From: Candidatus Eiseniibacteriota bacterium
Lineage (GTDB): Bacteria > Eisenbacteria > RBG-16-71-46 > CAVPCR01
Assembly (NCBI GenBank): GCA_963823555.1
Contig: CAWGMA010000001.1
Location: forward strand, 1,024,001 to 1,088,000
Length of the DNA: 64,000 nucleotides
Reading direction: 5' to 3'
Shown here: piece after piece, positions 1 to 64,000 of the stretch
How positions within the stretch are numbered: position 1 is the first letter of the stretch
Layout: each line of letters starts with the position of its first letter
Position numbers and translations under genes: made by a program
Notes under the pieces: model-generated
What the model was told of the DNA's origin: nothing
The model's database searches: none
The model's input: only the letters and a program-made list of their open reading frames with translations

Positions 1-2
1 TC

Positions 3-2177
3 ACGGATACCGGCAACGCGCTCGCCACCGACACCTCGGACGCCGTGTTCACGATCGCCGAGCAGGGCAGCAACCTGCCGCCGATCTGCGATGCGGGTGG
101 ACCCTATTCGGCCCTCGTCAACACGGCTGTCAGCTTCGATGGCAGCGGTTCGAGCGACCCCGACGGCACGATCACCTCCTACGCGTGGGATTTCGGCGAC
201 GGCTCGAGCGGGACCGGGGTCGCCCCGACGCACACCTACACGACGACCGGGACCTTCACCGTCGAACTCACCGTGACCGATGACCTGGATGCCTTTTCGA
301 CCTGCTCGGCCACGGCCACGATCACCGGGGAGAACCAGGCGCCCACCTGCGATGCGGGTGGCCCGTACACGGGTACGGTCGACATCGCCATCACGTTCGA
401 TGGCACCGGTTCAAGCGACCCCGACGGCACCATCACTTCCTACGCCTGGACCTTCGGAGATGGCTCGAGCGCGACCGGCGCCACACCGACCCATGCCTAT
501 GCTGCGGCCGGATCGTACTCGGTCGGACTCACGGTGACCGACAACGAAGGCGCCTCCTCGACCTGCACGACGACGGCGAATGTCACCGGTGGCGTGAACC
601 TGCCACCGGACTGCGACGCCGGCGGTTCCTACGCGGGTGTCGTCGGTTCGGCCATCAACTTCGACGGCCGGGATTCGAACGATCCGGACGGGAACATCGT
701 GTCCCACGCCTGGGACTTCGGCGACGGGTCGACGGCGACGGGGGCGACGGTGTCGCACGCCTACGCCACGACGGGAACGTTCACGGTGAGCCTGACCGTC
801 ACCGATGACGACGGTGCTTCCTCGACCTGCACGACGACCGCCGAAGTCGGCGAGGCCCCGACCGGGGTTCGCGTGGCGCTCCCGCCGCGTAGCTTCGGAT
901 CCCCCGGCGCGGACGTGGCGATTCCGGTCTTCGCCATCGATGACCTGACCGGGCTCGGCATCATCGCGATGGAGTTCGAGATCCGCTACAACCCGCACGT
1001 GCTGGTGGCCCAGGGTCTGCAGTTCGCGGGGACGATCGGCGAGGGCGCCACCTTCGAATGGCGCGTCGATCACCGCAGTCCGAGCGAGGACATCCTCCAC
1101 GTGGCGATGGCGTGGACCGAGCCGCTCGCCGACTGTGGCGAGATCGTCTACGTTCTCTACCAGGTATCCCCGGGCGACGCGAACCCGCGCACGCGGCTCG
1201 AGTTCTGGGCCCTCTTCAACGAGGGGGATCCCGCGGCGAACGCGCATGACGGGGAGTTCATCAAGGGACGCATCGGCGACGTCAACGGCTCGGGCCAGGT
1301 GTCGGCGATCGATGCCACGCTCGTTCTCCAGGAGACGGTTGGGATCATCCGCTTGCCCGATCCCAGCTATCCCTACTTCGTGCTCGAGATCGCGGACGTT
1401 TCAGGTAACGGCGAGATCCGTGCCTACGACGCCGCTCTCATCCTCCAGTACGTGCTCGGGATCATCGATCACTTCCCGGCGGAGGAGCAGTACCAGCTGG
1501 CGTGCGACCCGGGCGGACGGCATGTCGCCACCCGCGGGCCGGAGACCATGCGCACGCTCAGTCTCGAATGGGTGACGCCCACCGAGGCGGCTCTCTTCCT
1601 GGATGACGGCGCCGGAGTGATCGGGGCCGAGGCACGAATCGCCTTCGATTCGGGTCTCGCTCCGGACATCGAGATCCTGACCCAGCCTGGCGGTGGTGTC
1701 CTGATCGAGAGCGCCGCCGGCGACGGGTACGTGGATCTGGCCACGGTCATCGCCCGGCCCACTTCGGGCCGCACCGAGCTCGCTCGCATTCGTTTCGCGA
1801 GCGAGGTCACCGGTGCGCGCATCGAGAAGCCGAGCCTGAACGAAGGCCTGATCCCGGTCGTGATCACGAACGCACCGTTCTCCGGGGTGCCCGGCGCCGG
1901 TGCAGTGGTCCTCGCCCAGAACCGCCCGAATCCGTTCAACCCGGCGACCGAGATCAGCTTCTCGCTCGCCGTGGGTGGTCGGGTCGAGCTGGCCGTCTAC
2001 GACCTCTCGGGGCGGCGGGTGCGCTCGCTCATCCAGGGCGAGCTCCCGGCGGGTCCGCACGCCGCGCAGTGGAACGGTCGGGACGATACGGGCGCGCCCA
2101 TGGCGGCCGGCGTGTACCTCTACACGCTCGACGCGGCGGGAACGACGACGACCCGGAAGATGATCCTCCTCAAGTAG
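3..2177 (+). CDS. 5'-truncated secreted surface protein: 3 PKD repeats, cohesin-like domain, dockerin, C-terminal FlgD-Ig/T9SS-like domain
   Basis: Frame is open from the window edge. Three PKD repeats (FDGSGSSDPDGTITSYAWDFGDG...HTY...VELTVTDD), dockerin duplicated Ca loops (GDVNGSGQVSAIDA / ADVSGNGEIRAYDA), and a C-terminal QNRPNPFNP...VYDLSGRRVR...WNGRD...GVYLY...RKMILLK. Confidence 0.85.
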   Translation, partial: TDTGNALATDTSDAVFTIAEQGSNLPPICDAGGPYSALVNTAVSFDGSGSSDPDGTITSYAWDFGDGSSGTGVAPTHTYTTTGTFTVELTVTDDLDAFSTCSATATITGENQAPTCDAGGPYTGTVDIAITFDGTGSSDPDGTITSYAWTFGDGSSATGATPTHAYAAAGSYSVGLTVTDNEGASSTCTTTANVTGGVNLPPDCDAGGSYAGVVGSAINFDGRDSNDPDGNIVSHAWDFGDGSTATGATVSHAYATTGTFTVSLTVTDDDGASSTCTTTAEVGEAPTGVRVALPPRSFGSPGADVAIPVFAIDDLTGLGIIAMEFEIRYNPHVLVAQGLQFAGTIGEGATFEWRVDHRSPSEDILHVAMAWTEPLADCGEIVYVLYQVSPGDANPRTRLEFWALFNEGDPAANAHDGEFIKGRIGDVNGSGQVSAIDATLVLQETVGIIRLPDPSYPYFVLEIADVSGNGEIRAYDAALILQYVLGIIDHFPAEEQYQLACDPGGRHVATRGPETMRTLSLEWVTPTEAALFLDDGAGVIGAEARIAFDSGLAPDIEILTQPGGGVLIESAAGDGYVDLATVIARPTSGRTELARIRFASEVTGARIEKPSLNEGLIPVVITNAPFSGVPGAGAVVLAQNRPNPFNPATEISFSLAVGGRVELAVYDLSGRRVRSLIQGELPAGPHAAQWNGRDDTGAPMAAGVYLYTLDAAGTTTTRKMILLK

Positions 2178-2301
2178 CGCCGGAATCTGTCAGGCCGGCG
2201 GGATGGTGACTCGCACGAGTTGCCTCCCGCCGGCCGTGACCGGCTCTCCGGCGAGACAACCATCAGCGTCGAGCCATGACTTCATGCAACCGGGAGAGGG
2301 T

Positions 2302-3018
2302 ATGACGGAGGTTGGACCGAGCTGGAAAGCGGAGGCCGAAAGCGCCATCCGGCGGCTGCCGGGAGTCGTGGGGACTCACATCCGGATGCATGGTGATCAG
2401 ATCGGTGCCATCTTCGTGCAGACCGACGGCAGCCGCGAATCCCGGCGCTTCGTGCGCGATGTGGAAGCCATCCTGGCCACCACGGCGGGGATCGAAGTCG
2501 ACTACCGCAAGGTGTCGATCGCGGCCACCCCACCGCTGCACGGGCTGGAGGGGGAGGGACGCGCGCCAGCGCTCGAGGCTCAGCCCAAGCGACCGGCGTT
2601 CGAACATGTGCGACTCAATACCTCCGGGCTACGCACGGAGGCCCAGGTCGAGCTATCGCTTGGCGATGTCCATGTCCTCGGCTCGGCCGAGGGTCCGGCC
2701 ACCCGGGGGAGCGTTCTCGAACTCGTGGCCGAGGCGTGCCTGGCTGCCGCGACCCAGCTCGTCGATGAGCCGGTCTCATTCTCGCTGGGCGGGCTCGAGC
2801 GAGTCCGGGTCGGGCGGGACGAGGTCCTCATTGTCCTCGTCCGGTTCATCCAGGGCCGGAGCGAGAAGGCTCTGACCGGCTCGAGCCTCGCCGAACAGGA
2901 CGACCTGCGCTCGGTGACCTATGCCACGCTCGATGCCATCAACCGCACGTTCGGGAGCCTCCGCCAGCGGGAGGCCGTGGAGTATGTCCTCCACTCGGAG
3001 GTGACCCAAGAGGCTTGA
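2302..3018 (+). CDS. conserved hypothetical protein (start uncertain: 2203, 2284 or 2302)
   Basis: Native codon usage; GGGAGAGGG precedes ATG 2302; globular-looking protein (RDVEAIL...IEVDYRKVSIA; ATLDAINR). Confidence 0.7.
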   Translation: MTEVGPSWKAEAESAIRRLPGVVGTHIRMHGDQIGAIFVQTDGSRESRRFVRDVEAILATTAGIEVDYRKVSIAATPPLHGLEGEGRAPALEAQPKRPAFEHVRLNTSGLRTEAQVELSLGDVHVLGSAEGPATRGSVLELVAEACLAAATQLVDEPVSFSLGGLERVRVGRDEVLIVLVRFIQGRSEKALTGSSLAEQDDLRSVTYATLDAINRTFGSLRQREAVEYVLHSEVTQEA

Positions 3019-3053
3019 CCGACCACTGCTACTCGACCTGATCCAGAACTCGA

Positions 3054-3090
3054 TATCCGGCAGGTAATGGCTTGCCGGATAGCGTTTTAT
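3054..3090 (+). terminator. putative intrinsic terminator
   Basis: TATCCGGCAGG / CTTGCCGGATA stem (one G-U) with a 6-nt loop, followed by GCGTTTTAT. Confidence 0.5.
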
Positions 3091-3196
3091 ATGGGCGACA
3101 AGTAGATTGTCGAGGCCCCGGGGAGAGGGGGAGGCGGCCGGCGGAGAGCCCCCGATTCAGCGTCGGGAACGGTCCGGGGGCCCGCGCAAAAGCCCC

Positions 3197-3226
3197 TTGA
3201 CCGGGGGGCGGGAGGCGGCTCAAGAT
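3197..3226 (+). promoter_or_regulatory. putative sigma70 promoter
   Basis: TTGACC-N18-CAAGAT upstream of the long leader and small ORF. Confidence 0.35.
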
Positions 3227-3461
3227 CCGGGCTGTTCATGGGCGCGGCTCGAGCACGATCGGATCCCGGACGATCCAATCGGGCTGGCCTCGCCTGATCG
3301 AAGTGGTGAAGCCGACATCCGATTGGCAGGTGGTAGGACGCTTTAGCGGAGCGGACCCGAGCCAGCGGAGCATCTCCCCCCGTCGAGGGCATTGCCGTGG
3401 CGATGCCGCCCGACGGCCGGACACCACGGATGGTTCATCCAAAAACAAGGAGGTGGCTCCC

Positions 3462-3527
3462 ATGTTCGCCATGATCGGCTGGTTCAATTTCATTATCGCC
3501 CTGCTTGGCGGGCGTGCAGGCTGGTAG
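3462..3527 (+). CDS. 21-aa hydrophobic peptide MFAMIGWFNFIIALLGGRAGW
   Basis: Consensus Shine-Dalgarno AAGGAGGT at 3447-3454, 7 nt before ATG 3462; TAG ends at 3527. Confidence 0.7.
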   Translation: MFAMIGWFNFIIALLGGRAGW

Positions 3528-3570
3528 TCGTTCGAGGCCGCTGTTAGTGACGTCGGCTTGCCACTAACGC

Positions 3571-3604
3571 GGCGGTCCTGGAGACGCGGGTCTCCGGGAC
3601 CGCC
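3571..3604 (+). promoter_or_regulatory. strong RNA hairpin between the peptide ORF and the HD-GYP gene
   Basis: GGCGGTCCTGGAGAC-GCGG-GTCTCCGGGACCGCC, a 15-bp stem with one G-U. Confidence 0.6.
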
Positions 3605-3712
3605 GTGAGACATCCCCCCTCCATCGTGCCCCGGGGTGGGAACAGCGAACACCCGTCGCGCCCTGGGGCTTCATTGTTGCCCCACCATGGACGCGGCCAG
3701 GAATGGGGCACT

Positions 3713-5107
3713 ATGAACGACTCTCGCGTCGCTCGCCTCTTACGTCTGGATTCCTTCCTTGCCGCCCTGGCCTCGGCGTTGGCCGCGCTCTCCGCCGGGT
3801 TCGCCGATCGCATTCGCCAGACGCTCCCGGTCCTGGCTCTCGCCTCGTGCGTCATCGCTGCTGCGACCGCGCTCCTCTGGATGACGACGCATGCCGCCGG
3901 CACGGCGGTTCCCATTCGACCCGCCCTCTTCATCTTGTGGGTTGGGCTCCTGGTCGTGACCGAGCTCACTCCGGTGCGCATGCCGCGCGGCGGGTTCATG
4001 ACGGTGTCGTCCGCGCTCGACTACGCCGCCATCATCCTCTTCGGCCCCCTCGCTGCGGCCTGGATCGACGTGGCTTCCGGCGTGGTGGCGCATGGGGTCT
4101 TGAGGCCTCGCCATCCGCTTCGTCTGGCCTACAACCTCGCCACCTATGTCCTCGCTGCCTTCGCTGCCGGCGCCGTCTATGACGGCCTCGGCGGTTCGTT
4201 CGGTTCGTTCGTGCTCAACGCGCAGAACCTGGTCGCGCTGGCCGGACTCGGCATCACCTACTTCGCCGTCAACACGGGGCTCGTGAGCCTCGCGCTGGCC
4301 GCCGAATCGGCCTCGGATCCCTGGCGGGTGTGGCAGGTCAACTACCGCTGGACGCTGCGCCACCTCGTCGCCTTCCTGCCGCTCGGCGCCCTGGTCGCCC
4401 TGGTTCATTTGACCTGGGGGTTCTCGGCGCTTGCGCTATTCCTCCTCCCGCTCTTCCTGGCGCGCCACACGTTCAGCCTCTACGTCGAGATGCGTGAGGA
4501 TCTGGTCGATTTCTCGACGGCGCTCGTCGGTGTGATGGAGGAGGTCGATCCCTATACCCGCCGGCACTCGATCCGCGTGGCCAGCTACGCCGAGCGCCTG
4601 AGTCGCGGCATGGGGCGGCCGGAACCCGAGGTCGAGAAGATCCGCCTCGCCGGACTTCTCCACGACCTGGGCAAGGTCGGACAGACGGCGGCGTTGCTGC
4701 AAAAGCCGGGGCGCCTCGATCCCGAGGAAAAGCAGCGGATCCAGACTCATCCCGGTGCCGGAGCTGACATCGTCGGCCGCATCCGTGCTTTCAGCGAGGT
4801 CGCGACCCTCGTGCGCTATCACCACGAACGACTCGATGGCATGGGGTATCCCTCGCGGCTACGCGGCGAGTCGATCCCGCTCGGATCGCGCATCGTCCTC
4901 GTCGCCGACGCCTTCGACGCCATGACTTCCGATCGTCCCTATCGCGCCGGCATGGCACCGGAGCAGGCGATCGCCGAGCTCAAGGCCCACGCCGGAACGC
5001 AATTCGATCCTGCGGTGGTCGCCGCTCTGGCCCGTCTCTGGGAGCGCAGGGAGTTCCCCGTCATCCGGCATTCCGTGGGCGACCTCGATATCCGCCTCGC
5101 CAGCTAG
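3713..5107 (+). CDS. membrane-bound HD-GYP c-di-GMP phosphodiesterase with a multi-TM N-terminal sensor domain
   Basis: DPYTRRHS, LLHDLGK, HHERLDGMGYP, VADAFDAMTSDRPYR and GTQFDP motifs; several hydrophobic helices N-terminally. Confidence 0.92.
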   Translation: MNDSRVARLLRLDSFLAALASALAALSAGFADRIRQTLPVLALASCVIAAATALLWMTTHAAGTAVPIRPALFILWVGLLVVTELTPVRMPRGGFMTVSSALDYAAIILFGPLAAAWIDVASGVVAHGVLRPRHPLRLAYNLATYVLAAFAAGAVYDGLGGSFGSFVLNAQNLVALAGLGITYFAVNTGLVSLALAAESASDPWRVWQVNYRWTLRHLVAFLPLGALVALVHLTWGFSALALFLLPLFLARHTFSLYVEMREDLVDFSTALVGVMEEVDPYTRRHSIRVASYAERLSRGMGRPEPEVEKIRLAGLLHDLGKVGQTAALLQKPGRLDPEEKQRIQTHPGAGADIVGRIRAFSEVATLVRYHHERLDGMGYPSRLRGESIPLGSRIVLVADAFDAMTSDRPYRAGMAPEQAIAELKAHAGTQFDPAVVAALARLWERREFPVIRHSVGDLDIRLAS

Positions 5108-5221
5108 TCCCGCTCGCGCCCGCCGCGCGACGCCGCCCTGACCCTGAGCCCGGAGATCCCATCGTTCGGTCCCCTGCGATCCCTGAGGACCGCCGTATCT
5201 CCGACCCCAGGGGAGTGTCCA

Positions 5222-6331
5222 ATGAGCTCGCTGTGTCCAGCCCTGGCGGAAAGCCCGACCACCGCCTCACCAGGAGCCCCGGTTCTCATCGGCCATAGCG
5301 CGGCGATGACCGCGGTCATTGCCGCCGCCACGCGCGTGGCCGCCTCCACCGCCGCCGTCCTCATCGAAGGAGAGACGGGAACCGGCAAGGAACTCGTTGC
5401 GCGCCTGATCCACGCCCGCAGCCGCCGCTCGCGCTCTCCCTTCGTGTCGCACAACGCGGGAGCCACTCCCGACACCCTGATCGAGAGCGAGCTCTTCGGT
5501 CACGCCCGCGGATCGTTCACCGGCGCCGTGCGCGATCACCGTGGGCTCTTCGCCGCCGCCGACGGGGGGACGCTCTTCCTCGACGAGATCGCCGACGTGA
5601 GCCCGCTCATGCAGGCGAAGCTCCTGCGCGTCCTCCAGGAGGGCGAGTTCCGGCGCGTGGGCGAGACGCACTCCCGCCACCTCGATGCGCGCCTCATCGC
5701 CGCCACCAACCGCCCGCTCGAGGGCGAGGTGAGCGCCGGTCGCTTCCGCGTCGATCTCTTCTATCGGCTGCATGTCGTCAAGATCACCCTGCCTCCGCTC
5801 CGCGAACGGAGCGCGGATATCCCGGCTCTCGCCGCGCACTTCGCCGCCCGCTTCGCCCTGAGCGAGGGGAGCCCGCCGATCACGCTCACGCCGCCGGCCT
5901 CGTTTGCGCTCCGCCGTTACGGATGGCCGGGCAATGTGCGCGAGCTGGAGAACGAGATCCGGCGGCTCACGGCGCTGCACGCCGGGGAAGAGGTCACAGT
6001 GCGCAAGCTCTCGGACCGCGTTCGCTCCGCGCTCGTGAGCGGAGGCTCGATCGCAGAGTCGCCCCGGGGGCGGAGCCTGGCCTCCCGGGTCGAGGCCCTC
6101 GAGCGCCGCCTCATTGCCGAGGGGCTCGTGCGCTTCGCCGGGAACAAGACCCGGGTAGCCCGCGATCTCGGACTCTCGCGCCAGGGTCTGGCGAAGAAGA
6201 TGCGGCGCTACGGGCTCCGGTGGGTGATCCCGGCGGCCAGCAGTGAGATCGGGCCGGATGAGCTCCATGCGGAAGAGCTGCGCGCGGGCGAGCTGGACCC
6301 GCTGGCGCTTGCCGCGGTGAAGGCCCCGTGA
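5222..6331 (+). CDS. sigma-54-dependent transcriptional activator (AAA+ plus Fis HTH, no N-terminal regulatory domain)
   Basis: [36 protein letters not shown] and the [17 protein letters not shown]. Confidence 0.92.
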
Positions 6332-6446
6332 GGCGGCTGCGTGGCGCTTGCATGGACCGGGGGCTTCTCCTAACCTCTTCCAGCTTCCAGTGGCTCGAGG
6401 TGGGGCGCATGGGGCGTGACCGCCGTTCGGAAGCGGGGGAGGAGGC

Positions 6447-7454
6447 GTGGCCGAGAAGCCGCTCCTGGTCGGACTCATCGGTGCCGGACAGGTGGCCCAG
6501 GTGGCGCACATCCCGGCGTGGCAGCAGCTGCGCCCAGCGGCGCAGCTGGTGGCGGTCTGCGACGAGGACAAGGCGCGGTTGGGCGCTGTGGCGCAGAAGT
6601 TCGGGATCTCGCGCGCGGTCGCCGACTTCGAGGAGATCCTCCGCGACAAGTCGATCGCCGCTGTCGATATCTGCACACCCAATCACCTGCACGCGCCGAT
6701 GGCGATCGCGGCGCTACGAGCCGGCAAGCACGTGCTCTGCGAGCGACCGATGGCGCGGAACGGTCGCGAAGCCGAGACGATGACGAAGGCGGCGGAGAAG
6801 GCGGGGCTCACCTTGATGGTGGCCATGAACAACCGCTTTCACGACGACGCCGCCATCCTTCGTCGCTTCATCGACAAGGGGGAGCTCGGCAATCTCTTCT
6901 ACATGAAGACGGGATGGCTTCGCCGCGGCGGGAGCTATGGCTGGAAGGCGGAGCGCGAGATGTCGGGAGGGGGTGCTGTCCTCGACCTCGGCGTGCAGAT
7001 GCTGGATGTCGCCACCTGGCTTGCCGGGGATCGCAAGGTGGCTACCGTCAGCGCCCAGATTCATCATCCACGCCCCGGCTCGGTGGAGGATGCGGCCGTG
7101 GCCCTGATCCGCATGACCGGCGGCCTCGCCTTCACCGTCGAGGTGAGCTGGTCGCTCACGATCGAGCGCGACGTGGCCTACCTCCATGCCTTCGGGACGC
7201 GTGGCGCAGCCACGCTCTCGCCGCTCCGCATTCACAAGGAGCTACGCGGCAACCTCATGGACGTGACCCCGGCCGTGGCCTCGCCGAAGAACCTCTTCAA
7301 GTACTCCTATGACCGCGAGATCAGCCACTTCGTGGACTGCATCCAGAACGGCGCCAAGCAGATCTCGCCGGGGGTCGACGGACTCGAGGTGATGCGCATC
7401 ACCGATGCGATCTATGCCTCGGCCCAGAGCGGACGTGAGGTCGCGCTCGCCTAG
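6447..7454 (+). CDS. Gfo/Idh/MocA family oxidoreductase
   Basis: GLIGAG, TPNHLH, GKHVLCERP, GGGAVLDLGV. Confidence 0.9.
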   Translation: MAEKPLLVGLIGAGQVAQVAHIPAWQQLRPAAQLVAVCDEDKARLGAVAQKFGISRAVADFEEILRDKSIAAVDICTPNHLHAPMAIAALRAGKHVLCERPMARNGREAETMTKAAEKAGLTLMVAMNNRFHDDAAILRRFIDKGELGNLFYMKTGWLRRGGSYGWKAEREMSGGGAVLDLGVQMLDVATWLAGDRKVATVSAQIHHPRPGSVEDAAVALIRMTGGLAFTVEVSWSLTIERDVAYLHAFGTRGAATLSPLRIHKELRGNLMDVTPAVASPKNLFKYSYDREISHFVDCIQNGAKQISPGVDGLEVMRITDAIYASAQSGREVALA

Positions 7455-9057
7455 GGCGGCTCCGGGCCGCCCTCCCTCCAGCACGCGACTCGAGCCGGGG
7501 CTTCGCGTCGCTCTCGGCTGGCGCTTCCTTCTCTCCGCCGTGCTCGCGGCGCTCGCCTTTCCGCCGTTCCACCTGGGGCCGGTCATCCTCGTGGCCCTCG
7601 TGCCCTACTTCGATGCGGTGCGCCTGGCCGAGGGGGCACGATCGGGAAGGCGCCAGGCCAGCCTCGTCGTGTATCTCGGCGGGATGCTCCATTTCGCCCT
7701 TCTCCTCTACTGGATTCTCTTCCTGCCTGCAGAGGAAGTGACGATTCCCGGAATCATCATCCCGGCGTTCGCCCTGATGGCCGCCTATCTCGCGCTCTTT
7801 CCCTTCGCGGCTCAGGCCGCGGCCCGCCGCGGCGCCCGGCTCGGCCTCCCGATCTGGCTCACGCTCGCGGTGGCGTGGGTCGGGGCCGAGTATCTCCGCA
7901 GCCAGAGCCAGCTCGGGTTCCCCTGGGTGCTTGCCGGATACGGGCTCATCGAGACTCCGGTGCTCCTTCAGTTCTTGAGTGTGACCGGGATTTTCGGCGG
8001 CAGCCTGTTCGTCTGCCTGGTGAACGGGCTCGTGTTCGCCGCCCTTCGCGCCCGCGGTCGAGCGCGGCTCGCCTTCGCGCTCGGCGCCGTGCTCCTCGTC
8101 GCCGCGGCCGCCGGGTACGGGAGACGGGCCATCACTCACCTGGGGCTCCCGCGCACGCTCGAGGTGGCGCTCATCCAGGGCAATATCGGCCGGGCGGTCA
8201 AGTTCAAGCCCGAGCACCGGCTCGAGAACCTGGAGCGCCTGATGCAGATGAGCGAGGAGGCGGTGGCCCAGGCGCCGTCGCGCCCCGATCTCATCATCTG
8301 GCCGGAGACCGCCGCCACCTGCTACCTGAAGCTCGACCCGGGCTGCCGGCTGCGCCTGCACTTCCTGGTCGACGATCTCCAGGTGCCGCTCCTGACCGGG
8401 GCGCCGGATGTCGATCCTCGACCCGACGGGACGCGACGCTATTCGAACGCCGCCTTCGTGATCGCTCCTGGACGGGGGATCACCGGCGAGTACGCGAAGG
8501 TGAACCTCGTGCCCTTCGGTGAGGCGTTTCCCTACCAGGACCGGTTCCCGATCCTCGGGAAGATCGATTTCGGCGAGGCCGATTTCGATCGCGGCCCCGG
8601 CTTCACGCCGCTCGCGGTCAACGGCGATACGGTGGGGGTCATGATCTGCTTCGAGTCCATCTTTCCGCACATCGGTCGTGCCTATGCCCGCGCGGGAGCC
8701 GGGTTTTTCGCCAACGTGACGAACGACGAGTGGTTCGGGGCGAGCGGTGGCCCCTACCAGCACGCGGCGATGGCGGCGGCGCGTGCCATCGAGACCCGGC
8801 GCGGGCTCGCGCGGGCCGCCAACACCGGGGTATCGTTCGTCGTCGATCGCGCCGGCCGGGTTTCCCACGCGACCCGACTTTTCACCGCCGCGACGGTGGT
8901 GGCCCCGGTCGAGATCGGGGAGGGGACGACGGACTACATGCGGATCGGGGACCGGGTGCCGCAGGCCTGCCTGGTGGCGACCGTGCTGATGATGGTGTTC
9001 GGCCATCGGCGGCGACCGCGGGAGCTAGAACGCCATCTGGAAGAGCGGGATCAGTGA
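7405..9057 (+). CDS. lnt: apolipoprotein N-acyltransferase (start approximate)
   Basis: GFPW, IQGNI, IWPETA, LVPFGE, ICFES, TNDEWFG, RAANTGVS. Confidence 0.93.
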   Translation: MRSMPRPRADVRSRSPRAAPGRPPSSTRLEPGLRVALGWRFLLSAVLAALAFPPFHLGPVILVALVPYFDAVRLAEGARSGRRQASLVVYLGGMLHFALLLYWILFLPAEEVTIPGIIIPAFALMAAYLALFPFAAQAAARRGARLGLPIWLTLAVAWVGAEYLRSQSQLGFPWVLAGYGLIETPVLLQFLSVTGIFGGSLFVCLVNGLVFAALRARGRARLAFALGAVLLVAAAAGYGRRAITHLGLPRTLEVALIQGNIGRAVKFKPEHRLENLERLMQMSEEAVAQAPSRPDLIIWPETAATCYLKLDPGCRLRLHFLVDDLQVPLLTGAPDVDPRPDGTRRYSNAAFVIAPGRGITGEYAKVNLVPFGEAFPYQDRFPILGKIDFGEADFDRGPGFTPLAVNGDTVGVMICFESIFPHIGRAYARAGAGFFANVTNDEWFGASGGPYQHAAMAAARAIETRRGLARAANTGVSFVVDRAGRVSHATRLFTAATVVAPVEIGEGTTDYMRIGDRVPQACLVATVLMMVFGHRRRPRELERHLEERDQ

Positions 9058-9849
9058 TTGGATAGTCGCGACGTACATGAAGCGCTCGATGCCCTGTGGG
9101 CGCCGCGGTCGGGGCTCGGCGATCCGCGTCTTTGCCTCCTTGCCGCCGGTCTCGCCACGCTCCTTCTCCTCGTGCTCTCGCCGGCGGGCGCTTCGCTTCT
9201 CGCCGTCGTCCTTACCGCCGGGGCCCTCGTTGCCGGCGGACCCGGCCTTCGCAAGTTTCTACGGATCACGGTGATTCTCTGCCTGATCACGCTCGCTCTG
9301 AATGCGGTGACCGCACCCGGGCCCGCGCTCGCGCGCCTGGGCCCACTCACCGTGACCGCACCCGGCGTCGCGGCCGGGCTCGCGCGCGCGGCGCGCCTTC
9401 TCGGGCTCGCCGCCGTGGCGCGCCTCGTCACCCGCGCGCTGCCCGCGTCCGATCTCGCCGATCTGGCCGAGCGCCTGAGCTGGCCCCTCGAGCGCCGCTT
9501 CGGATTCGCGCGGGGCCTGGGCCTCGCCTTTGGGCTCGCCCTGCGCTTCATTCCCGAGCTCGGCGCCGAGGCGGCTCGGATCCGCCTGGCCCAGGCGGCC
9601 CGCCCGCCCCAGGCCCCCGCCGGGCGCCGGCGCCGCCTCGAATCGACCTTCCTGCCCCTCCTCGCGGGCGCTGTGCGGCGTTCGGAGGAGGTGGCGCTGA
9701 CCCTGGATGCCCGGGGCTTCGCGAGCGGAGAGCCCACGCGCCGGGCCGCGGTCGGGCTCGGCCGGTCGGGCCTCGTCGCCACCCTCCTGCTCCTCGGTCT
9801 CACCGCGCTCATCATCCTCGCCGACCGCGCCCTGGGTTCTGGTGGCTGA
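9058..9849 (+). CDS. ecfT: ECF transporter transmembrane component T (CbiQ family)
   Basis: DPR, ALRFIP, AQAAR and LDARGF motifs with TM helices. Confidence 0.75.
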   Translation: MDSRDVHEALDALWAPRSGLGDPRLCLLAAGLATLLLLVLSPAGASLLAVVLTAGALVAGGPGLRKFLRITVILCLITLALNAVTAPGPALARLGPLTVTAPGVAAGLARAARLLGLAAVARLVTRALPASDLADLAERLSWPLERRFGFARGLGLAFGLALRFIPELGAEAARIRLAQAARPPQAPAGRRRRLESTFLPLLAGAVRRSEEVALTLDARGFASGEPTRRAAVGLGRSGLVATLLLLGLTALIILADRALGSGG

Positions 9850-9860
9850 CGGGGGCCCGC

Positions 9861-10658
9861 ATGCGCTACGCGATCGCCCTCGAGTATGACGGGACCGACT
9901 TCTGGGGCTGGCAGATCCAGCCCGGCTCGCGTACCGTGCAGGGTGTCGTCGAGGAGGCGCTCGCGACGATCCTCGGGGTCCGGGTCCGCGTGACGGGGGC
10001 CGGGCGCACCGACCGCGGTTGCCATGCCACGGGTCAGGTCGCCCACTTCGATTACGATGGGCCGCGGCACCCGACCGAGATCGGGCGCGGGCTCGCGGCA
10101 CTCCTGCCCGCGGATGTCCGGCTCCGGGCCTTTGCGCCGGCGCCGGCGGGATTCCATGCCCGGTACAGCGCCAGCGAGCGGGCCTATCGCTACGCGATCG
10201 CCCGCCGCCCGTCGGCGCTCGCGCGGCGCCAGGCCTGGACCCTGGGGCAGAGGCTCGACCTTCGCGCGCTCCGCGCGGCGAGCACTTGCCTTCTCGGCGA
10301 GCACGACTTTCGCGGCTATGCCGTCGCCGATGAGGAGGAGGCCACGGGGCGCTGCCGGGTGGCGCGCGCCGAGTGGCGGATCGCTCACGGCGGTTATGAG
10401 TTTCTGATCGTGGCCGACCGCTTCCTCACGCGGATGGTGCGCTTCCTCGTGGGGACGCTGGTCGAGGTGGGACGCGGACGGCTCGAGCCCGCGGCGGTTA
10501 CGGCACGGCTCGATCGTCCGCCCCAGGAACCGCGTCCCGCGGCGGCACCGGCGGCCGGGCTCTGCCTGGTCTGGGTGCGCTATGACAGGAGCGGCCCGGC
10601 CTCACATCTCGGGGCGGCGGGAGCGCCGCCAGAAAGAAGACGAGGGGAAGCACCATGA
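9861..10658 (+). CDS. truA: tRNA pseudouridine(38-40) synthase
   Basis: [45 protein letters not shown]. Confidence 0.95.
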
Positions 10659-11332
10659 AGATCTTTCTCGATACCGGCAGCATCGACGAGGTGCGCCAGG
10701 CAGCGAGCCTCGGCGTCATCGACGGCGTCACCACCAACCCCAGCCTCATCGCCAAGGAGACGGGCGAGTTCAAGGACATCGTGCTCGAGCTCTGCAAGAT
10801 CGTCGACGGACCGGTGAGCGCGGAGGTGGTGGCCACCGATACCGAGGGGATGCTCCGCGAGGGCCGCGCGCTGGCGAAGATCCACAAGCATGTCGTGGTC
10901 AAGATCCCCATGCTGCCGGCCGGGCTCCGCGCCATCAGCTTGCTCAAGAAGGATGGCATCCGCACCAACTGCACCCTCGTCTTCTCGGCCAACCAGGCGC
11001 TTCTCGCCGCCAAGGCGGGAGCGACCATGGTGAGCCCCTTCATCGGGCGCCTCGACGACGCCAGCATGAACGGCATGGATCTCGTCCGCGACATCTGCGC
11101 CATCTACGCCAACTACGACTTCGAGACCGAGGTCCTGACCGCGAGCATCCGCCACCCCATGCACGTGGTCGAGGCGGCGCTCGCCGGGAGCGACATCGCC
11201 ACCATGCCCCACAAGGTGTTCGAGCAGATGATGAAGCACCCGCTCACCGACATCGGGCTCGAGCGTTTTCTCGCCGACTGGGAGAAGGTGAAGGCGCGGA
11301 CCAAGAAGTCGAAGAAGTCGATCCAGGTGTAG
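10655..11332 (+). CDS. fsa: transaldolase / fructose-6-phosphate aldolase
   Basis: [37 protein letters not shown]. Confidence 0.93.
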
Positions 11333-11335
11333 GGC

Positions 11336-12502
11336 GTGACCATGAGGCATCATGCTGGGGGAGAGGGGCGGAGGGCGTTCGCGTTCGCGCTCGTGGTTGC
11401 CGGTGTCGCGGGTGCCGCCGGTCACGCGGCGGCGCAGCCGCCCCCGCCGGGGGCGATCGATCAATCCCGGCGCACCGCCATCGTCGCCGCCGCCGAGACC
11501 GCGGGTCCCGCCGTGGTCTCGATCGCCACCGTCCGCACCCAGATCGTGCGGAGCCCGCTCGCTCCCTACCACGATCAGTGGTTCGACCAGTTCTTCCGCG
11601 ACCTCTACCCGGCGCGGCGCTACGACGTGCCGTCGCTCGGCTCGGGGTTCATCATCGATCCCCAGGGCTACGTCGTCTCGAACGAGCACGTGATCCACGG
11701 CGCGCAGTCGATCCGGGTCACGCTCCCCGACTCGCGCGAGTTCGACGGCAAGGTGATCGGCGCCGATCAGAACTACGACATCGCCGTCATCAAGCTCGAG
11801 GGCGCCACCCCGGACCTCCCGGCCATCGACCTCGGTGATTCCGATGACGTCATCATCGGGGAGTGGGCGATCGCCGTCGGCAATCCCTTCGGCTTCCTCC
11901 TCAACGACAGCCATCCCTCGGTGACCGCGGGCGTGATCTCGGCGCTCCACCGCGACGTCAAGGCCGAGAACCAGACCGGCGGCATCTACAAGGACATGAT
12001 CCAGACCGACGCCGCGATCAATCCCGGGAACTCGGGCGGCCCGCTCGTGAACGGGGCCGGGCAGGTGATCGGGGTCAACACCTTCATCTTCTCCCAGTCC
12101 GGCGGTTCGCTGGGCATGGGGTTCGCGATCCCCATCAACACCGTCAAGCGCGTCGTGAACGAGATCATCCGCTACGGCTCGGTGCGGGACATCTGGATCG
12201 GCATCTCGGTGCAGGAGATCTCCCCGTTCCTCGCCGAGCAGCTCGCGATCGAGGATCGGCGCGGGCTCGTGGTGTCGGCGATCGATCGCGGGAGCCCGGC
12301 CTATCGCGCCGGGATCCGGGTGGGGGATGTCATTCGCCAGGTGAACGGGGCGGCGGTCGTGACCACGCGCGACGCCCAGCGCACGATCTTCGGCACCCCG
12401 GTCGGCGGCACGGTGAAGATCAAGGTGGAGCGCGAGGGCAAGACCCGGGAGGTGGACGTGACGGTCGAGGCGGCGCCGAGCGATAAGCGGGAGGGGTCCT
12501 AG
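11336..12502 (+). CDS. HtrA/DegP-like serine protease with a PDZ domain
   Basis: Signal peptide, GSGFII, SNEHV, IQTDAAINPGNSGGPL, C-terminal PDZ. Confidence 0.93.
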   Translation: MTMRHHAGGEGRRAFAFALVVAGVAGAAGHAAAQPPPPGAIDQSRRTAIVAAAETAGPAVVSIATVRTQIVRSPLAPYHDQWFDQFFRDLYPARRYDVPSLGSGFIIDPQGYVVSNEHVIHGAQSIRVTLPDSREFDGKVIGADQNYDIAVIKLEGATPDLPAIDLGDSDDVIIGEWAIAVGNPFGFLLNDSHPSVTAGVISALHRDVKAENQTGGIYKDMIQTDAAINPGNSGGPLVNGAGQVIGVNTFIFSQSGGSLGMGFAIPINTVKRVVNEIIRYGSVRDIWIGISVQEISPFLAEQLAIEDRRGLVVSAIDRGSPAYRAGIRVGDVIRQVNGAAVVTTRDAQRTIFGTPVGGTVKIKVEREGKTREVDVTVEAAPSDKREGS

Positions 12503-12505
12503 GCC

Positions 12506-13824
<1,319 letters not shown>

Positions 13825-13828
<4 letters not shown>

Positions 13829-16250
13829 CCGCGCGCCGGAAGGCGGCCGGAAGCGCCCGCGCGAAGGCGCCGAAGAACGGCAGGGGGCCCGCACGCCTCG
13901 AGCTCTCCGGGCTCGACGATGCGGCCCTCAAGAAGACGCTCTCGGCGCACAACCTCACCATCACCGTGGGCGAGGCGCGCCAGCTCATCGCGCATATCGG
14001 GCGTGATCCGACGCCGGTCGAGGCGCGTCTCTTCGACATTCTCTGGAGCGAGCACTGCTCCTACAAGTCGAGCCGGCATGTGTTGAAGCGGCTCCCGACC
14101 CAGGGCCAGGACGTCATCCTCGGCCCCGGCGAGGACGCCGGGGTCGTCCACTTCGGCTCGCACGAGGGCGTGCGCTACGCGCTCGTGATCGGCCACGAGA
14201 GCCACAACCATCCGTCGCAGGTGCTCCCCATCGAGGGCGCGGCCACCGGGATCGGCGGCATCGTGCGCGATGTGTTCTGCATGGGCGCCGAGGTGGTGGG
14301 CGTGCTCGACGCGCTCCGCTTCGGGGATCCCGCAGGGGCCGGCGGCGGTACACGTCCGCGATATCGCGCAGGGTGTGGTCCAGGGCATCATGGAGTACGG
14401 GAACGCGCTCGGCGTTCCGAACCTCGGCGGGGATGTCTTCTTCGACCCGACCTTCGACGACAACTGCCTCGTCAACGTCGTGGCGGTCGGCGTCTGTCCC
14501 GAATCGCGCATCATACGGAGCCGGGTGCCGGAGGCGGCGCGCGAGGTGCCGCATGTCCTCATCCTCGTCGGCAAGCCCACCGACATGACCGGCTTCGGCG
14601 GGGCGAGCTTCGCCTCGGCGGCGCTCGACGCCGATCGCGCCCACGAGCAGAAGGGGGCGGTGCAGGTCCACGACCCGTTCCTGAAGCGCGTGCTCTTCGA
14701 GGCCACCGAGGCCGTGTTCGCCTTCTGCGAAGCGCGCGGGATCGCGATCGGCTTCAAGGACCTCGGCGCGGGCGGGCTCGCCTGCGCCGCGGTCGAGCTC
14801 GCCGCCGCGCAGGGCATGGGGATGGAGGTGGATCTCTCGCTCGTCCCGGTCGACAGCCCGGACCACAAGCCCGAGGTCATCGCCTGCGCCGAGACCCAGG
14901 AGCGCTTCGCGATCGTCGTCCCCGCGGAGATCGCTCCCGAGATCCTCGCGATCTACAACGAGGAGTTCGAGCTCCCGGCGCTCTACCCGGGAGCGCGGGC
15001 GGCGGTGATCGGGAAGGTGGTGGCCGAGGATCGCTTCGTCCTCAAGCACAAGCGGGCGCGGGTCGGCGATCTCGCCGCCACGGTGGTGACGGCGGGGATC
15101 CGGCACGAGCGCCCGGCGGCTCCGCTCGCGGCGCCGCCCGGGGCGCAACCCGAGCCTCCGTGCGCGGACGCCGGGGCGACGCTCCAAGCGCTCCTCGCGC
15201 GCCCCAACCTCTGCTCGCGCGAACACATCTACCGGGGTTACGACACCGACGTGCGCGGGCGCGCTGTCGTGCGCCCGGGCGAGGCGGATGCCGGCGTGAT
15301 CGCGCCCGTGCCGGGGGCGCCGCTCGGTCTCGCCTTCGCCGTCGATGGGACGCCGGCCTACGGCCTCGTCGATCCCTACCTGGCGGCGGTCCATGCCACG
15401 CTCGAGGCGATGCGGAACGTCGCCTGTGTCGGCGCCGAACCGATCGCGCTCACCGATTGCCTGAACTACGGGAGCCCCGAGGATCCCCAGGTGATGGCCG
15501 CCTTCACCGCCGGCGTCGAGGGCATCGCCGCCGCGGCGCGCGGGATCGGCCGGCGCCACGAGGCGTCGGAGCCGGTGCCGGTCGTGAGCGGGAACGTGAG
15601 CTTCTACAACCATTCGGCGGCGGGGAAGGCGATCGCGCCGTCGCCGATCGTGGCCTGTGCCGGGCGACTCGAGGATTACTCGCGGGTCGTGACGATGCGC
15701 ATGAAGGGGGAGGGATCGCGGATTCTCCTGATCGGCGAGCGGCGGCCCGAGCTCGGCGGCTCCGAGTTCCTGCGATACATCGCGGATGGGAACGGAGGGA
15801 ACCTGGGCGGACCGCTCCCGGCGGTGGATCTCGCCCGCGAGCGGACGCAGCTCTACGCCGTTCTCGATCTCATCGATCGCGGCTGGATCCGTGCTGCGCA
15901 CGACATCGCGGCTGGCGGTCTCGCCATCGCCGTGGCCGAGATGCTCCTCGGGGTCGCGGCCAGGCCGCGGATCGGCGTGGCACTCGAGCTCGATGCGCTG
16001 GCGCCCGAGCTCGGGTGTGGCGTCGCTCCTCTTCGGCGAGGCGCCGGGCTATCTCCTCGAGGTGGCGCCGGCCGATCTCGAGCAGGTGCACGCGCACCTC
16101 GCCGGGTGCGGGGTCACGGCCTTCGATCTCGGGACGACGACCGGGAAGCCGCGTCTCGTGATCGAGCGCGGCGGTCGTGCGCTCGTCGATATCGATCTCG
16201 AAACGCTCGCCACCGCGCACCGCGGCGCGCTCGCCGAGCTCATGGCCTAG
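13825..16250 (+). CDS. purL: phosphoribosylformylglycinamidine synthase subunit PurL (apparent frameshifts near 14335 and 16015)
   Basis: WSEHCSYKSS, ESHNHPS, GAATGIGGIVRD, DLGAGGL, ETQER, DCLNYGSPE and VVSGNVSFYN spread over three frames. Confidence 0.92.
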
Positions 16251-16258
16251 GGGGGGAG

Positions 16259-17161
16259 ATGGACGCGCGAGACATGGATCCCAAAGACCGCTTCCGGATC
16301 GCCGTCCTCCAGCTCCCCGGCGTCAACTGCGAGCACGAGACGGCGCGCGCCGTCCGCGCCGCGGGCCTCTCGGCCGAGGTCGTCCGCTGGACGCGGCGTG
16401 ACCTCGATGACTTCCATGGCTTCGTCCTCCCCGGCGGCTTCTCCTTCCAGGATCGCGTGCGCGCGGGCGCGATCGCGGCGCGCGAGCCCGCGCTCGCCGC
16501 CGTCGTCCGCGCGGCGCACGACGGCCGCCCGGTGCTCGGGATCTGTAACGGCGCGCAGGTCCTCATCGAGGCCGGCCTCGTCCCCGACCTCGACGGCGAG
16601 GGCAGGATCGAGATGGGGCTCGCGCCGAACGCGATGCCCGCTCGCCAGGGCTACTACTGCACCTGGGTCTACACCGTGCCCACGGTGCGCGGGCGGGAGT
16701 CGGCGTTCGGCCTCGCCTTCGCCGATGGCGAGGTCATGCCCGCGGTCGCGGCCCACGGCGAGGGACGCTTCGTCACGCGCGATCCGGCGATCGAGGCCGC
16801 GGTCCGGAGCGAGGAGGTGGTCGGCTTCCGCTACGTCGCCGCTGACGGCAGCGCGGCGCGGGGGTTTCCCGCCAATCCCAACGGCTCCCTCGCCGATGCG
16901 GCAGGCATCATGAACATGGCGGGGAATGTTCTCGCCTTCATGCCGCACCCCGAGCGCGCGGCCTGGCTCTATCAGGTCGGATGGGAGGTCGAGGGGCCGT
17001 GGGGCGAGCGCCATCGCGCCGCCCACGGCGATCACGCGGGCCTCGCCGGTCCCGGCCCGGGGCTCCGGATGTTCACCTCGATGCGCCTCTATCTTGAGCG
17101 CCGCGCGCGAGGCGGCGACGGCGAGGTGGCCGCAGCGGCGGCACGGGAGGCAGGGCGATGA
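16259..17161 (+). CDS. purQ: phosphoribosylformylglycinamidine synthase subunit PurQ
   Basis: PGVNCE, LPGGFSFQD, LGICNGAQ, AHGEGRF, NPNGS, MPHPER. Confidence 0.95.
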   Translation: MDARDMDPKDRFRIAVLQLPGVNCEHETARAVRAAGLSAEVVRWTRRDLDDFHGFVLPGGFSFQDRVRAGAIAAREPALAAVVRAAHDGRPVLGICNGAQVLIEAGLVPDLDGEGRIEMGLAPNAMPARQGYYCTWVYTVPTVRGRESAFGLAFADGEVMPAVAAHGEGRFVTRDPAIEAAVRSEEVVGFRYVAADGSAARGFPANPNGSLADAAGIMNMAGNVLAFMPHPERAAWLYQVGWEVEGPWGERHRAAHGDHAGLAGPGPGLRMFTSMRLYLERRARGGDGEVAAAAAREAGR

Positions 17162-17742
17162 CCATCGATCTCACGCTCACGGTGGCGCTCCGCGGCGCCG
17201 ATCCGGTCGCCCTCACCGCCGAGCACGCGCTCACCCATCGCCTCGGTTACAGCGGGGTCCTCGCCGAGATCCTGCGCCGCGATGTGTGGTGGATCGAGCT
17301 CGAGTCCTCGGGGGTGGCCGAAGCGCTCGCGCTCGCGGGCTCCTGGGTGACGCGCTCGAACGTGTTCGTGAATCCCAACAAGCATGTGTACGAACTCACC
17401 GCCTCGAGCGGCGGCGAGAAGACGGCGCGCGCCGCCGGACGCACGGCGTGGGTGGTGGCTTGGAGCGAGCCCGATATCGAGGGCGCGGCGGCGGTGCGGC
17501 TGATCCGGTCACGCTTCGGCGGCGCGGAGCTCTGCCAGGTGCGGAAGGCGCTCGTGTGGATGCTTCGCTTCGGCGCCGGCGTCGAGCCCGCCGAGGTCGA
17601 ACCCCTGGCCGAGGAGATCGCCGTCAGCCGCTCGCGCCTGGGCGGGCTCCTGACGAACCCGCACATCCAGTCGGTCGCGATCACGCGCGGGGCGGACCCG
17701 CGCCCGGCGCTCCTCAAGGCGTTCGCGGCGGCCGAAGGCTGA
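17158..17742 (+). CDS. purS: PurS-like protein of about double length
   Basis: Coupled to purQ; two PurS-like halves ending FVNPNKH and LLTNPHIQ. Confidence 0.6.
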   Translation: MTIDLTLTVALRGADPVALTAEHALTHRLGYSGVLAEILRRDVWWIELESSGVAEALALAGSWVTRSNVFVNPNKHVYELTASSGGEKTARAAGRTAWVVAWSEPDIEGAAAVRLIRSRFGGAELCQVRKALVWMLRFGAGVEPAEVEPLAEEIAVSRSRLGGLLTNPHIQSVAITRGADPRPALLKAFAAAEG

Positions 17743-17774
17743 TTCGCGGCGGCGGAGCGGGTCCCGGCAGCACG

Positions 17775-18974
17775 TCAGCGCCCATAGTGCATCTTGATGG
17801 CTCCCCACGTGCTTTCCTCCACCGCTCCCGCGCAACCCACGTCGCGCGCGCCGATCAATCCACAGCCCGCAGGCGCGTTTGCCGGCGCGCAGGGCGAGGA
17901 CTCCGCGAGCGAGTAGTCCGCACAGAAGAAGGGGTCGAGAGAGAAGTTACTGCCGAGGTCGGTTCCACAGATGTCGTCGCCGTCCTCGTTGCCGAACACG
18001 TCACAGCACTCGAAGGTGACCGTGCCTGGGCACGATACTCCTGGTCCCCCCAGGTTGAAGGCAATGATCGACCGCGTGACCCTCGCAGTTGTGGGTCCGC
18101 TCGCAAGGACGCCCGCCCCCAGGTAGCCCCGGTTTCCAACGATGGTGCACTGCTCGATGCGAGCGCCGCCCTCGCCGACCGAGATGCCGCCGCCAACGGA
18201 CTGGTTGTCGACCCCGTTGCTGTTCCCCGCGATCAGGCATCGCGTGATGGTCGGGCTCGAGGTGCCCTCGAACCCGAGTCCCGATCCAGAGCGACCGCGG
18301 TTGCCGGTGATCTCGCAGTCACGGATCACCGGCGACCCGAAGTAGACTCCGATTCCCCCGCCCGAGTTGGTCGACTCGGTGCCGTTGTTCACCACCATGC
18401 ACCGCTCGATCGTCGGTGAACTGACGACCGCGTCGATACCACCGCCGTTCGAGAAGCACTCGTTGTCCCGGATAAGGCAGTCAGCAATCGTGACCGAGGA
18501 GCCCACGAGGTAGATGCCACCGCCCGAGCCAGGACAGAAGTTGTGTTCGACAACGCAGTCTCTGAGCCTGCCATCCACGCCGTAGAGAGCGATTCCTCCC
18601 CCGGAGTCGCCGCCACCACCCTCGATCGTCGTTCCACCCAGGCCGCTGCGGATGGTGAGGCCCTCGAGATCGAGCTCGAGCGGGCCGATCGCGCACAAGA
18701 CACTCAGCGTGTCCGGCCGCGTCGGGGCACTGCCGTCGATGGTCGTTGTGGCGGGACCCGCCAGGGAAGCGATCCGCAGGGACTTGCCGAGGAGAAGAAC
18801 GGTCTCGACGTAGGTCCCTGGCCGAACGAGCACCGTATCGCCGCTTGCAGAGAAGTCCACGGCCGCCTGGATGGTCACGAAATCGTCGGGGACAAACCAG
18901 GTGCTGCTCTGGGCGGCGCCGGCTGCAACCAAAGAAGCAATGGTCATCGCAGCTCGAAAGACCGCGTGGTTCAC
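17775..18974 (-). CDS. secreted right-handed beta-helix (pectin lyase-like) protein, paralog P1
   Basis: GTG start after GAGG; signal peptide; VPDDFVTIQAAVD...VRPGTYVE; GGGI repeats; tail DPFFCADYSLAESSPC...STWGAIKMHYGR. Confidence 0.85.
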   Translation of the reverse strand: MNHAVFRAAMTIASLVAAGAAQSSTWFVPDDFVTIQAAVDFSASGDTVLVRPGTYVETVLLLGKSLRIASLAGPATTTIDGSAPTRPDTLSVLCAIGPLELDLEGLTIRSGLGGTTIEGGGGDSGGGIALYGVDGRLRDCVVEHNFCPGSGGGIYLVGSSVTIADCLIRDNECFSNGGGIDAVVSSPTIERCMVVNNGTESTNSGGGIGVYFGSPVIRDCEITGNRGRSGSGLGFEGTSSPTITRCLIAGNSNGVDNQSVGGGISVGEGGARIEQCTIVGNRGYLGAGVLASGPTTARVTRSIIAFNLGGPGVSCPGTVTFECCDVFGNEDGDDICGTDLGSNFSLDPFFCADYSLAESSPCAPANAPAGCGLIGARDVGCAGAVEESTWGAIKMHYGR

Positions 18975-18982
18975 GGACGCCT

Positions 18983-20125
18983 CTACCTGTACTCCGCCTT
19001 GATCCGGCCCCAGGTGGACGGCTCCACCGCGCCCGCGCAACCCACGTCGCGCGCGCCGATCAAGCCGCAGCCCGCAGGCGCGTTTGCCGGCGCGCAGGGC
19101 GAGGACTCTGCGAGCGAGTAGTCCGCACAGAAGAGCGGATCGAGGTTGACATTGCCGCCTAGATCGACACCGCAGAGGCCATCCTCCGCGTTTCCGAAGA
19201 CATCGTTGCATCGCAATTGCACGTCGGGATCACAGCTCACGCCCCGGCCGGTGTTGTAGGCCACGATGCTGTTGGTGAGCATTCCGGATCGGAGAGCGAC
19301 CGTGACATTGCAGTCGTTCTGGACAAACGTGCTGCTCTCAATCTGCCCGGCGGCTGTGATAAGCCCGTATCCGCCCCCGTCATCTCCATTCTCAAACGCC
19401 AGGAGGTCCATCACGATGACGCCGGAGCCACTTGTGATCAGGAAACCATCACTCGCCTGGCGATTTCCCCGAAGGACACAATCGGAGATTTCAAGGGGGC
19501 CGAATGTGGCCAGAATACCCGCGCTCGCGGCCTGGTTCCCCTCGATCGTAGTGCTCATGAGAACCAAGGAACTGAAGGCGGCTTCCAGCGCGCCGCCGGA
19601 GCGCCCCTGATTGTTGCGGATCTCGGAAGCTACAAGCTCGAGCGAGCTCGAGAACGCGAATATCCCGCCCCCAGGTCCATCAGCGAAGTTGCTTTCAACC
19701 AGACATCGTTCTACTCGACCGATGGTCTGCACGAGGATGATTCCCCCGCCGGCACCAGGCTCGAGTCCGGGGAATGTCGAGCCGCCCGGGCCATTGCGGA
19801 TGGTGAATCCCTCGATCATCAACGCCCTGGGATCCGAGTTCAGGGCACAAATCACGCTCAGGGTATCGGACCGCGGTGGAAAGGCACCGTCTATGATCGT
19901 GACCTCCGGGCCATCCAGCGACCTGAGAGCCAGCGCCTTGTCAACGACGAGGAGATTCTCGAGATATGTACCAGCTCGTACGAGCACCGTATCGGCATCC
20001 GATGAAGCATCGATGGCTTGTTGAATGGTGACGAACTGGTCCGGCACGACCCAGGTATCCGCCACGGTGACATGCGGCACGCCGGATAGACCGAGGAGCA
20101 GAGCAAAGAGACTGCGACACTTCAT
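18983..20125 (-). CDS. secreted beta-helix protein, paralog P2
   Basis: RBS GGGGAGGT, signal peptide, same N-cap; tail STWGRIKAEYR. Confidence 0.85.
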   Translation of the reverse strand: MKCRSLFALLLGLSGVPHVTVADTWVVPDQFVTIQQAIDASSDADTVLVRAGTYLENLLVVDKALALRSLDGPEVTIIDGAFPPRSDTLSVICALNSDPRALMIEGFTIRNGPGGSTFPGLEPGAGGGIILVQTIGRVERCLVESNFADGPGGGIFAFSSSLELVASEIRNNQGRSGGALEAAFSSLVLMSTTIEGNQAASAGILATFGPLEISDCVLRGNRQASDGFLITSGSGVIVMDLLAFENGDDGGGYGLITAAGQIESSTFVQNDCNVTVALRSGMLTNSIVAYNTGRGVSCDPDVQLRCNDVFGNAEDGLCGVDLGGNVNLDPLFCADYSLAESSPCAPANAPAGCGLIGARDVGCAGAVEPSTWGRIKAEYR

Positions 20126-20361
20126 TGCGTTGACCTCCCCGGCGCGCACACCTTCGATGATTGGCGAGCAGGGCGCCTGCCTGGCCGCCCGACGCTGGGG
20201 CCGCTACGCTCGTACGAGCTGGAGGGTGGCCAGGCGCCTTAGTCCCTAGCTCGTGATCGAGCTGGGGCAAGCGCTACTGTGCGTCCTCCTCGACTCTCGG
20301 CGCAAGCGGATTTCCTGGGATAAGATCGGTGGAAGGCTGAAGTTGCGACCCAGGAGCAGCG

Positions 20362-20385
20362 AATCTACAATGCGCGTATTAGATC
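20362..20385. promoter_or_regulatory. palindromic operator-like site, copy 1
   Basis: AATCTACAAT-GCGC-GTATTAGATC in the divergent intergenic region between P2 and P3. Confidence 0.55.
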
Positions 20386-20609
20386 TTGCTCTTGCCTCCA
20401 TGCAACCAGGTTGTGTCCGGGTGCTCGATCGACGACACGCATCGGGGTCACGATCGAGCCGCACCAAAGAAGTCGTCACAGCAGGGAGTCAGTCTCGGAT
20501 AGGCTATACATCGAAACGCAGACGGTCAGCATGAGGGGTGCTTTGCGCTCTGGACCGCGGGCCGGCTCCGTTCTGCTCAGTGCTGGTTGGCGACTGTTTG
20601 GAGGCGTCC

Positions 20610-21791
20610 ATGTTCAAGCTGGCACTCCTTCTCGCTGTGCTTGCGGCATGCTCGGTATCACTGAGTCACGCAGACACGTGGGTCGTTCCGGATGATGCCC
20701 TGACCGTTCAGCTGGCCATCGATGGCGCGACCTCCGGCGACACGGTGCTCGTCCGTCCTGGCACGTATGTCGAGAACCTGCTTCTTCTCGGCAAGTCGCT
20801 GCGCATCGCCTCGCTCTCCGGTCCTGAGGCGACCATCATCGACGGCAGCGCGCCGACGCGGCCCGATACGATGAGCGTCCTCTGCGCCATCGGCCCGCTC
20901 GAGCTCGCCCTTGACGGGTTCACGCTCAGGAATGCCCTGGGGGGGACGACCATCGGGCAGGGCGCTCCAGGCAACTCGGGGGCCGGGCTCGCTCTCTATA
21001 GCGTCGATGGCTCGATCACGAACTGCGTCATCGAGAATAACTACTGTGGGGGGTCCGGCGGTGGGATTCACCTCTTCGCCAGCTCGCCCCGGATTGCCGA
21101 CTGCGTCATTCGACAGAATCAGTGCCTGGGAAACGGGGGTGGTGTCGACGTCTTCGTCTGCTCGCCGACCATTGAGCGCTGCTCGATCACGGACAACGGC
21201 ACGGACTCGACCTGGCTCGGGGGGGGGATCGGGATCTACTTCGGATCGCCGGTGGTCCGAGATTGTGAAGTCCGTCGGAATCAGGGACGTGTTGGTTGTG
21301 GTATCGGGACCCAGGCTACATCGAGCCCTCAGTTGATCGGGCTGCTGATTGCTGAGAACAATCCGCTCGCCGATCTCAATACCGGTAGTGCATTGAGCGT
21401 CGAGGAGGGCAGCGCGCGAATCGAGAACTGCACCATCGTCGGCAATCGCGCCGCAGTCGATGTGTATCTTTCCGGTAATTCCGTGATGAGCCGGTCGATT
21501 GTGGCGTTCAACCTGTGGGGCGAGGCCGTTCGCTGCCGGGGCGACGCCCGGATCGAGTGCTGCGATCTGTTCGGCAACGAGGGGGGCGACGAGCTCTGCG
21601 GCATCGACTCGGGCGGCAACTTCTCTCTTGATCCCCTCTTCTGCACCGACTACTTGCTCGCCGAATCCTCGCCCTGTGCGTCCGCCAACGCCCCCGCGGG
21701 ATGCGGCTTGATCGGGGCGCTCGAAGTCGGGTGCACAGGCGCGGTCGAAGCGAGTTCCTGGGGCGGGATCAAGATGCGGTACCGGCGCTGA
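20610..21791 (+). CDS. secreted beta-helix protein, paralog P3
   Basis: GGAGG RBS, signal peptide, core closest to P1; tail SSWGGIKMRYRR. Confidence 0.85.
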   Translation: MFKLALLLAVLAACSVSLSHADTWVVPDDALTVQLAIDGATSGDTVLVRPGTYVENLLLLGKSLRIASLSGPEATIIDGSAPTRPDTMSVLCAIGPLELALDGFTLRNALGGTTIGQGAPGNSGAGLALYSVDGSITNCVIENNYCGGSGGGIHLFASSPRIADCVIRQNQCLGNGGGVDVFVCSPTIERCSITDNGTDSTWLGGGIGIYFGSPVVRDCEVRRNQGRVGCGIGTQATSSPQLIGLLIAENNPLADLNTGSALSVEEGSARIENCTIVGNRAAVDVYLSGNSVMSRSIVAFNLWGEAVRCRGDARIECCDLFGNEGGDELCGIDSGGNFSLDPLFCTDYLLAESSPCASANAPAGCGLIGALEVGCTGAVEASSWGGIKMRYRR

Positions 21792-21841
21792 GTCTCGACG
21801 ACTCTGCGCGCTCCTGTCACGCGCAGGAGGAGCCAGGATCA

Positions 21842-21878
21842 GGAGGCGATCTTCCTCATCGCGAAGAAGATCGCCTCC
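21842..21878. terminator. hairpin between convergent genes
   Basis: Perfect 13-bp stem GGAGGCGATCTTC / GAAGATCGCCTCC with an 11-nt loop. Confidence 0.55.
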
Positions 21879-21911
21879 CGAACTCACCGCTTGACGAGCG
21901 GTCGTTCCATG

Positions 21912-23153
21912 CTATCGCTCGCGTACCAGCCTGCCTCCGACGTTCTGAGCGTCGTCGGTCATCCGGTAGAAGTAGACGCCTGCTGGCACCCGGCGTCCCG
22001 CCGCATCGCGTCCGTTCCAAACCACAACCGAGCTTCCCTTGCTGCCTAGTTCAGCCACCTGGCGCCCCGTCACGTCGAAGATGGTGATGGGAAGAGCCAG
22101 CGTGCCGTCGAAGACGAAGGTAGCCGCGGTCGAGAACGGATTCGGCCCGACGCGGAGGCGACCCGGAACCGGTACGTCGAGCGGCTCGGCGATCGCGGCG
22201 CCACCGGCACCATAGCGCCAGACCCGACCGATACCGGCCGCGCTCCGGCCCACCGACCATCCGCACTCGGCGGCGGCGAAGTCGATATCCGAGGCCAGGT
22301 AGTCGGCCGGGAACGAGTAGGGAGTCCAGTCGATGCCGCTGTTGGTCGAGTGGAAGTGCCCGTTCTGCTGTGTCAGACCCCACACCGCCGGGGAGTCCTC
22401 GACCCAGGAGAAGGCCATGAGTCGCGCCGACGTGGGACTCGTCACCAGGTTCCAGGTGGCACCCGAATCGGTCGAGCGGTCGAGGGCGTCGAGGTCGCCG
22501 CCGATGAGAGCGACCCCGCTCTCATCGAGCGCGAGGCCGGCGACCTGCCGCACATCGGTCGTGATCGGGTTCCAGCTCGCGCCGCCATCGGTGGTCCGCC
22601 ACACGACCCACTGGCTCGTGCCAAAGGCGCCGATGGTCGAGCCGATCCAGGAGCAGGAGCCGGAAAGGCCGAACCCCGGGCCTGCGGCCGGCGCGGTGGG
22701 CGAGGGCAACCATGAGGCCCCGCCGTCCGCCGTCTCGAGGATCACCCAGCTTCCGCCCACGGGATCCCCCACAGCCCAGCCATGGAGGTCATCGAAGAAG
22801 CAAAGGCCGTTGATGAACGACCCCGTCGCCGTGGCGACGAGATCCCAGTTTGCTCCGCCGTCAGTCGTACGGAAGAGACGTCCCGTCTCGTCACCGACAA
22901 CGCAGGTCATTGCATCGCGAGCGCTCAGCGCCCAGATGTCGCCGCTCGGAGCAGGCACCGGTTCCCAGTTCGCCCCACCGTCCACGGTGCGAATGACCAT
23001 CCCGCCGTCGCCGGCGGCCCAGGCGATCTCCGTGGTGACCGCGTCGACCGCATACAAGGCCTGGGACGCGTTGGCGACCTGCTCGACCCAGACGCCGCCC
23101 CAGGCCAGCCCAGGCGCCAGCATGCAGAAGAGAAAGAGTGAAAGGACTCTCAT
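21912..23153 (-). CDS. secreted YCF48/BNR-repeat beta-propeller protein with C-terminal FlgD-Ig/T9SS-like domain
   Basis: Signal peptide, repeated RTxDGGANW boxes, GPNPF...IFDVTGRQV...WNGRD...GVYFYR. Confidence 0.85.
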   Translation of the reverse strand: MRVLSLFLFCMLAPGLAWGGVWVEQVANASQALYAVDAVTTEIAWAAGDGGMVIRTVDGGANWEPVPAPSGDIWALSARDAMTCVVGDETGRLFRTTDGGANWDLVATATGSFINGLCFFDDLHGWAVGDPVGGSWVILETADGGASWLPSPTAPAAGPGFGLSGSCSWIGSTIGAFGTSQWVVWRTTDGGASWNPITTDVRQVAGLALDESGVALIGGDLDALDRSTDSGATWNLVTSPTSARLMAFSWVEDSPAVWGLTQQNGHFHSTNSGIDWTPYSFPADYLASDIDFAAAECGWSVGRSAAGIGRVWRYGAGGAAIAEPLDVPVPGRLRVGPNPFSTAATFVFDGTLALPITIFDVTGRQVAELGSKGSSVVVWNGRDAAGRRVPAGVYFYRMTDDAQNVGGRLVRER

Positions 23154-23174
23154 TGCTTCATCACCTCCCTCGCC

Positions 23175-23552
23175 TTATGGTGGGCAAGCAGAAGGTTGCC
23201 ACATCGACTCACACGAATCAGAGAGGTCGGAACACGCCCCCGACTCCTCATCCCAGTAGCGTTCGACCAGGTACTTCTGATGACCGCTTGGGTCATACTC
23301 GCAATCGCAAATGCTGTTATCTGGACCTTCGTAGATTAGCGTCCACTCGTTGTCCCCGCAGTGCTTGCGGTAGAACTTGAAGCAGGCGAAGTCACCAGCA
23401 TGAACAGTAATCTGGATTCCCCAACCCGACACCTCACAGCGCGAGACGCAGGATGTGAACGTCGGATCACAGGGGGGGGATTGACCCCAAGCAAGTGCAG
23501 GGAGGACTACAAGTACTCCGATGAGGACGGCCGTGGCCATCGTCGGTCTCAT
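23175..23552 (-). CDS. small secreted Cys-rich protein (125 aa, 10 Cys)
   Basis: AAAGGAGG RBS and signal peptide MRPTMATAVLIGVLVVLPALAWG. Confidence 0.75.
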   Translation of the reverse strand: MRPTMATAVLIGVLVVLPALAWGQSPPCDPTFTSCVSRCEVSGWGIQITVHAGDFACFKFYRKHCGDNEWTLIYEGPDNSICDCEYDPSGHQKYLVERYWDEESGACSDLSDSCESMWQPSACPP

Positions 23553-23606
23553 TGGGCCTCCTTTGGGTCCTGAGGACCCGGCAAAAGCCCGGGACGCGCA
23601 CCCCTG

Positions 23607-23635
23607 AGTTTGCCGCTGTCCATTCTCCACGTCAA
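23607..23635 (-). promoter_or_regulatory. putative sigma70 promoter
   Basis: TTGACG-N17-CAAACT on the minus strand upstream of ATG 23552. Confidence 0.5.
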
Positions 23636-23690
23636 GGGGTGACTTTCCGGGTCAAGGCCCGTGAGTGGCCATTCCGGGGGGACTTAGCAA

Positions 23691-23714
23691 AATCTAAAAG
23701 AACAATTGTAGATT
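23691..23714. promoter_or_regulatory. palindromic operator-like site, copy 2
   Basis: AATCTAAAAG-AACA-ATTGTAGATT between the divergent Cys-rich genes. Confidence 0.6.
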
Positions 23715-23812
23715 CGCGTTCTGGACGCGTATGGGGGTTCGAGGATATGATCCTGTCTTGCGTGAATGTTGTCCCGGCGCTGGGTGTGACGTGTGGCTTC
23801 TGGAGGGCAACA

Positions 23813-24259
23813 ATGAAAGTCATTGCCGTTGCGGTGGCTATAGCGATCGTCGGTGGATTTCCCGCGTGGCTGCAGTCGGGTCCACTGTGGTCTTGTTACA
23901 TTTCGGTGTGTATCTATGAGGATAGCGATCCTCCCTGCTCAAGCTGTCCAGATACATTGGTTTGCCAGCCTGTCTACGTGAGTCGGAAGATCTGCTGGCA
24001 GTGGCATGGCGATCCCTGTGGGGAGGACGCCGTATGTGGGGTGGACACGTTTAGAGTGTACAGAGACGAAACTCTTATCGCGACCGTGGAGTGTCCGCCA
24101 TCTTGCTACTGCCACTCGACCCCACCGCATACTGTGAGTGGGTGCTTTCGAATTGGCGATTCCGGCTACAATAGCCAGGAGTGCTACACCTACACGGTCA
24201 AGTCATACCTGAATGGTGATCAGAATGGAGAGATGAGTGTCCTGGCTGGCGATTGTTAG
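23813..24259 (+). CDS. small secreted Cys-rich protein A (148 aa, 14 Cys)
   Basis: GGAGG RBS, signal peptide, clear paralog of 33072-33524. Confidence 0.85.
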   Translation: MKVIAVAVAIAIVGGFPAWLQSGPLWSCYISVCIYEDSDPPCSSCPDTLVCQPVYVSRKICWQWHGDPCGEDAVCGVDTFRVYRDETLIATVECPPSCYCHSTPPHTVSGCFRIGDSGYNSQECYTYTVKSYLNGDQNGEMSVLAGDC

Positions 24260-24314
24260 GGCCCGAGCACGTCTTTCGCTTGTGCTGCGGAATCGCCTCG
24301 ATGAGGTGCAGTCC

Positions 24315-25505
24315 ATGATGTATCTCTTGATCTTCGCGTTTCTTCTATGCAGTGGGATGCCAGCTGCCGTGACCGCCGAGACCTGGGTCGTGCCCGATCA
24401 GTTCTTGACCATCCAGGGGGCGATCGACGCATCATCGAACGCCGACTCGATCGTGGTCCGTCCCGGCACATACATCGAGAATCTTCTGATTGCAGGCAAG
24501 TCCATCACGCTCGCCTCGCTCCATGGTCCTGATGTCACCGTGATCGATGGTAGCGCGCCGACCCGACCCGACACGCTGAGCGTGGTCACAGCGATCGAGG
24601 TCGAGGATCTGGTCATCGACGGATTCACGATCCGCCATGGCCTGGGTGGCATCGACTTCGGCGAGCTGACCGGGGGCGACTCCGGAGGGGGCTTCGCCCT
24701 CGGGGCCGTGCGCGGCGTGATCCGCCACTGCGTGATCGAGGACAACTACTGCGGCGGACAGGGTGGGGGCTTGCACCTTGTGGCCAGCGATCCTCGGATC
24801 GAAGACTGTGTCATCCGTGACAACGAGTGCTTCGGTAATGGGGGTGGGGTCAACATCTTCCTGGGGTCTCCCGTGATCGAGCGTTGCGCCATCGAGAACA
24901 ACACCGCTGGCTACGCCGGGGGAGGCGTCTTCATGCGTTTCAGCATGCCGCAGATCACCGATGCCCGTGTGGCCGGCAACCACGCTCGTTATGGAGGTGG
25001 CCTGTATTCCGAACAGTCATCCAGCCCCGCGGTGACGAGATCGGTGTTCTCCGGCAACTCCACCGACAGTGGGGAGGGGGCCGGCGGTGGGATTGCATGC
25101 CGGGATGGCAGCCCGCGGGTCGAGCATTGCACGGTTGTCGGGAACCTTAGCCCCTTGGGGGGCTCGGGCGTCTGGTTCAGCAACGTGTTGAGCGCAGTCC
25201 TTGCGCACTCGATCGTAGCCTTCAACGACGGGGGGCCGGGCTTGGTCTGCGGGGGGTCTTTGACGGTTGAATGCAGCGACATCTTCGGGAACGGCGGCGG
25301 CGATGAGCTCTGCGGCACCGATCTGGGAGGGAATTTCGCACTCGATCCGCTCTTCTGCAGCGACTACTCGCTCGCCGAGTCCTCGCCCTGTGCGTCCGCC
25401 AATGCGCCGGCGGGCTGCGGCCTGATCGGGGCGCTCGACGTGGGCTGCACCGGCGCGGTCGAAGCGAGCTCCTGGGGTCGGATCAAGGCGAGATACAGCA
25501 ATTGA
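24315..25505 (+). CDS. secreted beta-helix protein, paralog P4
   Basis: GAGGTG RBS, signal peptide, core closest to P6; tail SSWGRIKARYSN. Confidence 0.85.
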   Translation: MMYLLIFAFLLCSGMPAAVTAETWVVPDQFLTIQGAIDASSNADSIVVRPGTYIENLLIAGKSITLASLHGPDVTVIDGSAPTRPDTLSVVTAIEVEDLVIDGFTIRHGLGGIDFGELTGGDSGGGFALGAVRGVIRHCVIEDNYCGGQGGGLHLVASDPRIEDCVIRDNECFGNGGGVNIFLGSPVIERCAIENNTAGYAGGGVFMRFSMPQITDARVAGNHARYGGGLYSEQSSSPAVTRSVFSGNSTDSGEGAGGGIACRDGSPRVEHCTVVGNLSPLGGSGVWFSNVLSAVLAHSIVAFNDGGPGLVCGGSLTVECSDIFGNGGGDELCGTDLGGNFALDPLFCSDYSLAESSPCASANAPAGCGLIGALDVGCTGAVEASSWGRIKARYSN

Positions 25506-25630
25506 TTGAAAGCCAAGGTGTTAGCTGTCACCTGCAGAGTCGAGAAGAAGGGGGAGACTAAAATCCGTTAATACCCCTTTGTGGCTGTCCCGGGGGTTCG
25601 AGCGGCCTGTCGCTCCGGGGGATAGGAGAG

Positions 25631-26669
25631 GGGGCGATCGACGGATCGGTCAATGCGGACACGATCCTGGTCCGGCCGGGGACGTACGTCGAGAATCTGG
25701 TGGTGATCGACAGGTCCCTGACCATTTGGGCGCTGAGCGGCCCCGAGGGGACCGTGATCGATGGCCGGGCCCCGACTCGTCCCGACACTCTGAGCGCCAT
25801 ATGCGTTCTCTACTCTGATCCCAAGGAGCTTGTGGTCGACGGGTTCACGATCCGCAACGGCAGCGGGTCGACCTTCGCCGGCCTGACAGCAAGCTCGGGC
25901 GGCGGCCTGTTCCTGGCACAGGCGAATGGCAACATCAAGAACTGCGTGATCGAAGACAATGAGGTCGAAGGAGACGGCGGCGGGATCTACATGGTCTCCT
26001 CTTCGCTCACCATCACCGACTCGGTCATTCGCGGCAATCGAGCCAACGCCGGTGGAGCGCTTGCCGGGTTCTTGAGTGCCCTGGTGCTCGAGCGGTCCAC
26101 TGTGGAGCAGAATGTTGCCGCGGTGCGAGGCATTTTGATAGTTGGGTCCGCGGAAGTCACGGATTGCGTCATGCGCGGCAACCGGCAGTCCGGGCCCGGG
26201 CACATGATCTTTGTCTCCTTCATGGTGATGAGGCGAACGCTGGTCGTAGGGAATGGTGGCACGGAGCATGGCATTACCTTTCTTGGCGCCGCAAGCGGTG
26301 TGATCGATCAGAGCACCGTGGTGGGAAACGACTGCACGGCCATTGACGTTGGGCCGATGTTTCAGGCGATTTCTCACGTGGTCGTGGCCAACAACACCGG
26401 TCGCGGCTTGCAGTGCTCGGTCGGGACGGAGCTCGAGTGCAACGACATCTTTGAAAACGCGCTCGGCGACGAGCTGTGTGGAACCGACCTTGGAGGCAAC
26501 ATCCACCTCGATCCCCAGCTCTGCGCGGACTATTCGCCCTCGACATCGTCTCCATGCGCGCCCGCGAAACTCACCCGGGGGATGCTGGTTGATTGGCGCG
26601 CTGGACGTGGGATGCACCGGAGCGGTCGAGGATGTAAGCTGGGGGAGCGTCAAGGCGCTTTATCGCTAG
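25631..26669 (+). pseudogene. beta-helix paralog P5 lacking start and signal peptide, with a frameshift near 26575
   Basis: Homology begins at GAIDGSVNADTILVRPGTYVE; in-frame TAA at 25559 upstream; tail LIGALDVGC...VSWGSVKALYR is in another frame. Confidence 0.7.
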
Positions 26670-26685
26670 CCATGACTGATCGGGG

Positions 26686-28719
26686 ATGAACGGGGGGATT
26701 GCCGTGCGCGGGTACCGCGGTTTCATCGACGCCGTGGTTGCGGTCCTGGTCGCGCTGGCCTTGGCCCATGGTTGCGGCTCCGAGCCGACGAGCGTGCGGG
26801 TCCCGAACCAGCCGCCGCGGATCCGGCTCACGGCGGGGCCGGTGCGCGACTCCCTCCACAGCTATCGGGTCACCTTCGAGTGGACGGCCTTCGATCCCGA
26901 CGGCGTGATCGCCGGGTTCGAGTACGCGCTCGACGACACGAGCGTTGCCGACTCCCTTCACGCTACCGCTGAAACAGCCGTTACCCTCCGCCTGCCGATC
27001 GTCGAGGAGGGAAAGAGCGCCGTCGACACGCTCGCCGCCTACCACGTCTTCCACGTCCGGGCTGAAGATGGGGAGGGCCTCTGGTCCGCCTTCGCCCGCG
27101 CCCGCTTCAACGCCTACACCGTGGCACCGACGACGACCATCACGCTCCCCGATCCGCGCTTCTATCCCCGGGTCGGCACCACCTTCGACGTGCTCTGGAC
27201 GGGGGAGGATCTCGACGGCGGCGGGGCGCCGCTCCGCCACTCGTTCCGCCTCGTCTCGGTGCCGCCGGAGAGCGCGGAGGTGGTGGATGTCGGCCGGCTC
27301 GAACGCCCGGGCGGCGGGCCGCCGTGGTCCCCCTTCAGCGCGGAGACCAGGGCCCGCTTCGAGGCGCTGCCCGCGGGTGCGTATCTCTTCGGCGTGCGCG
27401 CCCGCGACGAGGCGGGGGCCACCGAGCCCGACCTCCTGATCGGGCGGAACGTGGTGCGGCTCCGGCTCGTCACCGAGCCCGGGCTTCCTGAGCTCACGCT
27501 CACCGCCGATGGCCGGACAGTTGTGCTGCCCACAGAAGAGGAGGATGAGAAGACCTTCTCCATGATCTCCGGGCAGTACAAGCTCTTCACGATCGAGGCC
27601 AGCGCGGCCGCCTACGCCGCGCAGATCGTCGAGCTCGCCTACGGCGTCGATCTCGAGAGCGTGGATCCCGGCGATCCCGGCTGGCGTCCGCTCGCGGGGA
27701 ACGAGCTCGCGCTCCGGCTCGAGAACCCGCCCGGGGTCGAGGACTCGCTGCGCGTCCTCTATCTCAAGGTGAGGGATTCGATCGGGCAGTATCTCATCGC
27801 CGATGCGTTCCTCGCCCTCGGGCCGCCCGACTTCTCGCGCGATGTCCTCTACGTCGACGACATCGGGAACGACCGGCAGGGGAGCGCCGCCGCGCCGGCC
27901 GATACCGATCACGATCGGTTCATGATGGAAGTGCTCCTCGCCGAGGCGCATCGCCGCGGGTACCGGCTCGACCAGTACGAGGTGCAGCGGGCGGATGGCG
28001 GGATCATCGTCGGCGCCCCGGACCTGGCCATGCTCCGCCGCTACCGGCTGCTGGTGTGGAGCGTGCGTGCGACCAACACCGGCCTCCAGGCGACCATGGC
28101 GCCCGGCGCTCCCGGCGGCCCGACATCGGAAGCCGTGGCCGAGTACATGGCACTCGGGGGGAACCTGTGGCTCGTCGGGAATCCGGCGCTCGCCAACCTC
28201 GCCCTGCCGCCGACACCGAACCCCTACGGCTATGCCGCAGGCGAGCTCGGCTACGACGTGCTGCATCTCGAGAGCGAGCGCGATGGCAGCCAGATCGTGG
28301 CCGGCGGCATCCTCCAGGCCGGGCGATCGCTCCTCAACCGCCGGATCGACGGCCTCGCCGCGGCGGTGCCGACGGCTTTGGCCCGGGCCGAGGGCTGGCC
28401 CGAGCTCATCGCCGCGCGGGAGCCGTACAACGGAACCATCGAGGGCATCCCCGGCTGCGAGGGGATGACGATCGGCTACAACCACGGCGCCCGCCCCGGC
28501 GTCTTCGATACGCTCTACACCTTCTATCCGAACGCGCAGCGCCTGGTGCCGCCGGTCTACTCGCGGTTCACCGACGCGCCGTGCGCCTTCCGTTACCAGG
28601 GTCCGCTCGGCGGCAAGGTGATCGCCATGGCCTTCCCCGTCGACTGGTGGGCGGACGGAGCGGCCGATAGCCTCGGCCAGAGCGCGCTCCGCTGGTTCTT
28701 CCCGGAGGAGCCACGGTGA
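26686..28719 (+). CDS. putative lipoprotein with Ig/Fn3-like repeats, function unknown
   Basis: Hydrophobic N-terminus with lipobox-like LAHGC; NQPP...W.AFDPDG and HVRAED/GVRARD beta-sandwich motifs. Confidence 0.7.
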   Translation: MNGGIAVRGYRGFIDAVVAVLVALALAHGCGSEPTSVRVPNQPPRIRLTAGPVRDSLHSYRVTFEWTAFDPDGVIAGFEYALDDTSVADSLHATAETAVTLRLPIVEEGKSAVDTLAAYHVFHVRAEDGEGLWSAFARARFNAYTVAPTTTITLPDPRFYPRVGTTFDVLWTGEDLDGGGAPLRHSFRLVSVPPESAEVVDVGRLERPGGGPPWSPFSAETRARFEALPAGAYLFGVRARDEAGATEPDLLIGRNVVRLRLVTEPGLPELTLTADGRTVVLPTEEEDEKTFSMISGQYKLFTIEASAAAYAAQIVELAYGVDLESVDPGDPGWRPLAGNELALRLENPPGVEDSLRVLYLKVRDSIGQYLIADAFLALGPPDFSRDVLYVDDIGNDRQGSAAAPADTDHDRFMMEVLLAEAHRRGYRLDQYEVQRADGGIIVGAPDLAMLRRYRLLVWSVRATNTGLQATMAPGAPGGPTSEAVAEYMALGGNLWLVGNPALANLALPPTPNPYGYAAGELGYDVLHLESERDGSQIVAGGILQAGRSLLNRRIDGLAAAVPTALARAEGWPELIAAREPYNGTIEGIPGCEGMTIGYNHGARPGVFDTLYTFYPNAQRLVPPVYSRFTDAPCAFRYQGPLGGKVIAMAFPVDWWADGAADSLGQSALRWFFPEEPR

Positions 28720-31088
28720 AGCGCGGCCTCGCTCTCGCCAGTGTCGCGGCCACGCTGGTGCTCCTCGTCCGCCCCGCGGGCGCCGTCCTCGAGCGCTCGG
28801 GGGAGCGCGTGCACGACGCCGGTGCGTTCCGCCTCTTCATGACCAACCTCGGGGTCCTCGGCAATCCCTGGTATCCCTCGTTCTCGGATCTGCCCTCGCT
28901 CGAGTGGCCGGCGGGCTCGGCGGCCGAGTACCTGAACGAGGCCGGGCTCTGGATCGGGGCGCGCGACCGGCGCGGCATCGTCGCCGGGGTCTCGACGGCG
29001 TGCCCCGTGAACGAGCTCCGTCCCGAGCTCGATCCCTCCGCGCACATCTTCGAGAGCTTCGACGGCGCCCCGGGCACGCGCCGCCTCGGCACCACGCCGA
29101 GCGTCGAGGAGGCCGACGACGACGGCGACGGTCTCATCGACGAGGAGTTCCTGAACGGGCGGGATGATGACGGCGACGGCCTGATCGATGAGGACTATGT
29201 AGCGATCGGGGAGCAGACCTTCGCCTGCGAGTATCGCGACGACACGCCTGAGGCGTCGGCCCAGCTCCTCGCGCACCGCCCGCTCCATGTCGCGGTGCGG
29301 CAGACGAGCTTCACCTGGACCGAGGGTATCGGCGCTCTCGATCGCACCGCGGCCGTCGCCTACACGATCGAGAACACGGGCGAGAGCTCGCTCTATGACG
29401 TTTACCTCGGCTTCTATGTGGATCCGGACGTCGGTCCCAAGGCGAGCTCGGGCTACTGGCGGGACGATCGCTACAGCGTCGAGGCGATCAGCGGGACCTT
29501 TCCCACGCGGGGGGCGGCGGTGGTGCGGGGCTGCGAGACGACGCCGTTCGAGCGCATCGCCGCCATCGTCGAGGATGTGCCCGATGGGAGCGGGGGCGGC
29601 GCCTCGGGAGGCGATGCGCCGGGGCTCGTCGCCGCCCTGATCCTCGATCACACGACCAACCGCTGGGGGTTCCGCGCCCCCGAGGCGATCGGGACGAGTG
29701 CCGTCATCCACCTCGCCGGGCGGCCGGTCCGCGACGCCACCAGGGAGGATATCGCCGATCAGGAGAAGTACGCGCTCATGGCGTCGAAGCGGGTGATGGG
29801 GGATCTCGGCGTCGATGATCACCGCTTCGTGCTCGTCGCCGGTCCCTTCTCCGAGCTCTCGCCGGGAGGCTCGCTCGAGCTCACCGTGGCGCTCGTTCTC
29901 GCCCGCGACCGATCGGAGCTCGAGTCGACCGTGTCGGATCTCGTCGCCGAGTTCCACGGGCAGTGGTTGAACCTGGACGGGCTCGGGGCCACCGGCCGGA
30001 ACGGGCAGGAGGCGTGCCTGACGCCCGAGGACGCACGCTTCTGCGGGTTCGCACCCTTCCTCGTCGACCACGATTGCGATGAGCTCGAGACATCTTCCCG
30101 CGGGCACGGCGGATGCCGGAACACGATCATCCAGACCCGCTGCCCGCACCTCTCCACCTGTCCCCCGATCTGCGAGTGCACCCAGCGGCTCCTCGTCCTC
30201 TCGCCGCAGTGCACCTACGCCAACTTCGACTGCGACCCCTGCACGCCGGCGAACGTAGCCGGCGAGTCGCTCGTGCGCTGGGTGGGAACGGCGACCCACG
30301 TGAGCTCCCGCCCGCTCGCGAAAGAGGTGACCGCCGGCGATCACGAGGTGACGATCGAGTGGGACAACTCGGCCGAGCTCCCGATCGCGGCGCGCACCTT
30401 GCCCCCGGTGGCGGGCTACCGGGTGTGGCGGGCGACCGGGTTCACGCGGCCCCCGGGAGCGAGCGGGCCGACCGCCGGGAGCTGGGAGCTCGTCGCCGAG
30501 CTGCCGCTGCCAGGAAGCGGCCTCCCGCCCCCGGCCGATCCCTTCATCATCGAGGACACCGAGATCATCGGCACCGTGCCCGGCCCCTTCGATTCGCTCT
30601 ATCCGCAGTACGCGGTCGGGCGCTACCGCTTCGCCGATTCCGAGGTTCAGAACGGGTACGCGGTCTTCTATGACGTGACCCCGTTCGCTCTCGTCGAGGA
30701 GGGCGGGATCACGGTCGTCGAGAGCCTCGATCCCAGGGCGCGAAGCGGCGAGGAGGTGTTCCCGCTCGAGTCCCCCGGACCGGGCGCCGAGATCCGGGTC
30801 GTCCCGAACCCCTATGTGGGTTCCGCACCCTGGGACCTGAGCCCGAACCGCACCGACCCATCGGGGCGGAAGATCCTCTTCTCGGGGTTGCCGTCGGCAC
30901 CGGCGCGCATCGACATCTACACCGCGGCGGGCGATCGCGTGCGCACGCTCGAATCCGACGGGCGCACCGGGAGCGCGGCCTGGGATCTGCTCTCGCGGAA
31001 CGGGCAGCCGGTGGCCTCCGGCATCTACCTCTACACGGTCGCGGCGCCGGGTATCCAGCACCGCGGCCGCCTCGTGATCGTCAAATGA
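28716..31088 (+). CDS. large secreted protein with T9SS-like C-terminal domain
   Basis: Signal peptide, TNLG...EWP.GS..EYL...GLWIGA, two DDDGDGLIDE loops, VVPNPY...IYTAAGDRVRTL...ASGIYLY. Confidence 0.75.
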   Translation: MKRGLALASVAATLVLLVRPAGAVLERSGERVHDAGAFRLFMTNLGVLGNPWYPSFSDLPSLEWPAGSAAEYLNEAGLWIGARDRRGIVAGVSTACPVNELRPELDPSAHIFESFDGAPGTRRLGTTPSVEEADDDGDGLIDEEFLNGRDDDGDGLIDEDYVAIGEQTFACEYRDDTPEASAQLLAHRPLHVAVRQTSFTWTEGIGALDRTAAVAYTIENTGESSLYDVYLGFYVDPDVGPKASSGYWRDDRYSVEAISGTFPTRGAAVVRGCETTPFERIAAIVEDVPDGSGGGASGGDAPGLVAALILDHTTNRWGFRAPEAIGTSAVIHLAGRPVRDATREDIADQEKYALMASKRVMGDLGVDDHRFVLVAGPFSELSPGGSLELTVALVLARDRSELESTVSDLVAEFHGQWLNLDGLGATGRNGQEACLTPEDARFCGFAPFLVDHDCDELETSSRGHGGCRNTIIQTRCPHLSTCPPICECTQRLLVLSPQCTYANFDCDPCTPANVAGESLVRWVGTATHVSSRPLAKEVTAGDHEVTIEWDNSAELPIAARTLPPVAGYRVWRATGFTRPPGASGPTAGSWELVAELPLPGSGLPPPADPFIIEDTEIIGTVPGPFDSLYPQYAVGRYRFADSEVQNGYAVFYDVTPFALVEEGGITVVESLDPRARSGEEVFPLESPGPGAEIRVVPNPYVGSAPWDLSPNRTDPSGRKILFSGLPSAPARIDIYTAAGDRVRTLESDGRTGSAAWDLLSRNGQPVASGIYLYTVAAPGIQHRGRLVIVK

Positions 31089-32473
31089 ACGCGCGGAGAG
31101 TCATCGCTGCGGCCGCCGTCCTCCTCGCGCTCGCCGCGCTCCGCTGCGGCGACGAGGGGCCGCCGGTCGCCGTCGATCGCGATCCGCCGCGGCTCGTCTC
31201 TGTGGCCCCGGCGGACGGGGCGACGGCGGTGCCGGTAGCCAGCGTCGTCCGCGCCCTCTTCTCGGAGCCGGTGGTCCTCGATTCGCTCGCGCCCCCGCCG
31301 CTCAGGGTCGCGGGTCCAGGCGGCGAGCCCATGCCCGGGGAGGTCGCTCTGGACACGACCGGGAGCATCCTCACCTTCACAGCCACCGATAGCTTGAGTG
31401 CCGCCAGCGACTATCGTGCGGTCGTCGCGGCCGGCATTGCCGATCGCGCGGGGAACGTGCTCCTCGACTCGACCGTCGTCCGCTTCACGACCGCGCTCGA
31501 TTTCTACTCGATCGGCCGCCTCTTCACCGCCAACGCCAACACCTTCGATGTGAGCGCACTCGACATCCTGACCTACGAGCCGGTCGCGGGGTCCCCGGTC
31601 GCGCTCGGTGCCCGCCCGCTCAGCCTCGCGGCGGTTCCCGCGTGGGGCGAGGTCTTCGTCTTGTATGCGATCGGGCCCGGCGCGGGGGTCCTCGTCCTCG
31701 ATGGGCGATCGCTCGCGGTACTGCGCGACACGGGGCCGGTGTTCCCTCGCGACGCGACCGATCTCGCCGTGAGCGACGCCGAGGAGCTCCTCTTCGTCGC
31801 CTCGCCCGCGGCGAACGCGCTCTTCGTTTATGACGCGCGGACGATGGGGGAAGCCCGCCCGCCGCTCGTCTTCCCCCAGGCTGGAGCGAACCCGGTGCGC
31901 CTCGCCGTCGCCAGTCGCTTCGGCTGGCTTTTCGCCGGCCTCGAGGGCGGTGCGGTCCTCGCCGCCTATGATCTCGAGACGCTGGCGCCGATTGCGGGCT
32001 TTCCCGTGCCCGCGGTGCGCCGCATCCACTCGATCGCCGTCGACGAGACGCGCGCCCGCGCCTGGGTCGGCGGGAGCCAGCGCTATGCCGTCGTCGATCT
32101 CGTGAATCCCGGCCGCACCATCACCTTCGCCTGGCCGACGATGCGCGCCTGCCTGCCGCCACGCTGCGAGACGCGAGGATGGGGCCTCTTCCTGTCGCCG
32201 GCCTTCGATCGCGTGTATCTCCTCAACCGGCAGGAGGCGGTCGCCTCCGTGGGTCTCTCCAGCCTGGAAGAGTCCACCGCGCTCGACGGCAGCGTGAACG
32301 GGTACCAGGCGGGCTTCGCCCAGAATCCGCGCACCGGAGCGATCATGGTCGTCAATGCGCAGAGCGCGGCCGCGGGCCTGGTCGAGGTGGATCCGTGGGA
32401 ACTCCGCCAGACGACGCTCCTCCCGATCCCGGTCGGCGGCGGTGGGGTGGTGGCCGTTGCGGTTCTGCCGTAG
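31085..32473 (+). CDS. lipoprotein with bacterial Ig-like domain and YncE-like beta-propeller
   Basis: Lipobox-like ALRCG, PADGATAVP...FSEPV...IADRAGN...FTT, propeller repeats. Confidence 0.75.
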   Translation: MNARRVIAAAAVLLALAALRCGDEGPPVAVDRDPPRLVSVAPADGATAVPVASVVRALFSEPVVLDSLAPPPLRVAGPGGEPMPGEVALDTTGSILTFTATDSLSAASDYRAVVAAGIADRAGNVLLDSTVVRFTTALDFYSIGRLFTANANTFDVSALDILTYEPVAGSPVALGARPLSLAAVPAWGEVFVLYAIGPGAGVLVLDGRSLAVLRDTGPVFPRDATDLAVSDAEELLFVASPAANALFVYDARTMGEARPPLVFPQAGANPVRLAVASRFGWLFAGLEGGAVLAAYDLETLAPIAGFPVPAVRRIHSIAVDETRARAWVGGSQRYAVVDLVNPGRTITFAWPTMRACLPPRCETRGWGLFLSPAFDRVYLLNRQEAVASVGLSSLEESTALDGSVNGYQAGFAQNPRTGAIMVVNAQSAAAGLVEVDPWELRQTTLLPIPVGGGGVVAVAVLP

Positions 32474-32940
32474 GGGTGTCTTCTTGACCCTGTCCAAGAG
32501 CCTGACCCCATGTAAGAGACCGAAGAGACTTGCGGATCGGGGGTGCTCTGGTGCTTCTCAGCACGCCATCCCTTGAGCCTCTAACATCTCCTCGCCGGTC
32601 ACACGACGGTTGTGAGCGGACTCGAGTGCCTCGCGAAGCGCTGAGCGAAGGAAGAGGTCGCGGGTGGGCCGGTAGACATTCGTCACCGCCCAGTCGCGCC
32701 TATGCCGAGCGCGGCACAGTGGCGCAAACTGTGGAATGGATACAGCCGCGCACTACCATGAAGAACCGAGCCACCAGGGAATCGGGTCCGAGCTTATCAG
32801 TGGCGCGGCGACTCAGCGATGGAGGGTGTCGTCGCGACCAGCGAGCGGCTAGGCCGCCTGCTGAAATACAATCACCGGCGAGCGGCTGGAGATGGGTGTC
32901 GTCGATCGAGTGTTCGGACAGCGCGGGATCGAAACCGCAA

Positions 32941-32964
32941 AATCTGCAATCAGGATTGTAGATA
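32941..32964. promoter_or_regulatory. palindromic operator-like site, copy 3
   Basis: AATCTGCAAT-CAGG-ATTGTAGATA, followed by TTGCAA-N17-GATTAT, upstream of 33072. Confidence 0.6.
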
Positions 32965-33071
32965 TCCTGCCGCCATTCTGCTTGCAACACCGGTTTGAAC
33001 GCCCGATTATCCCTCACTGGGTCACCTGCGGCCTGAATCCTCCACGCCGGCAGATATGAAAGGAGACTTCC

Positions 33072-33524
33072 ATGAAGTCCTATGCCCTCGTGCTGGTCAT
33101 CGCTGCCGCCCTGGCGATCACCATCACGGAACCTCAGGCAGGCATCGACTACGATTGCTACCTGTCCATATGCGTGTACGAAAACAGCGACCCTCCTTGC
33201 GCCGCCTGCCCTGACACATTGTCCTGCCAGGCGTCCTACAGCCCCAGGAAGATCTGCTGGAAGTGGAACGGAGACCCGTGCGGTGACGACGCTGTGTGTG
33301 GCCCAGACACGTTCAGAGTCTACCGAGACCAGACGCTAATAGCGACTGTTCCATGTCCCTATGCGAATAACGCGTGTTGCTGTGACCGCAATCCATGTGA
33401 GGGGCAGTGCTTTCGGGTAGGAGACTCAGGATACGACGAGGAGGAATGCTACACGTACACAGTGAAGGCCTATAAGGAAGGGCAGCAAATCGGCGAGCAC
33501 AACATCCTGGCCGGAGAGTGCTGA
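33072..33524 (+). CDS. small secreted Cys-rich protein B (150 aa, 16 Cys)
   Basis: AAAGGAGA RBS, signal peptide, paralog of 23813-24259. Confidence 0.85.
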   Translation: MKSYALVLVIAAALAITITEPQAGIDYDCYLSICVYENSDPPCAACPDTLSCQASYSPRKICWKWNGDPCGDDAVCGPDTFRVYRDQTLIATVPCPYANNACCCDRNPCEGQCFRVGDSGYDEEECYTYTVKAYKEGQQIGEHNILAGEC

Positions 33525-33551
33525 TTTCGGTGCGGAGAAGGAGCACGTCCG

Positions 33552-34760
33552 ATGAAGCAAGTCTCTCTTCCTGTTGTCGCAGCTCTGCTGCTGATTTCGG
33601 GGCCGCTCATTGCTGACGACATCGTGGTCCCGGATGAGTTCGTGACGATACAGGGCGCTGTCGATTTCGCTTCGAGCGGCGACCGGATCTGGGTGCGGTC
33701 TGGAACCTACGTCGAGAACATCCTCGTTCTCGGAAAGTCAATCCATCTCACGTCGTTCGATGGCTCAGCCGTCACGATCATCGATGGAAGCGCCCCGACG
33801 CGTCCGGATACCTTGAGCGTGATCACGGCCATTGGCGCCGACGATTTCGTTCTCGCCGGTTTCACGCTGCGCAACGCCCACGGGGGTATCGATTTTGGTG
33901 AGCAGTCCGGAGACGACTCGGGCGGGGGCCTGGCGTGTGGAGCTACGAACGGCGCGGTCCGAAACTGCGTGATCGAGGACAACTTCTGCGGTGGTTCAGG
34001 CGGCGGCGCTCACCTCGTGCTTAGCGATCTACTGATCGAGGATTGCATTGTGCGCTACAATGAATGCGGTCTCGACGGCGGTGGCATCCACACGTTCCTT
34101 GGTTCCCCTAGCATCCAGCGATGCAGAATCGAGAATAACCGGGGAGGCGAAGGCGGTGCTGGCGGTGGAATCTGCCTCAGGTTCTTTGGCTCGCCTCAGA
34201 TCGCAGACTGCGTGATATCAGGGAATCGTGCCCGCGGAGGAGCGGGGATCGCAGCGCAAGAAGGGTCCAGCCCGACGATCCTGCGAACGCTGATCACCGG
34301 CAATTCCGCCGCCACCTACGGCGCGGTGGGTGGCGTTCAGCTGAATAGTGGAAGTCCACGCATCGAAGGCTGCACCGTAGTTGGCAACTTCGGCCCAGGG
34401 AACGCAGGGATCTCGTTTGTGACCGCGCTGCCCGCAGTTCTTTCTCACTCGATTGTGGCCTTCAACCAGGGTGGGCGGGGCCTGAGCTGTGTTGGCGGCA
34501 CGCTGGCCGTCAGCTGCTGCGATCTTTTCGGCAACGAGGAGGGCGATGAGTTCTGCGGCATCGATGCGGGCGGCAACTTCTCTCTCGATCCGCTCTTCTG
34601 CGCCGACTACTCGATCGCCGAGTCCTCGCCCTGTGCGCCCGCCAACGCGCCTGTTGGGTGCGGGTTGATCGGGGCCCGCGATGTGGGCTGCACTGGGGCA
34701 ATCGAAGCCAGCACCTGGGGCCGCATCAAGGTGCGATTGTCCGTCCCGAAAACTCCGTAG
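33552..34760 (+). CDS. secreted beta-helix protein, paralog P6
   Basis: AAGGAG RBS, signal peptide; tail STWGRIKVRLSVPKTP. Confidence 0.85.
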   Translation: MKQVSLPVVAALLLISGPLIADDIVVPDEFVTIQGAVDFASSGDRIWVRSGTYVENILVLGKSIHLTSFDGSAVTIIDGSAPTRPDTLSVITAIGADDFVLAGFTLRNAHGGIDFGEQSGDDSGGGLACGATNGAVRNCVIEDNFCGGSGGGAHLVLSDLLIEDCIVRYNECGLDGGGIHTFLGSPSIQRCRIENNRGGEGGAGGGICLRFFGSPQIADCVISGNRARGGAGIAAQEGSSPTILRTLITGNSAATYGAVGGVQLNSGSPRIEGCTVVGNFGPGNAGISFVTALPAVLSHSIVAFNQGGRGLSCVGGTLAVSCCDLFGNEEGDEFCGIDAGGNFSLDPLFCADYSIAESSPCAPANAPVGCGLIGARDVGCTGAIEASTWGRIKVRLSVPKTP

Positions 34761-34852
34761 CGCGGGTCTGTTGCACTTTAGGTGGCATGACAGACCCTGG
34801 GAATGCTGGTCTTTCAGGCGACACGCAGTTTCGCGCAGTAATGTGACACCGG

Positions 34853-36062
34853 CTAGCGGACGACGATGACTGGACGCCGATCCTGGCCGTTGCTTGCCTC
34901 CAGGCGGATGTAGTAGACGCCTGAGCCGACGGGTTGCCCGTGATCGTTTCGCCCGTCCCAGGTCACAGCCTGAGGACCGGCCTTTCGGCCGTCATCGAGG
35001 AGTGTGCGCACCCATCTCCCGGCCACATCGTAGATCCGGATCGATACGGGTCCCTGGTGCGGGAGCTCGAATCCGACACGGGTCGAAGCGGTCATGGGGT
35101 TCGGCACACAAGGGCCGAGGCGCAAGGCATAAATCGCCCCGGCCGGGCTCGAGTCGGGCACCGTCGTGGGCTCCCCCTCACCGAAGAGCGCTCGCAGGAT
35201 GAAGTCGGTGTTGTCGTGCAGTGCCTCGTGATCCCAGCGGTAGGGTCGTCCTGAAAGGAACACGAACTCCCCGCCGGCCGTTGCCGTCCGCCAGGCACCG
35301 ATCCCCGCAGGCGGGGTGTAGCTGGGATCGTCAAAGAGGAGGGTGGTCTCGGGTCCGAGCCGATCCTCGTCGAAGGAAGAGCACTGGTCCTGGCTGCCGA
35401 TCGGCGTCATGTCGCGGAGGCCGGGCAAGGTCGCGGTCGCGCCGTGCAGGACGTAGTGGGTGGTCCATTCGATGCCCAGGTACTCGCTCAGCTCTTCCGT
35501 GAAGAACGAATACCCGTTCCTGGGCATCAGCAGGATATTGCCTCCAGCCTCGAGGTAGCGGATGTTCGGGGATTCGAGCCAGTGCTCCAGATCGCCGCTG
35601 GAACGGTTTCCGACCCAGACCACCGACGAGTACCGGCCCATGACCGAGGACGCCCCCGGGCCATGGCCGAGCGGCGCCGGTAACGTCGGGGGATAACCAC
35701 CCGCCGGGGCCGGGAAGAAATCCCAGAAGGCGATCTCGTGGTCCCCGAAGAAGGCACGGGCCTCATAGGCTGCGAGAGCCTCGCTGCCGTACTGCTCCCA
35801 GTCGATGCCGTTGACGAGCAGGATGCCCTCATCGAGCGTCGGGTTCATGATCCCGATCACCCGCTGGCAGAGGATCCAGTCGTCCGGGTCGAGCCGGACG
35901 TGAACCGGCTCCCCGGCTGCGGTCAGCCTGGGCTGCGGCGGCGAGCGGGAAAAGAACGACCAGCGCAAGAACGGCCAGGGCTACGGCGGCGGAGGGCCGC
36001 GGCGGCGAGAGGGCCGCGGCGGCGGCATGACCTTCCCTGCGGGTAGAGGTGCATGGCGACAC
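34853..36062 (-). pseudogene. disrupted secreted protein with C-terminal FlgD-Ig domain, probably internally deleted
   Basis: Signal-peptide-like AAVALAVLALVVLFPLAAAAQA is out of frame with VRLDPDDWIL...PNPM...IYDVAGRWVR...WDGRND...GVYYIR. Confidence 0.55.
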
Positions 36063-36190
36063 TCCTGGCCGCCGGGACCTTCAGGTACACTCGACCCTTC
36101 CGATTGAGGTCCTCCAGGCCGCAGGCTAGATTCCTTCGTTCTTGGTTGAGGAAGAGCGATGTGCTCGTCGTCATGCGCGGACACGAACGA

Positions 36191-36214
36191 TCTCCACAAA
36201 GAGAGTTGTATATG
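36191..36214. promoter_or_regulatory. degenerate palindromic operator-like site, copy 4
   Basis: TCTCCACAAA-GAGA-GTTGTATATG, 13 of 20 arm positions match the consensus. Confidence 0.35.
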
Positions 36215-36571
36215 ATCAAGTCGCAACCACATGAGCCGATCCACAGCGTCTATAGGGTGGCATTCTCTCGGTGCTCCTGTATCGTCAAGCTCTGTGGATG
36301 CGGAAGAGACAGGTCGGCGACTGACCGTTGCTCCCGAACGGCAAGCGCCTCCTGAATCGAGACTGACCTGCAGCGTGGCGAATGAGATCCGCCGGCCAGG
36401 CCGTGGTACCGGATTTCCGCTTCCCAAAGACCACTACCCAGAGCGGACAGAGGCCTTGGTGTGAAGGCCGTCATGATGACACCACAAGGATCCGGGAACG
36501 AGTGAGACGCCCGGAGAGGTACGAGTTGACCCGCGTTGCGCGGCGCGACGCACAGCGAAGAGAGAGGTCCC

Positions 36572-37956
36572 ATGTCGAACATAACCAGTGAAGCCTTTGC
36601 GGGACTGCGGTCCAGGATCAAGGGGCAGGTGGTTCTTCCCGGTGACGCCAGATACGACGAGGTGCGCACTATCTGGAACGCCATGATTGACAAGCGACCG
36701 GCGGTCATCGTGCAGTGCAAAGCCGCGGCGCGACGTTCCGGTGGCCATTGGTTACGCGCGCCAGCACGGACTCGATATCACCATCCGTGGCGCCGGCCAC
36801 AACATCGCGGGCAATTCGATCTCCGACGGTGGTCTCGTGATCGATCACTCGACCATGCGATCGGTCAGGTCGACGCCAACAAGAAGCGGGCGTACGTCGA
36901 GCCCGGGGCTACTCTCGGCGACCTCGATGCTGCGACGCAGGCGCACGGTCTCGCCGTTCCGGTGGGCATCAACTCCACCACGGGTATCGCCGGCCTGACG
37001 CTGGGTGGCGGGTTCGGGTGGCTGACCCGCAAGCACGGCATGACCATCGACGCCCTGCGTACGGCCGACGTGGTCACGGCCGACGGTAAGGTGCTCCACG
37101 CCAGTGCAGAGCGAGAACGCCGACCTGTTCTGGGCCATCCGTGGCGGCGGCGGGAACTTCGGGGTCGTCACGCAGTTCGAGTTCGAGCTCTATCCTGTTG
37201 GACCCGAGATCACTGCCGGGCTCATCGTGTTCCCGGCGGCGCAGTCGAAGCAGGTGCTCACCCGCTATCGCGACTACATGGAGTCGACGCCGGAAGAGTT
37301 CAACACGTGGGTGGTGATGCGCCAGGCGCCGCCGTTGCCGTTCCTCCCGGAGCAGGTGCATGGAACCGACGTCGTCGTGCTGGCGATCTTCTGTGCCGGC
37401 GATGCGGCCCAGGCCGACAAGCTCATCGCTCCGCTCCACGGGTTCGGCGACCCGGTGGGCACCCATGTCGGCAGGATGCCGCTCGTCCAGTGGCAGCAGG
37501 CCTTCGACCCGCTGCTCACGCCGGGCGCGCGCAACTACTGGAAGACCCACAATTTCACCGAGCTCAAGGAGCGAGCTGTTCGATGCGATGATCGAGTATG
37601 CGGGCAAGCTCCCGTCGCCTCAGTGCGAGATCTTCATCGGGCTCATTGCCGGCGCGCCCAATCGTGTCGCGCCCGGTGCCATGGCCTGGGGCCATCGGGA
37701 CGTGAAGTACGTGCTCAACGTGCACGGGCGCTGGGATGCGGCATCCGACGATCAGAAGTGTATCGAGTGGGCGCGGGCCTTCTTCAAGGCATCTCAGCCC
37801 TACGCCTCCGCCGGGGCCTACGTGAACTTCATGACCGAGGAGGAAGTGGGCCGTGTCGAGTCGGCGTACGGAGCCAACTATGCTCGACTCAAGGAGATCA
37901 AGCGGAAGTACGATCCCAGGAACGTGTTCCACCACAACCAGAACATCAAGCCCTAG
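36572..37956 (+). CDS. FAD-binding oxidoreductase, berberine-bridge family (several apparent frameshifts)
   Basis: RGAGHN, GLTLGGGFGWL, DLFWAIRGGGGNFGVVT, YVNF and KYDPRNVFHHNQNI across frames. Confidence 0.85.
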
Positions 37957-38120
37957 TGTCTTGGTCCGCCGGATCTCGGTGCGCCGTCCCGGTGGATGAA
38001 CCTGCTGCAGAAGGGCTGGACCCGTCACGGCGGGTCCAGCCCGACGCATGCCTATCGCTGGCCGCTACGGTCTGACCCCCTCGGCGTTTCTGGCCCCGGT
38101 GCTAGACTCGAGCCTTCCGA

Positions 38121-38149
38121 TTGACGCCCCGCCGGCCCCGGGATAGATT
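38121..38149 (+). promoter_or_regulatory. putative sigma70 promoter of the lysS operon
   Basis: TTGACG-N17-TAGATT. Confidence 0.6.
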
Positions 38150-38182
38150 GCTTCGCTCCTGGTTCGTCACCGCGGGGAGACC

Positions 38183-39692
38183 ATGAAGATCACGAACGAC
38201 CTGGTCCGGAGCCGGTTCGAGAAGCTCGAGCGCCTCAAGGCGGCGGGCAAGTCGCCCTACGCCTACTCGGCGCAGGTGACGGCGCGCCCGGGAGCGATCC
38301 TCGATGATGCCGAGCGCATGATCGAGAGCACCGCCGTGGTGCACGTCGCCGGGCGGCTGATGGCTGTCCGAGGCCACGGCAAGGCGAGCTTCGGTGTCGT
38401 GCAGGATCTCGGCCGGAAGATCCAGATCTACTTCCGGGAGGATACGCTGGGGCCCGAGACCTATGGTCTCCTCCCGCTTCTCGATCTCGGGGACTGGATC
38501 GCGGTCTCGGGGAAGGTGTTCCGCACCCGCACGGGGGAGGTGACGGTCGCCGCCGAGAGCCTCGAGCTCCTCTCGAAGGCGCTCCTGCCGCCGCCCGCCA
38601 AGTGGCACGGGCTCAAGGACCATGAGACCCGCTACCGCCAGCGCTATGCCGATCTCATCGCCAACGACGAGGTGCGCCGGGTGGCCCTCCTCCGTTCGCG
38701 CCTCGTCCGCGCCGTCCGCCGCTTCCTCGACGAGCGGGGCTATCGTCGAGGTCGAGACCCCGGTCCTGCAGCCGATCTACGGCGGCGCGTTCGCGCGCCC
38801 GTTCACCACCCGCCACAACGCGCTCGGGATCCCTCTCTACCTCCGCATCTCCGACGAGCTCTATCTCAAGCGCCTCATCGTCGGCGGACTCGACCGCGTC
38901 TACGAGATCGGCAAGGACTTCCGCAACGAGGGCATCGACAAGAACCACAATCCCGAGTTCACGATGCTCGAGTACTACGAGGCCTACGCCGACTATCACG
39001 CCATGATGGAGACGGTCGAGTCGATGCTCCTCTTCGTGCGCTCGGATCTCGGGCTCGAGGGGCCGAGCACGTGGCGGGGGCACGCGATCGACTGGACGCC
39101 GCCCTTCGGGCGCATCCGCTACTTCAAGGCTCTGGCGGAGGCGGCCGGCCTGGATGTGACGGAGGCACCCATCGAACGCCTCGCCGAGATCGCCGCCCGG
39201 CACGAGATCGACGTCCCGGCGAACTCGCCGCGTGCCGCCTACTACGACCCGCTCTTCGGAGCGCTCGTCGAGCCGGCCCTCGTCCACCCGACCTTCGTCC
39301 TCGATTACCCGCGCGAGATCTCGCCGCTCGCCAAGGTGAAGCGAGATGACGAGCGGGTGGTCGAGCGCTTCGAGCTGTATGTCGCTTGCATGGAGCTCGC
39401 CAACGCCTTCTCCGAGCAGAACGATCCCCTGGCCCAGGAGGAGGCGCTCCGGATCCAGGAGGAGAGGCGGCGGGGGGGCGACGAGGAAGCCCAGGCCTTC
39501 GACCACGACTATGTGCGGGCCCTCATGTACGGCATGCCGCCCACCGGCGGTGTCGGCATGGGCATCGACCGGCTGGCCATGCTCCTTTCCGGCGCCGAGA
39601 CCATCCGGGATGTCATACTCTTCCCGTTGCTCAAGCCCGAGCCCGCCGATGTGGCGCTCGACGCGGAGGTCGAGGACGCGCCCGAAGCCTAG
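38183..39692 (+). CDS. lysS: lysine--tRNA ligase, class II (apparent frameshift near 38742)
   Basis: [51 protein letters not shown]. Confidence 0.96.
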
Positions 39693-39701
39693 AGGAGCAA
39701 G

Positions 39702-41006
39702 GTGAGCACCCAAGAAGCGCTGGAGATGAAGGAGCCATCGGCGCCCGCCCGGCCCGCGTCGCGCCGCTGGTTCTCCGCCTTCGAGCTCTACGTCGCTCGC
39801 CGCTACCTGTGGTCGCGGCCGCGGCAGAGCTTCATCACGCTCATCTCCCTGATCTCGATCTGCGGCGTCATCGTGGGGGTGTGGGTGCTGACGACCACGC
39901 TCTCCGCGATGAACGGCTTCGAGTACGAGGTGCAGTCGAAGATCGTGGGATCCAACGCCCACGTCGTGGTCCTGACGCGAGATCCCGCCGGCATCGTGAA
40001 TCACGAAGAGGTGGCGCGCCGGCTCGCCGCGATGCCGGACGTCGTGGCGGTAGCACCCATGATCTACTCGAAGGCGATGCTCGCCGCGCAGGGCCGGGCC
40101 GACGGCGTGGTCTTGAAGGGCATCGACCTCGCCGCCGAGCAGAACGTGACCGAGATCACGCGCTATGTGACGCCCGAGGTGAAGGGCATCGACGAGGCAT
40201 CGCGGAGCGGGCTCCCCGGCATGATCCTCGGCTTCGAGGTGGCGCTCCGCCTCGCCGTCGGGGTCGGGGACTCGGTGGTCCTGAGCTCGCCGCTCCGCAC
40301 CGTCCGCACCCCGCTCGGGTCGGTACCCCTGGTCAAGCGCTTCGAGGTCGTCGGCATCTTCCACTCGGGCATGTACGAGTACGATGCCAGCTTCTGCTAT
40401 GTCTCGATTCCAGCCGCCCAGGAGTACCTGGAGCTCGAGGACCGGGTGACCGGAATCGAGATGAAGCTCGTCGACATGTTCGACGCCTCCCTGGTGTCCC
40501 GGGAGGCCGAGCTCATCCTCGGCCCGCCCTATGTCGCCAACAACTGGATCGATCTGAATCGAAATCTGTTCTCGTGGATGAAGATCGAGAAGTTCTTCAT
40601 GTTCCTGATCCTCCTTCTCATCATCCTGGTAGCCGCCTTCAACATCGCCTCGATGCTGTTCATGGTGGTCATGGACAAGAAGCGAGACATCGGGGTCCTG
40701 CGCTCGATGGGGGCGACGAGCGGCTCGATCATGCGCATCTTCATCCTCGAGGGGCTGATCGTGGCGGTGATCGGGACCGCGATCGGGAGCTTCCTCGGGG
40801 TCGTCACCTCCTATGTCATCGGGCGCTACGAAATCGTGTCCCTGCCGGGAGATGTGTACTTCATCGACAAGCTGCCGATAAGGATGGAGGCGCTCGACTT
40901 CCTGGCCGTGGCCGGGGCGGCGCTCGTGATCTGCTTCCTGGCGACCCTCTACCCCTCCTGGCGTGCCAGTCGCATGGTGCCCGTCGAGGCCATCCGCTAT
41001 GAATGA
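39702..41006 (+). CDS. lolE: lipoprotein-releasing ABC transporter permease LolC/E
   Basis: ARRYL, AMNGFE, VAAFNI, IGVLRSMGA, TLYPSWRA...EAIRYE. Confidence 0.92.
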   Translation: MSTQEALEMKEPSAPARPASRRWFSAFELYVARRYLWSRPRQSFITLISLISICGVIVGVWVLTTTLSAMNGFEYEVQSKIVGSNAHVVVLTRDPAGIVNHEEVARRLAAMPDVVAVAPMIYSKAMLAAQGRADGVVLKGIDLAAEQNVTEITRYVTPEVKGIDEASRSGLPGMILGFEVALRLAVGVGDSVVLSSPLRTVRTPLGSVPLVKRFEVVGIFHSGMYEYDASFCYVSIPAAQEYLELEDRVTGIEMKLVDMFDASLVSREAELILGPPYVANNWIDLNRNLFSWMKIEKFFMFLILLLIILVAAFNIASMLFMVVMDKKRDIGVLRSMGATSGSIMRIFILEGLIVAVIGTAIGSFLGVVTSYVIGRYEIVSLPGDVYFIDKLPIRMEALDFLAVAGAALVICFLATLYPSWRASRMVPVEAIRYE

Positions 41007-41724
41007 GGCCGGAATGGGGGCGGGGCCCGGAGGCGCGAGGGGCCTGACTATAATGAGGGCGATCGGTCTCAGGAAGTCGTTCCCCACGCCGCGCGGCTCG
41101 CTCGATGTCCTGACCGACGTCCATCTCGAGGTCGGGGCGGGGGAGAGTGTCGCCATCGTCGGGGCCTCGGGAGCGGGGAAGTCGACCCTGCTCCACATCC
41201 TCGGCGCCCTGGATCGCCCGAGCGCGGGGCAGGTGGTGATCGACGATCAGGACCTCTTTGCTCTCGGCGATTCCTCGCTCGCCCGGTTCCGGAACCGGAC
41301 GATCGGGTTCGTGTTCCAGTTTCATCACTTGCTGCCGGAATTCAGTGCCGTTGAAAACGTTATGATGCCTGGTCTAATCTCCGGGGTGAGTGTGATCGAG
41401 GCGCGCGCGCGGGCCGAGCGACTGCTCGCGCGCGTGGGGCTCGAGCGCTGGGCCGAGCACCGGCCGAGCGAGCTCTCGGGTGGGGAGCAGCAGCGGGTGG
41501 CGGTGGCGCGGGCGCTCATGAACTCGCCGCGCATCATCCTCGCCGATGAGCCCTCCGGGAATCTCGATCAGGCCTCGTCGGACGAGCTCTATCGCCTGCT
41601 CGAGGAGCTGCGACTCGGCGAGGGGGTGAGCCTCGTCGTCGTCACCCACGATCTCGATGCGGCCCGGCGGGCGGATCGGGTCCTCCGGCTGGCCGAAGGG
41701 GTGGCGAGCCCGGTCGTCGTCTAG
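40999..41724 (+). CDS. lolD: lipoprotein-releasing ABC transporter ATPase
   Basis: GASGAGKSTLL, GFVFQFHHLL, LSGGEQQRV, ADEPSGNLD. Confidence 0.92.
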   Translation: MNEAGMGAGPGGARGLTIMRAIGLRKSFPTPRGSLDVLTDVHLEVGAGESVAIVGASGAGKSTLLHILGALDRPSAGQVVIDDQDLFALGDSSLARFRNRTIGFVFQFHHLLPEFSAVENVMMPGLISGVSVIEARARAERLLARVGLERWAEHRPSELSGGEQQRVAVARALMNSPRIILADEPSGNLDQASSDELYRLLEELRLGEGVSLVVVTHDLDAARRADRVLRLAEGVASPVVV

Positions 41725-41836
41725 ACTTATTATAGGTAAGAGCCCTGGCGGTGGCCCCAGGGAGAGCCCTGCCGGCGCCCGCGGGGGCGTGAATCGACAG
41801 CTGCGGCCGCCCGGTCCAATAGGTGGAGAGTGACCA

Positions 41837-42382
41837 GTGGTCAAGAAGTGTCAAAACTGCGGCAAGGCGCCCGCCAAGCACCACATCAAGAAGTGGGAGA
41901 ACAACGTCGAGGTGGACCTCGCGCTGTGCGACGCCTGCGCCGAGGCGAAGGGCTTCGCTCCCACGGGCGTCAAGAAGGGAAGCCTGGCCGAGACCCTGGG
42001 GGAGATGCTCGACGGCCTTGACGGCGTGGCCGAGGGGGCGGTGGGCAGCATCCAGTGCGGGCGGTGCGGCCTTCTCTACTCGACGTTCCGGCAGACCGGC
42101 CGGCTCGGCTGCCCCCAGTGCTACATCGCTTTCGAGAAGCAGCTGAAGCCGATCCTGAGGCGCGTGCATGGTGCCGTCCAGCATTCCGGTAAGGCACCAG
42201 CCGGCGATGACGAGCACGCCGTCAGGCGCCGGGAGCTCAAGCGAATCCAGGACGAGATGGAGCGGGCGGTGGCCCGCGAGGAGTTCGAGCTCGCGGCCCG
42301 GCTCCGCGACGAGATCCGCAAGCTGTCCGAGGGCCAGGTGGCCGAGCACCCGGGCGCCACGGGCGGCGAGCGAAACAACTAG
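41837..42382 (+). CDS. mcsA: McsA, activator of protein-arginine kinase
   Basis: Four CxxC motifs, GRLGCPQCY, RVHG, UVR domain EEFELAARLRD. Confidence 0.92.
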   Translation: MVKKCQNCGKAPAKHHIKKWENNVEVDLALCDACAEAKGFAPTGVKKGSLAETLGEMLDGLDGVAEGAVGSIQCGRCGLLYSTFRQTGRLGCPQCYIAFEKQLKPILRRVHGAVQHSGKAPAGDDEHAVRRRELKRIQDEMERAVAREEFELAARLRDEIRKLSEGQVAEHPGATGGERNN

Positions 42383-42421
42383 CGCTCATGGAGCGCAGCC
42401 TTGACGGACGAGGGGAGCTCG

Positions 42422-43495
42422 ATGAGCGCATCCGCACTTGACGAACTGGTCGGCAAGCCGAGCCGGTGGTTGACCGAGGCCGGCAGCGAGTCCGATCTCG
42501 TTCTCTCCACGCGGGTCCGGCTGGCCCGGAACCTGCGCGATCTGCCCTTCACCCAGCGCGCGGCCGACGAGGAGATGGGCGTGGTCGTGTCGCGCGTGGT
42601 CTCGGCGTGCCAGAGCTCGTCCCAGCTCGGGGGCGGGAGCTTCTTGAGCATGAATGAGCTCTCCGAGCTCGATCGCCAGTTCCTCGCCGAGCGTCATCTC
42701 ATCAGCCGCGAGATGGTCTCCGAGTCCCGTCCCGCCGGGCTCTATCTCACCAAGGGCGAGCACGGAACGGTCATGGTCAACGAGGAGGATCACCTCCGCA
42801 TCACGACCGTCGTCCCGGGGCTCGAGCTCGACACCGCCTGGGGCGAGGTTCGGGCCATCGAGGAGGAGCTCGATTCGGCCCTCGAGTTCGCCTATTCGGA
42901 TGATCTCGGCTACCTGACCGCGTGCCCGACCAATGTCGGAACCGGGATGCGGCTCTCGGTGTTCCTGCATCTACCCTCCCTGGTCCTCACCAAGAAGATT
43001 CGCCAGGTGCTGCGTGGGATCAGCCAGGTGGGGCTTGCGGTCCGCGGCTTCTACGGCGAGGGATCCGAGATCCTCGGCAACTTCTTTCAGGTCTCGAACC
43101 AGCAGACGCTCGGGCTCTCCGAGCGGGAGACCATCGACAACCTGGACAAGGTCACCCGCCAGGTGATGGAGTCGGAGGTCCGGGCCCGGCGTATCCTGCG
43201 TCAAGGAGGCCCGCCTCCAGCTCGAGGACAAGATCTTCCGCGCCTACGGCACCCTCGATCCATGCGCGGGTGCTGACGGCGAGGAGGTGATCAACCTGGT
43301 GTCGGCCGTGCGCTTCGGGGTCGCCCTCGGCATCGGCGTTCCGGTCGACCTCGCCAGCCTGCAACCAGCTCCTGGTGCTCACCCAGCCGGCTCATCTCCA
43401 GAAGATGGCCGGCCAGGAGATGAGCGAGGCGGAGCGCAACGCCTATCGTGCCGAACTGGTGCGCGCAGCGACTGTCGCCGGCAAGCACGAACTGA
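42422..43495 (+). CDS. mcsB: protein arginine kinase McsB (several apparent frameshifts after ~43200; end inferred)
   Basis: STRVRLARN, ERHLIS, VNEEDHLR, CPTNVGTG, RGFYGEGS, QPAHLQ. Confidence 0.9.
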
Positions 43496-43564
43496 TTCCG
43501 GCGCGCCTGACGATTCGAGCCCAGAGCCGGCGCCTCGGGAGCGCCGCAGCGAGGAGGAGAGGAC

Positions 43565-46056
<2,492 letters not shown>

Positions 46057-46064
46057 CCTCGTCC

Positions 46065-46088
46065 CGGGCCGGGCAGCAGCCCGGCCCG
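46065..46088 (+). terminator. GC hairpin after clpC
   Basis: CGGGCCGGGC-AGCA-GCCCGGCCCG, a perfect 10-bp stem with no U tail. Confidence 0.45.
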
Positions 46089-46374
46089 AGGCCTGTGAGC
46101 GCCCCCGGCGCTCCCTCCCCAGGGCCCTGGCCCGCAGGGGTGGGGCTCCGGGGGCTTCTCGTTGCCCGGCCGGCGCTGGCAAGCAAGCGAAACTCCAAGC
46201 GCCACAACCGGGTAAGAAGCTGAAGACGGGCCAGGATGCGGTATCGCAAAGGAAACCGGCCCCGGTGTCCCTCTGCCGCCCGGGTCTGGTAGGATGCCGC
46301 CGGCCGGAAATCCACCGGCAAGCGCGCGGGATCGTCAAGTACGGTCGGTATTTCCGGGCTCAATCGAGGCAGAG

Positions 46375-48729
46375 GTGGACCACACAGGACGCGTGGATCA
46401 GACCCAGCTGACCGGCAGCTCTCCGGCCGGGGAAAACCAGGCGGCCGCGCCACCGCGGCTCCGGAGGGGAGCCGGCGGGCATTGGATCCTGCCCTGGGTC
46501 GCGCTCGTCGGCCTTTCCCTCCTCCCGCCTTCCGCCGCCCGCGCCGAGGCCCTGGGCGAGCTCGCCGAGATCGAGGTTCGCGGCAATCGCTCGGTCGACG
46601 CCGAGCTCATCGTGAGCTCGACCCGCCTCACGACCGGGATGACGCTCACCCGGGACGATGTCGGTGAGGCCGCGCGCAAGCTCTTCAAGCTCGGGCTCTT
46701 CGATGACGTCGATGTCTATGGCGAAGAGATCGGTCCCGACCGGATCCGTCTCATCATCGATGTCGAGGAGAAGCGGCGCGTGGTCGCGATCCGCTTCGAC
46801 GGCAACAAGAAGATCGATGATGCGACGCTACGCGAGAAGATGACGGTCAAGGAAGGACAGATCTTCGATGACCGCATTCTCGCCGAGCAGATCAAGGCCC
46901 TGGTCACCGCCTACAAGGAAAAGGGCTACTCGCAGGTGCAGGTCGCCAGCGAAGTCACGGCCAACACCAGCGAGGGGCCGGGGCGCGTGGATCTCGACTT
47001 CACGATCGAGGAAGGGCAGAAGGTCAAGGTCACCGAGGTCCGGCTGACCGGTGCCGAGGGCATCAATCGCGCCGCCTTGCTCGACGGTGTCAAGACCAAG
47101 AAGAAGAGCTTCTACTTCTTCGGCGGCGACTTCAAGGAAGAGGTGTTGCGCGAGGATCTCGAGCGAGTCGCGACCAACCTGCGCAACATGGGCTACATGG
47201 ATGCCAAGACGCCCGAGGTCAAGCTCCATTTCGCCGAGAACGAGCCCGAGCTCACAGTCGAGATCGCGGTCGAGCCCGGCGTCTTCTACAAGATGGGTGA
47301 CGCCACGTGGAGCGGGAACTCGGTGCTCTCGACCGGTCAGCTCGAGCGTCAGGTGGTGTGGTTCCCGGAGGACCCCTACTCGGAAGAGAAGGTCTCGACC
47401 ACCGTCTCCAATGCCTATTCGGCCTATGCCGAAGAGGGTTACATCTATGTGAGCGTGGAGCCGCGCAAGGTGGTCAACGGCAACCGGGTGTCGATGGAAT
47501 TCACCGTCACCGAGGGCGAGCCGTCGATGGTGCGCCAGGTCCGGATCACGGGGAACACGCGCACCAAGGAGAAGGTGGTCCGACGCCAGCTCGTCATCCG
47601 CCCCGGGGATCGATTCTCGCGCTCGGCGCTCGTCCGCAGTCAGCGTGAGGTCTTCCAGCTCGGTTTCTTCGAGGACGTCCGCGTCGATTTCGAGCGCGCC
47701 GGCCAGGGCACCTCTGACATCGATGTCGTGTTCAACGTCAAGGAGAAGCAGACCGGAACGCTGCAGGCCGGGGCCGGGTTCTCCTCCGCCGGCGGTCTCA
47801 CCGGCTTCATCGAGATGGGCCACAACAATCTCTTCGGAAACGGCCAGCAGCTCAATCTCAAGATCGAGGCCGGAGGACGCAGCGGCCAGCAGGAGATCAG
47901 CTTCACCGAGCCCTGGTTCCGCGACACGCCGACCTCGGTCGGATTCGATCTCTTCAACACGCGTATCCGCCGCGACATCTATGACGACCGCCGCCGCGGC
48001 GGCGCGATTCGACTCGGCCGGCCGCTACCGTGGCCCGACTTCACGCGGGGATTCGTGAGCTACCGTCTCGAGAACGTGAACATCTCGAACGTGGACCCGG
48101 GATACAACGTGCGCCAGGGCACGACGACGACGTCCTCGGTCTCCGTCACCTTCTCTCGCAACTCGACCGACAACCCCTTCTACCCGCGGACCGGGAGCCG
48201 GGTCACATGGCGCTCCGAGTTCGCGGGCGCGCTGTTCGGCGGCGACGTCGACTTCATGAAGCACGTGCTCGACGCGCGGACCTATATTCCCACCTACGGG
48301 CGTCCCGTCCTGATGCTGCGCAGCCGTGGCGGGCTCCTGACCGGCTACGGCGGGTCGGCCCTGGTCCCCGATTACGAGACGTTCCGTCTCGGCGGCTCGA
48401 CGACCTACTTCCTGCGCGGCTACTCCGATTACGAGATCGTGCCGCGGGGCAACGACCGCTATCCGGGGGGGCGCGTCGCCGCCACGTTCACCGCGGAAGT
48501 GCAGTTCCTGATCGCCGAGCCGGTGCACGGGCTCGTCTTCCTCGATGCCGGAGATACCTGGAACTCGACCGACCAGGTGCGTCTAGGGGATCTACGCAAG
48601 GGAGCCGGCTTCGGTGTGCGCCTCGAGATCCCGCTCCTCGGGATGATCGGGTTCGACTACGGCTATGGATTCGATCGTGTCGGTGGAGGAGCCTGGGAGC
48701 CACACTTCCTGATCGGGGCGCAGTTCTAG
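46375..48729 (+). CDS. bamA: outer membrane protein assembly factor BamA (start approximate)
   Basis: POTRA repeats, GNTRTKEKVVRR, NLFGNGQ, FTEPW, LRGY, C-terminal Phe. Confidence 0.95.
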   Translation: MDHTGRVDQTQLTGSSPAGENQAAAPPRLRRGAGGHWILPWVALVGLSLLPPSAARAEALGELAEIEVRGNRSVDAELIVSSTRLTTGMTLTRDDVGEAARKLFKLGLFDDVDVYGEEIGPDRIRLIIDVEEKRRVVAIRFDGNKKIDDATLREKMTVKEGQIFDDRILAEQIKALVTAYKEKGYSQVQVASEVTANTSEGPGRVDLDFTIEEGQKVKVTEVRLTGAEGINRAALLDGVKTKKKSFYFFGGDFKEEVLREDLERVATNLRNMGYMDAKTPEVKLHFAENEPELTVEIAVEPGVFYKMGDATWSGNSVLSTGQLERQVVWFPEDPYSEEKVSTTVSNAYSAYAEEGYIYVSVEPRKVVNGNRVSMEFTVTEGEPSMVRQVRITGNTRTKEKVVRRQLVIRPGDRFSRSALVRSQREVFQLGFFEDVRVDFERAGQGTSDIDVVFNVKEKQTGTLQAGAGFSSAGGLTGFIEMGHNNLFGNGQQLNLKIEAGGRSGQQEISFTEPWFRDTPTSVGFDLFNTRIRRDIYDDRRRGGAIRLGRPLPWPDFTRGFVSYRLENVNISNVDPGYNVRQGTTTTSSVSVTFSRNSTDNPFYPRTGSRVTWRSEFAGALFGGDVDFMKHVLDARTYIPTYGRPVLMLRSRGGLLTGYGGSALVPDYETFRLGGSTTYFLRGYSDYEIVPRGNDRYPGGRVAATFTAEVQFLIAEPVHGLVFLDAGDTWNSTDQVRLGDLRKGAGFGVRLEIPLLGMIGFDYGYGFDRVGGGAWEPHFLIGAQF

Positions 48730-48884
48730 CCGCCGCGCCCCTCGTCTCGCGCCCCATGGGCGCTGTTTCAATGGGTTTCGGCCTGCCGGCGCCACCGGCG
48801 CAGCCGGCCGCAGAGTTGGGCCTTTCCAGCCGGGAGGGAGTGGGCTACACTCCTTTGCTTCGGATGACCAAGATGAAAGGACAG

Positions 48885-49547
48885 ATGGACACCTACACGC
48901 TGGCCGCGGCGAGGGACGCATCCGGGCGCTCGAATCGCCGCGCGCTCTATTTCTCCTGCGCGATTCTGGCTGCCGCCCTGGTGCTGGCCCCGCGCGATTC
49001 GTCAGCCCAGCGCATCGCCTACCTCTCGACCTGGCGCATCATCGGCCCCGAGGCCGAGTACCAGGGCAGCCGGGACGCCGAGCAGAGCCTGAATCGCGAC
49101 ATCGAGGGCTGGAACCGGGACCTCGAGGAGAAGAAGCAGGAGATCCTGGCTCTCGAGCAGGAGATCGAGCAGAAGCGGCTCCTCATCTCCGAAACCAAGC
49201 GCCAGGAGCTGGAGCAGAAGCGCACGCAGCTGGCGGGCGATTACGAGCGTCGGGTCAAGGAGGTCTACGGCGAAGGCGGCCTCATCGACCGCAAGAACTT
49301 CGAGCTCACGAAATCCATTCTCGACAAGGTGAAGGAGGCCGTGAGCATCATCGCCCGCGATGAGGGGTACGATTTCGTCTTCGACGCCAGCGATGCCAAC
49401 CTGGTGTGGGCCAACAAGGACTTCGACATCACAGACCGCGTCCTGACCAAGATGGCCGAGGGCCTGCCGACGCAGCCCGGGGCGCAGCCGACCAGCCCGC
49501 CGCCGGTGCCCCAGCAGCCGCCGATCGGTGACGGGCGCAACGACTAG
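48885..49547 (+). CDS. skp: OmpH/Skp periplasmic chaperone
   Basis: Signal peptide, QRIAY, coiled coil, GYDFVFD...DITDRV; position after bamA. Confidence 0.88.
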   Translation: MDTYTLAAARDASGRSNRRALYFSCAILAAALVLAPRDSSAQRIAYLSTWRIIGPEAEYQGSRDAEQSLNRDIEGWNRDLEEKKQEILALEQEIEQKRLLISETKRQELEQKRTQLAGDYERRVKEVYGEGGLIDRKNFELTKSILDKVKEAVSIIARDEGYDFVFDASDANLVWANKDFDITDRVLTKMAEGLPTQPGAQPTSPPPVPQQPPIGDGRND

Positions 49548-49559
49548 CGGGATCTTTCC

Positions 49560-50657
49560 ATGCGGCTCGGAGAGCTGGCAGCGAAAATCGGCGGTGTCCT
49601 CCACGGCGATCCGGATGTCGAGATCACCGGGGTCGCTGGCGTGCGCGATGCGGGCACCGGCGATCTGACGTTCCTCGCCGATCCGCGCTATGAGGGCGCC
49701 GCGGCGAAGACTCGCGCGGCCGCCATCCTTGTCGCCGCCAACCACCGCAGCTTCGCCCTGCCGTCGATCGAGCATGCCGATCCCTATCGGGCCTTTCTCG
49801 CCGCGGTTGCGCTCTTGAGGCCGGTGCCCCCGCAAGCGCCGGCGGGGGTTCACCCCACGGCGGTGATCGGTCCCGGCGTGCGGCTGGGACCCGAGGTGTC
49901 GGTCGGGCCGCATGCGGTCATCGAAGCCGAGGCGGAGATCGGCCATGATGCCGTGATCGGCGCCGGGGTCTTCATCGGCCGCCGGGCTCGCGTCGGGGCG
50001 GCGACCATGCTCTTTCCGAAGGTCGTGATCCGTGAGGAGTGCATTCTCGGCGAGCGGGTCATCATCCACTCGGGCACCGTCATCGGATCGGACGGTTTCG
50101 GTTTCCTGCGCGATGGCCCCCGGCTGGTGAAGGTGCCCCAGCGCGGACGAGTCGTGATCGGCGATGACGTCGAGATCGGAGCTTGCTGCGCCATCGATCG
50201 CGGCACGGTGGGGGAGACGATCATCGGCCGCGGCACCAAGTTCGACAACCTGGTGCATGTCGGGCACAACGTGCGCATCGGCGAGGACTCGATCGTGGTG
50301 GCGCAAGTCGGGATCAGCGGCTCGGCCACCATCGGTCGCAACGTCGTCATCGCCGGGCAGGCCGGGATCAACGGCCACATCGAGATCGGGGATGGAGCCC
50401 AGGTCGGGGCCCAGTCCGGGGTCGTCGGCTCGCTCGAGCCGGGTGCCCGGGTGTGGGGCACGCCGGCGCTGCCCTATCCCAGGTCCAAGCGCGTCTATGC
50501 CGCCCTCCGCCGCGCCCCCGAGCTCCTGCGCCTGGTCGCCGAGCTCGAGAAGCGCGTGGCATCTCTCGAGGCGGAGCTCGGCGCCTCCCGTGGCCCCGTC
50601 CGGGCCGCACCCGGTGCCCGGTCGTCGCCCCGCGTCCAGTCTGCCGAGGAGTCATGA
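49560..50657 (+). CDS. lpxD: UDP-3-O-acyl-glucosamine N-acyltransferase
   Basis: Hexapeptide repeats, GSDGFGF, IDRGT, DNLVHVGHN. Confidence 0.95.
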   Translation: MRLGELAAKIGGVLHGDPDVEITGVAGVRDAGTGDLTFLADPRYEGAAAKTRAAAILVAANHRSFALPSIEHADPYRAFLAAVALLRPVPPQAPAGVHPTAVIGPGVRLGPEVSVGPHAVIEAEAEIGHDAVIGAGVFIGRRARVGAATMLFPKVVIREECILGERVIIHSGTVIGSDGFGFLRDGPRLVKVPQRGRVVIGDDVEIGACCAIDRGTVGETIIGRGTKFDNLVHVGHNVRIGEDSIVVAQVGISGSATIGRNVVIAGQAGINGHIEIGDGAQVGAQSGVVGSLEPGARVWGTPALPYPRSKRVYAALRRAPELLRLVAELEKRVASLEAELGASRGPVRAAPGARSSPRVQSAEES

Positions 50658-51973
50658 CCAAGCAGCGAACCATCGAGCGTCCTGTCTCCTTCCAAGGGAT
50701 CGGGCTCCACTCCGGAGCGCAATGCACGGTCACCTTTCATCCGGACGAGATCAACTCCGGGATCTCATTCCTGCGCACCGATCTGCCCGGCACGGCGCGG
50801 ATCCCGGTCGGCCCGCAGGCGGCGCGTTACGATCCCGCGCGTGGCCGTCGCACGATCCTCTCCAACGGTCAGGTGGAGGTGCACACCGTCGAGCACATCC
50901 TGGCCGCCGTCCATGGGCTCAGCATCGACAACCTGAGGATCGAGATCGATGGCGAGGAGGCCCCGGAGCCAGAGGACGGCAGCGCGATCCCGATCGTCGA
51001 GACGCTCAAGTCGGGCGGCCTTCGCGAGCAGGATGCACCCCGCCGTTACCTCCGGCTCGATGGGCCGGTGAGCTTCAATGAGCGGGACGTGCAGCTCCTT
51101 GCGGTCCCCCACGATGGCCTCCGCATCACCTATACGATCGACTATCCCAACCGCGTGGTGGGAACGCAGAGCGCCAGCTTCGAGCTCGATCCCGACACCT
51201 TCGAGCGCGAGATCGCGCCGGCGCGCACTTTTGTTCTCATGCGCGATGTCGAGGGGTTGCGCCGGGCCGGGATGATCAAGGGCGGCAGCATCTCGAACGC
51301 CGTCGTCGTCGAGGACGAGGGCATTCTCAACAACGAGCCCCTGCGCTTTCCCAACGAGTTCGTGCGGCACAAGATCCTCGATCTCCTCGGTGATCTCTGC
51401 TGCGTCGGGGCGCCGCTCCGGGCGCACATCGTCGCCTTCCGCTCCGGCCATGAATCGCACGTCAAGTTCGTGCGCAAGCTGCACGAAGCGACCGCCAACT
51501 CGGTCGGGGGCGCCCGTCCCACGCTGACCGCCGACGGCGAGCGGATCTGGGACATCACGGCCATCGAGCGCATCATGCCCCATCGCTACCCGATGCTGCT
51601 CGTCGACCGCATCCTGGAGCTCACGGACGAGCGGGTGGTGGGCATCAAGAACGTCACCGTCAACGAAGCCTTCTTCGCCGGGCATTTTCCCGGTCATCCG
51701 ATCATGCCGGCGGTGCTGATCATCGAGGCCATGGCCCAGGTCGGGGGGTTCATGCTCCTCAATCGCGTCCAGGAGCCCGACTCGAAGCTCGTCTACTTCA
51801 TCGGTATCGACAACGCGAAGTTCCGGCGGCCGGTCATTCCCGGCGACCAGCTGCGCTTCGAGCTGACGCTGCTCAAGCTCAAGGGCAGGATCTGCAAGAT
51901 GCAGGGCAAGGCCTTCGTCGACGGCAATCTGGTCGCGGAGGCGGAGCTCCTGTCGAGCGTGATCGAGCGGTGA
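50654..51973 (+). CDS. lpxC/fabZ: bifunctional LpxC deacetylase / FabZ dehydratase
   Basis: QRTI...GIGLHSG, TVEH, IAPARTF, RHKILDLLGDL, PHRYPMLLVD, FAGHFP. Confidence 0.95.
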   Translation: MTKQRTIERPVSFQGIGLHSGAQCTVTFHPDEINSGISFLRTDLPGTARIPVGPQAARYDPARGRRTILSNGQVEVHTVEHILAAVHGLSIDNLRIEIDGEEAPEPEDGSAIPIVETLKSGGLREQDAPRRYLRLDGPVSFNERDVQLLAVPHDGLRITYTIDYPNRVVGTQSASFELDPDTFEREIAPARTFVLMRDVEGLRRAGMIKGGSISNAVVVEDEGILNNEPLRFPNEFVRHKILDLLGDLCCVGAPLRAHIVAFRSGHESHVKFVRKLHEATANSVGGARPTLTADGERIWDITAIERIMPHRYPMLLVDRILELTDERVVGIKNVTVNEAFFAGHFPGHPIMPAVLIIEAMAQVGGFMLLNRVQEPDSKLVYFIGIDNAKFRRPVIPGDQLRFELTLLKLKGRICKMQGKAFVDGNLVAEAELLSSVIER

Positions 51974-51977
51974 GCGC

Positions 51978-52786
51978 ATGACCGCAGCGAACCCGGACAG
52001 AGAGGCGGAGATGACGACCGTCATCGACTCCACCGCAGTCATCGCCTCGGCGCCCAGCTGGGGGTCGGCGTTCGCGTCGGTCCGTACGCCATCATCGGCG
52101 ACCACGTGGTGGTCGGGGATCGCAGCGTGATCGGTCCCCATGCTGTGCTCGACGGCTGGACGACGATCGGCGAGGAGGCGCGGATCCATGTCGGGGCGGT
52201 GGTCGGCAACGAGCCCCAGGATCTCAAGTTCACGCCGTGCCAGAGCTTCGTGCGGATCGGCAAGCGCAACGTCATCCGGGAGTACGTGACCATCCACCGG
52301 GCGACCGCCGAGGGCGAGACGACCGAGATCGGGGACGACAACCTGCTCATGGCCTACGTGCACGTGGCGCACAATTGCCGGATCGGGAACCACGTCATCC
52401 TGGCCAATGCCGTCAATCTGGCCGGCCATGTCGAGATCGAGGACTTCGCCATCATCGGCGGCGTCACGCCCGTGCACCAGTTCGTGCGCATCGGCCGGCA
52501 CTGCTTCATCGGCGGGGGATCGCGAATCCCCCAGGACATTCCGCCGTTCGTCCGCTGCGCAGGGAATCCGATCCGGGTTGTCGGTTTGAACTCGGTCGGT
52601 CTCGCGCGCCGGGGTTTCAGCCCGGAAGTGGTCGCCGAGCTCAAGCGCGCCTACCGCATCGTCTACCGCCTGGATCTGAACGTGACGCAGGCCATCGAGA
52701 AAGTGCGAGGGGAGCTCGAGCCCTTCCCCGAAGTGTTGGCTTTCATCGAGTTCATCGAGGCGTCGGAGCGCGGGATCACGCGGTAG
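51978..52786 (+). CDS. lpxA: UDP-N-acetylglucosamine O-acyltransferase (apparent frameshift near 52048)
   Basis: EPQDLKF, IREYVTIHR, HVAHNC, LAGHV, VHQF, GLNSVGL. Confidence 0.93.
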
Positions 52787-52861
52787 CGCTCCCGGTGACG
52801 GTCCGGCAGGCGCTCTGTGCGTGGCAGGAAGGGATTCCGCTGCGCGGGGCGGGAGGTGGAG

Positions 52862-53909
52862 ATGAGCAATCGGAGCCTCCGAGTCGGGGTCGTGGGCGTC
52901 GGCCATCTCGGTGCTCATCACGCGCGCCATTATGCCCGCATGCCCGGCGTCGAGCTGGTGGGTGTGACCGACAGCAACCAGGAGCGCGCACGCGCGGTCG
53001 CCGCCGAGGTCGGGGTCCGCGTCTTCGACCTTCCTGCGGCCCTGGCCCGGGAGGTGGATGCCCTCTCGGTCGCGGTTCCCGCCGCCGCTCACGCCGACTG
53101 TGCGATCCCGGTGCTCGAGCAGGGCACCGCCGTGCTCCTCGAGAAACCGATGGCGCCGTCGCTGGCCGAAGCCACCGCGATCCGCGACGCGGCCGCCAGC
53201 GGTCGCGCGCCCCTCATGGTCGGCCATGTCGAGCGCTGGAACGGCGCCTGGCGTCGCGTGGCCGACATGATCCGCTCGACCCCGCTTCATCGAGGGTCAC
53301 CGGCTCTCCTCCTTCGTCGCGCGAGGGCTGGATGTCGATGTCATCTTCGATCTCATGATCCACGATCTCGACCTCGTGCTGTCGATCGCGAGCGCTCCGC
53401 TCAGGCGCGTGGCGGCGGTCGGCGTTCCGGTGCTCACGACGAGCGCGGACATCGCCAATGCGCGCCTGGAGTTCGCCGATGGCCTCGTCGCCAACCTGAC
53501 CGCGAGTCGGGTGTCCCGGGAGAAGATGCGGAAGATCCGCTTGTTCCAGCCCGATGCCTATCTCTCGATCGATTTCGCCGGGCGCAAGGCGGAGGTGGTG
53601 ACGCGCCACGCGGGTGCGGCTCCCATCGAATCCGATGCCGGACCCGCCGCGCTCGCCGCGCTGCTGGCGAGCCTCGAGCACCGATCGATCGACGCCAAGG
53701 ACGAGCCCGAGCCGTTGCTCGCCGAGATCGCGGCCTTCGTCGCCGCGGTGCGCGAGGGACGGGAGCCGTCGCCGTCCGCGGCCGAGGGTCTCCGTGCTGT
53801 CGAACTGGCCACTCAGGTGGCCGAGAGCATGGCCGCCGGGATGGCGGTGGCCTCGAGCGCGGCATCACGTGCGCCGGCGGCGCGTGATGCCGCGACCCCG
53901 GGCGCGTGA
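52862..53909 (+). CDS. Gfo/Idh/MocA oxidoreductase, GnnA-like (apparent frameshift near 53285)
   Basis: GVGHLGAHHAR, LLEKP, VGHVER, DLMIHDLD, NARLEF, TASRVS; lies between lpxA and lpxB. Confidence 0.8.
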
Positions 53910-55162
53910 GCCTCATGTCCGGCTCCGGTGCTCCCGGTCCCATCATCCTGTGGTCGGCAGGGGAGGCCTCCGGCGATCGCCATGCGGCCCATGTGATGCG
54001 CGAGATCCACGCCCGGCGGCCCGAGGTGCGCGCCATCGGCCTCGGCGGGCCGGAGATGGTCAAGGCCGGGATCGAACTCGTGGCGGGCATGGAGGAAGTA
54101 GCCGTGGTCGGGCTCGTCGAGGTGCTGGCGCGGTGGCGTGATCTCCTGCGCGTGCGTCGCCGCCTCATCGGCCGCCTCTCCGGCCGCCCCCATGGCGAGC
54201 ATCCGGCGCTGTTCATCCCCGTCGACTATCCCGGGCTCAATCTCCTGCTTGCGCGTCGCGCCCACGCGCTCGGGGTGCCGGTCGTCTACTTCGTGAGCCC
54301 GCAGCTATGGGCCTGGGGCATGGGCCGGCTCGACACGATCCGGCGTACCGTGCGGCGCATGCTCGTATTCTTCGATTTCGAGGTCGATCTCTACCGGAAT
54401 GCCGGCGTTCCGGTCACCCTCATCGGTCATCCCTTGATCGAGCAGGTGGTCACGGTCCCCGAGCGTGCGGTCGCGCGCCGCTCGTTCGGACTCGAAGATG
54501 GCGATCTGGCTCTCGTCCTGATGCCGGGGAGCCGGGCGGGCGAGGTGAGAACCCACCTGCCGCGGCTCCTGGCGGTGGTCCGAGCCCTGCGCCGGGACTT
54601 CCCCGCGCTCCGTGTCTTCCTGCGCGTCGCCCCCGGGCTGGATCCGGAGCTCCTCACCGCCACCGTGACCCGCTCCCAGGTGCCGGTCGAGATCGTCGCC
54701 GACGGGGACGCGGCGGTGGTCCGGGCCGCGGACCTGGCGCTCGTCGCCGCCGGCACCGCCACCCTGGAGACGGCGTTGCTCGAGACACCCATGCTCATCG
54801 TCTACCGCGTGACGCGGCTCACGTACTGGATCGCGCGCCGCCTGGTCCGCATCTCATCGATCGGTCTCGTCAACGTCGTTGCCGGCCGGACGATCGCGCC
54901 CGAGTTCGTTCAGGATGCCTTCTCGACGCCGGCGGTGGCGGCGGCGGCGAGTCGACTGCTCGGGGATCCGGCGGCGCGGGAGGCGCAGCGGGCCGAGCTG
55001 CGTGCGCTGCGCCCGCGGCTCGGTGGTCCGGGAGCGGCGGAGCGCGCCGCCGAGGCGATTCTCGCCGAGCTCGACCGTGCCGCGAGCGAGCGACCCGACG
55101 GCGCTGCCCGCCGTGGAGAGCCCAGGGCTGTGGGCCACGAAGAGCCCCATCCAGCGTCATGA
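53906..55162 (+). CDS. lpxB: lipid-A-disaccharide synthase
   Basis: AGEASGD, DYPGLN, SPQLWAW, GHPL, PGSR, GTATLE. Confidence 0.95.
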   Translation: MSLMSGSGAPGPIILWSAGEASGDRHAAHVMREIHARRPEVRAIGLGGPEMVKAGIELVAGMEEVAVVGLVEVLARWRDLLRVRRRLIGRLSGRPHGEHPALFIPVDYPGLNLLLARRAHALGVPVVYFVSPQLWAWGMGRLDTIRRTVRRMLVFFDFEVDLYRNAGVPVTLIGHPLIEQVVTVPERAVARRSFGLEDGDLALVLMPGSRAGEVRTHLPRLLAVVRALRRDFPALRVFLRVAPGLDPELLTATVTRSQVPVEIVADGDAAVVRAADLALVAAGTATLETALLETPMLIVYRVTRLTYWIARRLVRISSIGLVNVVAGRTIAPEFVQDAFSTPAVAAAASRLLGDPAAREAQRAELRALRPRLGGPGAAERAAEAILAELDRAASERPDGAARRGEPRAVGHEEPHPAS

Positions 55163-56544
55163 CCCGACCGTCCGCAACCGCTCCGTCTCGCTCCCAGGTC
55201 CTGGATCTGGCCTATCGCGCGCTGGCCAGCGTGGCCTTCGCCGGTCTCAAGGGACACCGGCGTTACCGGCGGGACGCGGCCATGGGCCGCGAGCGAGCGG
55301 GATACCTGGAGCCGGCGTCGGCCTATCGCGCGGCGCCAGCACGGATCTGGCTCCACGGATCCTCGGTGGGTGAAATCAGCGCCTTGCCGCCGATTCTTGC
55401 GGAGCTCCGGCGCGCTCGCCCCGAGCTGGGGATCGCCCTCACCGCTTTCACCGATACCGGGCTCGATGCCGCGCGGCGGCTGGTCGGCGCCGGTCAGGCC
55501 TTCGCCCTGCCCGCCGATCTCCCCGGCCCTCTCGCCCGCGCTTTCGGGGCCCTGGCCCCGGACGCGCTGATCCTGACCGAGACCGAGCTGTGGCCGGGCC
55601 TGCTTCACGCCGCTGCCCGTAACGGGGTTCCGGTGGCGGTGGTGAACGGCCGGCTCAGGGAGAGCGGGTTCCGGCGCTACGCCGTCCTGAAGCCGCTCCT
55701 CAGGGAGTCGCTCGGCCGTCTGGTCGCGGTGGCCGCCCAGAGTGCCGGAGACGCCGAACGCTTCGCCCTGCTGGGCGTCCCCCACGCGGCCATTCAAGCG
55801 TGTGGATCGAGCAAGATCGACGCCCAGCCCTGGGATGTCTCGGCGCCGGCGCCGGCGCCGATCAGCGGGCGGCCGGTGGTGGTCGCGGGGTCGACTCGCG
55901 AGGGGGACGAGGAGATCGTGCTCGCGGCCATGGCCGCGCTGGCGAGCCCGGTGTCGCCGCTTCTCGTCCTGGCTCCACGACATCTGCCGCGGCTCGAGCG
56001 CGTGGAGACCCTGGTCCTCCGCCGTGGCCTCAAGGTGGCGCGCCGCGGCGCGCACCCCGGGTCGCTCGCGGAGGCAGCAGCAACCGCCGCCGCGAACGGC
56101 GTCGACGTGTTGCTTCTCGACACGCTCGGCGAGCTGGCAGCGGCCTACACGCTCTCCTGGGTGGCGATCGTCGGCGGCGGCTTCAAGGGGGATGGTGGGC
56201 ACAATCTCCTCGAGCCGGCTGTTCGGGCTCGTGCCGTGGTCTTCGGACCGCGCCAGCAGTCGACGGCGGGGGAGGTGGACCTGCTGGTCGCGGGGGGTGG
56301 GGGCATGATCTGCGCCAATGCGCAAGAAGTGGCGGCCGCCGTCAGACCCCTGGTGGTGGACGAGGAGGAGGCCCGGGCTCGAGGCATACGGGCACGAGCC
56401 GCCGTCGAGGCGGCCCGGGGAGCGGCTCGACGGGCCGTCGACCTGGTGCTCGAGCGCCTCGGGCCCGCTCTCGATCCCGCCCGCGGCGCCGCGCCGGACG
56501 CTGCTCTCGATCCCGCCCGCGGCCGCGGGCGGAGATCGCCATGA
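55159..56544 (+). CDS. waaA: Kdo transferase
   Basis: WLHGSSVGE, ETELWP, AGSTREG, APRH, DTLGEL, GGHNLLEPA. Confidence 0.92.
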   Translation: MTRPSATAPSRSQVLDLAYRALASVAFAGLKGHRRYRRDAAMGRERAGYLEPASAYRAAPARIWLHGSSVGEISALPPILAELRRARPELGIALTAFTDTGLDAARRLVGAGQAFALPADLPGPLARAFGALAPDALILTETELWPGLLHAAARNGVPVAVVNGRLRESGFRRYAVLKPLLRESLGRLVAVAAQSAGDAERFALLGVPHAAIQACGSSKIDAQPWDVSAPAPAPISGRPVVVAGSTREGDEEIVLAAMAALASPVSPLLVLAPRHLPRLERVETLVLRRGLKVARRGAHPGSLAEAAATAAANGVDVLLLDTLGELAAAYTLSWVAIVGGGFKGDGGHNLLEPAVRARAVVFGPRQQSTAGEVDLLVAGGGGMICANAQEVAAAVRPLVVDEEEARARGIRARAAVEAARGAARRAVDLVLERLGPALDPARGAAPDAALDPARGRGRRSP

Positions 56545-57599
56545 GCGCCGCCCTGGCGCTCCCCGCTCTCATCTATGGCGGGCTCGTCGCCGGTCGCAAT
56601 CGCCTATACGATGCGGGACTCCTGCCGCGCGCTCGCGCGCCGCGGCCGACGGTGTCGATCGGCAACCTGACCGTCGGGGGCAGCGGCAAGACACCGCTCG
56701 TTCTCCACATCGCGACGCGCCTCACCGGCGACGCGGTTCCGGTAGCGGTCCTCACCCGCGGCTACGGCCGCCGGTCGACGGCGCCCCTCGTCGTGGCAGC
56801 CGGAGAACCGCTGCCCTCGGCCGCGATCATCGGGGATGAGCCCTGGCTTCTCCGCCGGAGTATCCCGTCCCTGGCTCTCGGTATCGGGGCCGATCGCCTG
56901 AGATCGGCGTCATCGCTCGCGCCCGCACTGGGCGCGGGCGTCTTTCTTCTCGACGATGGCTTCCAGCACCGCCGCCTGCAGCGCGATCTCGACCTGGTCG
57001 TCGTGGCGGCTGGGGAGCCACTCGCGAAAGGCAAGCTGCTTCCGTGGGGCAGGCTGCGCGAGAGCCCGCGCGGTCTCGCGCGTGCCCACCGGGTGGTGAT
57101 CGTGGCCGCGCCCGGCAACGAAGGCGACGTCGAATCGACACGGGCCGAGGTCTCGCGCCTTGCCCCGGCGCTCCCGGTGGCGACAGCGCGGGTCACGATT
57201 CGGGGCGTGCGGCCGTTCGCCGCCCGCCCCGGGGACCTGGAGCCCATGACCGCCCTGTCGGGACCGCTCGCGCTCGCCGCGAGCATCGCTCGCCCCGGGC
57301 GCGTGGCTCGCGGTCTCGAGGCGCTGGGACAGACCATCGCTGGCGTCGTGACCTTTCACGATCATCATGGCTACACGGATCGCGATCTCCCGGCCCTCGC
57401 AGAGACCGCGAGCACGGCCCCGTGCCTCGTGACCACGGAGAAGGATGAGGGCCGGCTCCTGGCCGCCTTCGGTTCCGCTCTGCCATCGCGTCTCGAGCGC
57501 CCGATCTGGGTCCTGGTGACCGAGCTCGAGTTCCAGGCTGGAGGCGAGGAGCTCTACCAGGCCGTCCTGGCCGCTCGGGATCGGCAAAGCGGTGAATGA
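56541..57599 (+). CDS. lpxK: tetraacyldisaccharide 4'-kinase
   Basis: GNLTVGGSGKTP, RGYG, GDEP, LDDGFQH, GRLRE, DHH, TTEKD. Confidence 0.95.
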   Translation: MSAALALPALIYGGLVAGRNRLYDAGLLPRARAPRPTVSIGNLTVGGSGKTPLVLHIATRLTGDAVPVAVLTRGYGRRSTAPLVVAAGEPLPSAAIIGDEPWLLRRSIPSLALGIGADRLRSASSLAPALGAGVFLLDDGFQHRRLQRDLDLVVVAAGEPLAKGKLLPWGRLRESPRGLARAHRVVIVAAPGNEGDVESTRAEVSRLAPALPVATARVTIRGVRPFAARPGDLEPMTALSGPLALAASIARPGRVARGLEALGQTIAGVVTFHDHHGYTDRDLPALAETASTAPCLVTTEKDEGRLLAAFGSALPSRLERPIWVLVTELEFQAGGEELYQAVLAARDRQSGE

Positions 57600-57724
57600 G
57601 CTATGCTCGCGGCCGGCGCAGGTCTCTGGGAAGGCCGGATCCAGGCCAGCCAGGGAGCGCCGGAATTGATCTCCAGGAAGTGGCTTCGCGGGTCGGCTTC
57701 GAGCGATTTCGAGGGGCGGGACGG

Positions 57725-59413
57725 ATGAAGCACACGAGTTCGGCAGACGTTCTCATCATCGGTTCGGGCATCGCCGGCCTGACCCTGGCGCTCAAGTGCG
57801 CTGAGAGCGCCACCGTCGCCGTGATCACGAAGAAGGAAGACAGCGAGTCCAACACCAACTATGCCCAGGGGGGGCTCGCCGCGGTCATGGGGTCCAACGA
57901 CCGCTTCGACCTCCATGTGCGCGATACCCTCCGCGCCGGAGTCGGGCTCTGCCATCCCAAGGCCGTCGAGCTCATCGTCAAGAGCGGGCCGGCGCGGGTC
58001 CGCGAGCTCCTGCGGCTGGGCGTGCGTTTCAGCCGTGCCGAGGGAGAGCTCGAGCTCGGGCGCGAGGGCGGACACTCGCGGCGGCGCATCGTGCACGCGG
58101 CCGACATGACCGGCCGGGAGATCGAACGGGCGCTCCTCGCCGCCGTCGCCGCACACCCGAACATCGCGGTTCACGAGCACCACATGGCCGTGGACCTGAT
58201 TCTCGGCTCGCGCCTCGGTCTGGGTCCCAGCGAGCGGTGCTGGGGAGCCTACGTCATGGAGACCCGCACCGGGGCCATCAACCCGTTGACGGCCCCGGTG
58301 ACGGTCCTGGCCTCGGGCGGATCGGGACGCGTCTATCTCTATACATCCAATCCCGACATCGCGACGGGTGATGGCGTGGCCATCGCGCACCGTGCCGGCG
58401 CGGTCATCGGGAACCTCGAGTTCGTTCAGTTTCACCCGACCTGTCTCTATGACCCGCGAGCGCGCTCCTTCCTGATCTCGGAAGCGGTGCGGGGAGAGGG
58501 CGGGATCCTGCGCACGCTCAATGGGGAGCGGTTCATGCCGGGCATGCACCCGATGGCCGAGCTCGCGCCCCGGGATGTGGTGGCGCGGGCCATCGATGGG
58601 GAGATGAAGCGGCTTGGGGATGCCCATGTCTACCTGGACGTCACCCATCTCGATCCGTCGCGCGTGCGCTCGCGCTTCCCGATGATCGACTCCAAGCTCC
58701 AGGAGCTTGGCCTCGACATGACCAGGGAACCGATTCCGGTGGTTCCCGCAGCGCACTACCAGTGCGGCGGCGTGGTCACCGATCTCGGTGCTCGCACGTC
58801 CATCCCCGGTCTCCTCGCGGTGGGGGAGGTGGCGATGACCGGGGTTCATGGCGCCAACCGACTCGCCTCGAACTCGCTCCTCGAGGCCGTGGTCTTCGCG
58901 CATCGCGGGGCGCTCTCGGCCCGGGCCGTGATCCGCCGTCGCGAGCGGCACCCGCGGGCTGCCCCGTGGGAGCCGGGCAAGGCGGGCCGCCCGCGCGAGG
59001 CGGTTACCTTCGATCACGACTGGGACGAGGTGAGGCGCCTGATGTGGGACTTCGTCGGCATCGTGCGGAGCGACGAGCGACTCCGTCGCGCCGGCCAGCA
59101 TATCGCGATCCTGCGCGAGGAGATCGAGGCCAGCTACCGGGACTACGTCCTCGATGCCGACCTGGTGGAGCTTCGGAACATCGGCCTCCTGGCCGAGCTC
59201 ATCATTCAATCGGCGGCTCGCCGCACCGAGTCCCGGGGGCTGCACTGGAACCGCGATCACCCCCGGCGCGATGATCGCAGGTGGCGTCTGGACACCCTGC
59301 TCCTGGGGCACACCTTCCTCGTGTCCCCCCCGCTGGCCGTGGGGAGCCAGGGCTCCTCCCGACGCCCGGCGGCGTCCCGGAGCCCCAGAGCAAGACGCCG
59401 CCGGACAGGGTAG
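57725..59413 (+). CDS. nadB: L-aspartate oxidase
   Basis: GSGIAG, AQGG, EGGHSRRRIVH, QFHPT, ELAPRDVV, PAAHY, HGANRLASNSLLE. Confidence 0.95.
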   Translation: MKHTSSADVLIIGSGIAGLTLALKCAESATVAVITKKEDSESNTNYAQGGLAAVMGSNDRFDLHVRDTLRAGVGLCHPKAVELIVKSGPARVRELLRLGVRFSRAEGELELGREGGHSRRRIVHAADMTGREIERALLAAVAAHPNIAVHEHHMAVDLILGSRLGLGPSERCWGAYVMETRTGAINPLTAPVTVLASGGSGRVYLYTSNPDIATGDGVAIAHRAGAVIGNLEFVQFHPTCLYDPRARSFLISEAVRGEGGILRTLNGERFMPGMHPMAELAPRDVVARAIDGEMKRLGDAHVYLDVTHLDPSRVRSRFPMIDSKLQELGLDMTREPIPVVPAAHYQCGGVVTDLGARTSIPGLLAVGEVAMTGVHGANRLASNSLLEAVVFAHRGALSARAVIRRRERHPRAAPWEPGKAGRPREAVTFDHDWDEVRRLMWDFVGIVRSDERLRRAGQHIAILREEIEASYRDYVLDADLVELRNIGLLAELIIQSAARRTESRGLHWNRDHPRRDDRRWRLDTLLLGHTFLVSPPLAVGSQGSSRRPAASRSPRARRRRTG

Positions 59414-59469
59414 GATATGGGTAGGCCAGTGCGGGACGCGATCCGGTTGGCCCAAGGGAGGATGGATCG

Positions 59470-60327
59470 ATGCCGATCAGGGGAGACCGATTGGAGCCGG
59501 GACCGCGCACGGTGCGGCGCCCGGCGGTTGCCGGCATGTTCTATCCGGGGGAGCGCGATCGCCTCGAGCACGACGTGGACGCGATGCTGGGCGAGTCCGG
59601 GTCGGCTCACCTGGGCGGGCGCGTGCTGGCTCTGGTGGAACCGCATGCCGGATATCCGTATTCCGGGGCCGTGGCGGCGGCCGGCTATCGGGAGCTCGAC
59701 CCCGACGCGATCGATCGCGTGTTCCTCGTCGGCCCCAGTCACCGAGCGGCTTTTGCCGGGGTGGCCCTGTGGGACGGGGAGGCTTTCGCCACTCCTCTCG
59801 GCAACGTGCCTGTCGATCGCGAGTCCGTGCATGCCTTGACTCGCGAGTCACCGCATATCTTCGTGCGCAACGCCGTGCACGAGGATGAGCATGCCCTGGA
59901 AGTGCAGCTTCCGTTCTTGCAGCGCCGGCTCGAATCCTTCCGGCTGGTGCCGATGGTGATGGGTCGGCAGGACCGGGCGACGGCCTTCGAGCTGGGCCGA
60001 GCGCTAGCCCAGGTGGCGGCGCGCACGCCGCGGAGCCTCCTCGTCGCCAGCTCGGATCTCTCCCATTATCATCCCTACGAGGAGGCCGTGATGCTCGACC
60101 GCGGGGCGCTCGAACGGATCTCGGCCTTCGATCCCGATGGGCTCCTGGCAGGTCTCACGGCCGGCCAGTTCGAGGCCTGCGGTGGCGGCCCGATCGCGGC
60201 CGTCTTGACCGCAGCCCGCGCTCTGGGTGGACGACAGGTCCATGTCCTCGCCTATCGGAACTCGGGCGATGTGACGGGGGATCGTCTGCAGGTGGTCGGC
60301 TATCCGGCATGCGCCGTCACGGCGTGA
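59470..60327 (+). CDS. amrB: AmmeMemoRadiSam system protein B (MEMO1 family)
   Basis: RRPAVAGMFYP, PHAGYPYSG, GPSH, EHALEVQLPFLQ, ASSDLSHY, VVGY. Confidence 0.92.
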   Translation: MPIRGDRLEPGPRTVRRPAVAGMFYPGERDRLEHDVDAMLGESGSAHLGGRVLALVEPHAGYPYSGAVAAAGYRELDPDAIDRVFLVGPSHRAAFAGVALWDGEAFATPLGNVPVDRESVHALTRESPHIFVRNAVHEDEHALEVQLPFLQRRLESFRLVPMVMGRQDRATAFELGRALAQVAARTPRSLLVASSDLSHYHPYEEAVMLDRGALERISAFDPDGLLAGLTAGQFEACGGGPIAAVLTAARALGGRQVHVLAYRNSGDVTGDRLQVVGYPACAVTA

Positions 60328-60360
60328 ACGGTATCCGTCCCGGGCACCACTTGACGCGCC

Positions 60361-60729
60361 ATGGATCTTGACCACGAGAAGACACTGAAAGTCGACGTGA
60401 TCCTGGAACGGGACTCGCGCTACCGCGCCGAGGCCTACGAGTTCGTGCTGGCCGCGCTCGGGCACACGCTCGAGCGTCACGGCCGGCAAGGCCACGTCAC
60501 CGCATCCGAGCTCATGGCGGGCATCCGCGAGTTCGGACTCGAGCAGTTCGGGCCGTTGACCAAGACCGTGTTCAATCACTGGGGCATTCGCCAGGCCAGC
60601 CAGTTCGGCGACATCGTCTTCAATCTGATCGACGTCGATCTCCTGGGCAAGCGTTCCGAGGACCGGCGGGAGGACTTCGACGCTGCCAGCTTTGACCTGG
60701 ACACCCTCGCTCCCGGTCGGGGCCCATGA
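60361..60729 (+). CDS. small conserved protein (Minf_1886-like family)
   Basis: DSRY..EAYEFV, HV...EL, FG.....VFNHWG, FGDIVFNL, DRREDF. Confidence 0.75.
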   Translation: MDLDHEKTLKVDVILERDSRYRAEAYEFVLAALGHTLERHGRQGHVTASELMAGIREFGLEQFGPLTKTVFNHWGIRQASQFGDIVFNLIDVDLLGKRSEDRREDFDAASFDLDTLAPGRGP

Positions 60730-60787
60730 CCGCGTACCCGGCAGACTCCCGCGGCACGGCGCCACCCGCCGCCAGGCGCCCAGAGCG

Positions 60788-62713
60788 ATGAATCCCTATT
60801 TCACGATCCTCACCACGCTCAGGCCCTATACGCGCCTCGTCGTCATGACGATGGTCGCGAGCGCCGTCTATGCCCTGCTTTCCGGTATCTCGGTGGGCAT
60901 GATCTCGCCGCTCTCTCGCACCCTGTTCGCCTCGCCGGAGTCGGGAGTGAGCCTGAGCGCGCCGGCAAGGGCCGGCGCGCCTGCGACCGCGCCATCGACC
61001 TCGGCCCTGCCACCGTCTCCGACCGCGCGGCTCACGGATCGATTGACGAGCGCCGGCCCGATCCCTGAGCTCAAGAGCCGGATCGAGTCCTTCCTCTTCA
61101 TCGAGCCTCCGGCCGCCGCCCTGCGCCGGGTGTGCGCGGTGATCCTCCTCATCTTCCTCCTCAAGGGAATAGCCGGTTATATCGAGCAGGTTTCCTTGAA
61201 TCGTATCGAGCAGGCGGTCGTGCGCGATCTCAGGGTCCGGTTGTTCACCCATCTGAACACCCTGTCGCTCGACTTCTTTCATCGCCGTCGCGCCGGAACC
61301 CTGATCTCGCGCATCATGAACGACGTCGGGCTCGTGCGCGGCGCGTTGACCGCCGGCGTGTTCATCTCGGTGCGCGAGGGACTCACGCTTCTGGCCTGCC
61401 TGTTCTGGGTGTTCTGGGTCTCGGTGCCGCTGGCCCTGGTCTCCTTGATCGTGGTGCCGCCGAGCGCGCTCCTCATCGTTGCCCTCGGCCGCAAGCTCCG
61501 GCGCTCGAGCCGCCGCGCCCAGGAACGGATGGCCGATCTGACCGCCATCCTGCAGGAGGCCATTTCCGGGATGCGCGTGGTGAAGGCCTTCGCCATGGAG
61601 CGCTTCGAGGTGGAGCGCTTTCGCCAGGCGGCTGATCGCACCTATCGCGCCTTCGTTCGCCTGCGCCGCTACTTTGCGCTGTCGAGCCCGCTCTCGGAGC
61701 TCCTCGGCGCCGGGGCCGCGGTGATCGTGCTCTTCTATGGCGGTCACCTCATCCTCACCGCGCGCACGCTCACGCCCGAGCGCTTCCTGCTCTTCCTGGT
61801 CGCCATGCTGACGATGATCCGGCCGCTCAGACGGATCGCCTCGCTCAACGCCGATATCCAGGATGGCCTCGCGGCGAGCGAACGGATCACCGAGGTCCTC
61901 GCCATCGCGCCCAGCGTCAGCGAGCGCCCGGGGGCCTTGCCGGTGCGCGGGTTCGCCGAGGCGATCCGCTTCGAGGGCGTCGAGTTCGCCTACGAGCCGG
62001 GGCGGCTCGTCCTCGCCGGGATCGATCTCACCGTCCGTGCCGGGGAGGTGGTGGCGCTCGTCGGTCCTTCCGGGGCGGGCAAGTCGACGCTCGTCGATCT
62101 CGTGCCCCGCTTCTACGACCCGACCCAGGGGCGCATCACGCTCGACGGGGCCGATCTGCGCGACCTCAAGCTCCCGGATCTGCGCCGCCAGATCGGGCTC
62201 GTCACGCAGGAGGTCATCCTGTTCAATGACACCGTGCGCGCCAACATCGCCTACGGTGACGAATCGATCTCGGATGAGGCGATCCACGATGCGGCGCGAG
62301 CGGCCCATGCCGCCGAGTTCATCGACTCGATGCCCCAGGGGTACGCGACCGAGATCGGCGACCGGGGTGTGCGGCTATCAGGCGGCCAGCGGCAGCGGCT
62401 GGCCATCGCCCGGGCCATTCTCAAGAACCCGCCGATCCTGATCCTCGACGAGGCGACCTCCGCGCTCGACACCGAATCGGAGCGGCTCGTGCAGGCGGCC
62501 CTCGCCCGGCTGATGGCCGGACGCACCGTGCTCGTCGTGGCCCACCGCCTGTCCACCGTGCGCCACGCCGATCGCATCGTCGTTCTCGATCGCGGCCAGA
62601 TCGTGGAGCAGGGCAAGCATCACGAGCTTCTGGAAAGGAACGGCCTCTACACCCGGCTCCATGCCGAGGAGAAGGAAGTGAGTGCCGCCCATCTCGGTGG
62701 GGGCGTGTCGTGA
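60788..62713 (+). CDS. msbA: MsbA-like ABC exporter
   Basis: TM domain plus GPSGAGKST, LSGGQRQR, LDEATSALD, AHRLST; LPS gene context. Confidence 0.85.
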   Translation: MNPYFTILTTLRPYTRLVVMTMVASAVYALLSGISVGMISPLSRTLFASPESGVSLSAPARAGAPATAPSTSALPPSPTARLTDRLTSAGPIPELKSRIESFLFIEPPAAALRRVCAVILLIFLLKGIAGYIEQVSLNRIEQAVVRDLRVRLFTHLNTLSLDFFHRRRAGTLISRIMNDVGLVRGALTAGVFISVREGLTLLACLFWVFWVSVPLALVSLIVVPPSALLIVALGRKLRRSSRRAQERMADLTAILQEAISGMRVVKAFAMERFEVERFRQAADRTYRAFVRLRRYFALSSPLSELLGAGAAVIVLFYGGHLILTARTLTPERFLLFLVAMLTMIRPLRRIASLNADIQDGLAASERITEVLAIAPSVSERPGALPVRGFAEAIRFEGVEFAYEPGRLVLAGIDLTVRAGEVVALVGPSGAGKSTLVDLVPRFYDPTQGRITLDGADLRDLKLPDLRRQIGLVTQEVILFNDTVRANIAYGDESISDEAIHDAARAAHAAEFIDSMPQGYATEIGDRGVRLSGGQRQRLAIARAILKNPPILILDEATSALDTESERLVQAALARLMAGRTVLVVAHRLSTVRHADRIVVLDRGQIVEQGKHHELLERNGLYTRLHAEEKEVSAAHLGGGVS

Positions 62714-63828
62714 CGAGGCCGGCCCCGGCGACCCGTGCCGCCACCGTGAGGAAACGCGGGGGAGAGGAGATCCTCGTCATTCGCTTGAGCTCCCTCGGCG
62801 ACATCGTGCTCACCTTCCCGGCGCTCGAGCTCCTCAGCCGCAAGGAGCCCCAAGCGCGGATCGTCGTTCTCACCAAGCGCGCTTACGCCCCGCTCGTGGC
62901 CGCCCATCCGGTGGTCGATGAGGTGCTTGTCCTCGATGAGACGGAGCGGGGAATCAGGGGGGCGTGGCGGCTTGCGCGCCGCATTCGAGAGCGACGGTTC
63001 TCCCGGGTGATCGACCTACACGGGACACCGCGGAGTCGCTTCATCGCCGCCCGGTCCGGGGCGCGACGAACGGGTCGCGTGCACTCCCGCGCCCTCGCGC
63101 GGCGGCGACTCGTGGGTGCCGCTTTCCTGCGTCGGGTCCTGCACCGCCCGCCGCCATCCTCGGCCGGCGTGGGGGAGGTCCTACCGGCCGTCGCCCTGGC
63201 GATGGCGCGCGCGGTGGATCCCCGCGTGTCCGAGCCGGCCGAGCTCCCGCGGCCCGCGCTCGAGCTGCCGGCTCCAGCGCTTCGCCATGCCGACGAGCTT
63301 CTCGCCGCCACTCCGGGAGCCGGGCCGCTCATCGCGCTCTGCCCCGGTTCCCGGCACGCCACCAAGGGCTGGCCCGGATACGAGACGCTCGCGAAGAGCC
63401 TCCTCGACCGCGGGCACCGCGTTGCCGCCGTGCTCGGTCCGGAGGATGAGTGGCAGGGAGCGAGCGTGCCGGGCTGCGCCATCGTGCGCGGACCGCTCCT
63501 CGTCCTGGCAGCCGTGCTCTCGCGAGCCCAGGTCGCGGTCGGCAATGACTCCGGCCTCACCCATGTGGCTGCCGCGGCCGGCGCGCCGGTCGTCGCTGTC
63601 TTCGGTCCGACCGTGCCCGAGCTCGGCTTCCTGCCGGTGGGATCGCACCGCGTGGTCGAGCGCCATGATCTCAACTGCCGCCCATGCTCCGTGCACGGGA
63701 GCCGGCGGTGTCCCCGCGGCGACCACGCCTGCCTCGCCGAACTCGATCCAGCGCTCGTCATGACCGCGATCGATGACATCATGCAACCGGCAGCCCAGGC
63801 AAGGAACGAGGTGATCCATGTCCGCTGA
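62710..63828 (+). CDS. glycosyltransferase family 9 (heptosyltransferase-like)
   Basis: IRLSSLGDIV, DLH, GNDSGLTH, FGPT, CRPC. Confidence 0.9.
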   Translation: MTRPAPATRAATVRKRGGEEILVIRLSSLGDIVLTFPALELLSRKEPQARIVVLTKRAYAPLVAAHPVVDEVLVLDETERGIRGAWRLARRIRERRFSRVIDLHGTPRSRFIAARSGARRTGRVHSRALARRRLVGAAFLRRVLHRPPPSSAGVGEVLPAVALAMARAVDPRVSEPAELPRPALELPAPALRHADELLAATPGAGPLIALCPGSRHATKGWPGYETLAKSLLDRGHRVAAVLGPEDEWQGASVPGCAIVRGPLLVLAAVLSRAQVAVGNDSGLTHVAAAAGAPVVAVFGPTVPELGFLPVGSHRVVERHDLNCRPCSVHGSRRCPRGDHACLAELDPALVMTAIDDIMQPAAQARNEVIHVR

Positions 63829-64000
63829 GCGCGATCTCGCCCGCCGCCCGGATTCACTGCCGGCGATCCCGGCGGTGGGCCGCAACCGACTCGGGGCCCT
63901 GGAGATGGCCGGGGCCGGAGCGGTCACGCTCCTGGCCCTCGGCGTCTATCTGCGCACCATCTATCCCACCGTTCCGTTCTGGGATGCTGGTGAGTTCATC
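63818..64000 (+). CDS. DUF2723-domain membrane protein (3'-truncated)
   Basis: GAGGTG RBS; YLRTIYPTVPFWDAGEFI. Confidence 0.75.
   Translation, partial: MSAERDLARRPDSLPAIPAVGRNRLGALEMAGAGAVTLLALGVYLRTIYPTVPFWDAGEFI

Follow-up and report, generated by a model that had tools for sequence, protein, structure and literature searches.

The micro-ORF at positions 3462..3527 of the forward strand of the window (the whole stretch of 64,000 nucleotides that was analysed) is, as judged from sequence comparison among relatives, a conserved and unannotated gene missed by gene callers. Its 21 codons specify a hydrophobic helix followed by a C-terminal G-R-A-G-W tail (codons at 3510-3524), and it precedes a gene for a MASE9-like membrane sensor fused to an HD-GYP phosphodiesterase domain (3713..5107, forward strand). 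On the basis of sequences and structural models, the tail is proposed, with a probability of roughly 55%, to be a trans-acting ligand of MASE9 sensors. Since the same tail ends lipoproteins often encoded beside MASE9-like sensors, it is likely the missing signal of an orphan sensor. The preliminary description had presented the peptide as a ligand or intramembrane regulator of the enzyme, a proposal which gained comparative support from co-occurrence, co-loss, selection on the tail, the predicted sensor fold and the presence of the tail on exported carriers. From the quorum-sensing module that it had also suggested, the adjacency of a peptide gene and a candidate membrane receptor gene was retained, and the dedicated pair of one peptide and one enzyme was abandoned: individual genomes encode several MASE9 proteins that differ in output, the peptide gene often lies in another place, and a C39 peptidase (PF03412, peptide exporter type) was not found in the own genome (92.5% complete).

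According to our proposal, the micro-ORF product would be a carrier for the C-terminal motif, which would bind the predicted outward-facing pocket of the MASE9-like domain and switch the attached HD-GYP enzyme, so that the c-di-GMP level changes. The hydrophobic helix would place the tail at the membrane, for display or for release by a protease, and the RNA fold and repeats described below may set the amount of peptide made. Targets in trans could be all MASE9 proteins, whether of the producing cell or of a neighbour: HD-GYP, histidine-kinase and stand-alone forms. That tail binding activates the enzyme is a guess, made because a lone, helix-linked HD-GYP output requires some input and because the unit at locus L011 lies behind a c-di-GMP-I riboswitch; if this riboswitch turns expression on, a feedback loop would be closed. 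By the positive-inside rule the charged end of a membrane peptide tends to stay cytoplasmic. This counts against the ligand model, because Arg18, the sole charge of the window peptide, lies within the tail and favours its placement in the cytoplasm. If the proposal is true, it represents a case of a peptide directly controlling a c-di-GMP enzyme through its membrane domain, and the tail, of five residues and inexpensive to synthesise, is a candidate ligand of MASE9.

Peptide quorum sensing via membrane receptors is known from AgrD/AgrC and ComC/ComD. As in these systems, a small peptide gene adjoins a multi-helix membrane sensor with enzymatic output. Unlike them, the output is here a c-di-GMP phosphodiesterase, an S-component fold is predicted for the sensor, a C39 exporter was not found and the tail is near-uniform across the phylum, not strain-specific.

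The micro-ORF and its tail

The ATG of the micro-ORF (3462) follows the ribosome-binding site AAGGAGGT (3447-3454, forward strand) at a spacing of 7 nt, and a TAG stop lies at 3525-3527. The GGAG core of the ribosome-binding site is conserved among relatives. The consensus ribosome-binding site ahead of a 21-residue, hydrophobic peptide ending in Trp had been described correctly, as had its position below gene-calling cut-offs: the exact peptide was absent from about 15 billion called proteins, and it matched no Pfam or NCBIfam model. Among 897 RBS-led short-ORF candidates of the own genome (duplicates included), only the micro-ORF carries a G-R-A-G-W-type tail. A 74-residue frame with a GTG start (3303-3527) was rejected as the gene, since relatives conserve only the RBS-led part.

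Seven synonymous and three non-synonymous codons separate the micro-ORF from the copy in the same genus. The tail G[RK][ASG]GW is present in 26 of the 39 peptides compared, in which the first Gly is spelled by all four codons and the Arg/Lys by six. Judging from the preservation of G-[RK]-A-G-W through synonymous changes, selection acts on the tail residues. The tail is also the repeated unit of the peptide family: precursors with three cores (L085) or two (L098, L151), tandem micro-ORF genes (L157, L159, L160, L163) and helix-less Trp arrays (L017, L023) were observed. The tail pattern alone matches 110 of 201 genomes of the phylum, about half, some of them by chance. Interpretation as a double-glycine leader was rejected, as GG is missing from many members and the C39 peptidase was not found.

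The MASE9-like sensor and its link to the peptide

The enzyme gene likely starts at ATG 3713 and encodes 464 residues, the length also called in a public collection, with the sensor at about residues 60-250 and the HD-GYP domain at 275-435 (HD_5, E 2e-37). The co-directional order of peptide and HD-GYP enzyme given by the preliminary description was confirmed, with intact enzyme motifs. HD, HHExxDGxGYP, KPG and the metal-binding His/Asp are all present in the alignment to PmGH (4mcw, E 1.5e-31), as is the guanine-specificity motif RxY[K/R] in the form RPYR. The Glu of the trinuclear subtype (PmGH E185) is absent and replaced by Tyr (DPYT), which points to a binuclear HD-GYP likely stopping at pGpG; with the RPYR motif, conversion of c-di-GMP to pGpG is the predicted activity.

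The part ahead of the HD-GYP domain is a membrane domain of several helices in which Asn/Ser and aromatic residues are conserved. The earlier guess of a possible MASE type could be narrowed to MASE9-like: PF20972 matched the window protein weakly (E 4e-4; 20.7 and 22.5 bits against the Pfam cut-off of 24.3), and six homologues retrieved with its profile scored 26-37 bits, above the cut-off. At two related loci (L125, L126) the reading frame of the sensor part differs from that of the HD-GYP part.

MASE9-HD-GYP phosphodiesterases are represented by TM1467 of T. maritima and HdgA of S. venezuelae in the available text of two reports (10.1101/2021.11.05.467447; PMC6205966). The proteins described here share with them the membrane domain joined to HD-GYP, the conserved Asn and aromatic residues and the fusions to other outputs; they differ from those in the available text by the stand-alone and histidine-kinase forms which adjoin tail carriers. 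Ligand binding within the membrane has been proposed for MASE9 in a paper whose main text names no ligand, gives no gene neighbourhood and contains 'peptide' and 'neighborhood' 0 times (10.1101/2021.11.05.467447). A literature search, with subscription journals and bioRxiv supplements outside its coverage, revealed no publication that deals with a MASE9 ligand or the tail motif.

The sensor model (pLDDT 90) matched ECF S-components at Z 12-16 over 150-190 residues with 10-14% identity, a figure limited by the high Z scores that helical bundles generally reach. Best was NikM-type 4m5c (Z 16.3, rmsd 3.3, 192 aligned), and RibU 5kbw was at Z 15.0; Foldseek reached no better than E 6.5e-3, above the limit of 0.001. 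The sensor is thus predicted by modelling to have the fold of ECF S-components such as NikM/CbiM, RibU, FolT and BioY. Unlike these, the MASE9-like domain is fused to a signalling enzyme, and a common fold shows no ligand. Residues N141, N187 and W207 are kept in 29, 28 and 29 of the 30 peptide-linked orthologues, in all 19 stand-alone forms, and in 5, 7 and 7 of the 7 kinase forms, and are mostly lost in peptide-less paralogues (present in 1, 1 and 3 of 9). When a natural 37-residue homologue (L098) was modelled in complex with the sensor domain of its own locus, the prediction scored 0.11, too low for an answer against the mark of 0.32.

A scan upstream of homologues, suggested earlier as a check, was done with a fixed rule (RBS, 14-45 residues, a hydrophobic run and a Trp among the four C-terminal residues). 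The rule fired ahead of 30 of the 42 orthologues from the class (44 minus 2 with short flanks), at none of nine long paralogues with degenerate sensor and at 1 of 54 sensor-less HD-only loci (5 with short flanks dropped). With shuffled flanks it fired in 14/840 and 30/1080 cases. A Trp-ending ORF occurs ahead of the orthologues more often than by chance. Among 18 sensor-bearing GTDB loci (21 minus 2 with short flanks and L009, an indexing artefact), the rule fired at 8, the other 10 having no Trp peptide.

The micro-ORF was missing from 11 of the 12 loci that had lost the enzyme gene, and in family f16 neither a MASE9-like match (0/14 genomes) nor a real micro-ORF (one chance match) was detected; these genomes being kin, the f16 co-loss counts as one event. 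One genome (G008) retains the ORF and the repeats without the enzyme gene, and encodes a MASE9-like kinase 9 kb away. In 11 genomes of family f9 no ORF precedes the enzyme gene and the sensor residues are retained; 8 of them encode the micro-ORF elsewhere and 10 have lipoprotein tails.

It is conceivable, at rather long odds, that the peptide instead stays uncleaved and works within its own cell, as a membrane partner that packs one helix against the sensor; helix packing and tail would then be of equal importance, and nothing would be released or shared. Small membrane proteins such as MgrB and SafA regulate sensors, and MgrB with PhoQ is the model for such a partner. Hydrophobic 13-residue windows scoring 2.1-2.8 in many relatives are in line with it, as are the C39 exporter not found in the own genome, the window peptide without signal-peptide n-region and the NikM-type S-component as best fold match of the sensor; NikM-type S-components carry an extra N-terminal helix and a pocket-inserting segment. 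However, many members are 16-residue acidic amphipathic peptides too short for a membrane span, and multi-core and helix-less precursors exist, as does the same tail on soluble beta-sandwich lipoproteins. The micro-ORF resembles MgrB, SafA and the small proteins of C. difficile c-di-GMP riboswitches as an overlooked hydrophobic micro-ORF tied to signalling, according to the available text on the latter (PMC13724677). There, the proteins from C. difficile have a helical core of basic character and a length of about 57 residues or more; no motif in common with the present family was seen, and multi-core or lipoprotein-borne forms do not appear in that text.

Lipoproteins and distant micro-ORFs with the same tail

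The pattern HFS-x-[RK]AGW-stop gave 44 matches, 43 of them in frame, in 23 of 61 genomes against 2 control matches. A lipobox-like N-terminal start was present in 27 of the 35 carriers examined. HFS is invariant (20/20) and occupies the turn that leads into the last strand, and the carriers end 7-16 residues after HF. The carrier model is a beta-sandwich in which strands 132-139 and 142-146 flank F140-S141, and it matched the ZU5 domain of ankyrin (E 1.8e-5, Z 12.5) and the GAIN domain of CD97 (Z 10.1). A ZU5/GAIN fold is predicted from this model; sequence searches of the carriers against solved structures and NCBIfam gave no match.

MAIN domains are cut between F and S and belong with the ZU5/GAIN autoproteolytic superfamily, as stated in the available text of the sources (10.64898/2026.05.12.724683; PMC3482391). 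The predicted fold of the carriers and their HFS before the last strand are alike, and the lipoproteins may self-cut at HF|S, releasing the last strand with the tail. In contrast to MAIN surface proteins as described in that text, the carriers have no C-terminal envelope anchor; the anchor is N-terminal, and the C-terminal piece is a free strand of 7-16 residues. The proposed receptor is a separate protein, which differs from MAIN domains and from the tethered agonists of adhesion GPCRs. The carriers bear on the question, raised by the available text on MAIN domains, whether the cut C-terminal strand of microbial GAIN-like domains signals (10.64898/2026.05.12.724683).

Nineteen of the 44 carriers, in 14 genomes, have a MASE9-like gene within 2.5 kb, and stand-alone and histidine-kinase forms adjoin tail carriers. 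The other 25 are away from such genes, as found again for all 20 that were re-checked. A MASE9-like gene was near none of 17 metagenome carriers, of which just 9 came with more than 1 kb of DNA, and no lipoprotein carrier was found in the own genome. The choice of Arg or Lys agreed between the two carrier types, compared within a family, in 14 of 18 cases, was mixed in 1 and differed in 3. A strict match, as in 13/13 genomes across families, was discarded because it does not hold within family f10.

A more tentative extension, to which we give about one chance in three, is a two-gene logic resembling adhesion GPCRs: MASE9 would be a peptide receptor on a vitamin-transporter fold, served with one Trp motif by two routes. 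Hidden micro-genes under RNA or sigma54 control would provide the first, and a cryptic strand freed as self-cut ZU5 lipoproteins are pulled apart the second, such that cell-made and force- or damage-released peptides could feed c-di-GMP and kinase signalling.

The tail might also be read by another partner, such as a sorting enzyme, a modifying enzyme or activators of the kinase-TPR-sigma54 type, the link to MASE9 reflecting shared regulation. This is improbable in our estimation, in spite of the 25 carriers away from MASE9 genes, the sigma54 activator without input domain that comes after the enzyme gene in the window, and the sigma54 activators within about 3 kb at 5 of 10 orphan micro-ORF loci, several with kinase-AAA-TPR proteins. 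A TGGCA(C/T) box was found upstream of all 10 orphans vs 1 of 39 in-operon ORFs, which makes the peptides look like products that the activators control. Why a peptide without cargo should bear a sorting signal is hard to see, and two unrelated carriers directly adjoin MASE9-like genes.

RNA structure around the micro-ORF

The RNA structure, the promoter and the upstream gene were all absent from the earlier reading. The usual upstream neighbour, matched in 46 of 61 genomes, encodes a hypothetical protein of LeuA-allosteric-like type (2308..3018, forward strand; the ORF opens at 2203, with a likely start at 2308). It has no Pfam or NCBIfam match, and fell into Atlas clusters at 0.92-0.93, one of them named LeuA allosteric domain. 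The gene is retained at the 12 loci without the enzyme gene mentioned above. A terminator-like hairpin follows (3054..3091, forward strand), which is weak given 2 found vs a shuffle mean of 0.9. A sigma70-type promoter was predicted by eye at 3197..3226 on the forward strand (TTGACC, 3197-3202; CAAGAT, 3221-3226), with comparable pairs upstream in L136, L126 and L125 and a more degenerate one in L122; a consensus promoter scan made no call at this place.

RNA contigs start about 20 nt downstream of the predicted promoter, five of them at 3246-3248, whereas one DNA contig spans 3164-3427. In 7 of 7 RNA runs contigs lay inside 3246-3680, a weak hint as contigs hold no strand or level information. 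A discrete RNA of about 310-340 nt (3246..3583, forward strand) is likely to carry the micro-ORF. No near-identical contig covered the enzyme gene in these runs, which cannot rank genes by expression.

The ribosome-binding site and the micro-ORF are enclosed by a predicted long-range stem (forward strand; 5' arm 3309..3319, 3' arm 3549..3559; pair probability about 0.75), in which two-sided changes occur at 10 of 13 pairs over 26 loci (0/500 shuffles). Two AGCG(A/G)AGC direct repeats (3345-3353 and 3364-3371, forward strand) are likely protein-binding sites, the second having 6 invariant positions in the 26 loci; the tandem pattern was not enriched genome-wide over control, and therefore the repeats count by position only. 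A predicted anti-Shine-Dalgarno (3371..3377, forward strand), weak on its own vs shuffles (38/100), would pair with the GGAGGT of the ribosome-binding site (unpaired probability 0.05 or less). A simple switch in which a protein on the repeats opens the ribosome-binding site was not reproduced, as no more than 2 of its 6 paired bases opened when the repeats were forced to be unpaired. A GC-rich hairpin between micro-ORF and enzyme gene (3570..3605, forward strand, 94% complementary) may mark or protect the 3' end of the RNA.

Such a fold would suit a cis-acting leader whose translation remodels the RNA and gates the enzyme gene, the peptide itself being functionless. The enclosure of the ORF by the covarying stem and the predicted anti-Shine-Dalgarno favours this reading, as do the overlap of the 5' arm with the last part of the upstream gene, which is seen in many relatives and suits translational coupling, and the U-rich runs after the 3' arm at several loci. 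We regard it as quite improbable: the ORF is conserved also with no enzyme gene behind it and no repeats, the tail recurs on lipoproteins, and a Trp-sensing attenuator is unlike a single terminal Trp codon. The RNA may nevertheless control peptide synthesis, in keeping with the ligand proposal. A small hydrophobic toxin silenced by 5'-3' pairing and an anti-Shine-Dalgarno, as in type I toxin-antitoxin loci, has the right layout (a discrete RNA, long-range stem, sequestered RBS and short hydrophobic ORF, as in hok and aapA mRNAs) but is very improbable for a single-copy, syntenic locus tied to a sensor, with a conserved polar tail common to lipoproteins and no Rfam antitoxin match. Rfam gave nothing at gathering score for positions 2900-3900 of the window (best E 0.93), and over 18 loci its sole match was the c-di-GMP-I riboswitch upstream in L011.

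A micro-ORF with a conserved tail

The 21-aa ORF placed before an HD-GYP gene in the preliminary description was borne out: the ribosome-binding site (RBS) AAGGAGGT (3447-3454, + strand) precedes an ATG at 3462, and the ORF closes at 3527 on the same strand. The peptide is absent from the public protein collection, which does contain the 464-aa form of the enzyme encoded downstream (3713-5107, +). The proposed scan upstream of homologous sensor-HD-GYP genes was run with a fixed rule (RBS-led, hydrophobic, Trp-ending ORF) on 44 orthologous loci from 61 genomes of the class, of which 42 with enough flank were scored. It was positive at 30/42 orthologues, at 0/9 long HD-GYP paralogues with a degenerate sensor, at 1/54 sensor-less HD-GYP loci and in about 2-3% of shuffles. 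The misses were ten loci of one genome family (f9), L105 and L100; the last carries a clear GKAGW ORF under the hydrophobicity cut-off. Among 18 sensor-bearing GTDB loci, which span several phyla and exclude two with short flanks and an indexing artefact, the rule fired at 8.

The Trp is invariant across 33 aligned peptides, and the C-terminal tail G-[RK]-A-G-W, in 26/39 peptides, draws on every Gly codon and on six codons for Arg/Lys. Compared with the same-genus copy, seven codon differences are synonymous and three non-synonymous; one low-depth DNA contig displays three conservative changes and a silent one. Judged by its sequence, the micro-ORF is a gene. The tail-bearing core occurs three times in one locus (L085) and twice in two others (L098, L151), and on this comparison of copies the tail is the unit. 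Helix-less ORFs were observed before MASE9-like HD-GYP genes of Chloroflexota, namely five 18-codon Trp-motif ORFs in tandem, every one led by an RBS of its own (L017:3236-3640), and an ORF of repeated NVKWS units (L023:3323-3525).

The membrane sensor and its HD-GYP domain

The membrane input region, earlier guessed to be MASE-type, turned out to be MASE9-like, with a weak Pfam match (E 4e-4, below the MASE9 cut-off) next to a clear HD_5 domain (E 2e-37). Alignment to solved HD-GYP enzymes revealed that HD, KPG, HHERLDGMGYP and RPYR are all intact, and that a Tyr occupies the position held by Glu in trinuclear enzymes. Because of this replacement, and following the residue pattern separating binuclear from trinuclear enzymes in the HD-GYP family review, the protein is likely a binuclear c-di-GMP enzyme with pGpG as predicted end product. 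Ca. Eisenbacteria records supply the best named relatives, which makes this phylum the likely source of the window.

The sensor (residues 1-276) was modelled with AlphaFold2 (pLDDT 90). In a wide structure search, ECF S-components filled the top 15 ranks (best Z 16.3, rmsd 3.3, 192 residues) and the first other row had a Z of 8.3; Foldseek also ranked this family first (E 6.5e-3). ECF S-components hold small ligands in an outward-open pocket. N141, N187 and W207, which may line the sensor pocket, are retained in all tail-linked groups, and most of the nine paralogues, which have no upstream peptide, have lost them. The main text of the MASE9 family paper proposes that a ligand binds inside the membrane, without naming one (10.1101/2021.11.05.467447).

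In two near relatives (L125, L126) the sensor and HD-GYP parts seem to lie in different reading frames, by frameshift or assembly error, while the GRAGW ORF is intact. The enzyme gene is directly followed by one for a sigma54-dependent activator (5222-6331) that has AAA+ and HTH domains but no N-terminal input domain; at L001 a similar activator is separated from the enzyme gene by a purM-like gene, which is absent from this place in the window. The same genome encodes a second MASE9-like protein, a histidine-kinase fusion with no adjoining tail carrier (L167, G000:C1:2088899-2089468), possibly a second target of the peptide.

RNA around the micro-ORF

A long-range stem is predicted between 3309-3319 and 3549-3559 (+). 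Across the 26 loci compared, pairing holds in 90.8% of cells and 10/13 pairs show two-sided changes, exceeding 500 shuffles and all slid registers, with a helix derived from the same 26 sequences, which are kin. The interior displays two AGCG(A/G)AGC repeats as well as a predicted anti-SD, and the stem recurs, with one repeat or more, in Bacillota and Actinomycetota loci. The end of the upstream LeuA-allosteric-like gene (likely 2308-3018, +, in the window) reaches into the 5' arm in many relatives; in the window and its nearest relatives a promoter-like pair, TTGAC/CA(A/C)GAT, lies between the two. RNA runs gave a contig on the micro-ORF unit in 7/7 cases, five beginning at 3246-3248, where one DNA contig reads through. 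These contigs, which carry neither strand nor level, hint weakly that the micro-ORF sits on a discrete RNA some 310-340 nt long. No matching family was found in Rfam for this RNA.

At the 5' arm (3300-3320), an in-frame E-V-V-K-P-T-S resembles the C-terminus of the relatives' upstream gene, which in the window stops 290 nt earlier; this stretch is likely a remnant of an older coupled layout. The stretch separating the micro-ORF from the enzyme start holds a GTGCCCCGGGG(C/T)GGG motif (3626-3641) that is shared with L126, L122 and L125. In L011, a c-di-GMP-I riboswitch (L011:145-234) lies ahead of the enzyme gene and of a Trp-tailed ORF of 31 aa. Repeats resembling integron attC sites, with GCG(A/G)AGCG runs, were seen elsewhere in the genome (G000:C3:412860-430163), and a longer array in G001:C4.

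Stand-alone copies, lipoprotein carriers and a proposed ligand

At 12 loci the enzyme gene no longer follows the LeuA-like gene; the micro-ORF is missing there from 11 and retained at one (in G008). Where an insert splits the upstream gene from the enzyme (L152/L108), the micro-ORF stays on the enzyme side. Stand-alone micro-ORFs, one to three per locus and with a GRAGW or GKAGW tail, were found at ten loci where the surrounding 3 kb or so holds no MASE9-like gene. A sigma54-type TGGCA(C/T) box lies upstream at 10/10 of these loci versus 1/39 in-operon copies, and a sigma54 activator is nearby at five. In family f9, 8/11 genomes carry the micro-ORF at a separate site, without this box. Among the genomes checked, the micro-ORF was found only together with a MASE9-like protein; in family f16 the domain is present in 0/14 genomes and no real micro-ORF was found either.

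The pattern HFS, 2-11 codons, [RK]AGW and stop gave 44 matches (43 in frame) in 23/61 genomes, and 2 in the control. These carriers form a lipoprotein family unrelated to the micro-ORF, with a lipobox-like start in 27/35, an invariant HFS and a predicted beta-sandwich matching ZU5 and GAIN domains. The report on MAIN domains, which share this fold, places their cut between F and S and knows of no signalling role for the C-terminal piece (10.64898/2026.05.12.724683); bacterial surface proteins with ZU5 autoproteases had already been described. Of the 44 carriers, 19 have a MASE9-like gene within 2.5 kb, in most cases a stand-alone one directly downstream or upstream. Several counts speak against this tie: the other 25 have no such neighbour (0/20 on re-check), none was seen near metagenome carriers (0/17, flanks mostly short), the tail ends only 4/30 wider carrier homologues, and no lipoprotein carrier was found in the window's own genome. 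Arg/Lys agreement between micro-ORF and carrier tails is loose inside one family (14/18). Carriers with other tails precede MASE9-like proteins that bear a C-terminal extension of kinase type (L191, L192, L193); their tails include GTADW, and in G005, whose HD-GYP gene has no ORF in front, the carrier is a micro-ORF ending GGGAGWG.

We favour, with a probability of about 0.55, the C-terminal motif as a ligand that would act in trans on MASE9 domains from their outer face; here translation and processing, like binding and the sign of the effect, are inferred. The micro-ORF would supply the tail on a hydrophobic carrier, its synthesis under RNA control, the lipoproteins would release it by self-cleavage, and the output at the window locus would be c-di-GMP breakdown by the attached HD-GYP domain. 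That the peptide is instead an uncleaved membrane partner of the sensor is less likely; in favour of this reading are the lone Arg, which lies in the tail, and the search of the window's genome, in which no C39-type exporter was found. The remaining explanations fit less well than these two. A reader of the tail other than MASE9 is rather improbable; a pure cis leader is more doubtful still, since the stand-alone copies indicate that the micro-ORF needs no enzyme gene behind it, and a type I toxin is very improbable.

The proposed ligand would work like peptide signalling through an adjoining membrane receptor, and the lipoprotein route like the tethered agonist of adhesion GPCRs, though not all defining features of either were found. 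Our literature search, whose scope excluded subscription journals and bioRxiv supplements, returned no report of a micropeptide-tail/MASE9 module. At the start of the window (1-2177), a large surface-type protein displays three PKD domains, cohesin-like and dockerin domains and a FlgD/secretion-tail C-terminus.

Follow-up and report, generated by a model that had tools for sequence, protein, structure and literature searches.

Matched 3' Tails on Divergent Bodies among the Beta-Helix Paralogs of a 20-kb Island and a Chimeric Seventh Copy

The island and its six beta-helix genes

The window, a stretch of 64,000 nt, contains a 20-kb island (17743..38182) that extends from a gene ending at 17742 to lysS. 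These two flanking genes lie only about 130–160 nt apart in two relatives, and the island is missing from the site in both of the relatives examined. Two segments of the island have a GC content of 63%, compared with 68–70% outside. No tRNA integration site was found in the window, and the Rfam families gave no match in 17000-38500. Two housekeeping genes within the same window, a purL-like gene (13825-17161) and lysS (38183-39692), are frameshifted.

All six paralogs of ~1.1–1.2 kb described in an earlier note on this DNA were found in the island, although one of them, P5, is not intact. P1 (17775..18974, minus strand) consists of a signal-peptide-like start, a beta-helix, a Cys-rich cap, and a WGxIK end, and its GTG start codon lies 8 nt past the stop codon of P2 (18983..20125, minus strand), a beta-helix paralog whose core sister is P5. 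Between P2 and the divergent P3 (20610..21791, plus strand; core sister, P1), a decayed end that we infer to be IS-like (20414..20443) matches 32891-32920 in inverted orientation at 83%. P4 (24315..25505, plus strand) and P6 (33552..34760, plus strand) are each preceded on the same strand by a small Cys-rich exported-type gene (23813..24259 and 33072..33524, respectively); the two small genes are paralogs, and P4 and P6 likely arose by duplication of this two-gene unit. P5 (25625..26669, start approximate, plus strand) is 5'-truncated, lacks the signal peptide and the first N-cap motif, and carries a one-base frameshift in its tail; it is likely a pseudogene, although the frameshift by itself could be an assembly error. 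The other five of the six genes are full length with a signal-peptide-like start, as read by eye.

The island also holds remnants of mobile elements. The 3' end of a small tyrosine recombinase gene (32554..32750, minus strand) has related remnants on contigs C3 and C4; the genome has 14 PF00589 matches, all of them outside the window. The 3' end of a transposase-like gene (32745..32927, plus strand), which we take to be of the rve family, is 81% identical to C3:628835-629015. An IS-like scar (34738..34856, plus strand) took the place of the last codons of P6, giving the end ...LSVPKTP; the scar is missing from a relative's contig (run X3), which ends in RYRD-stop.

All six paralogs exceeded the cut-off of the PF13229 beta-helix profile, and the AlphaFold2 model of P4 is a parallel beta-helix (pLDDT 94.2). 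A Foldseek search with this model returned the pectate lyase Pel9A (1ru4), RbmB, and Rhombotarget A, with E about 1e-4 and a best TM of 0.53 among the matches listed; these weak fold matches share the right-handed beta-helix with P4, whereas sequence identity is just 9–15% in the listed matches. They are too generic for an enzyme assignment, which we rejected, and no NCBIfam family models other than repeat models were over cut-off in the five full-length paralogs. The paralogs are likely exported right-handed beta-helix proteins, with a predicted activity that is likely glycan-binding, adhesive, or glycan-cleaving at the surface. Their bodies are 39–63% identical as protein, and the cap residues P345, S357, P358, C359, and G372 are nearly invariant among 62 sequences.

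The WGxIK end, comprising the last ~15 residues, is a genome-wide tag and nothing particular to the six paralogs, as it has 109 six-frame matches in the genome, including a few that are spurious or duplicates. This short tag was not matched by any Pfam or NCBIfam model, and its position suggests a sorting role. The genome has 36 Cys-cap sites, one of them a contig-overlap duplicate; as counted by eye, about 18 run into a CTD-like end and WGxIK follows at about 17. The cap continuing into a CTD-like end at those other sites resembles T9SS type A cargo with a FlgD-Ig CTD, whereas the six window genes end in the short WGxIK tag only. No TIGR04183 or FlgD-Ig domain was detected in the five full-length paralogs with NCBIfam or in all six with Pfam; two neighbour genes passed TIGR04183, and a sprA-like gene in the genome exceeded its cut-off.

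Silent-codon tracts in the tails and the chimeric copy P1'

The 113 nt that P1 (17817..17929) and P2 (19022..19134) had been said to share with four mismatches proved exact on recount; all four mismatches are synonymous, and 0/37 residues differ. Silent codons of this minus-strand tract are identical at 33 of 37 positions (p = 0.00005 by permutation; 0.001 after Bonferroni correction), compared with 47% for the gene as a whole and 37% in head and core. The P1 copy is bounded on both sides, and the last ~14 codons of P1 beyond it remain P1's own. The stretch of P4 at about 25325-25394 is identical to P6 at 18/18 silent codons (p = 0.00015; Bonferroni, 0.003). With P1', a seventh copy on contig C3, included, 3 of 20 pairs retained a high-identity tract after Bonferroni correction. 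P3 is P6-like at about 21558-21644 (32/38 silent codons identical), a borderline tract (Bonferroni, 0.051) that may mark an older exchange. The tail peptide reported to be common to P3 and P4 is indeed present (P3, about 21681-21777), but the match is weak, being non-significant on silent sites (permutation p = 0.096) and having a tail clade support of 45/73.

The mosaic is confined to the last ~230 nt of the genes, which encode the Cys-rich cap, and the tract boundaries are staggered from about -90 to +51, that is, over about 140 nt. The mosaic head proposed earlier was not borne out, as no head-plus-core tract reached p < 0.05 in any of the 20 pairs (smallest p = 0.051). We therefore rejected mosaicism of head or core; the head tree sets P4 weakly with P2/P5 (71/94). 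Exchange of the cap alters at most 4–10 of 37 residues.

P1' (C3:655876-657096) carries the body of P1 and the tail of P6 including the IS-like scar of P6, the first 30 nt of which also terminate P1'. Its sites change from P1-type to P6-type within positions +17 to +27 relative to the DP.FC anchor, and the tail shared with P6 begins in that gene at 34605-34613. In this tail, 46/49 silent codons are identical between P1' and P6 (p = 0.00005), and only 7/25 between P1' and P1; the bodies of P1 and P1' differ at 26/305 synonymous codons. In short-read runs X1–X4, which yielded low-depth contigs throughout and in which joints with a side under 35 were ignored, the P1' joint was spanned with 0 differences by a 420-nt contig of run X1, which may be the source sample. 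One body/tract boundary of P1 was spanned with 1 difference by a 151-nt record from another study (X2) and the other by an X1 contig, and the P2 tract boundaries were not bridged by 31 nt on each side among the short-read pieces listed. The suggested inversions through the conserved ends are conceivable in principle, the C3 joint being the product expected of a crossover between the opposed tails of P1 and P6. However, a reciprocal gene with the P6 body and the P1 tail was not found in the assembly, and the sole opposite-strand joint in the low-depth short-read contigs matches the C3 copy exactly.

Segment trees and outside homologs

Separate trees of head, core, and tail, a check proposed in the earlier note, were built, and core and tail proved incongruent by AU tests. 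The core pairings previously read from the sequence hold, with P2+P5 at 97/95, P1(+P1')+P3 at 99/98, and P4 and P6 in one clade (92/93) that includes two sister-genome genes. P1+P1', supported at 100/99 in the core, was rejected in the tail (AU 5e-58). Conversely, P1+P2 (89/93) and P1'+P6 (94/97), both unstarred, group in the tail tree and were rejected in the core (AU 8e-5 and 4e-5, respectively). The DNA tail tree, built on 105 nt, has no starred branch, and the protein tail tree comprises about 48 residues.

In a comparison that added 11 homologs of other organisms, the tails had an identity of 0.86 inside this genome and 0.66 to the outside homologs, whereas body identity was 0.52 and 0.49, respectively. 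The closest body to that of P3 is the foreign P0011 (0.75), and its closest tail is that of P4 (0.92). A genome-only clade was rejected for bodies (AU 1e-6) and not for tails (AU 0.43). By these comparisons, tails group by genome and bodies with genes of other organisms, with weak tree support: in the protein tail tree, the foreign P0008 nests inside this genome's tails and P3+P0011 was not rejected (AU 0.147). The two homologs of the sister genome pair in the tail tree (90/89), and a silent tract between them was not significant (p = 0.54). A second subfamily of four genes with a T9SS-like tail follows the same pattern as the six paralogs, with tails at 89–93% nucleotide and 78–86% silent identity vs bodies at 49–67% and 38–48%. 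In a search for close relatives with several copies, matches at 1e-40 were obtained in 1 of 30 other genomes. A contig scan of genomes additionally returned three distant Planctomycetota loci at 29–33%, which were left out of the analysis.

Origin of the matched tails and known counterparts

We consider it highly probable that these are old divergent paralogs with recently matched tail DNA, most likely produced by RecA-type recombination that repeatedly overwrote or swapped the conserved cap stretch. RecA-type ectopic recombination is likely given the staggered tract boundaries, with neither an intact recombinase seen in the island nor a reverse transcriptase found; recA is present in the genome. 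Strong protein constraint would keep the tails similar enough to exchange strands, every such event would reset tail identity, and the bodies would be too diverged to recombine. Bounded tracts such as that of P1/P2 would result from double crossovers and the tail swap of P1' from a single crossover, after which IS activity likely carried P1' to another island. The outcome would be concerted evolution of the cap with the variable core almost unchanged. Gene conversion or tail exchange, as first supposed, is supported by silent-codon tracts, AU tests, and outside homologs, and the chimeric P1' makes this support stronger than the earlier note could see. Its companion idea, cassette shuffling as a way to diversify a surface protein, finds no support, because the exchange is confined to the best-conserved segment, homogenises the cap, and leaves head and variable core untouched.

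The same signal is expected from intragenomic exchange and from DNA of a related strain, in which case related-strain DNA with other island arrangements would have recombined at the conserved tail, a homology handle through which whole bodies could be added or replaced by the same chemistry with an external donor. The absence of the island from the relatives' sites and its low-GC segments agree with this, as do the age of the P1/P1' bodies, about that of the P1/P2 tract (4/37), and the P2- and P4-like pieces of run X3 with 6–9% differing letters. Yet for each pair found, this genome itself contains the donor tail as well as the recipient tail, and the P1/P2 tract is shared by adjacent genes and is bounded on both sides, so we regard an external donor as improbable. 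Far less credit is due to a programmed shufflon or cassette system, in which a tyrosine recombinase acting at one fixed site would flip or exchange tails so that bodies vary by phase. Although both tail orientations occur, the P1' joint is the expected P1/P6 inversion product, and the recombinase remnant has relatives in other paralog-rich islands, this system is largely refuted by the lack of a fixed crossover site among the staggered boundaries, by a window recombinase reduced to its 3' remnant, by the missing reciprocal gene and the exact match of the lone opposite-strand joint to the C3 copy, and by the few residues that a near-identical cap swap would change.

Hardly any weight attaches to an origin without DNA exchange, by purifying selection on the cap together with GC-rich codon bias. 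Distant homologs also conserve the cap, silent identity is high along the DYSxAESSPC stretch in several pairs, and selection may account for part of the weak P3/P4 signal; however, family codon usage predicts 15.2/37 identical codons for P1/P2 and 17.2/41 for P1'/P6, vs the 33 and 38 seen (segments picked post hoc, with p-values overstated), which refutes it for these two pairs, and it fails for the shared IS-like scar and the lost P1/P1' tail identity. An error-prone long-read assembly that collapsed or mis-joined similar tails is equally hard to credit: the housekeeping frameshifts and overlapping contig ends speak for it, but the tracts differ at synonymous sites, unlike a collapse, and short-read pieces cross the P1' joint and the P1 boundaries. 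Antigenic variation by silent cassettes is not supported, since none of the 20 pairs has a head or core tract. A diversity-generating retroelement was rejected, as the genome, 92.5% complete, has 0 PF00078 matches. Integron cassettes were likewise rejected for the window: the genome's own ~160-bp attC-like repeat has 22 matches, all at C3:411-433 kb, and no copy in the window.

The closest known case appears to be the 3' concerted evolution of H. pylori babA/babB. In PMC3960876 and PMC2795765, which deal with babA/babB and homA/homB and cite Pride and Blaser 2002 on it, the 5' and middle segments group by gene across strains and the 3' segment by genome, a pattern ascribed to intragenomic gene conversion and accompanied by chimeric genes. 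Here, too, paralogous envelope-protein-type genes follow orthology in the body and genome at the 3' end, with chimeras. The proteins are unrelated, however; the present case involves 6–7 copies plus a second subfamily in an environmental uncultured organism, its tract is shorter (110–230 nt; about 500–600 nt with the CTD), and babA has an expression switch, whereas none is evidenced for the beta-helix paralogs. The S. aureus lpl tandem cluster (PMC2568036) is likewise an island paralog cluster with recombinase remnants only, incongruent segment trees, conversions, and translocations, in which a conserved intragenic stretch is the homologous recombination site. In lpl this stretch sits mid-gene, with crossovers bringing two variable halves into new combinations, whereas here it is terminal and the protein is barely altered.

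A further reading, which we hold to be a long shot, is that the Cys-rich cap acts as a plug-in socket: beta-helix bodies arriving on islands or integron cassettes would be refitted, by cap recombination, with the host's current cap and sorting end (WGxIK or T9SS-like CTD), the swaps being selected as licensing foreign passengers for export. That two subfamilies in this genome show the cap pattern speaks for it; against it, the P1/P2 tract ends about 4 codons before the WGxIK tag, and the tag DNA is only 56% identical.

The recombination pattern preferred here has long been known from Helicobacter adhesins and reveals no new variation system. What it offers is a marker-tagged case of concerted evolution of a 3' segment, from the genome of an uncultured organism that is likely an Eisenbacteria member. 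The IS-like scar serves as a tracer, showing that a tail swap really took place and which way it likely went, and the case indicates that tail-based orthology and short-read assembly can mislead for this beta-helix family.

The paralogs and their island

The six beta-helix paralogs were found where the earlier note had placed them: P1 at 17775-18974 (-), P2 at 18983-20125 (-), P3 at 20610-21791 (+), P4 at 24315-25505 (+), P5 at about 25625-26669 (+), and P6 at 33552-34760 (+). All six passed the PF13229 profile, and the proposed core pairings (P1/P3, P2/P5, and P4/P6) were recovered. P5 lacks the signal peptide and the first N-cap motif and carries a one-base frameshift in its tail; because housekeeping genes of the assembly are also frameshifted (a purL-like gene at 13825-17161 and lysS at 38183-39692 are split, likely by assembly errors), the 5' loss is the only safe evidence for decay of P5. 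Contig ends of the assembly overlap (C3 end with C1 start, 90%; C2 end with C4 start, 98.6%).

In genomes of the same genus (G001) and the same family (G002), lysS lies about 130-160 nt beyond the counterpart of the gene that ends at 17742, indicating that 17.7-38.2 kb is an island. Its paralog-bearing parts have a GC content of 63%, versus 68-70% outside, and contain remnants of transposases and small recombinases. A small tyrosine recombinase gene (~200 aa) is present as broken copies at 32554-32750, C3:602-643 kb, and C4:10.8 and 14.4 kb; many such copies are scattered over the paralog-rich islands, where no intact one was seen, and none of the 14 tyrosine recombinase matches of the genome lies in the window. 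The genome (92.5% complete) contains recA, and no RT was found in it. To judge by the labels of homologous genes, the organism is likely Ca. Eisenbacteria.

Other features of the island were also recorded. A three-gene block (26686-32473, 71% GC) is paralogous to one at C1:439-445 kb, with 65-68% nucleotide identity. In G001, a 77% match to it is separated by about 7 kb from a P6-like gene. The segment 34846-35940 duplicates, at 96% identity, the 3' part of a FlgD/T9SS-tail gene (C4:109308-110402). A 62-nt direct repeat (79%) of the lysS upstream region, at 36086-36147 and 38103-38164, flanks a 2-kb segment with a fragmented candidate gene, whose pieces we take to be FAD-oxidase-like; the repeat pair is possibly an integration scar. 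Small Cys-rich proteins with signal-peptide-like starts are encoded at 23175-23630 (-), 23813-24259, and 33072-33524, none of the three matching Pfam or NCBIfam; further such genes lie at C3:629335, 636121, 642093, and 645278. Genes of this type, in the window and on C3, are often located directly 5' of a beta-helix gene.

Exchange in the tail

In a GENECONV-like test of our own, codons with the same residue were scored for each pair and their order was permuted (20,000 shuffles). High-identity tracts were tested in 20 pairs among P1-P6 and P1', a seventh copy on contig C3, and a low-identity tract in the 21st pair, P1/P1'. Three of the 20 pairs passed Bonferroni correction, with 33/37 (P1/P2), 46/49 (P1'/P6), and 18/18 (P4/P6) silent codons identical; P3/P6 was borderline (32/38, 0.051 after correction), and P3/P4 was not significant in the permutation test (p=0.096). 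All five tracts fall within the last ~230 nt, and tract starts are scattered (about -90 to +51). Head and core alone gave p<0.05 in none of the 20 pairs, with silent identities of 0.33-0.52. Thus, of the mosaic that had been claimed for head, core, and tail, the tail stands, and the head and core fall. The reported 113-nt match of P1 and P2 was confirmed, its 4 mismatches all being synonymous; from family codon usage, 15/37 identical codons were expected for this pair (segments chosen post hoc). Taken together, exchange is confined to the tail, with staggered ends and one clean chimera.

The DNA core tree grouped P1 with P1' (100/99), a grouping rejected in the tail, and the tail tree grouped P1 with P2 (89/93) and P1' with P6 (94/97), both rejected in core and head. 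With 11 homologs of other organisms from the top of the homolog listing, tail identity was 0.86 within the genome (P5 excluded) versus 0.66 to outsiders, and body (head plus core) identity was 0.52 versus 0.49. In this set, the closest body to P3 was foreign (0.75) and its closest tail was that of P4 (0.92); the closest body to P6 was also foreign (0.70). The tail trees come from short alignments and have weak branch support, with one foreign tail nested among those of this genome.

A motif search detected 36 Cys-cap sites in this genome, and among them tail homogenisation recurs in a second subfamily. In its four genes (C2:706062, C3:634648, C3:638370, and C3:640274), the cap plus a T9SS-like domain (about 500-600 nt) is 89-93% identical in nucleotides (silent, 78-86%), and the bodies are 49-67% identical (silent, 38-48%).

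The chimeric copy P1'

P1' was found at C3:655876-657096 in a search of the genome (4.62 Mb, four contigs). It matches P1 in the head and core (92-95% identity) and P6 in the tail (95-98%). Informative sites turn from P1 type to P6 type between +17 and +27 relative to the DP.FC anchor, and the switch falls within 9 bases common to both (17910-17918 and 34605-34613 of the window). Both P6 and P1' terminate in ...LSVPKTP, which is encoded by a repeated IS-like end present at several further places. In the sister genome, two homologs read ...RYRD after the tag and one stops there; on a contig of short-read run X3, a P6-type tail also ends RYRD-stop, and the 119-nt scar is missing between it and the same downstream neighbour. 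These observations make P6 the likely donor. One short-read contig of 420 nt, from run X1 (possibly the source sample), reads through the P1' joint with no differences. Pieces from X1 and from X2, a run of another study, cross the boundaries of the P1 tract; among the short-read pieces listed, none crosses those of P2.

The P1' joint is what would be expected if the tails of P1 and P6, which lie in opposite orientations, had crossed over, so a past inversion through them, as the earlier note envisaged, is possible. The reciprocal gene was not detected, and nothing pointed to ongoing switching.

Elsewhere on C3 (409234-432900), an attC-like repeat of ~160 bp has 22 matches with single genes between them and adjoins a divergent integron-integrase-like gene (locus L030:35-1651; TIGR02249 best, 208.9 bits, below the 265 cut-off). 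The cassettes, labelled by eye, include beta-helix/Cys-cap genes, WGxIK proteins, and toxin-antitoxin-like pairs; the array is likely a chromosomal integron.

The conserved cap and its proposed maintenance

P4 was modelled as a parallel beta-helix (62 sequences, pLDDT 94.2), with fold matches to generic beta-helix glycan enzymes and binders. The exchanged stretch forms a confident loop region that follows the final strands; the WGxIK end is a low-confidence helix. About 100 proteins of the genome (109 raw matches) carry this tag, [ST]WGxIK followed by a few residues, at their C terminus, including those at window 17775-17820 and the P2-P6 ends. Among beta-helix proteins, either the tag or a T9SS-like C-terminal domain follows the same Cys cap, so that the tag takes the position of the relatives' CTD-like end. 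The genome has a sprA-like gene, and the paralogs are presumably exported and surface-located.

In H. pylori, gene conversion drives concerted evolution of the 3' segments of babA/babB and homA/homB, and chimeras occur (PMC3960876, PMC2795765); the island-borne lpl cluster of S. aureus recombines at a conserved intragenic stretch (PMC2568036); and domain rearrangement generates variation in surface proteins of P. gingivalis (PMC5266723). Our search, whose coverage took in few subscription papers, returned none on this beta-helix family or the WGxIK tag.

The earlier note had proposed that exchange diversifies a surface protein. The P1/P2 event could have altered no more than 4-10 of the 37 residues, indicating that exchange homogenises instead. 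Tail exchange is real, well supported, and ordinary in kind. The constrained cap may be the sole stretch similar enough for homologous recombination; exchange would maintain its likeness, and the bodies would be frozen out.
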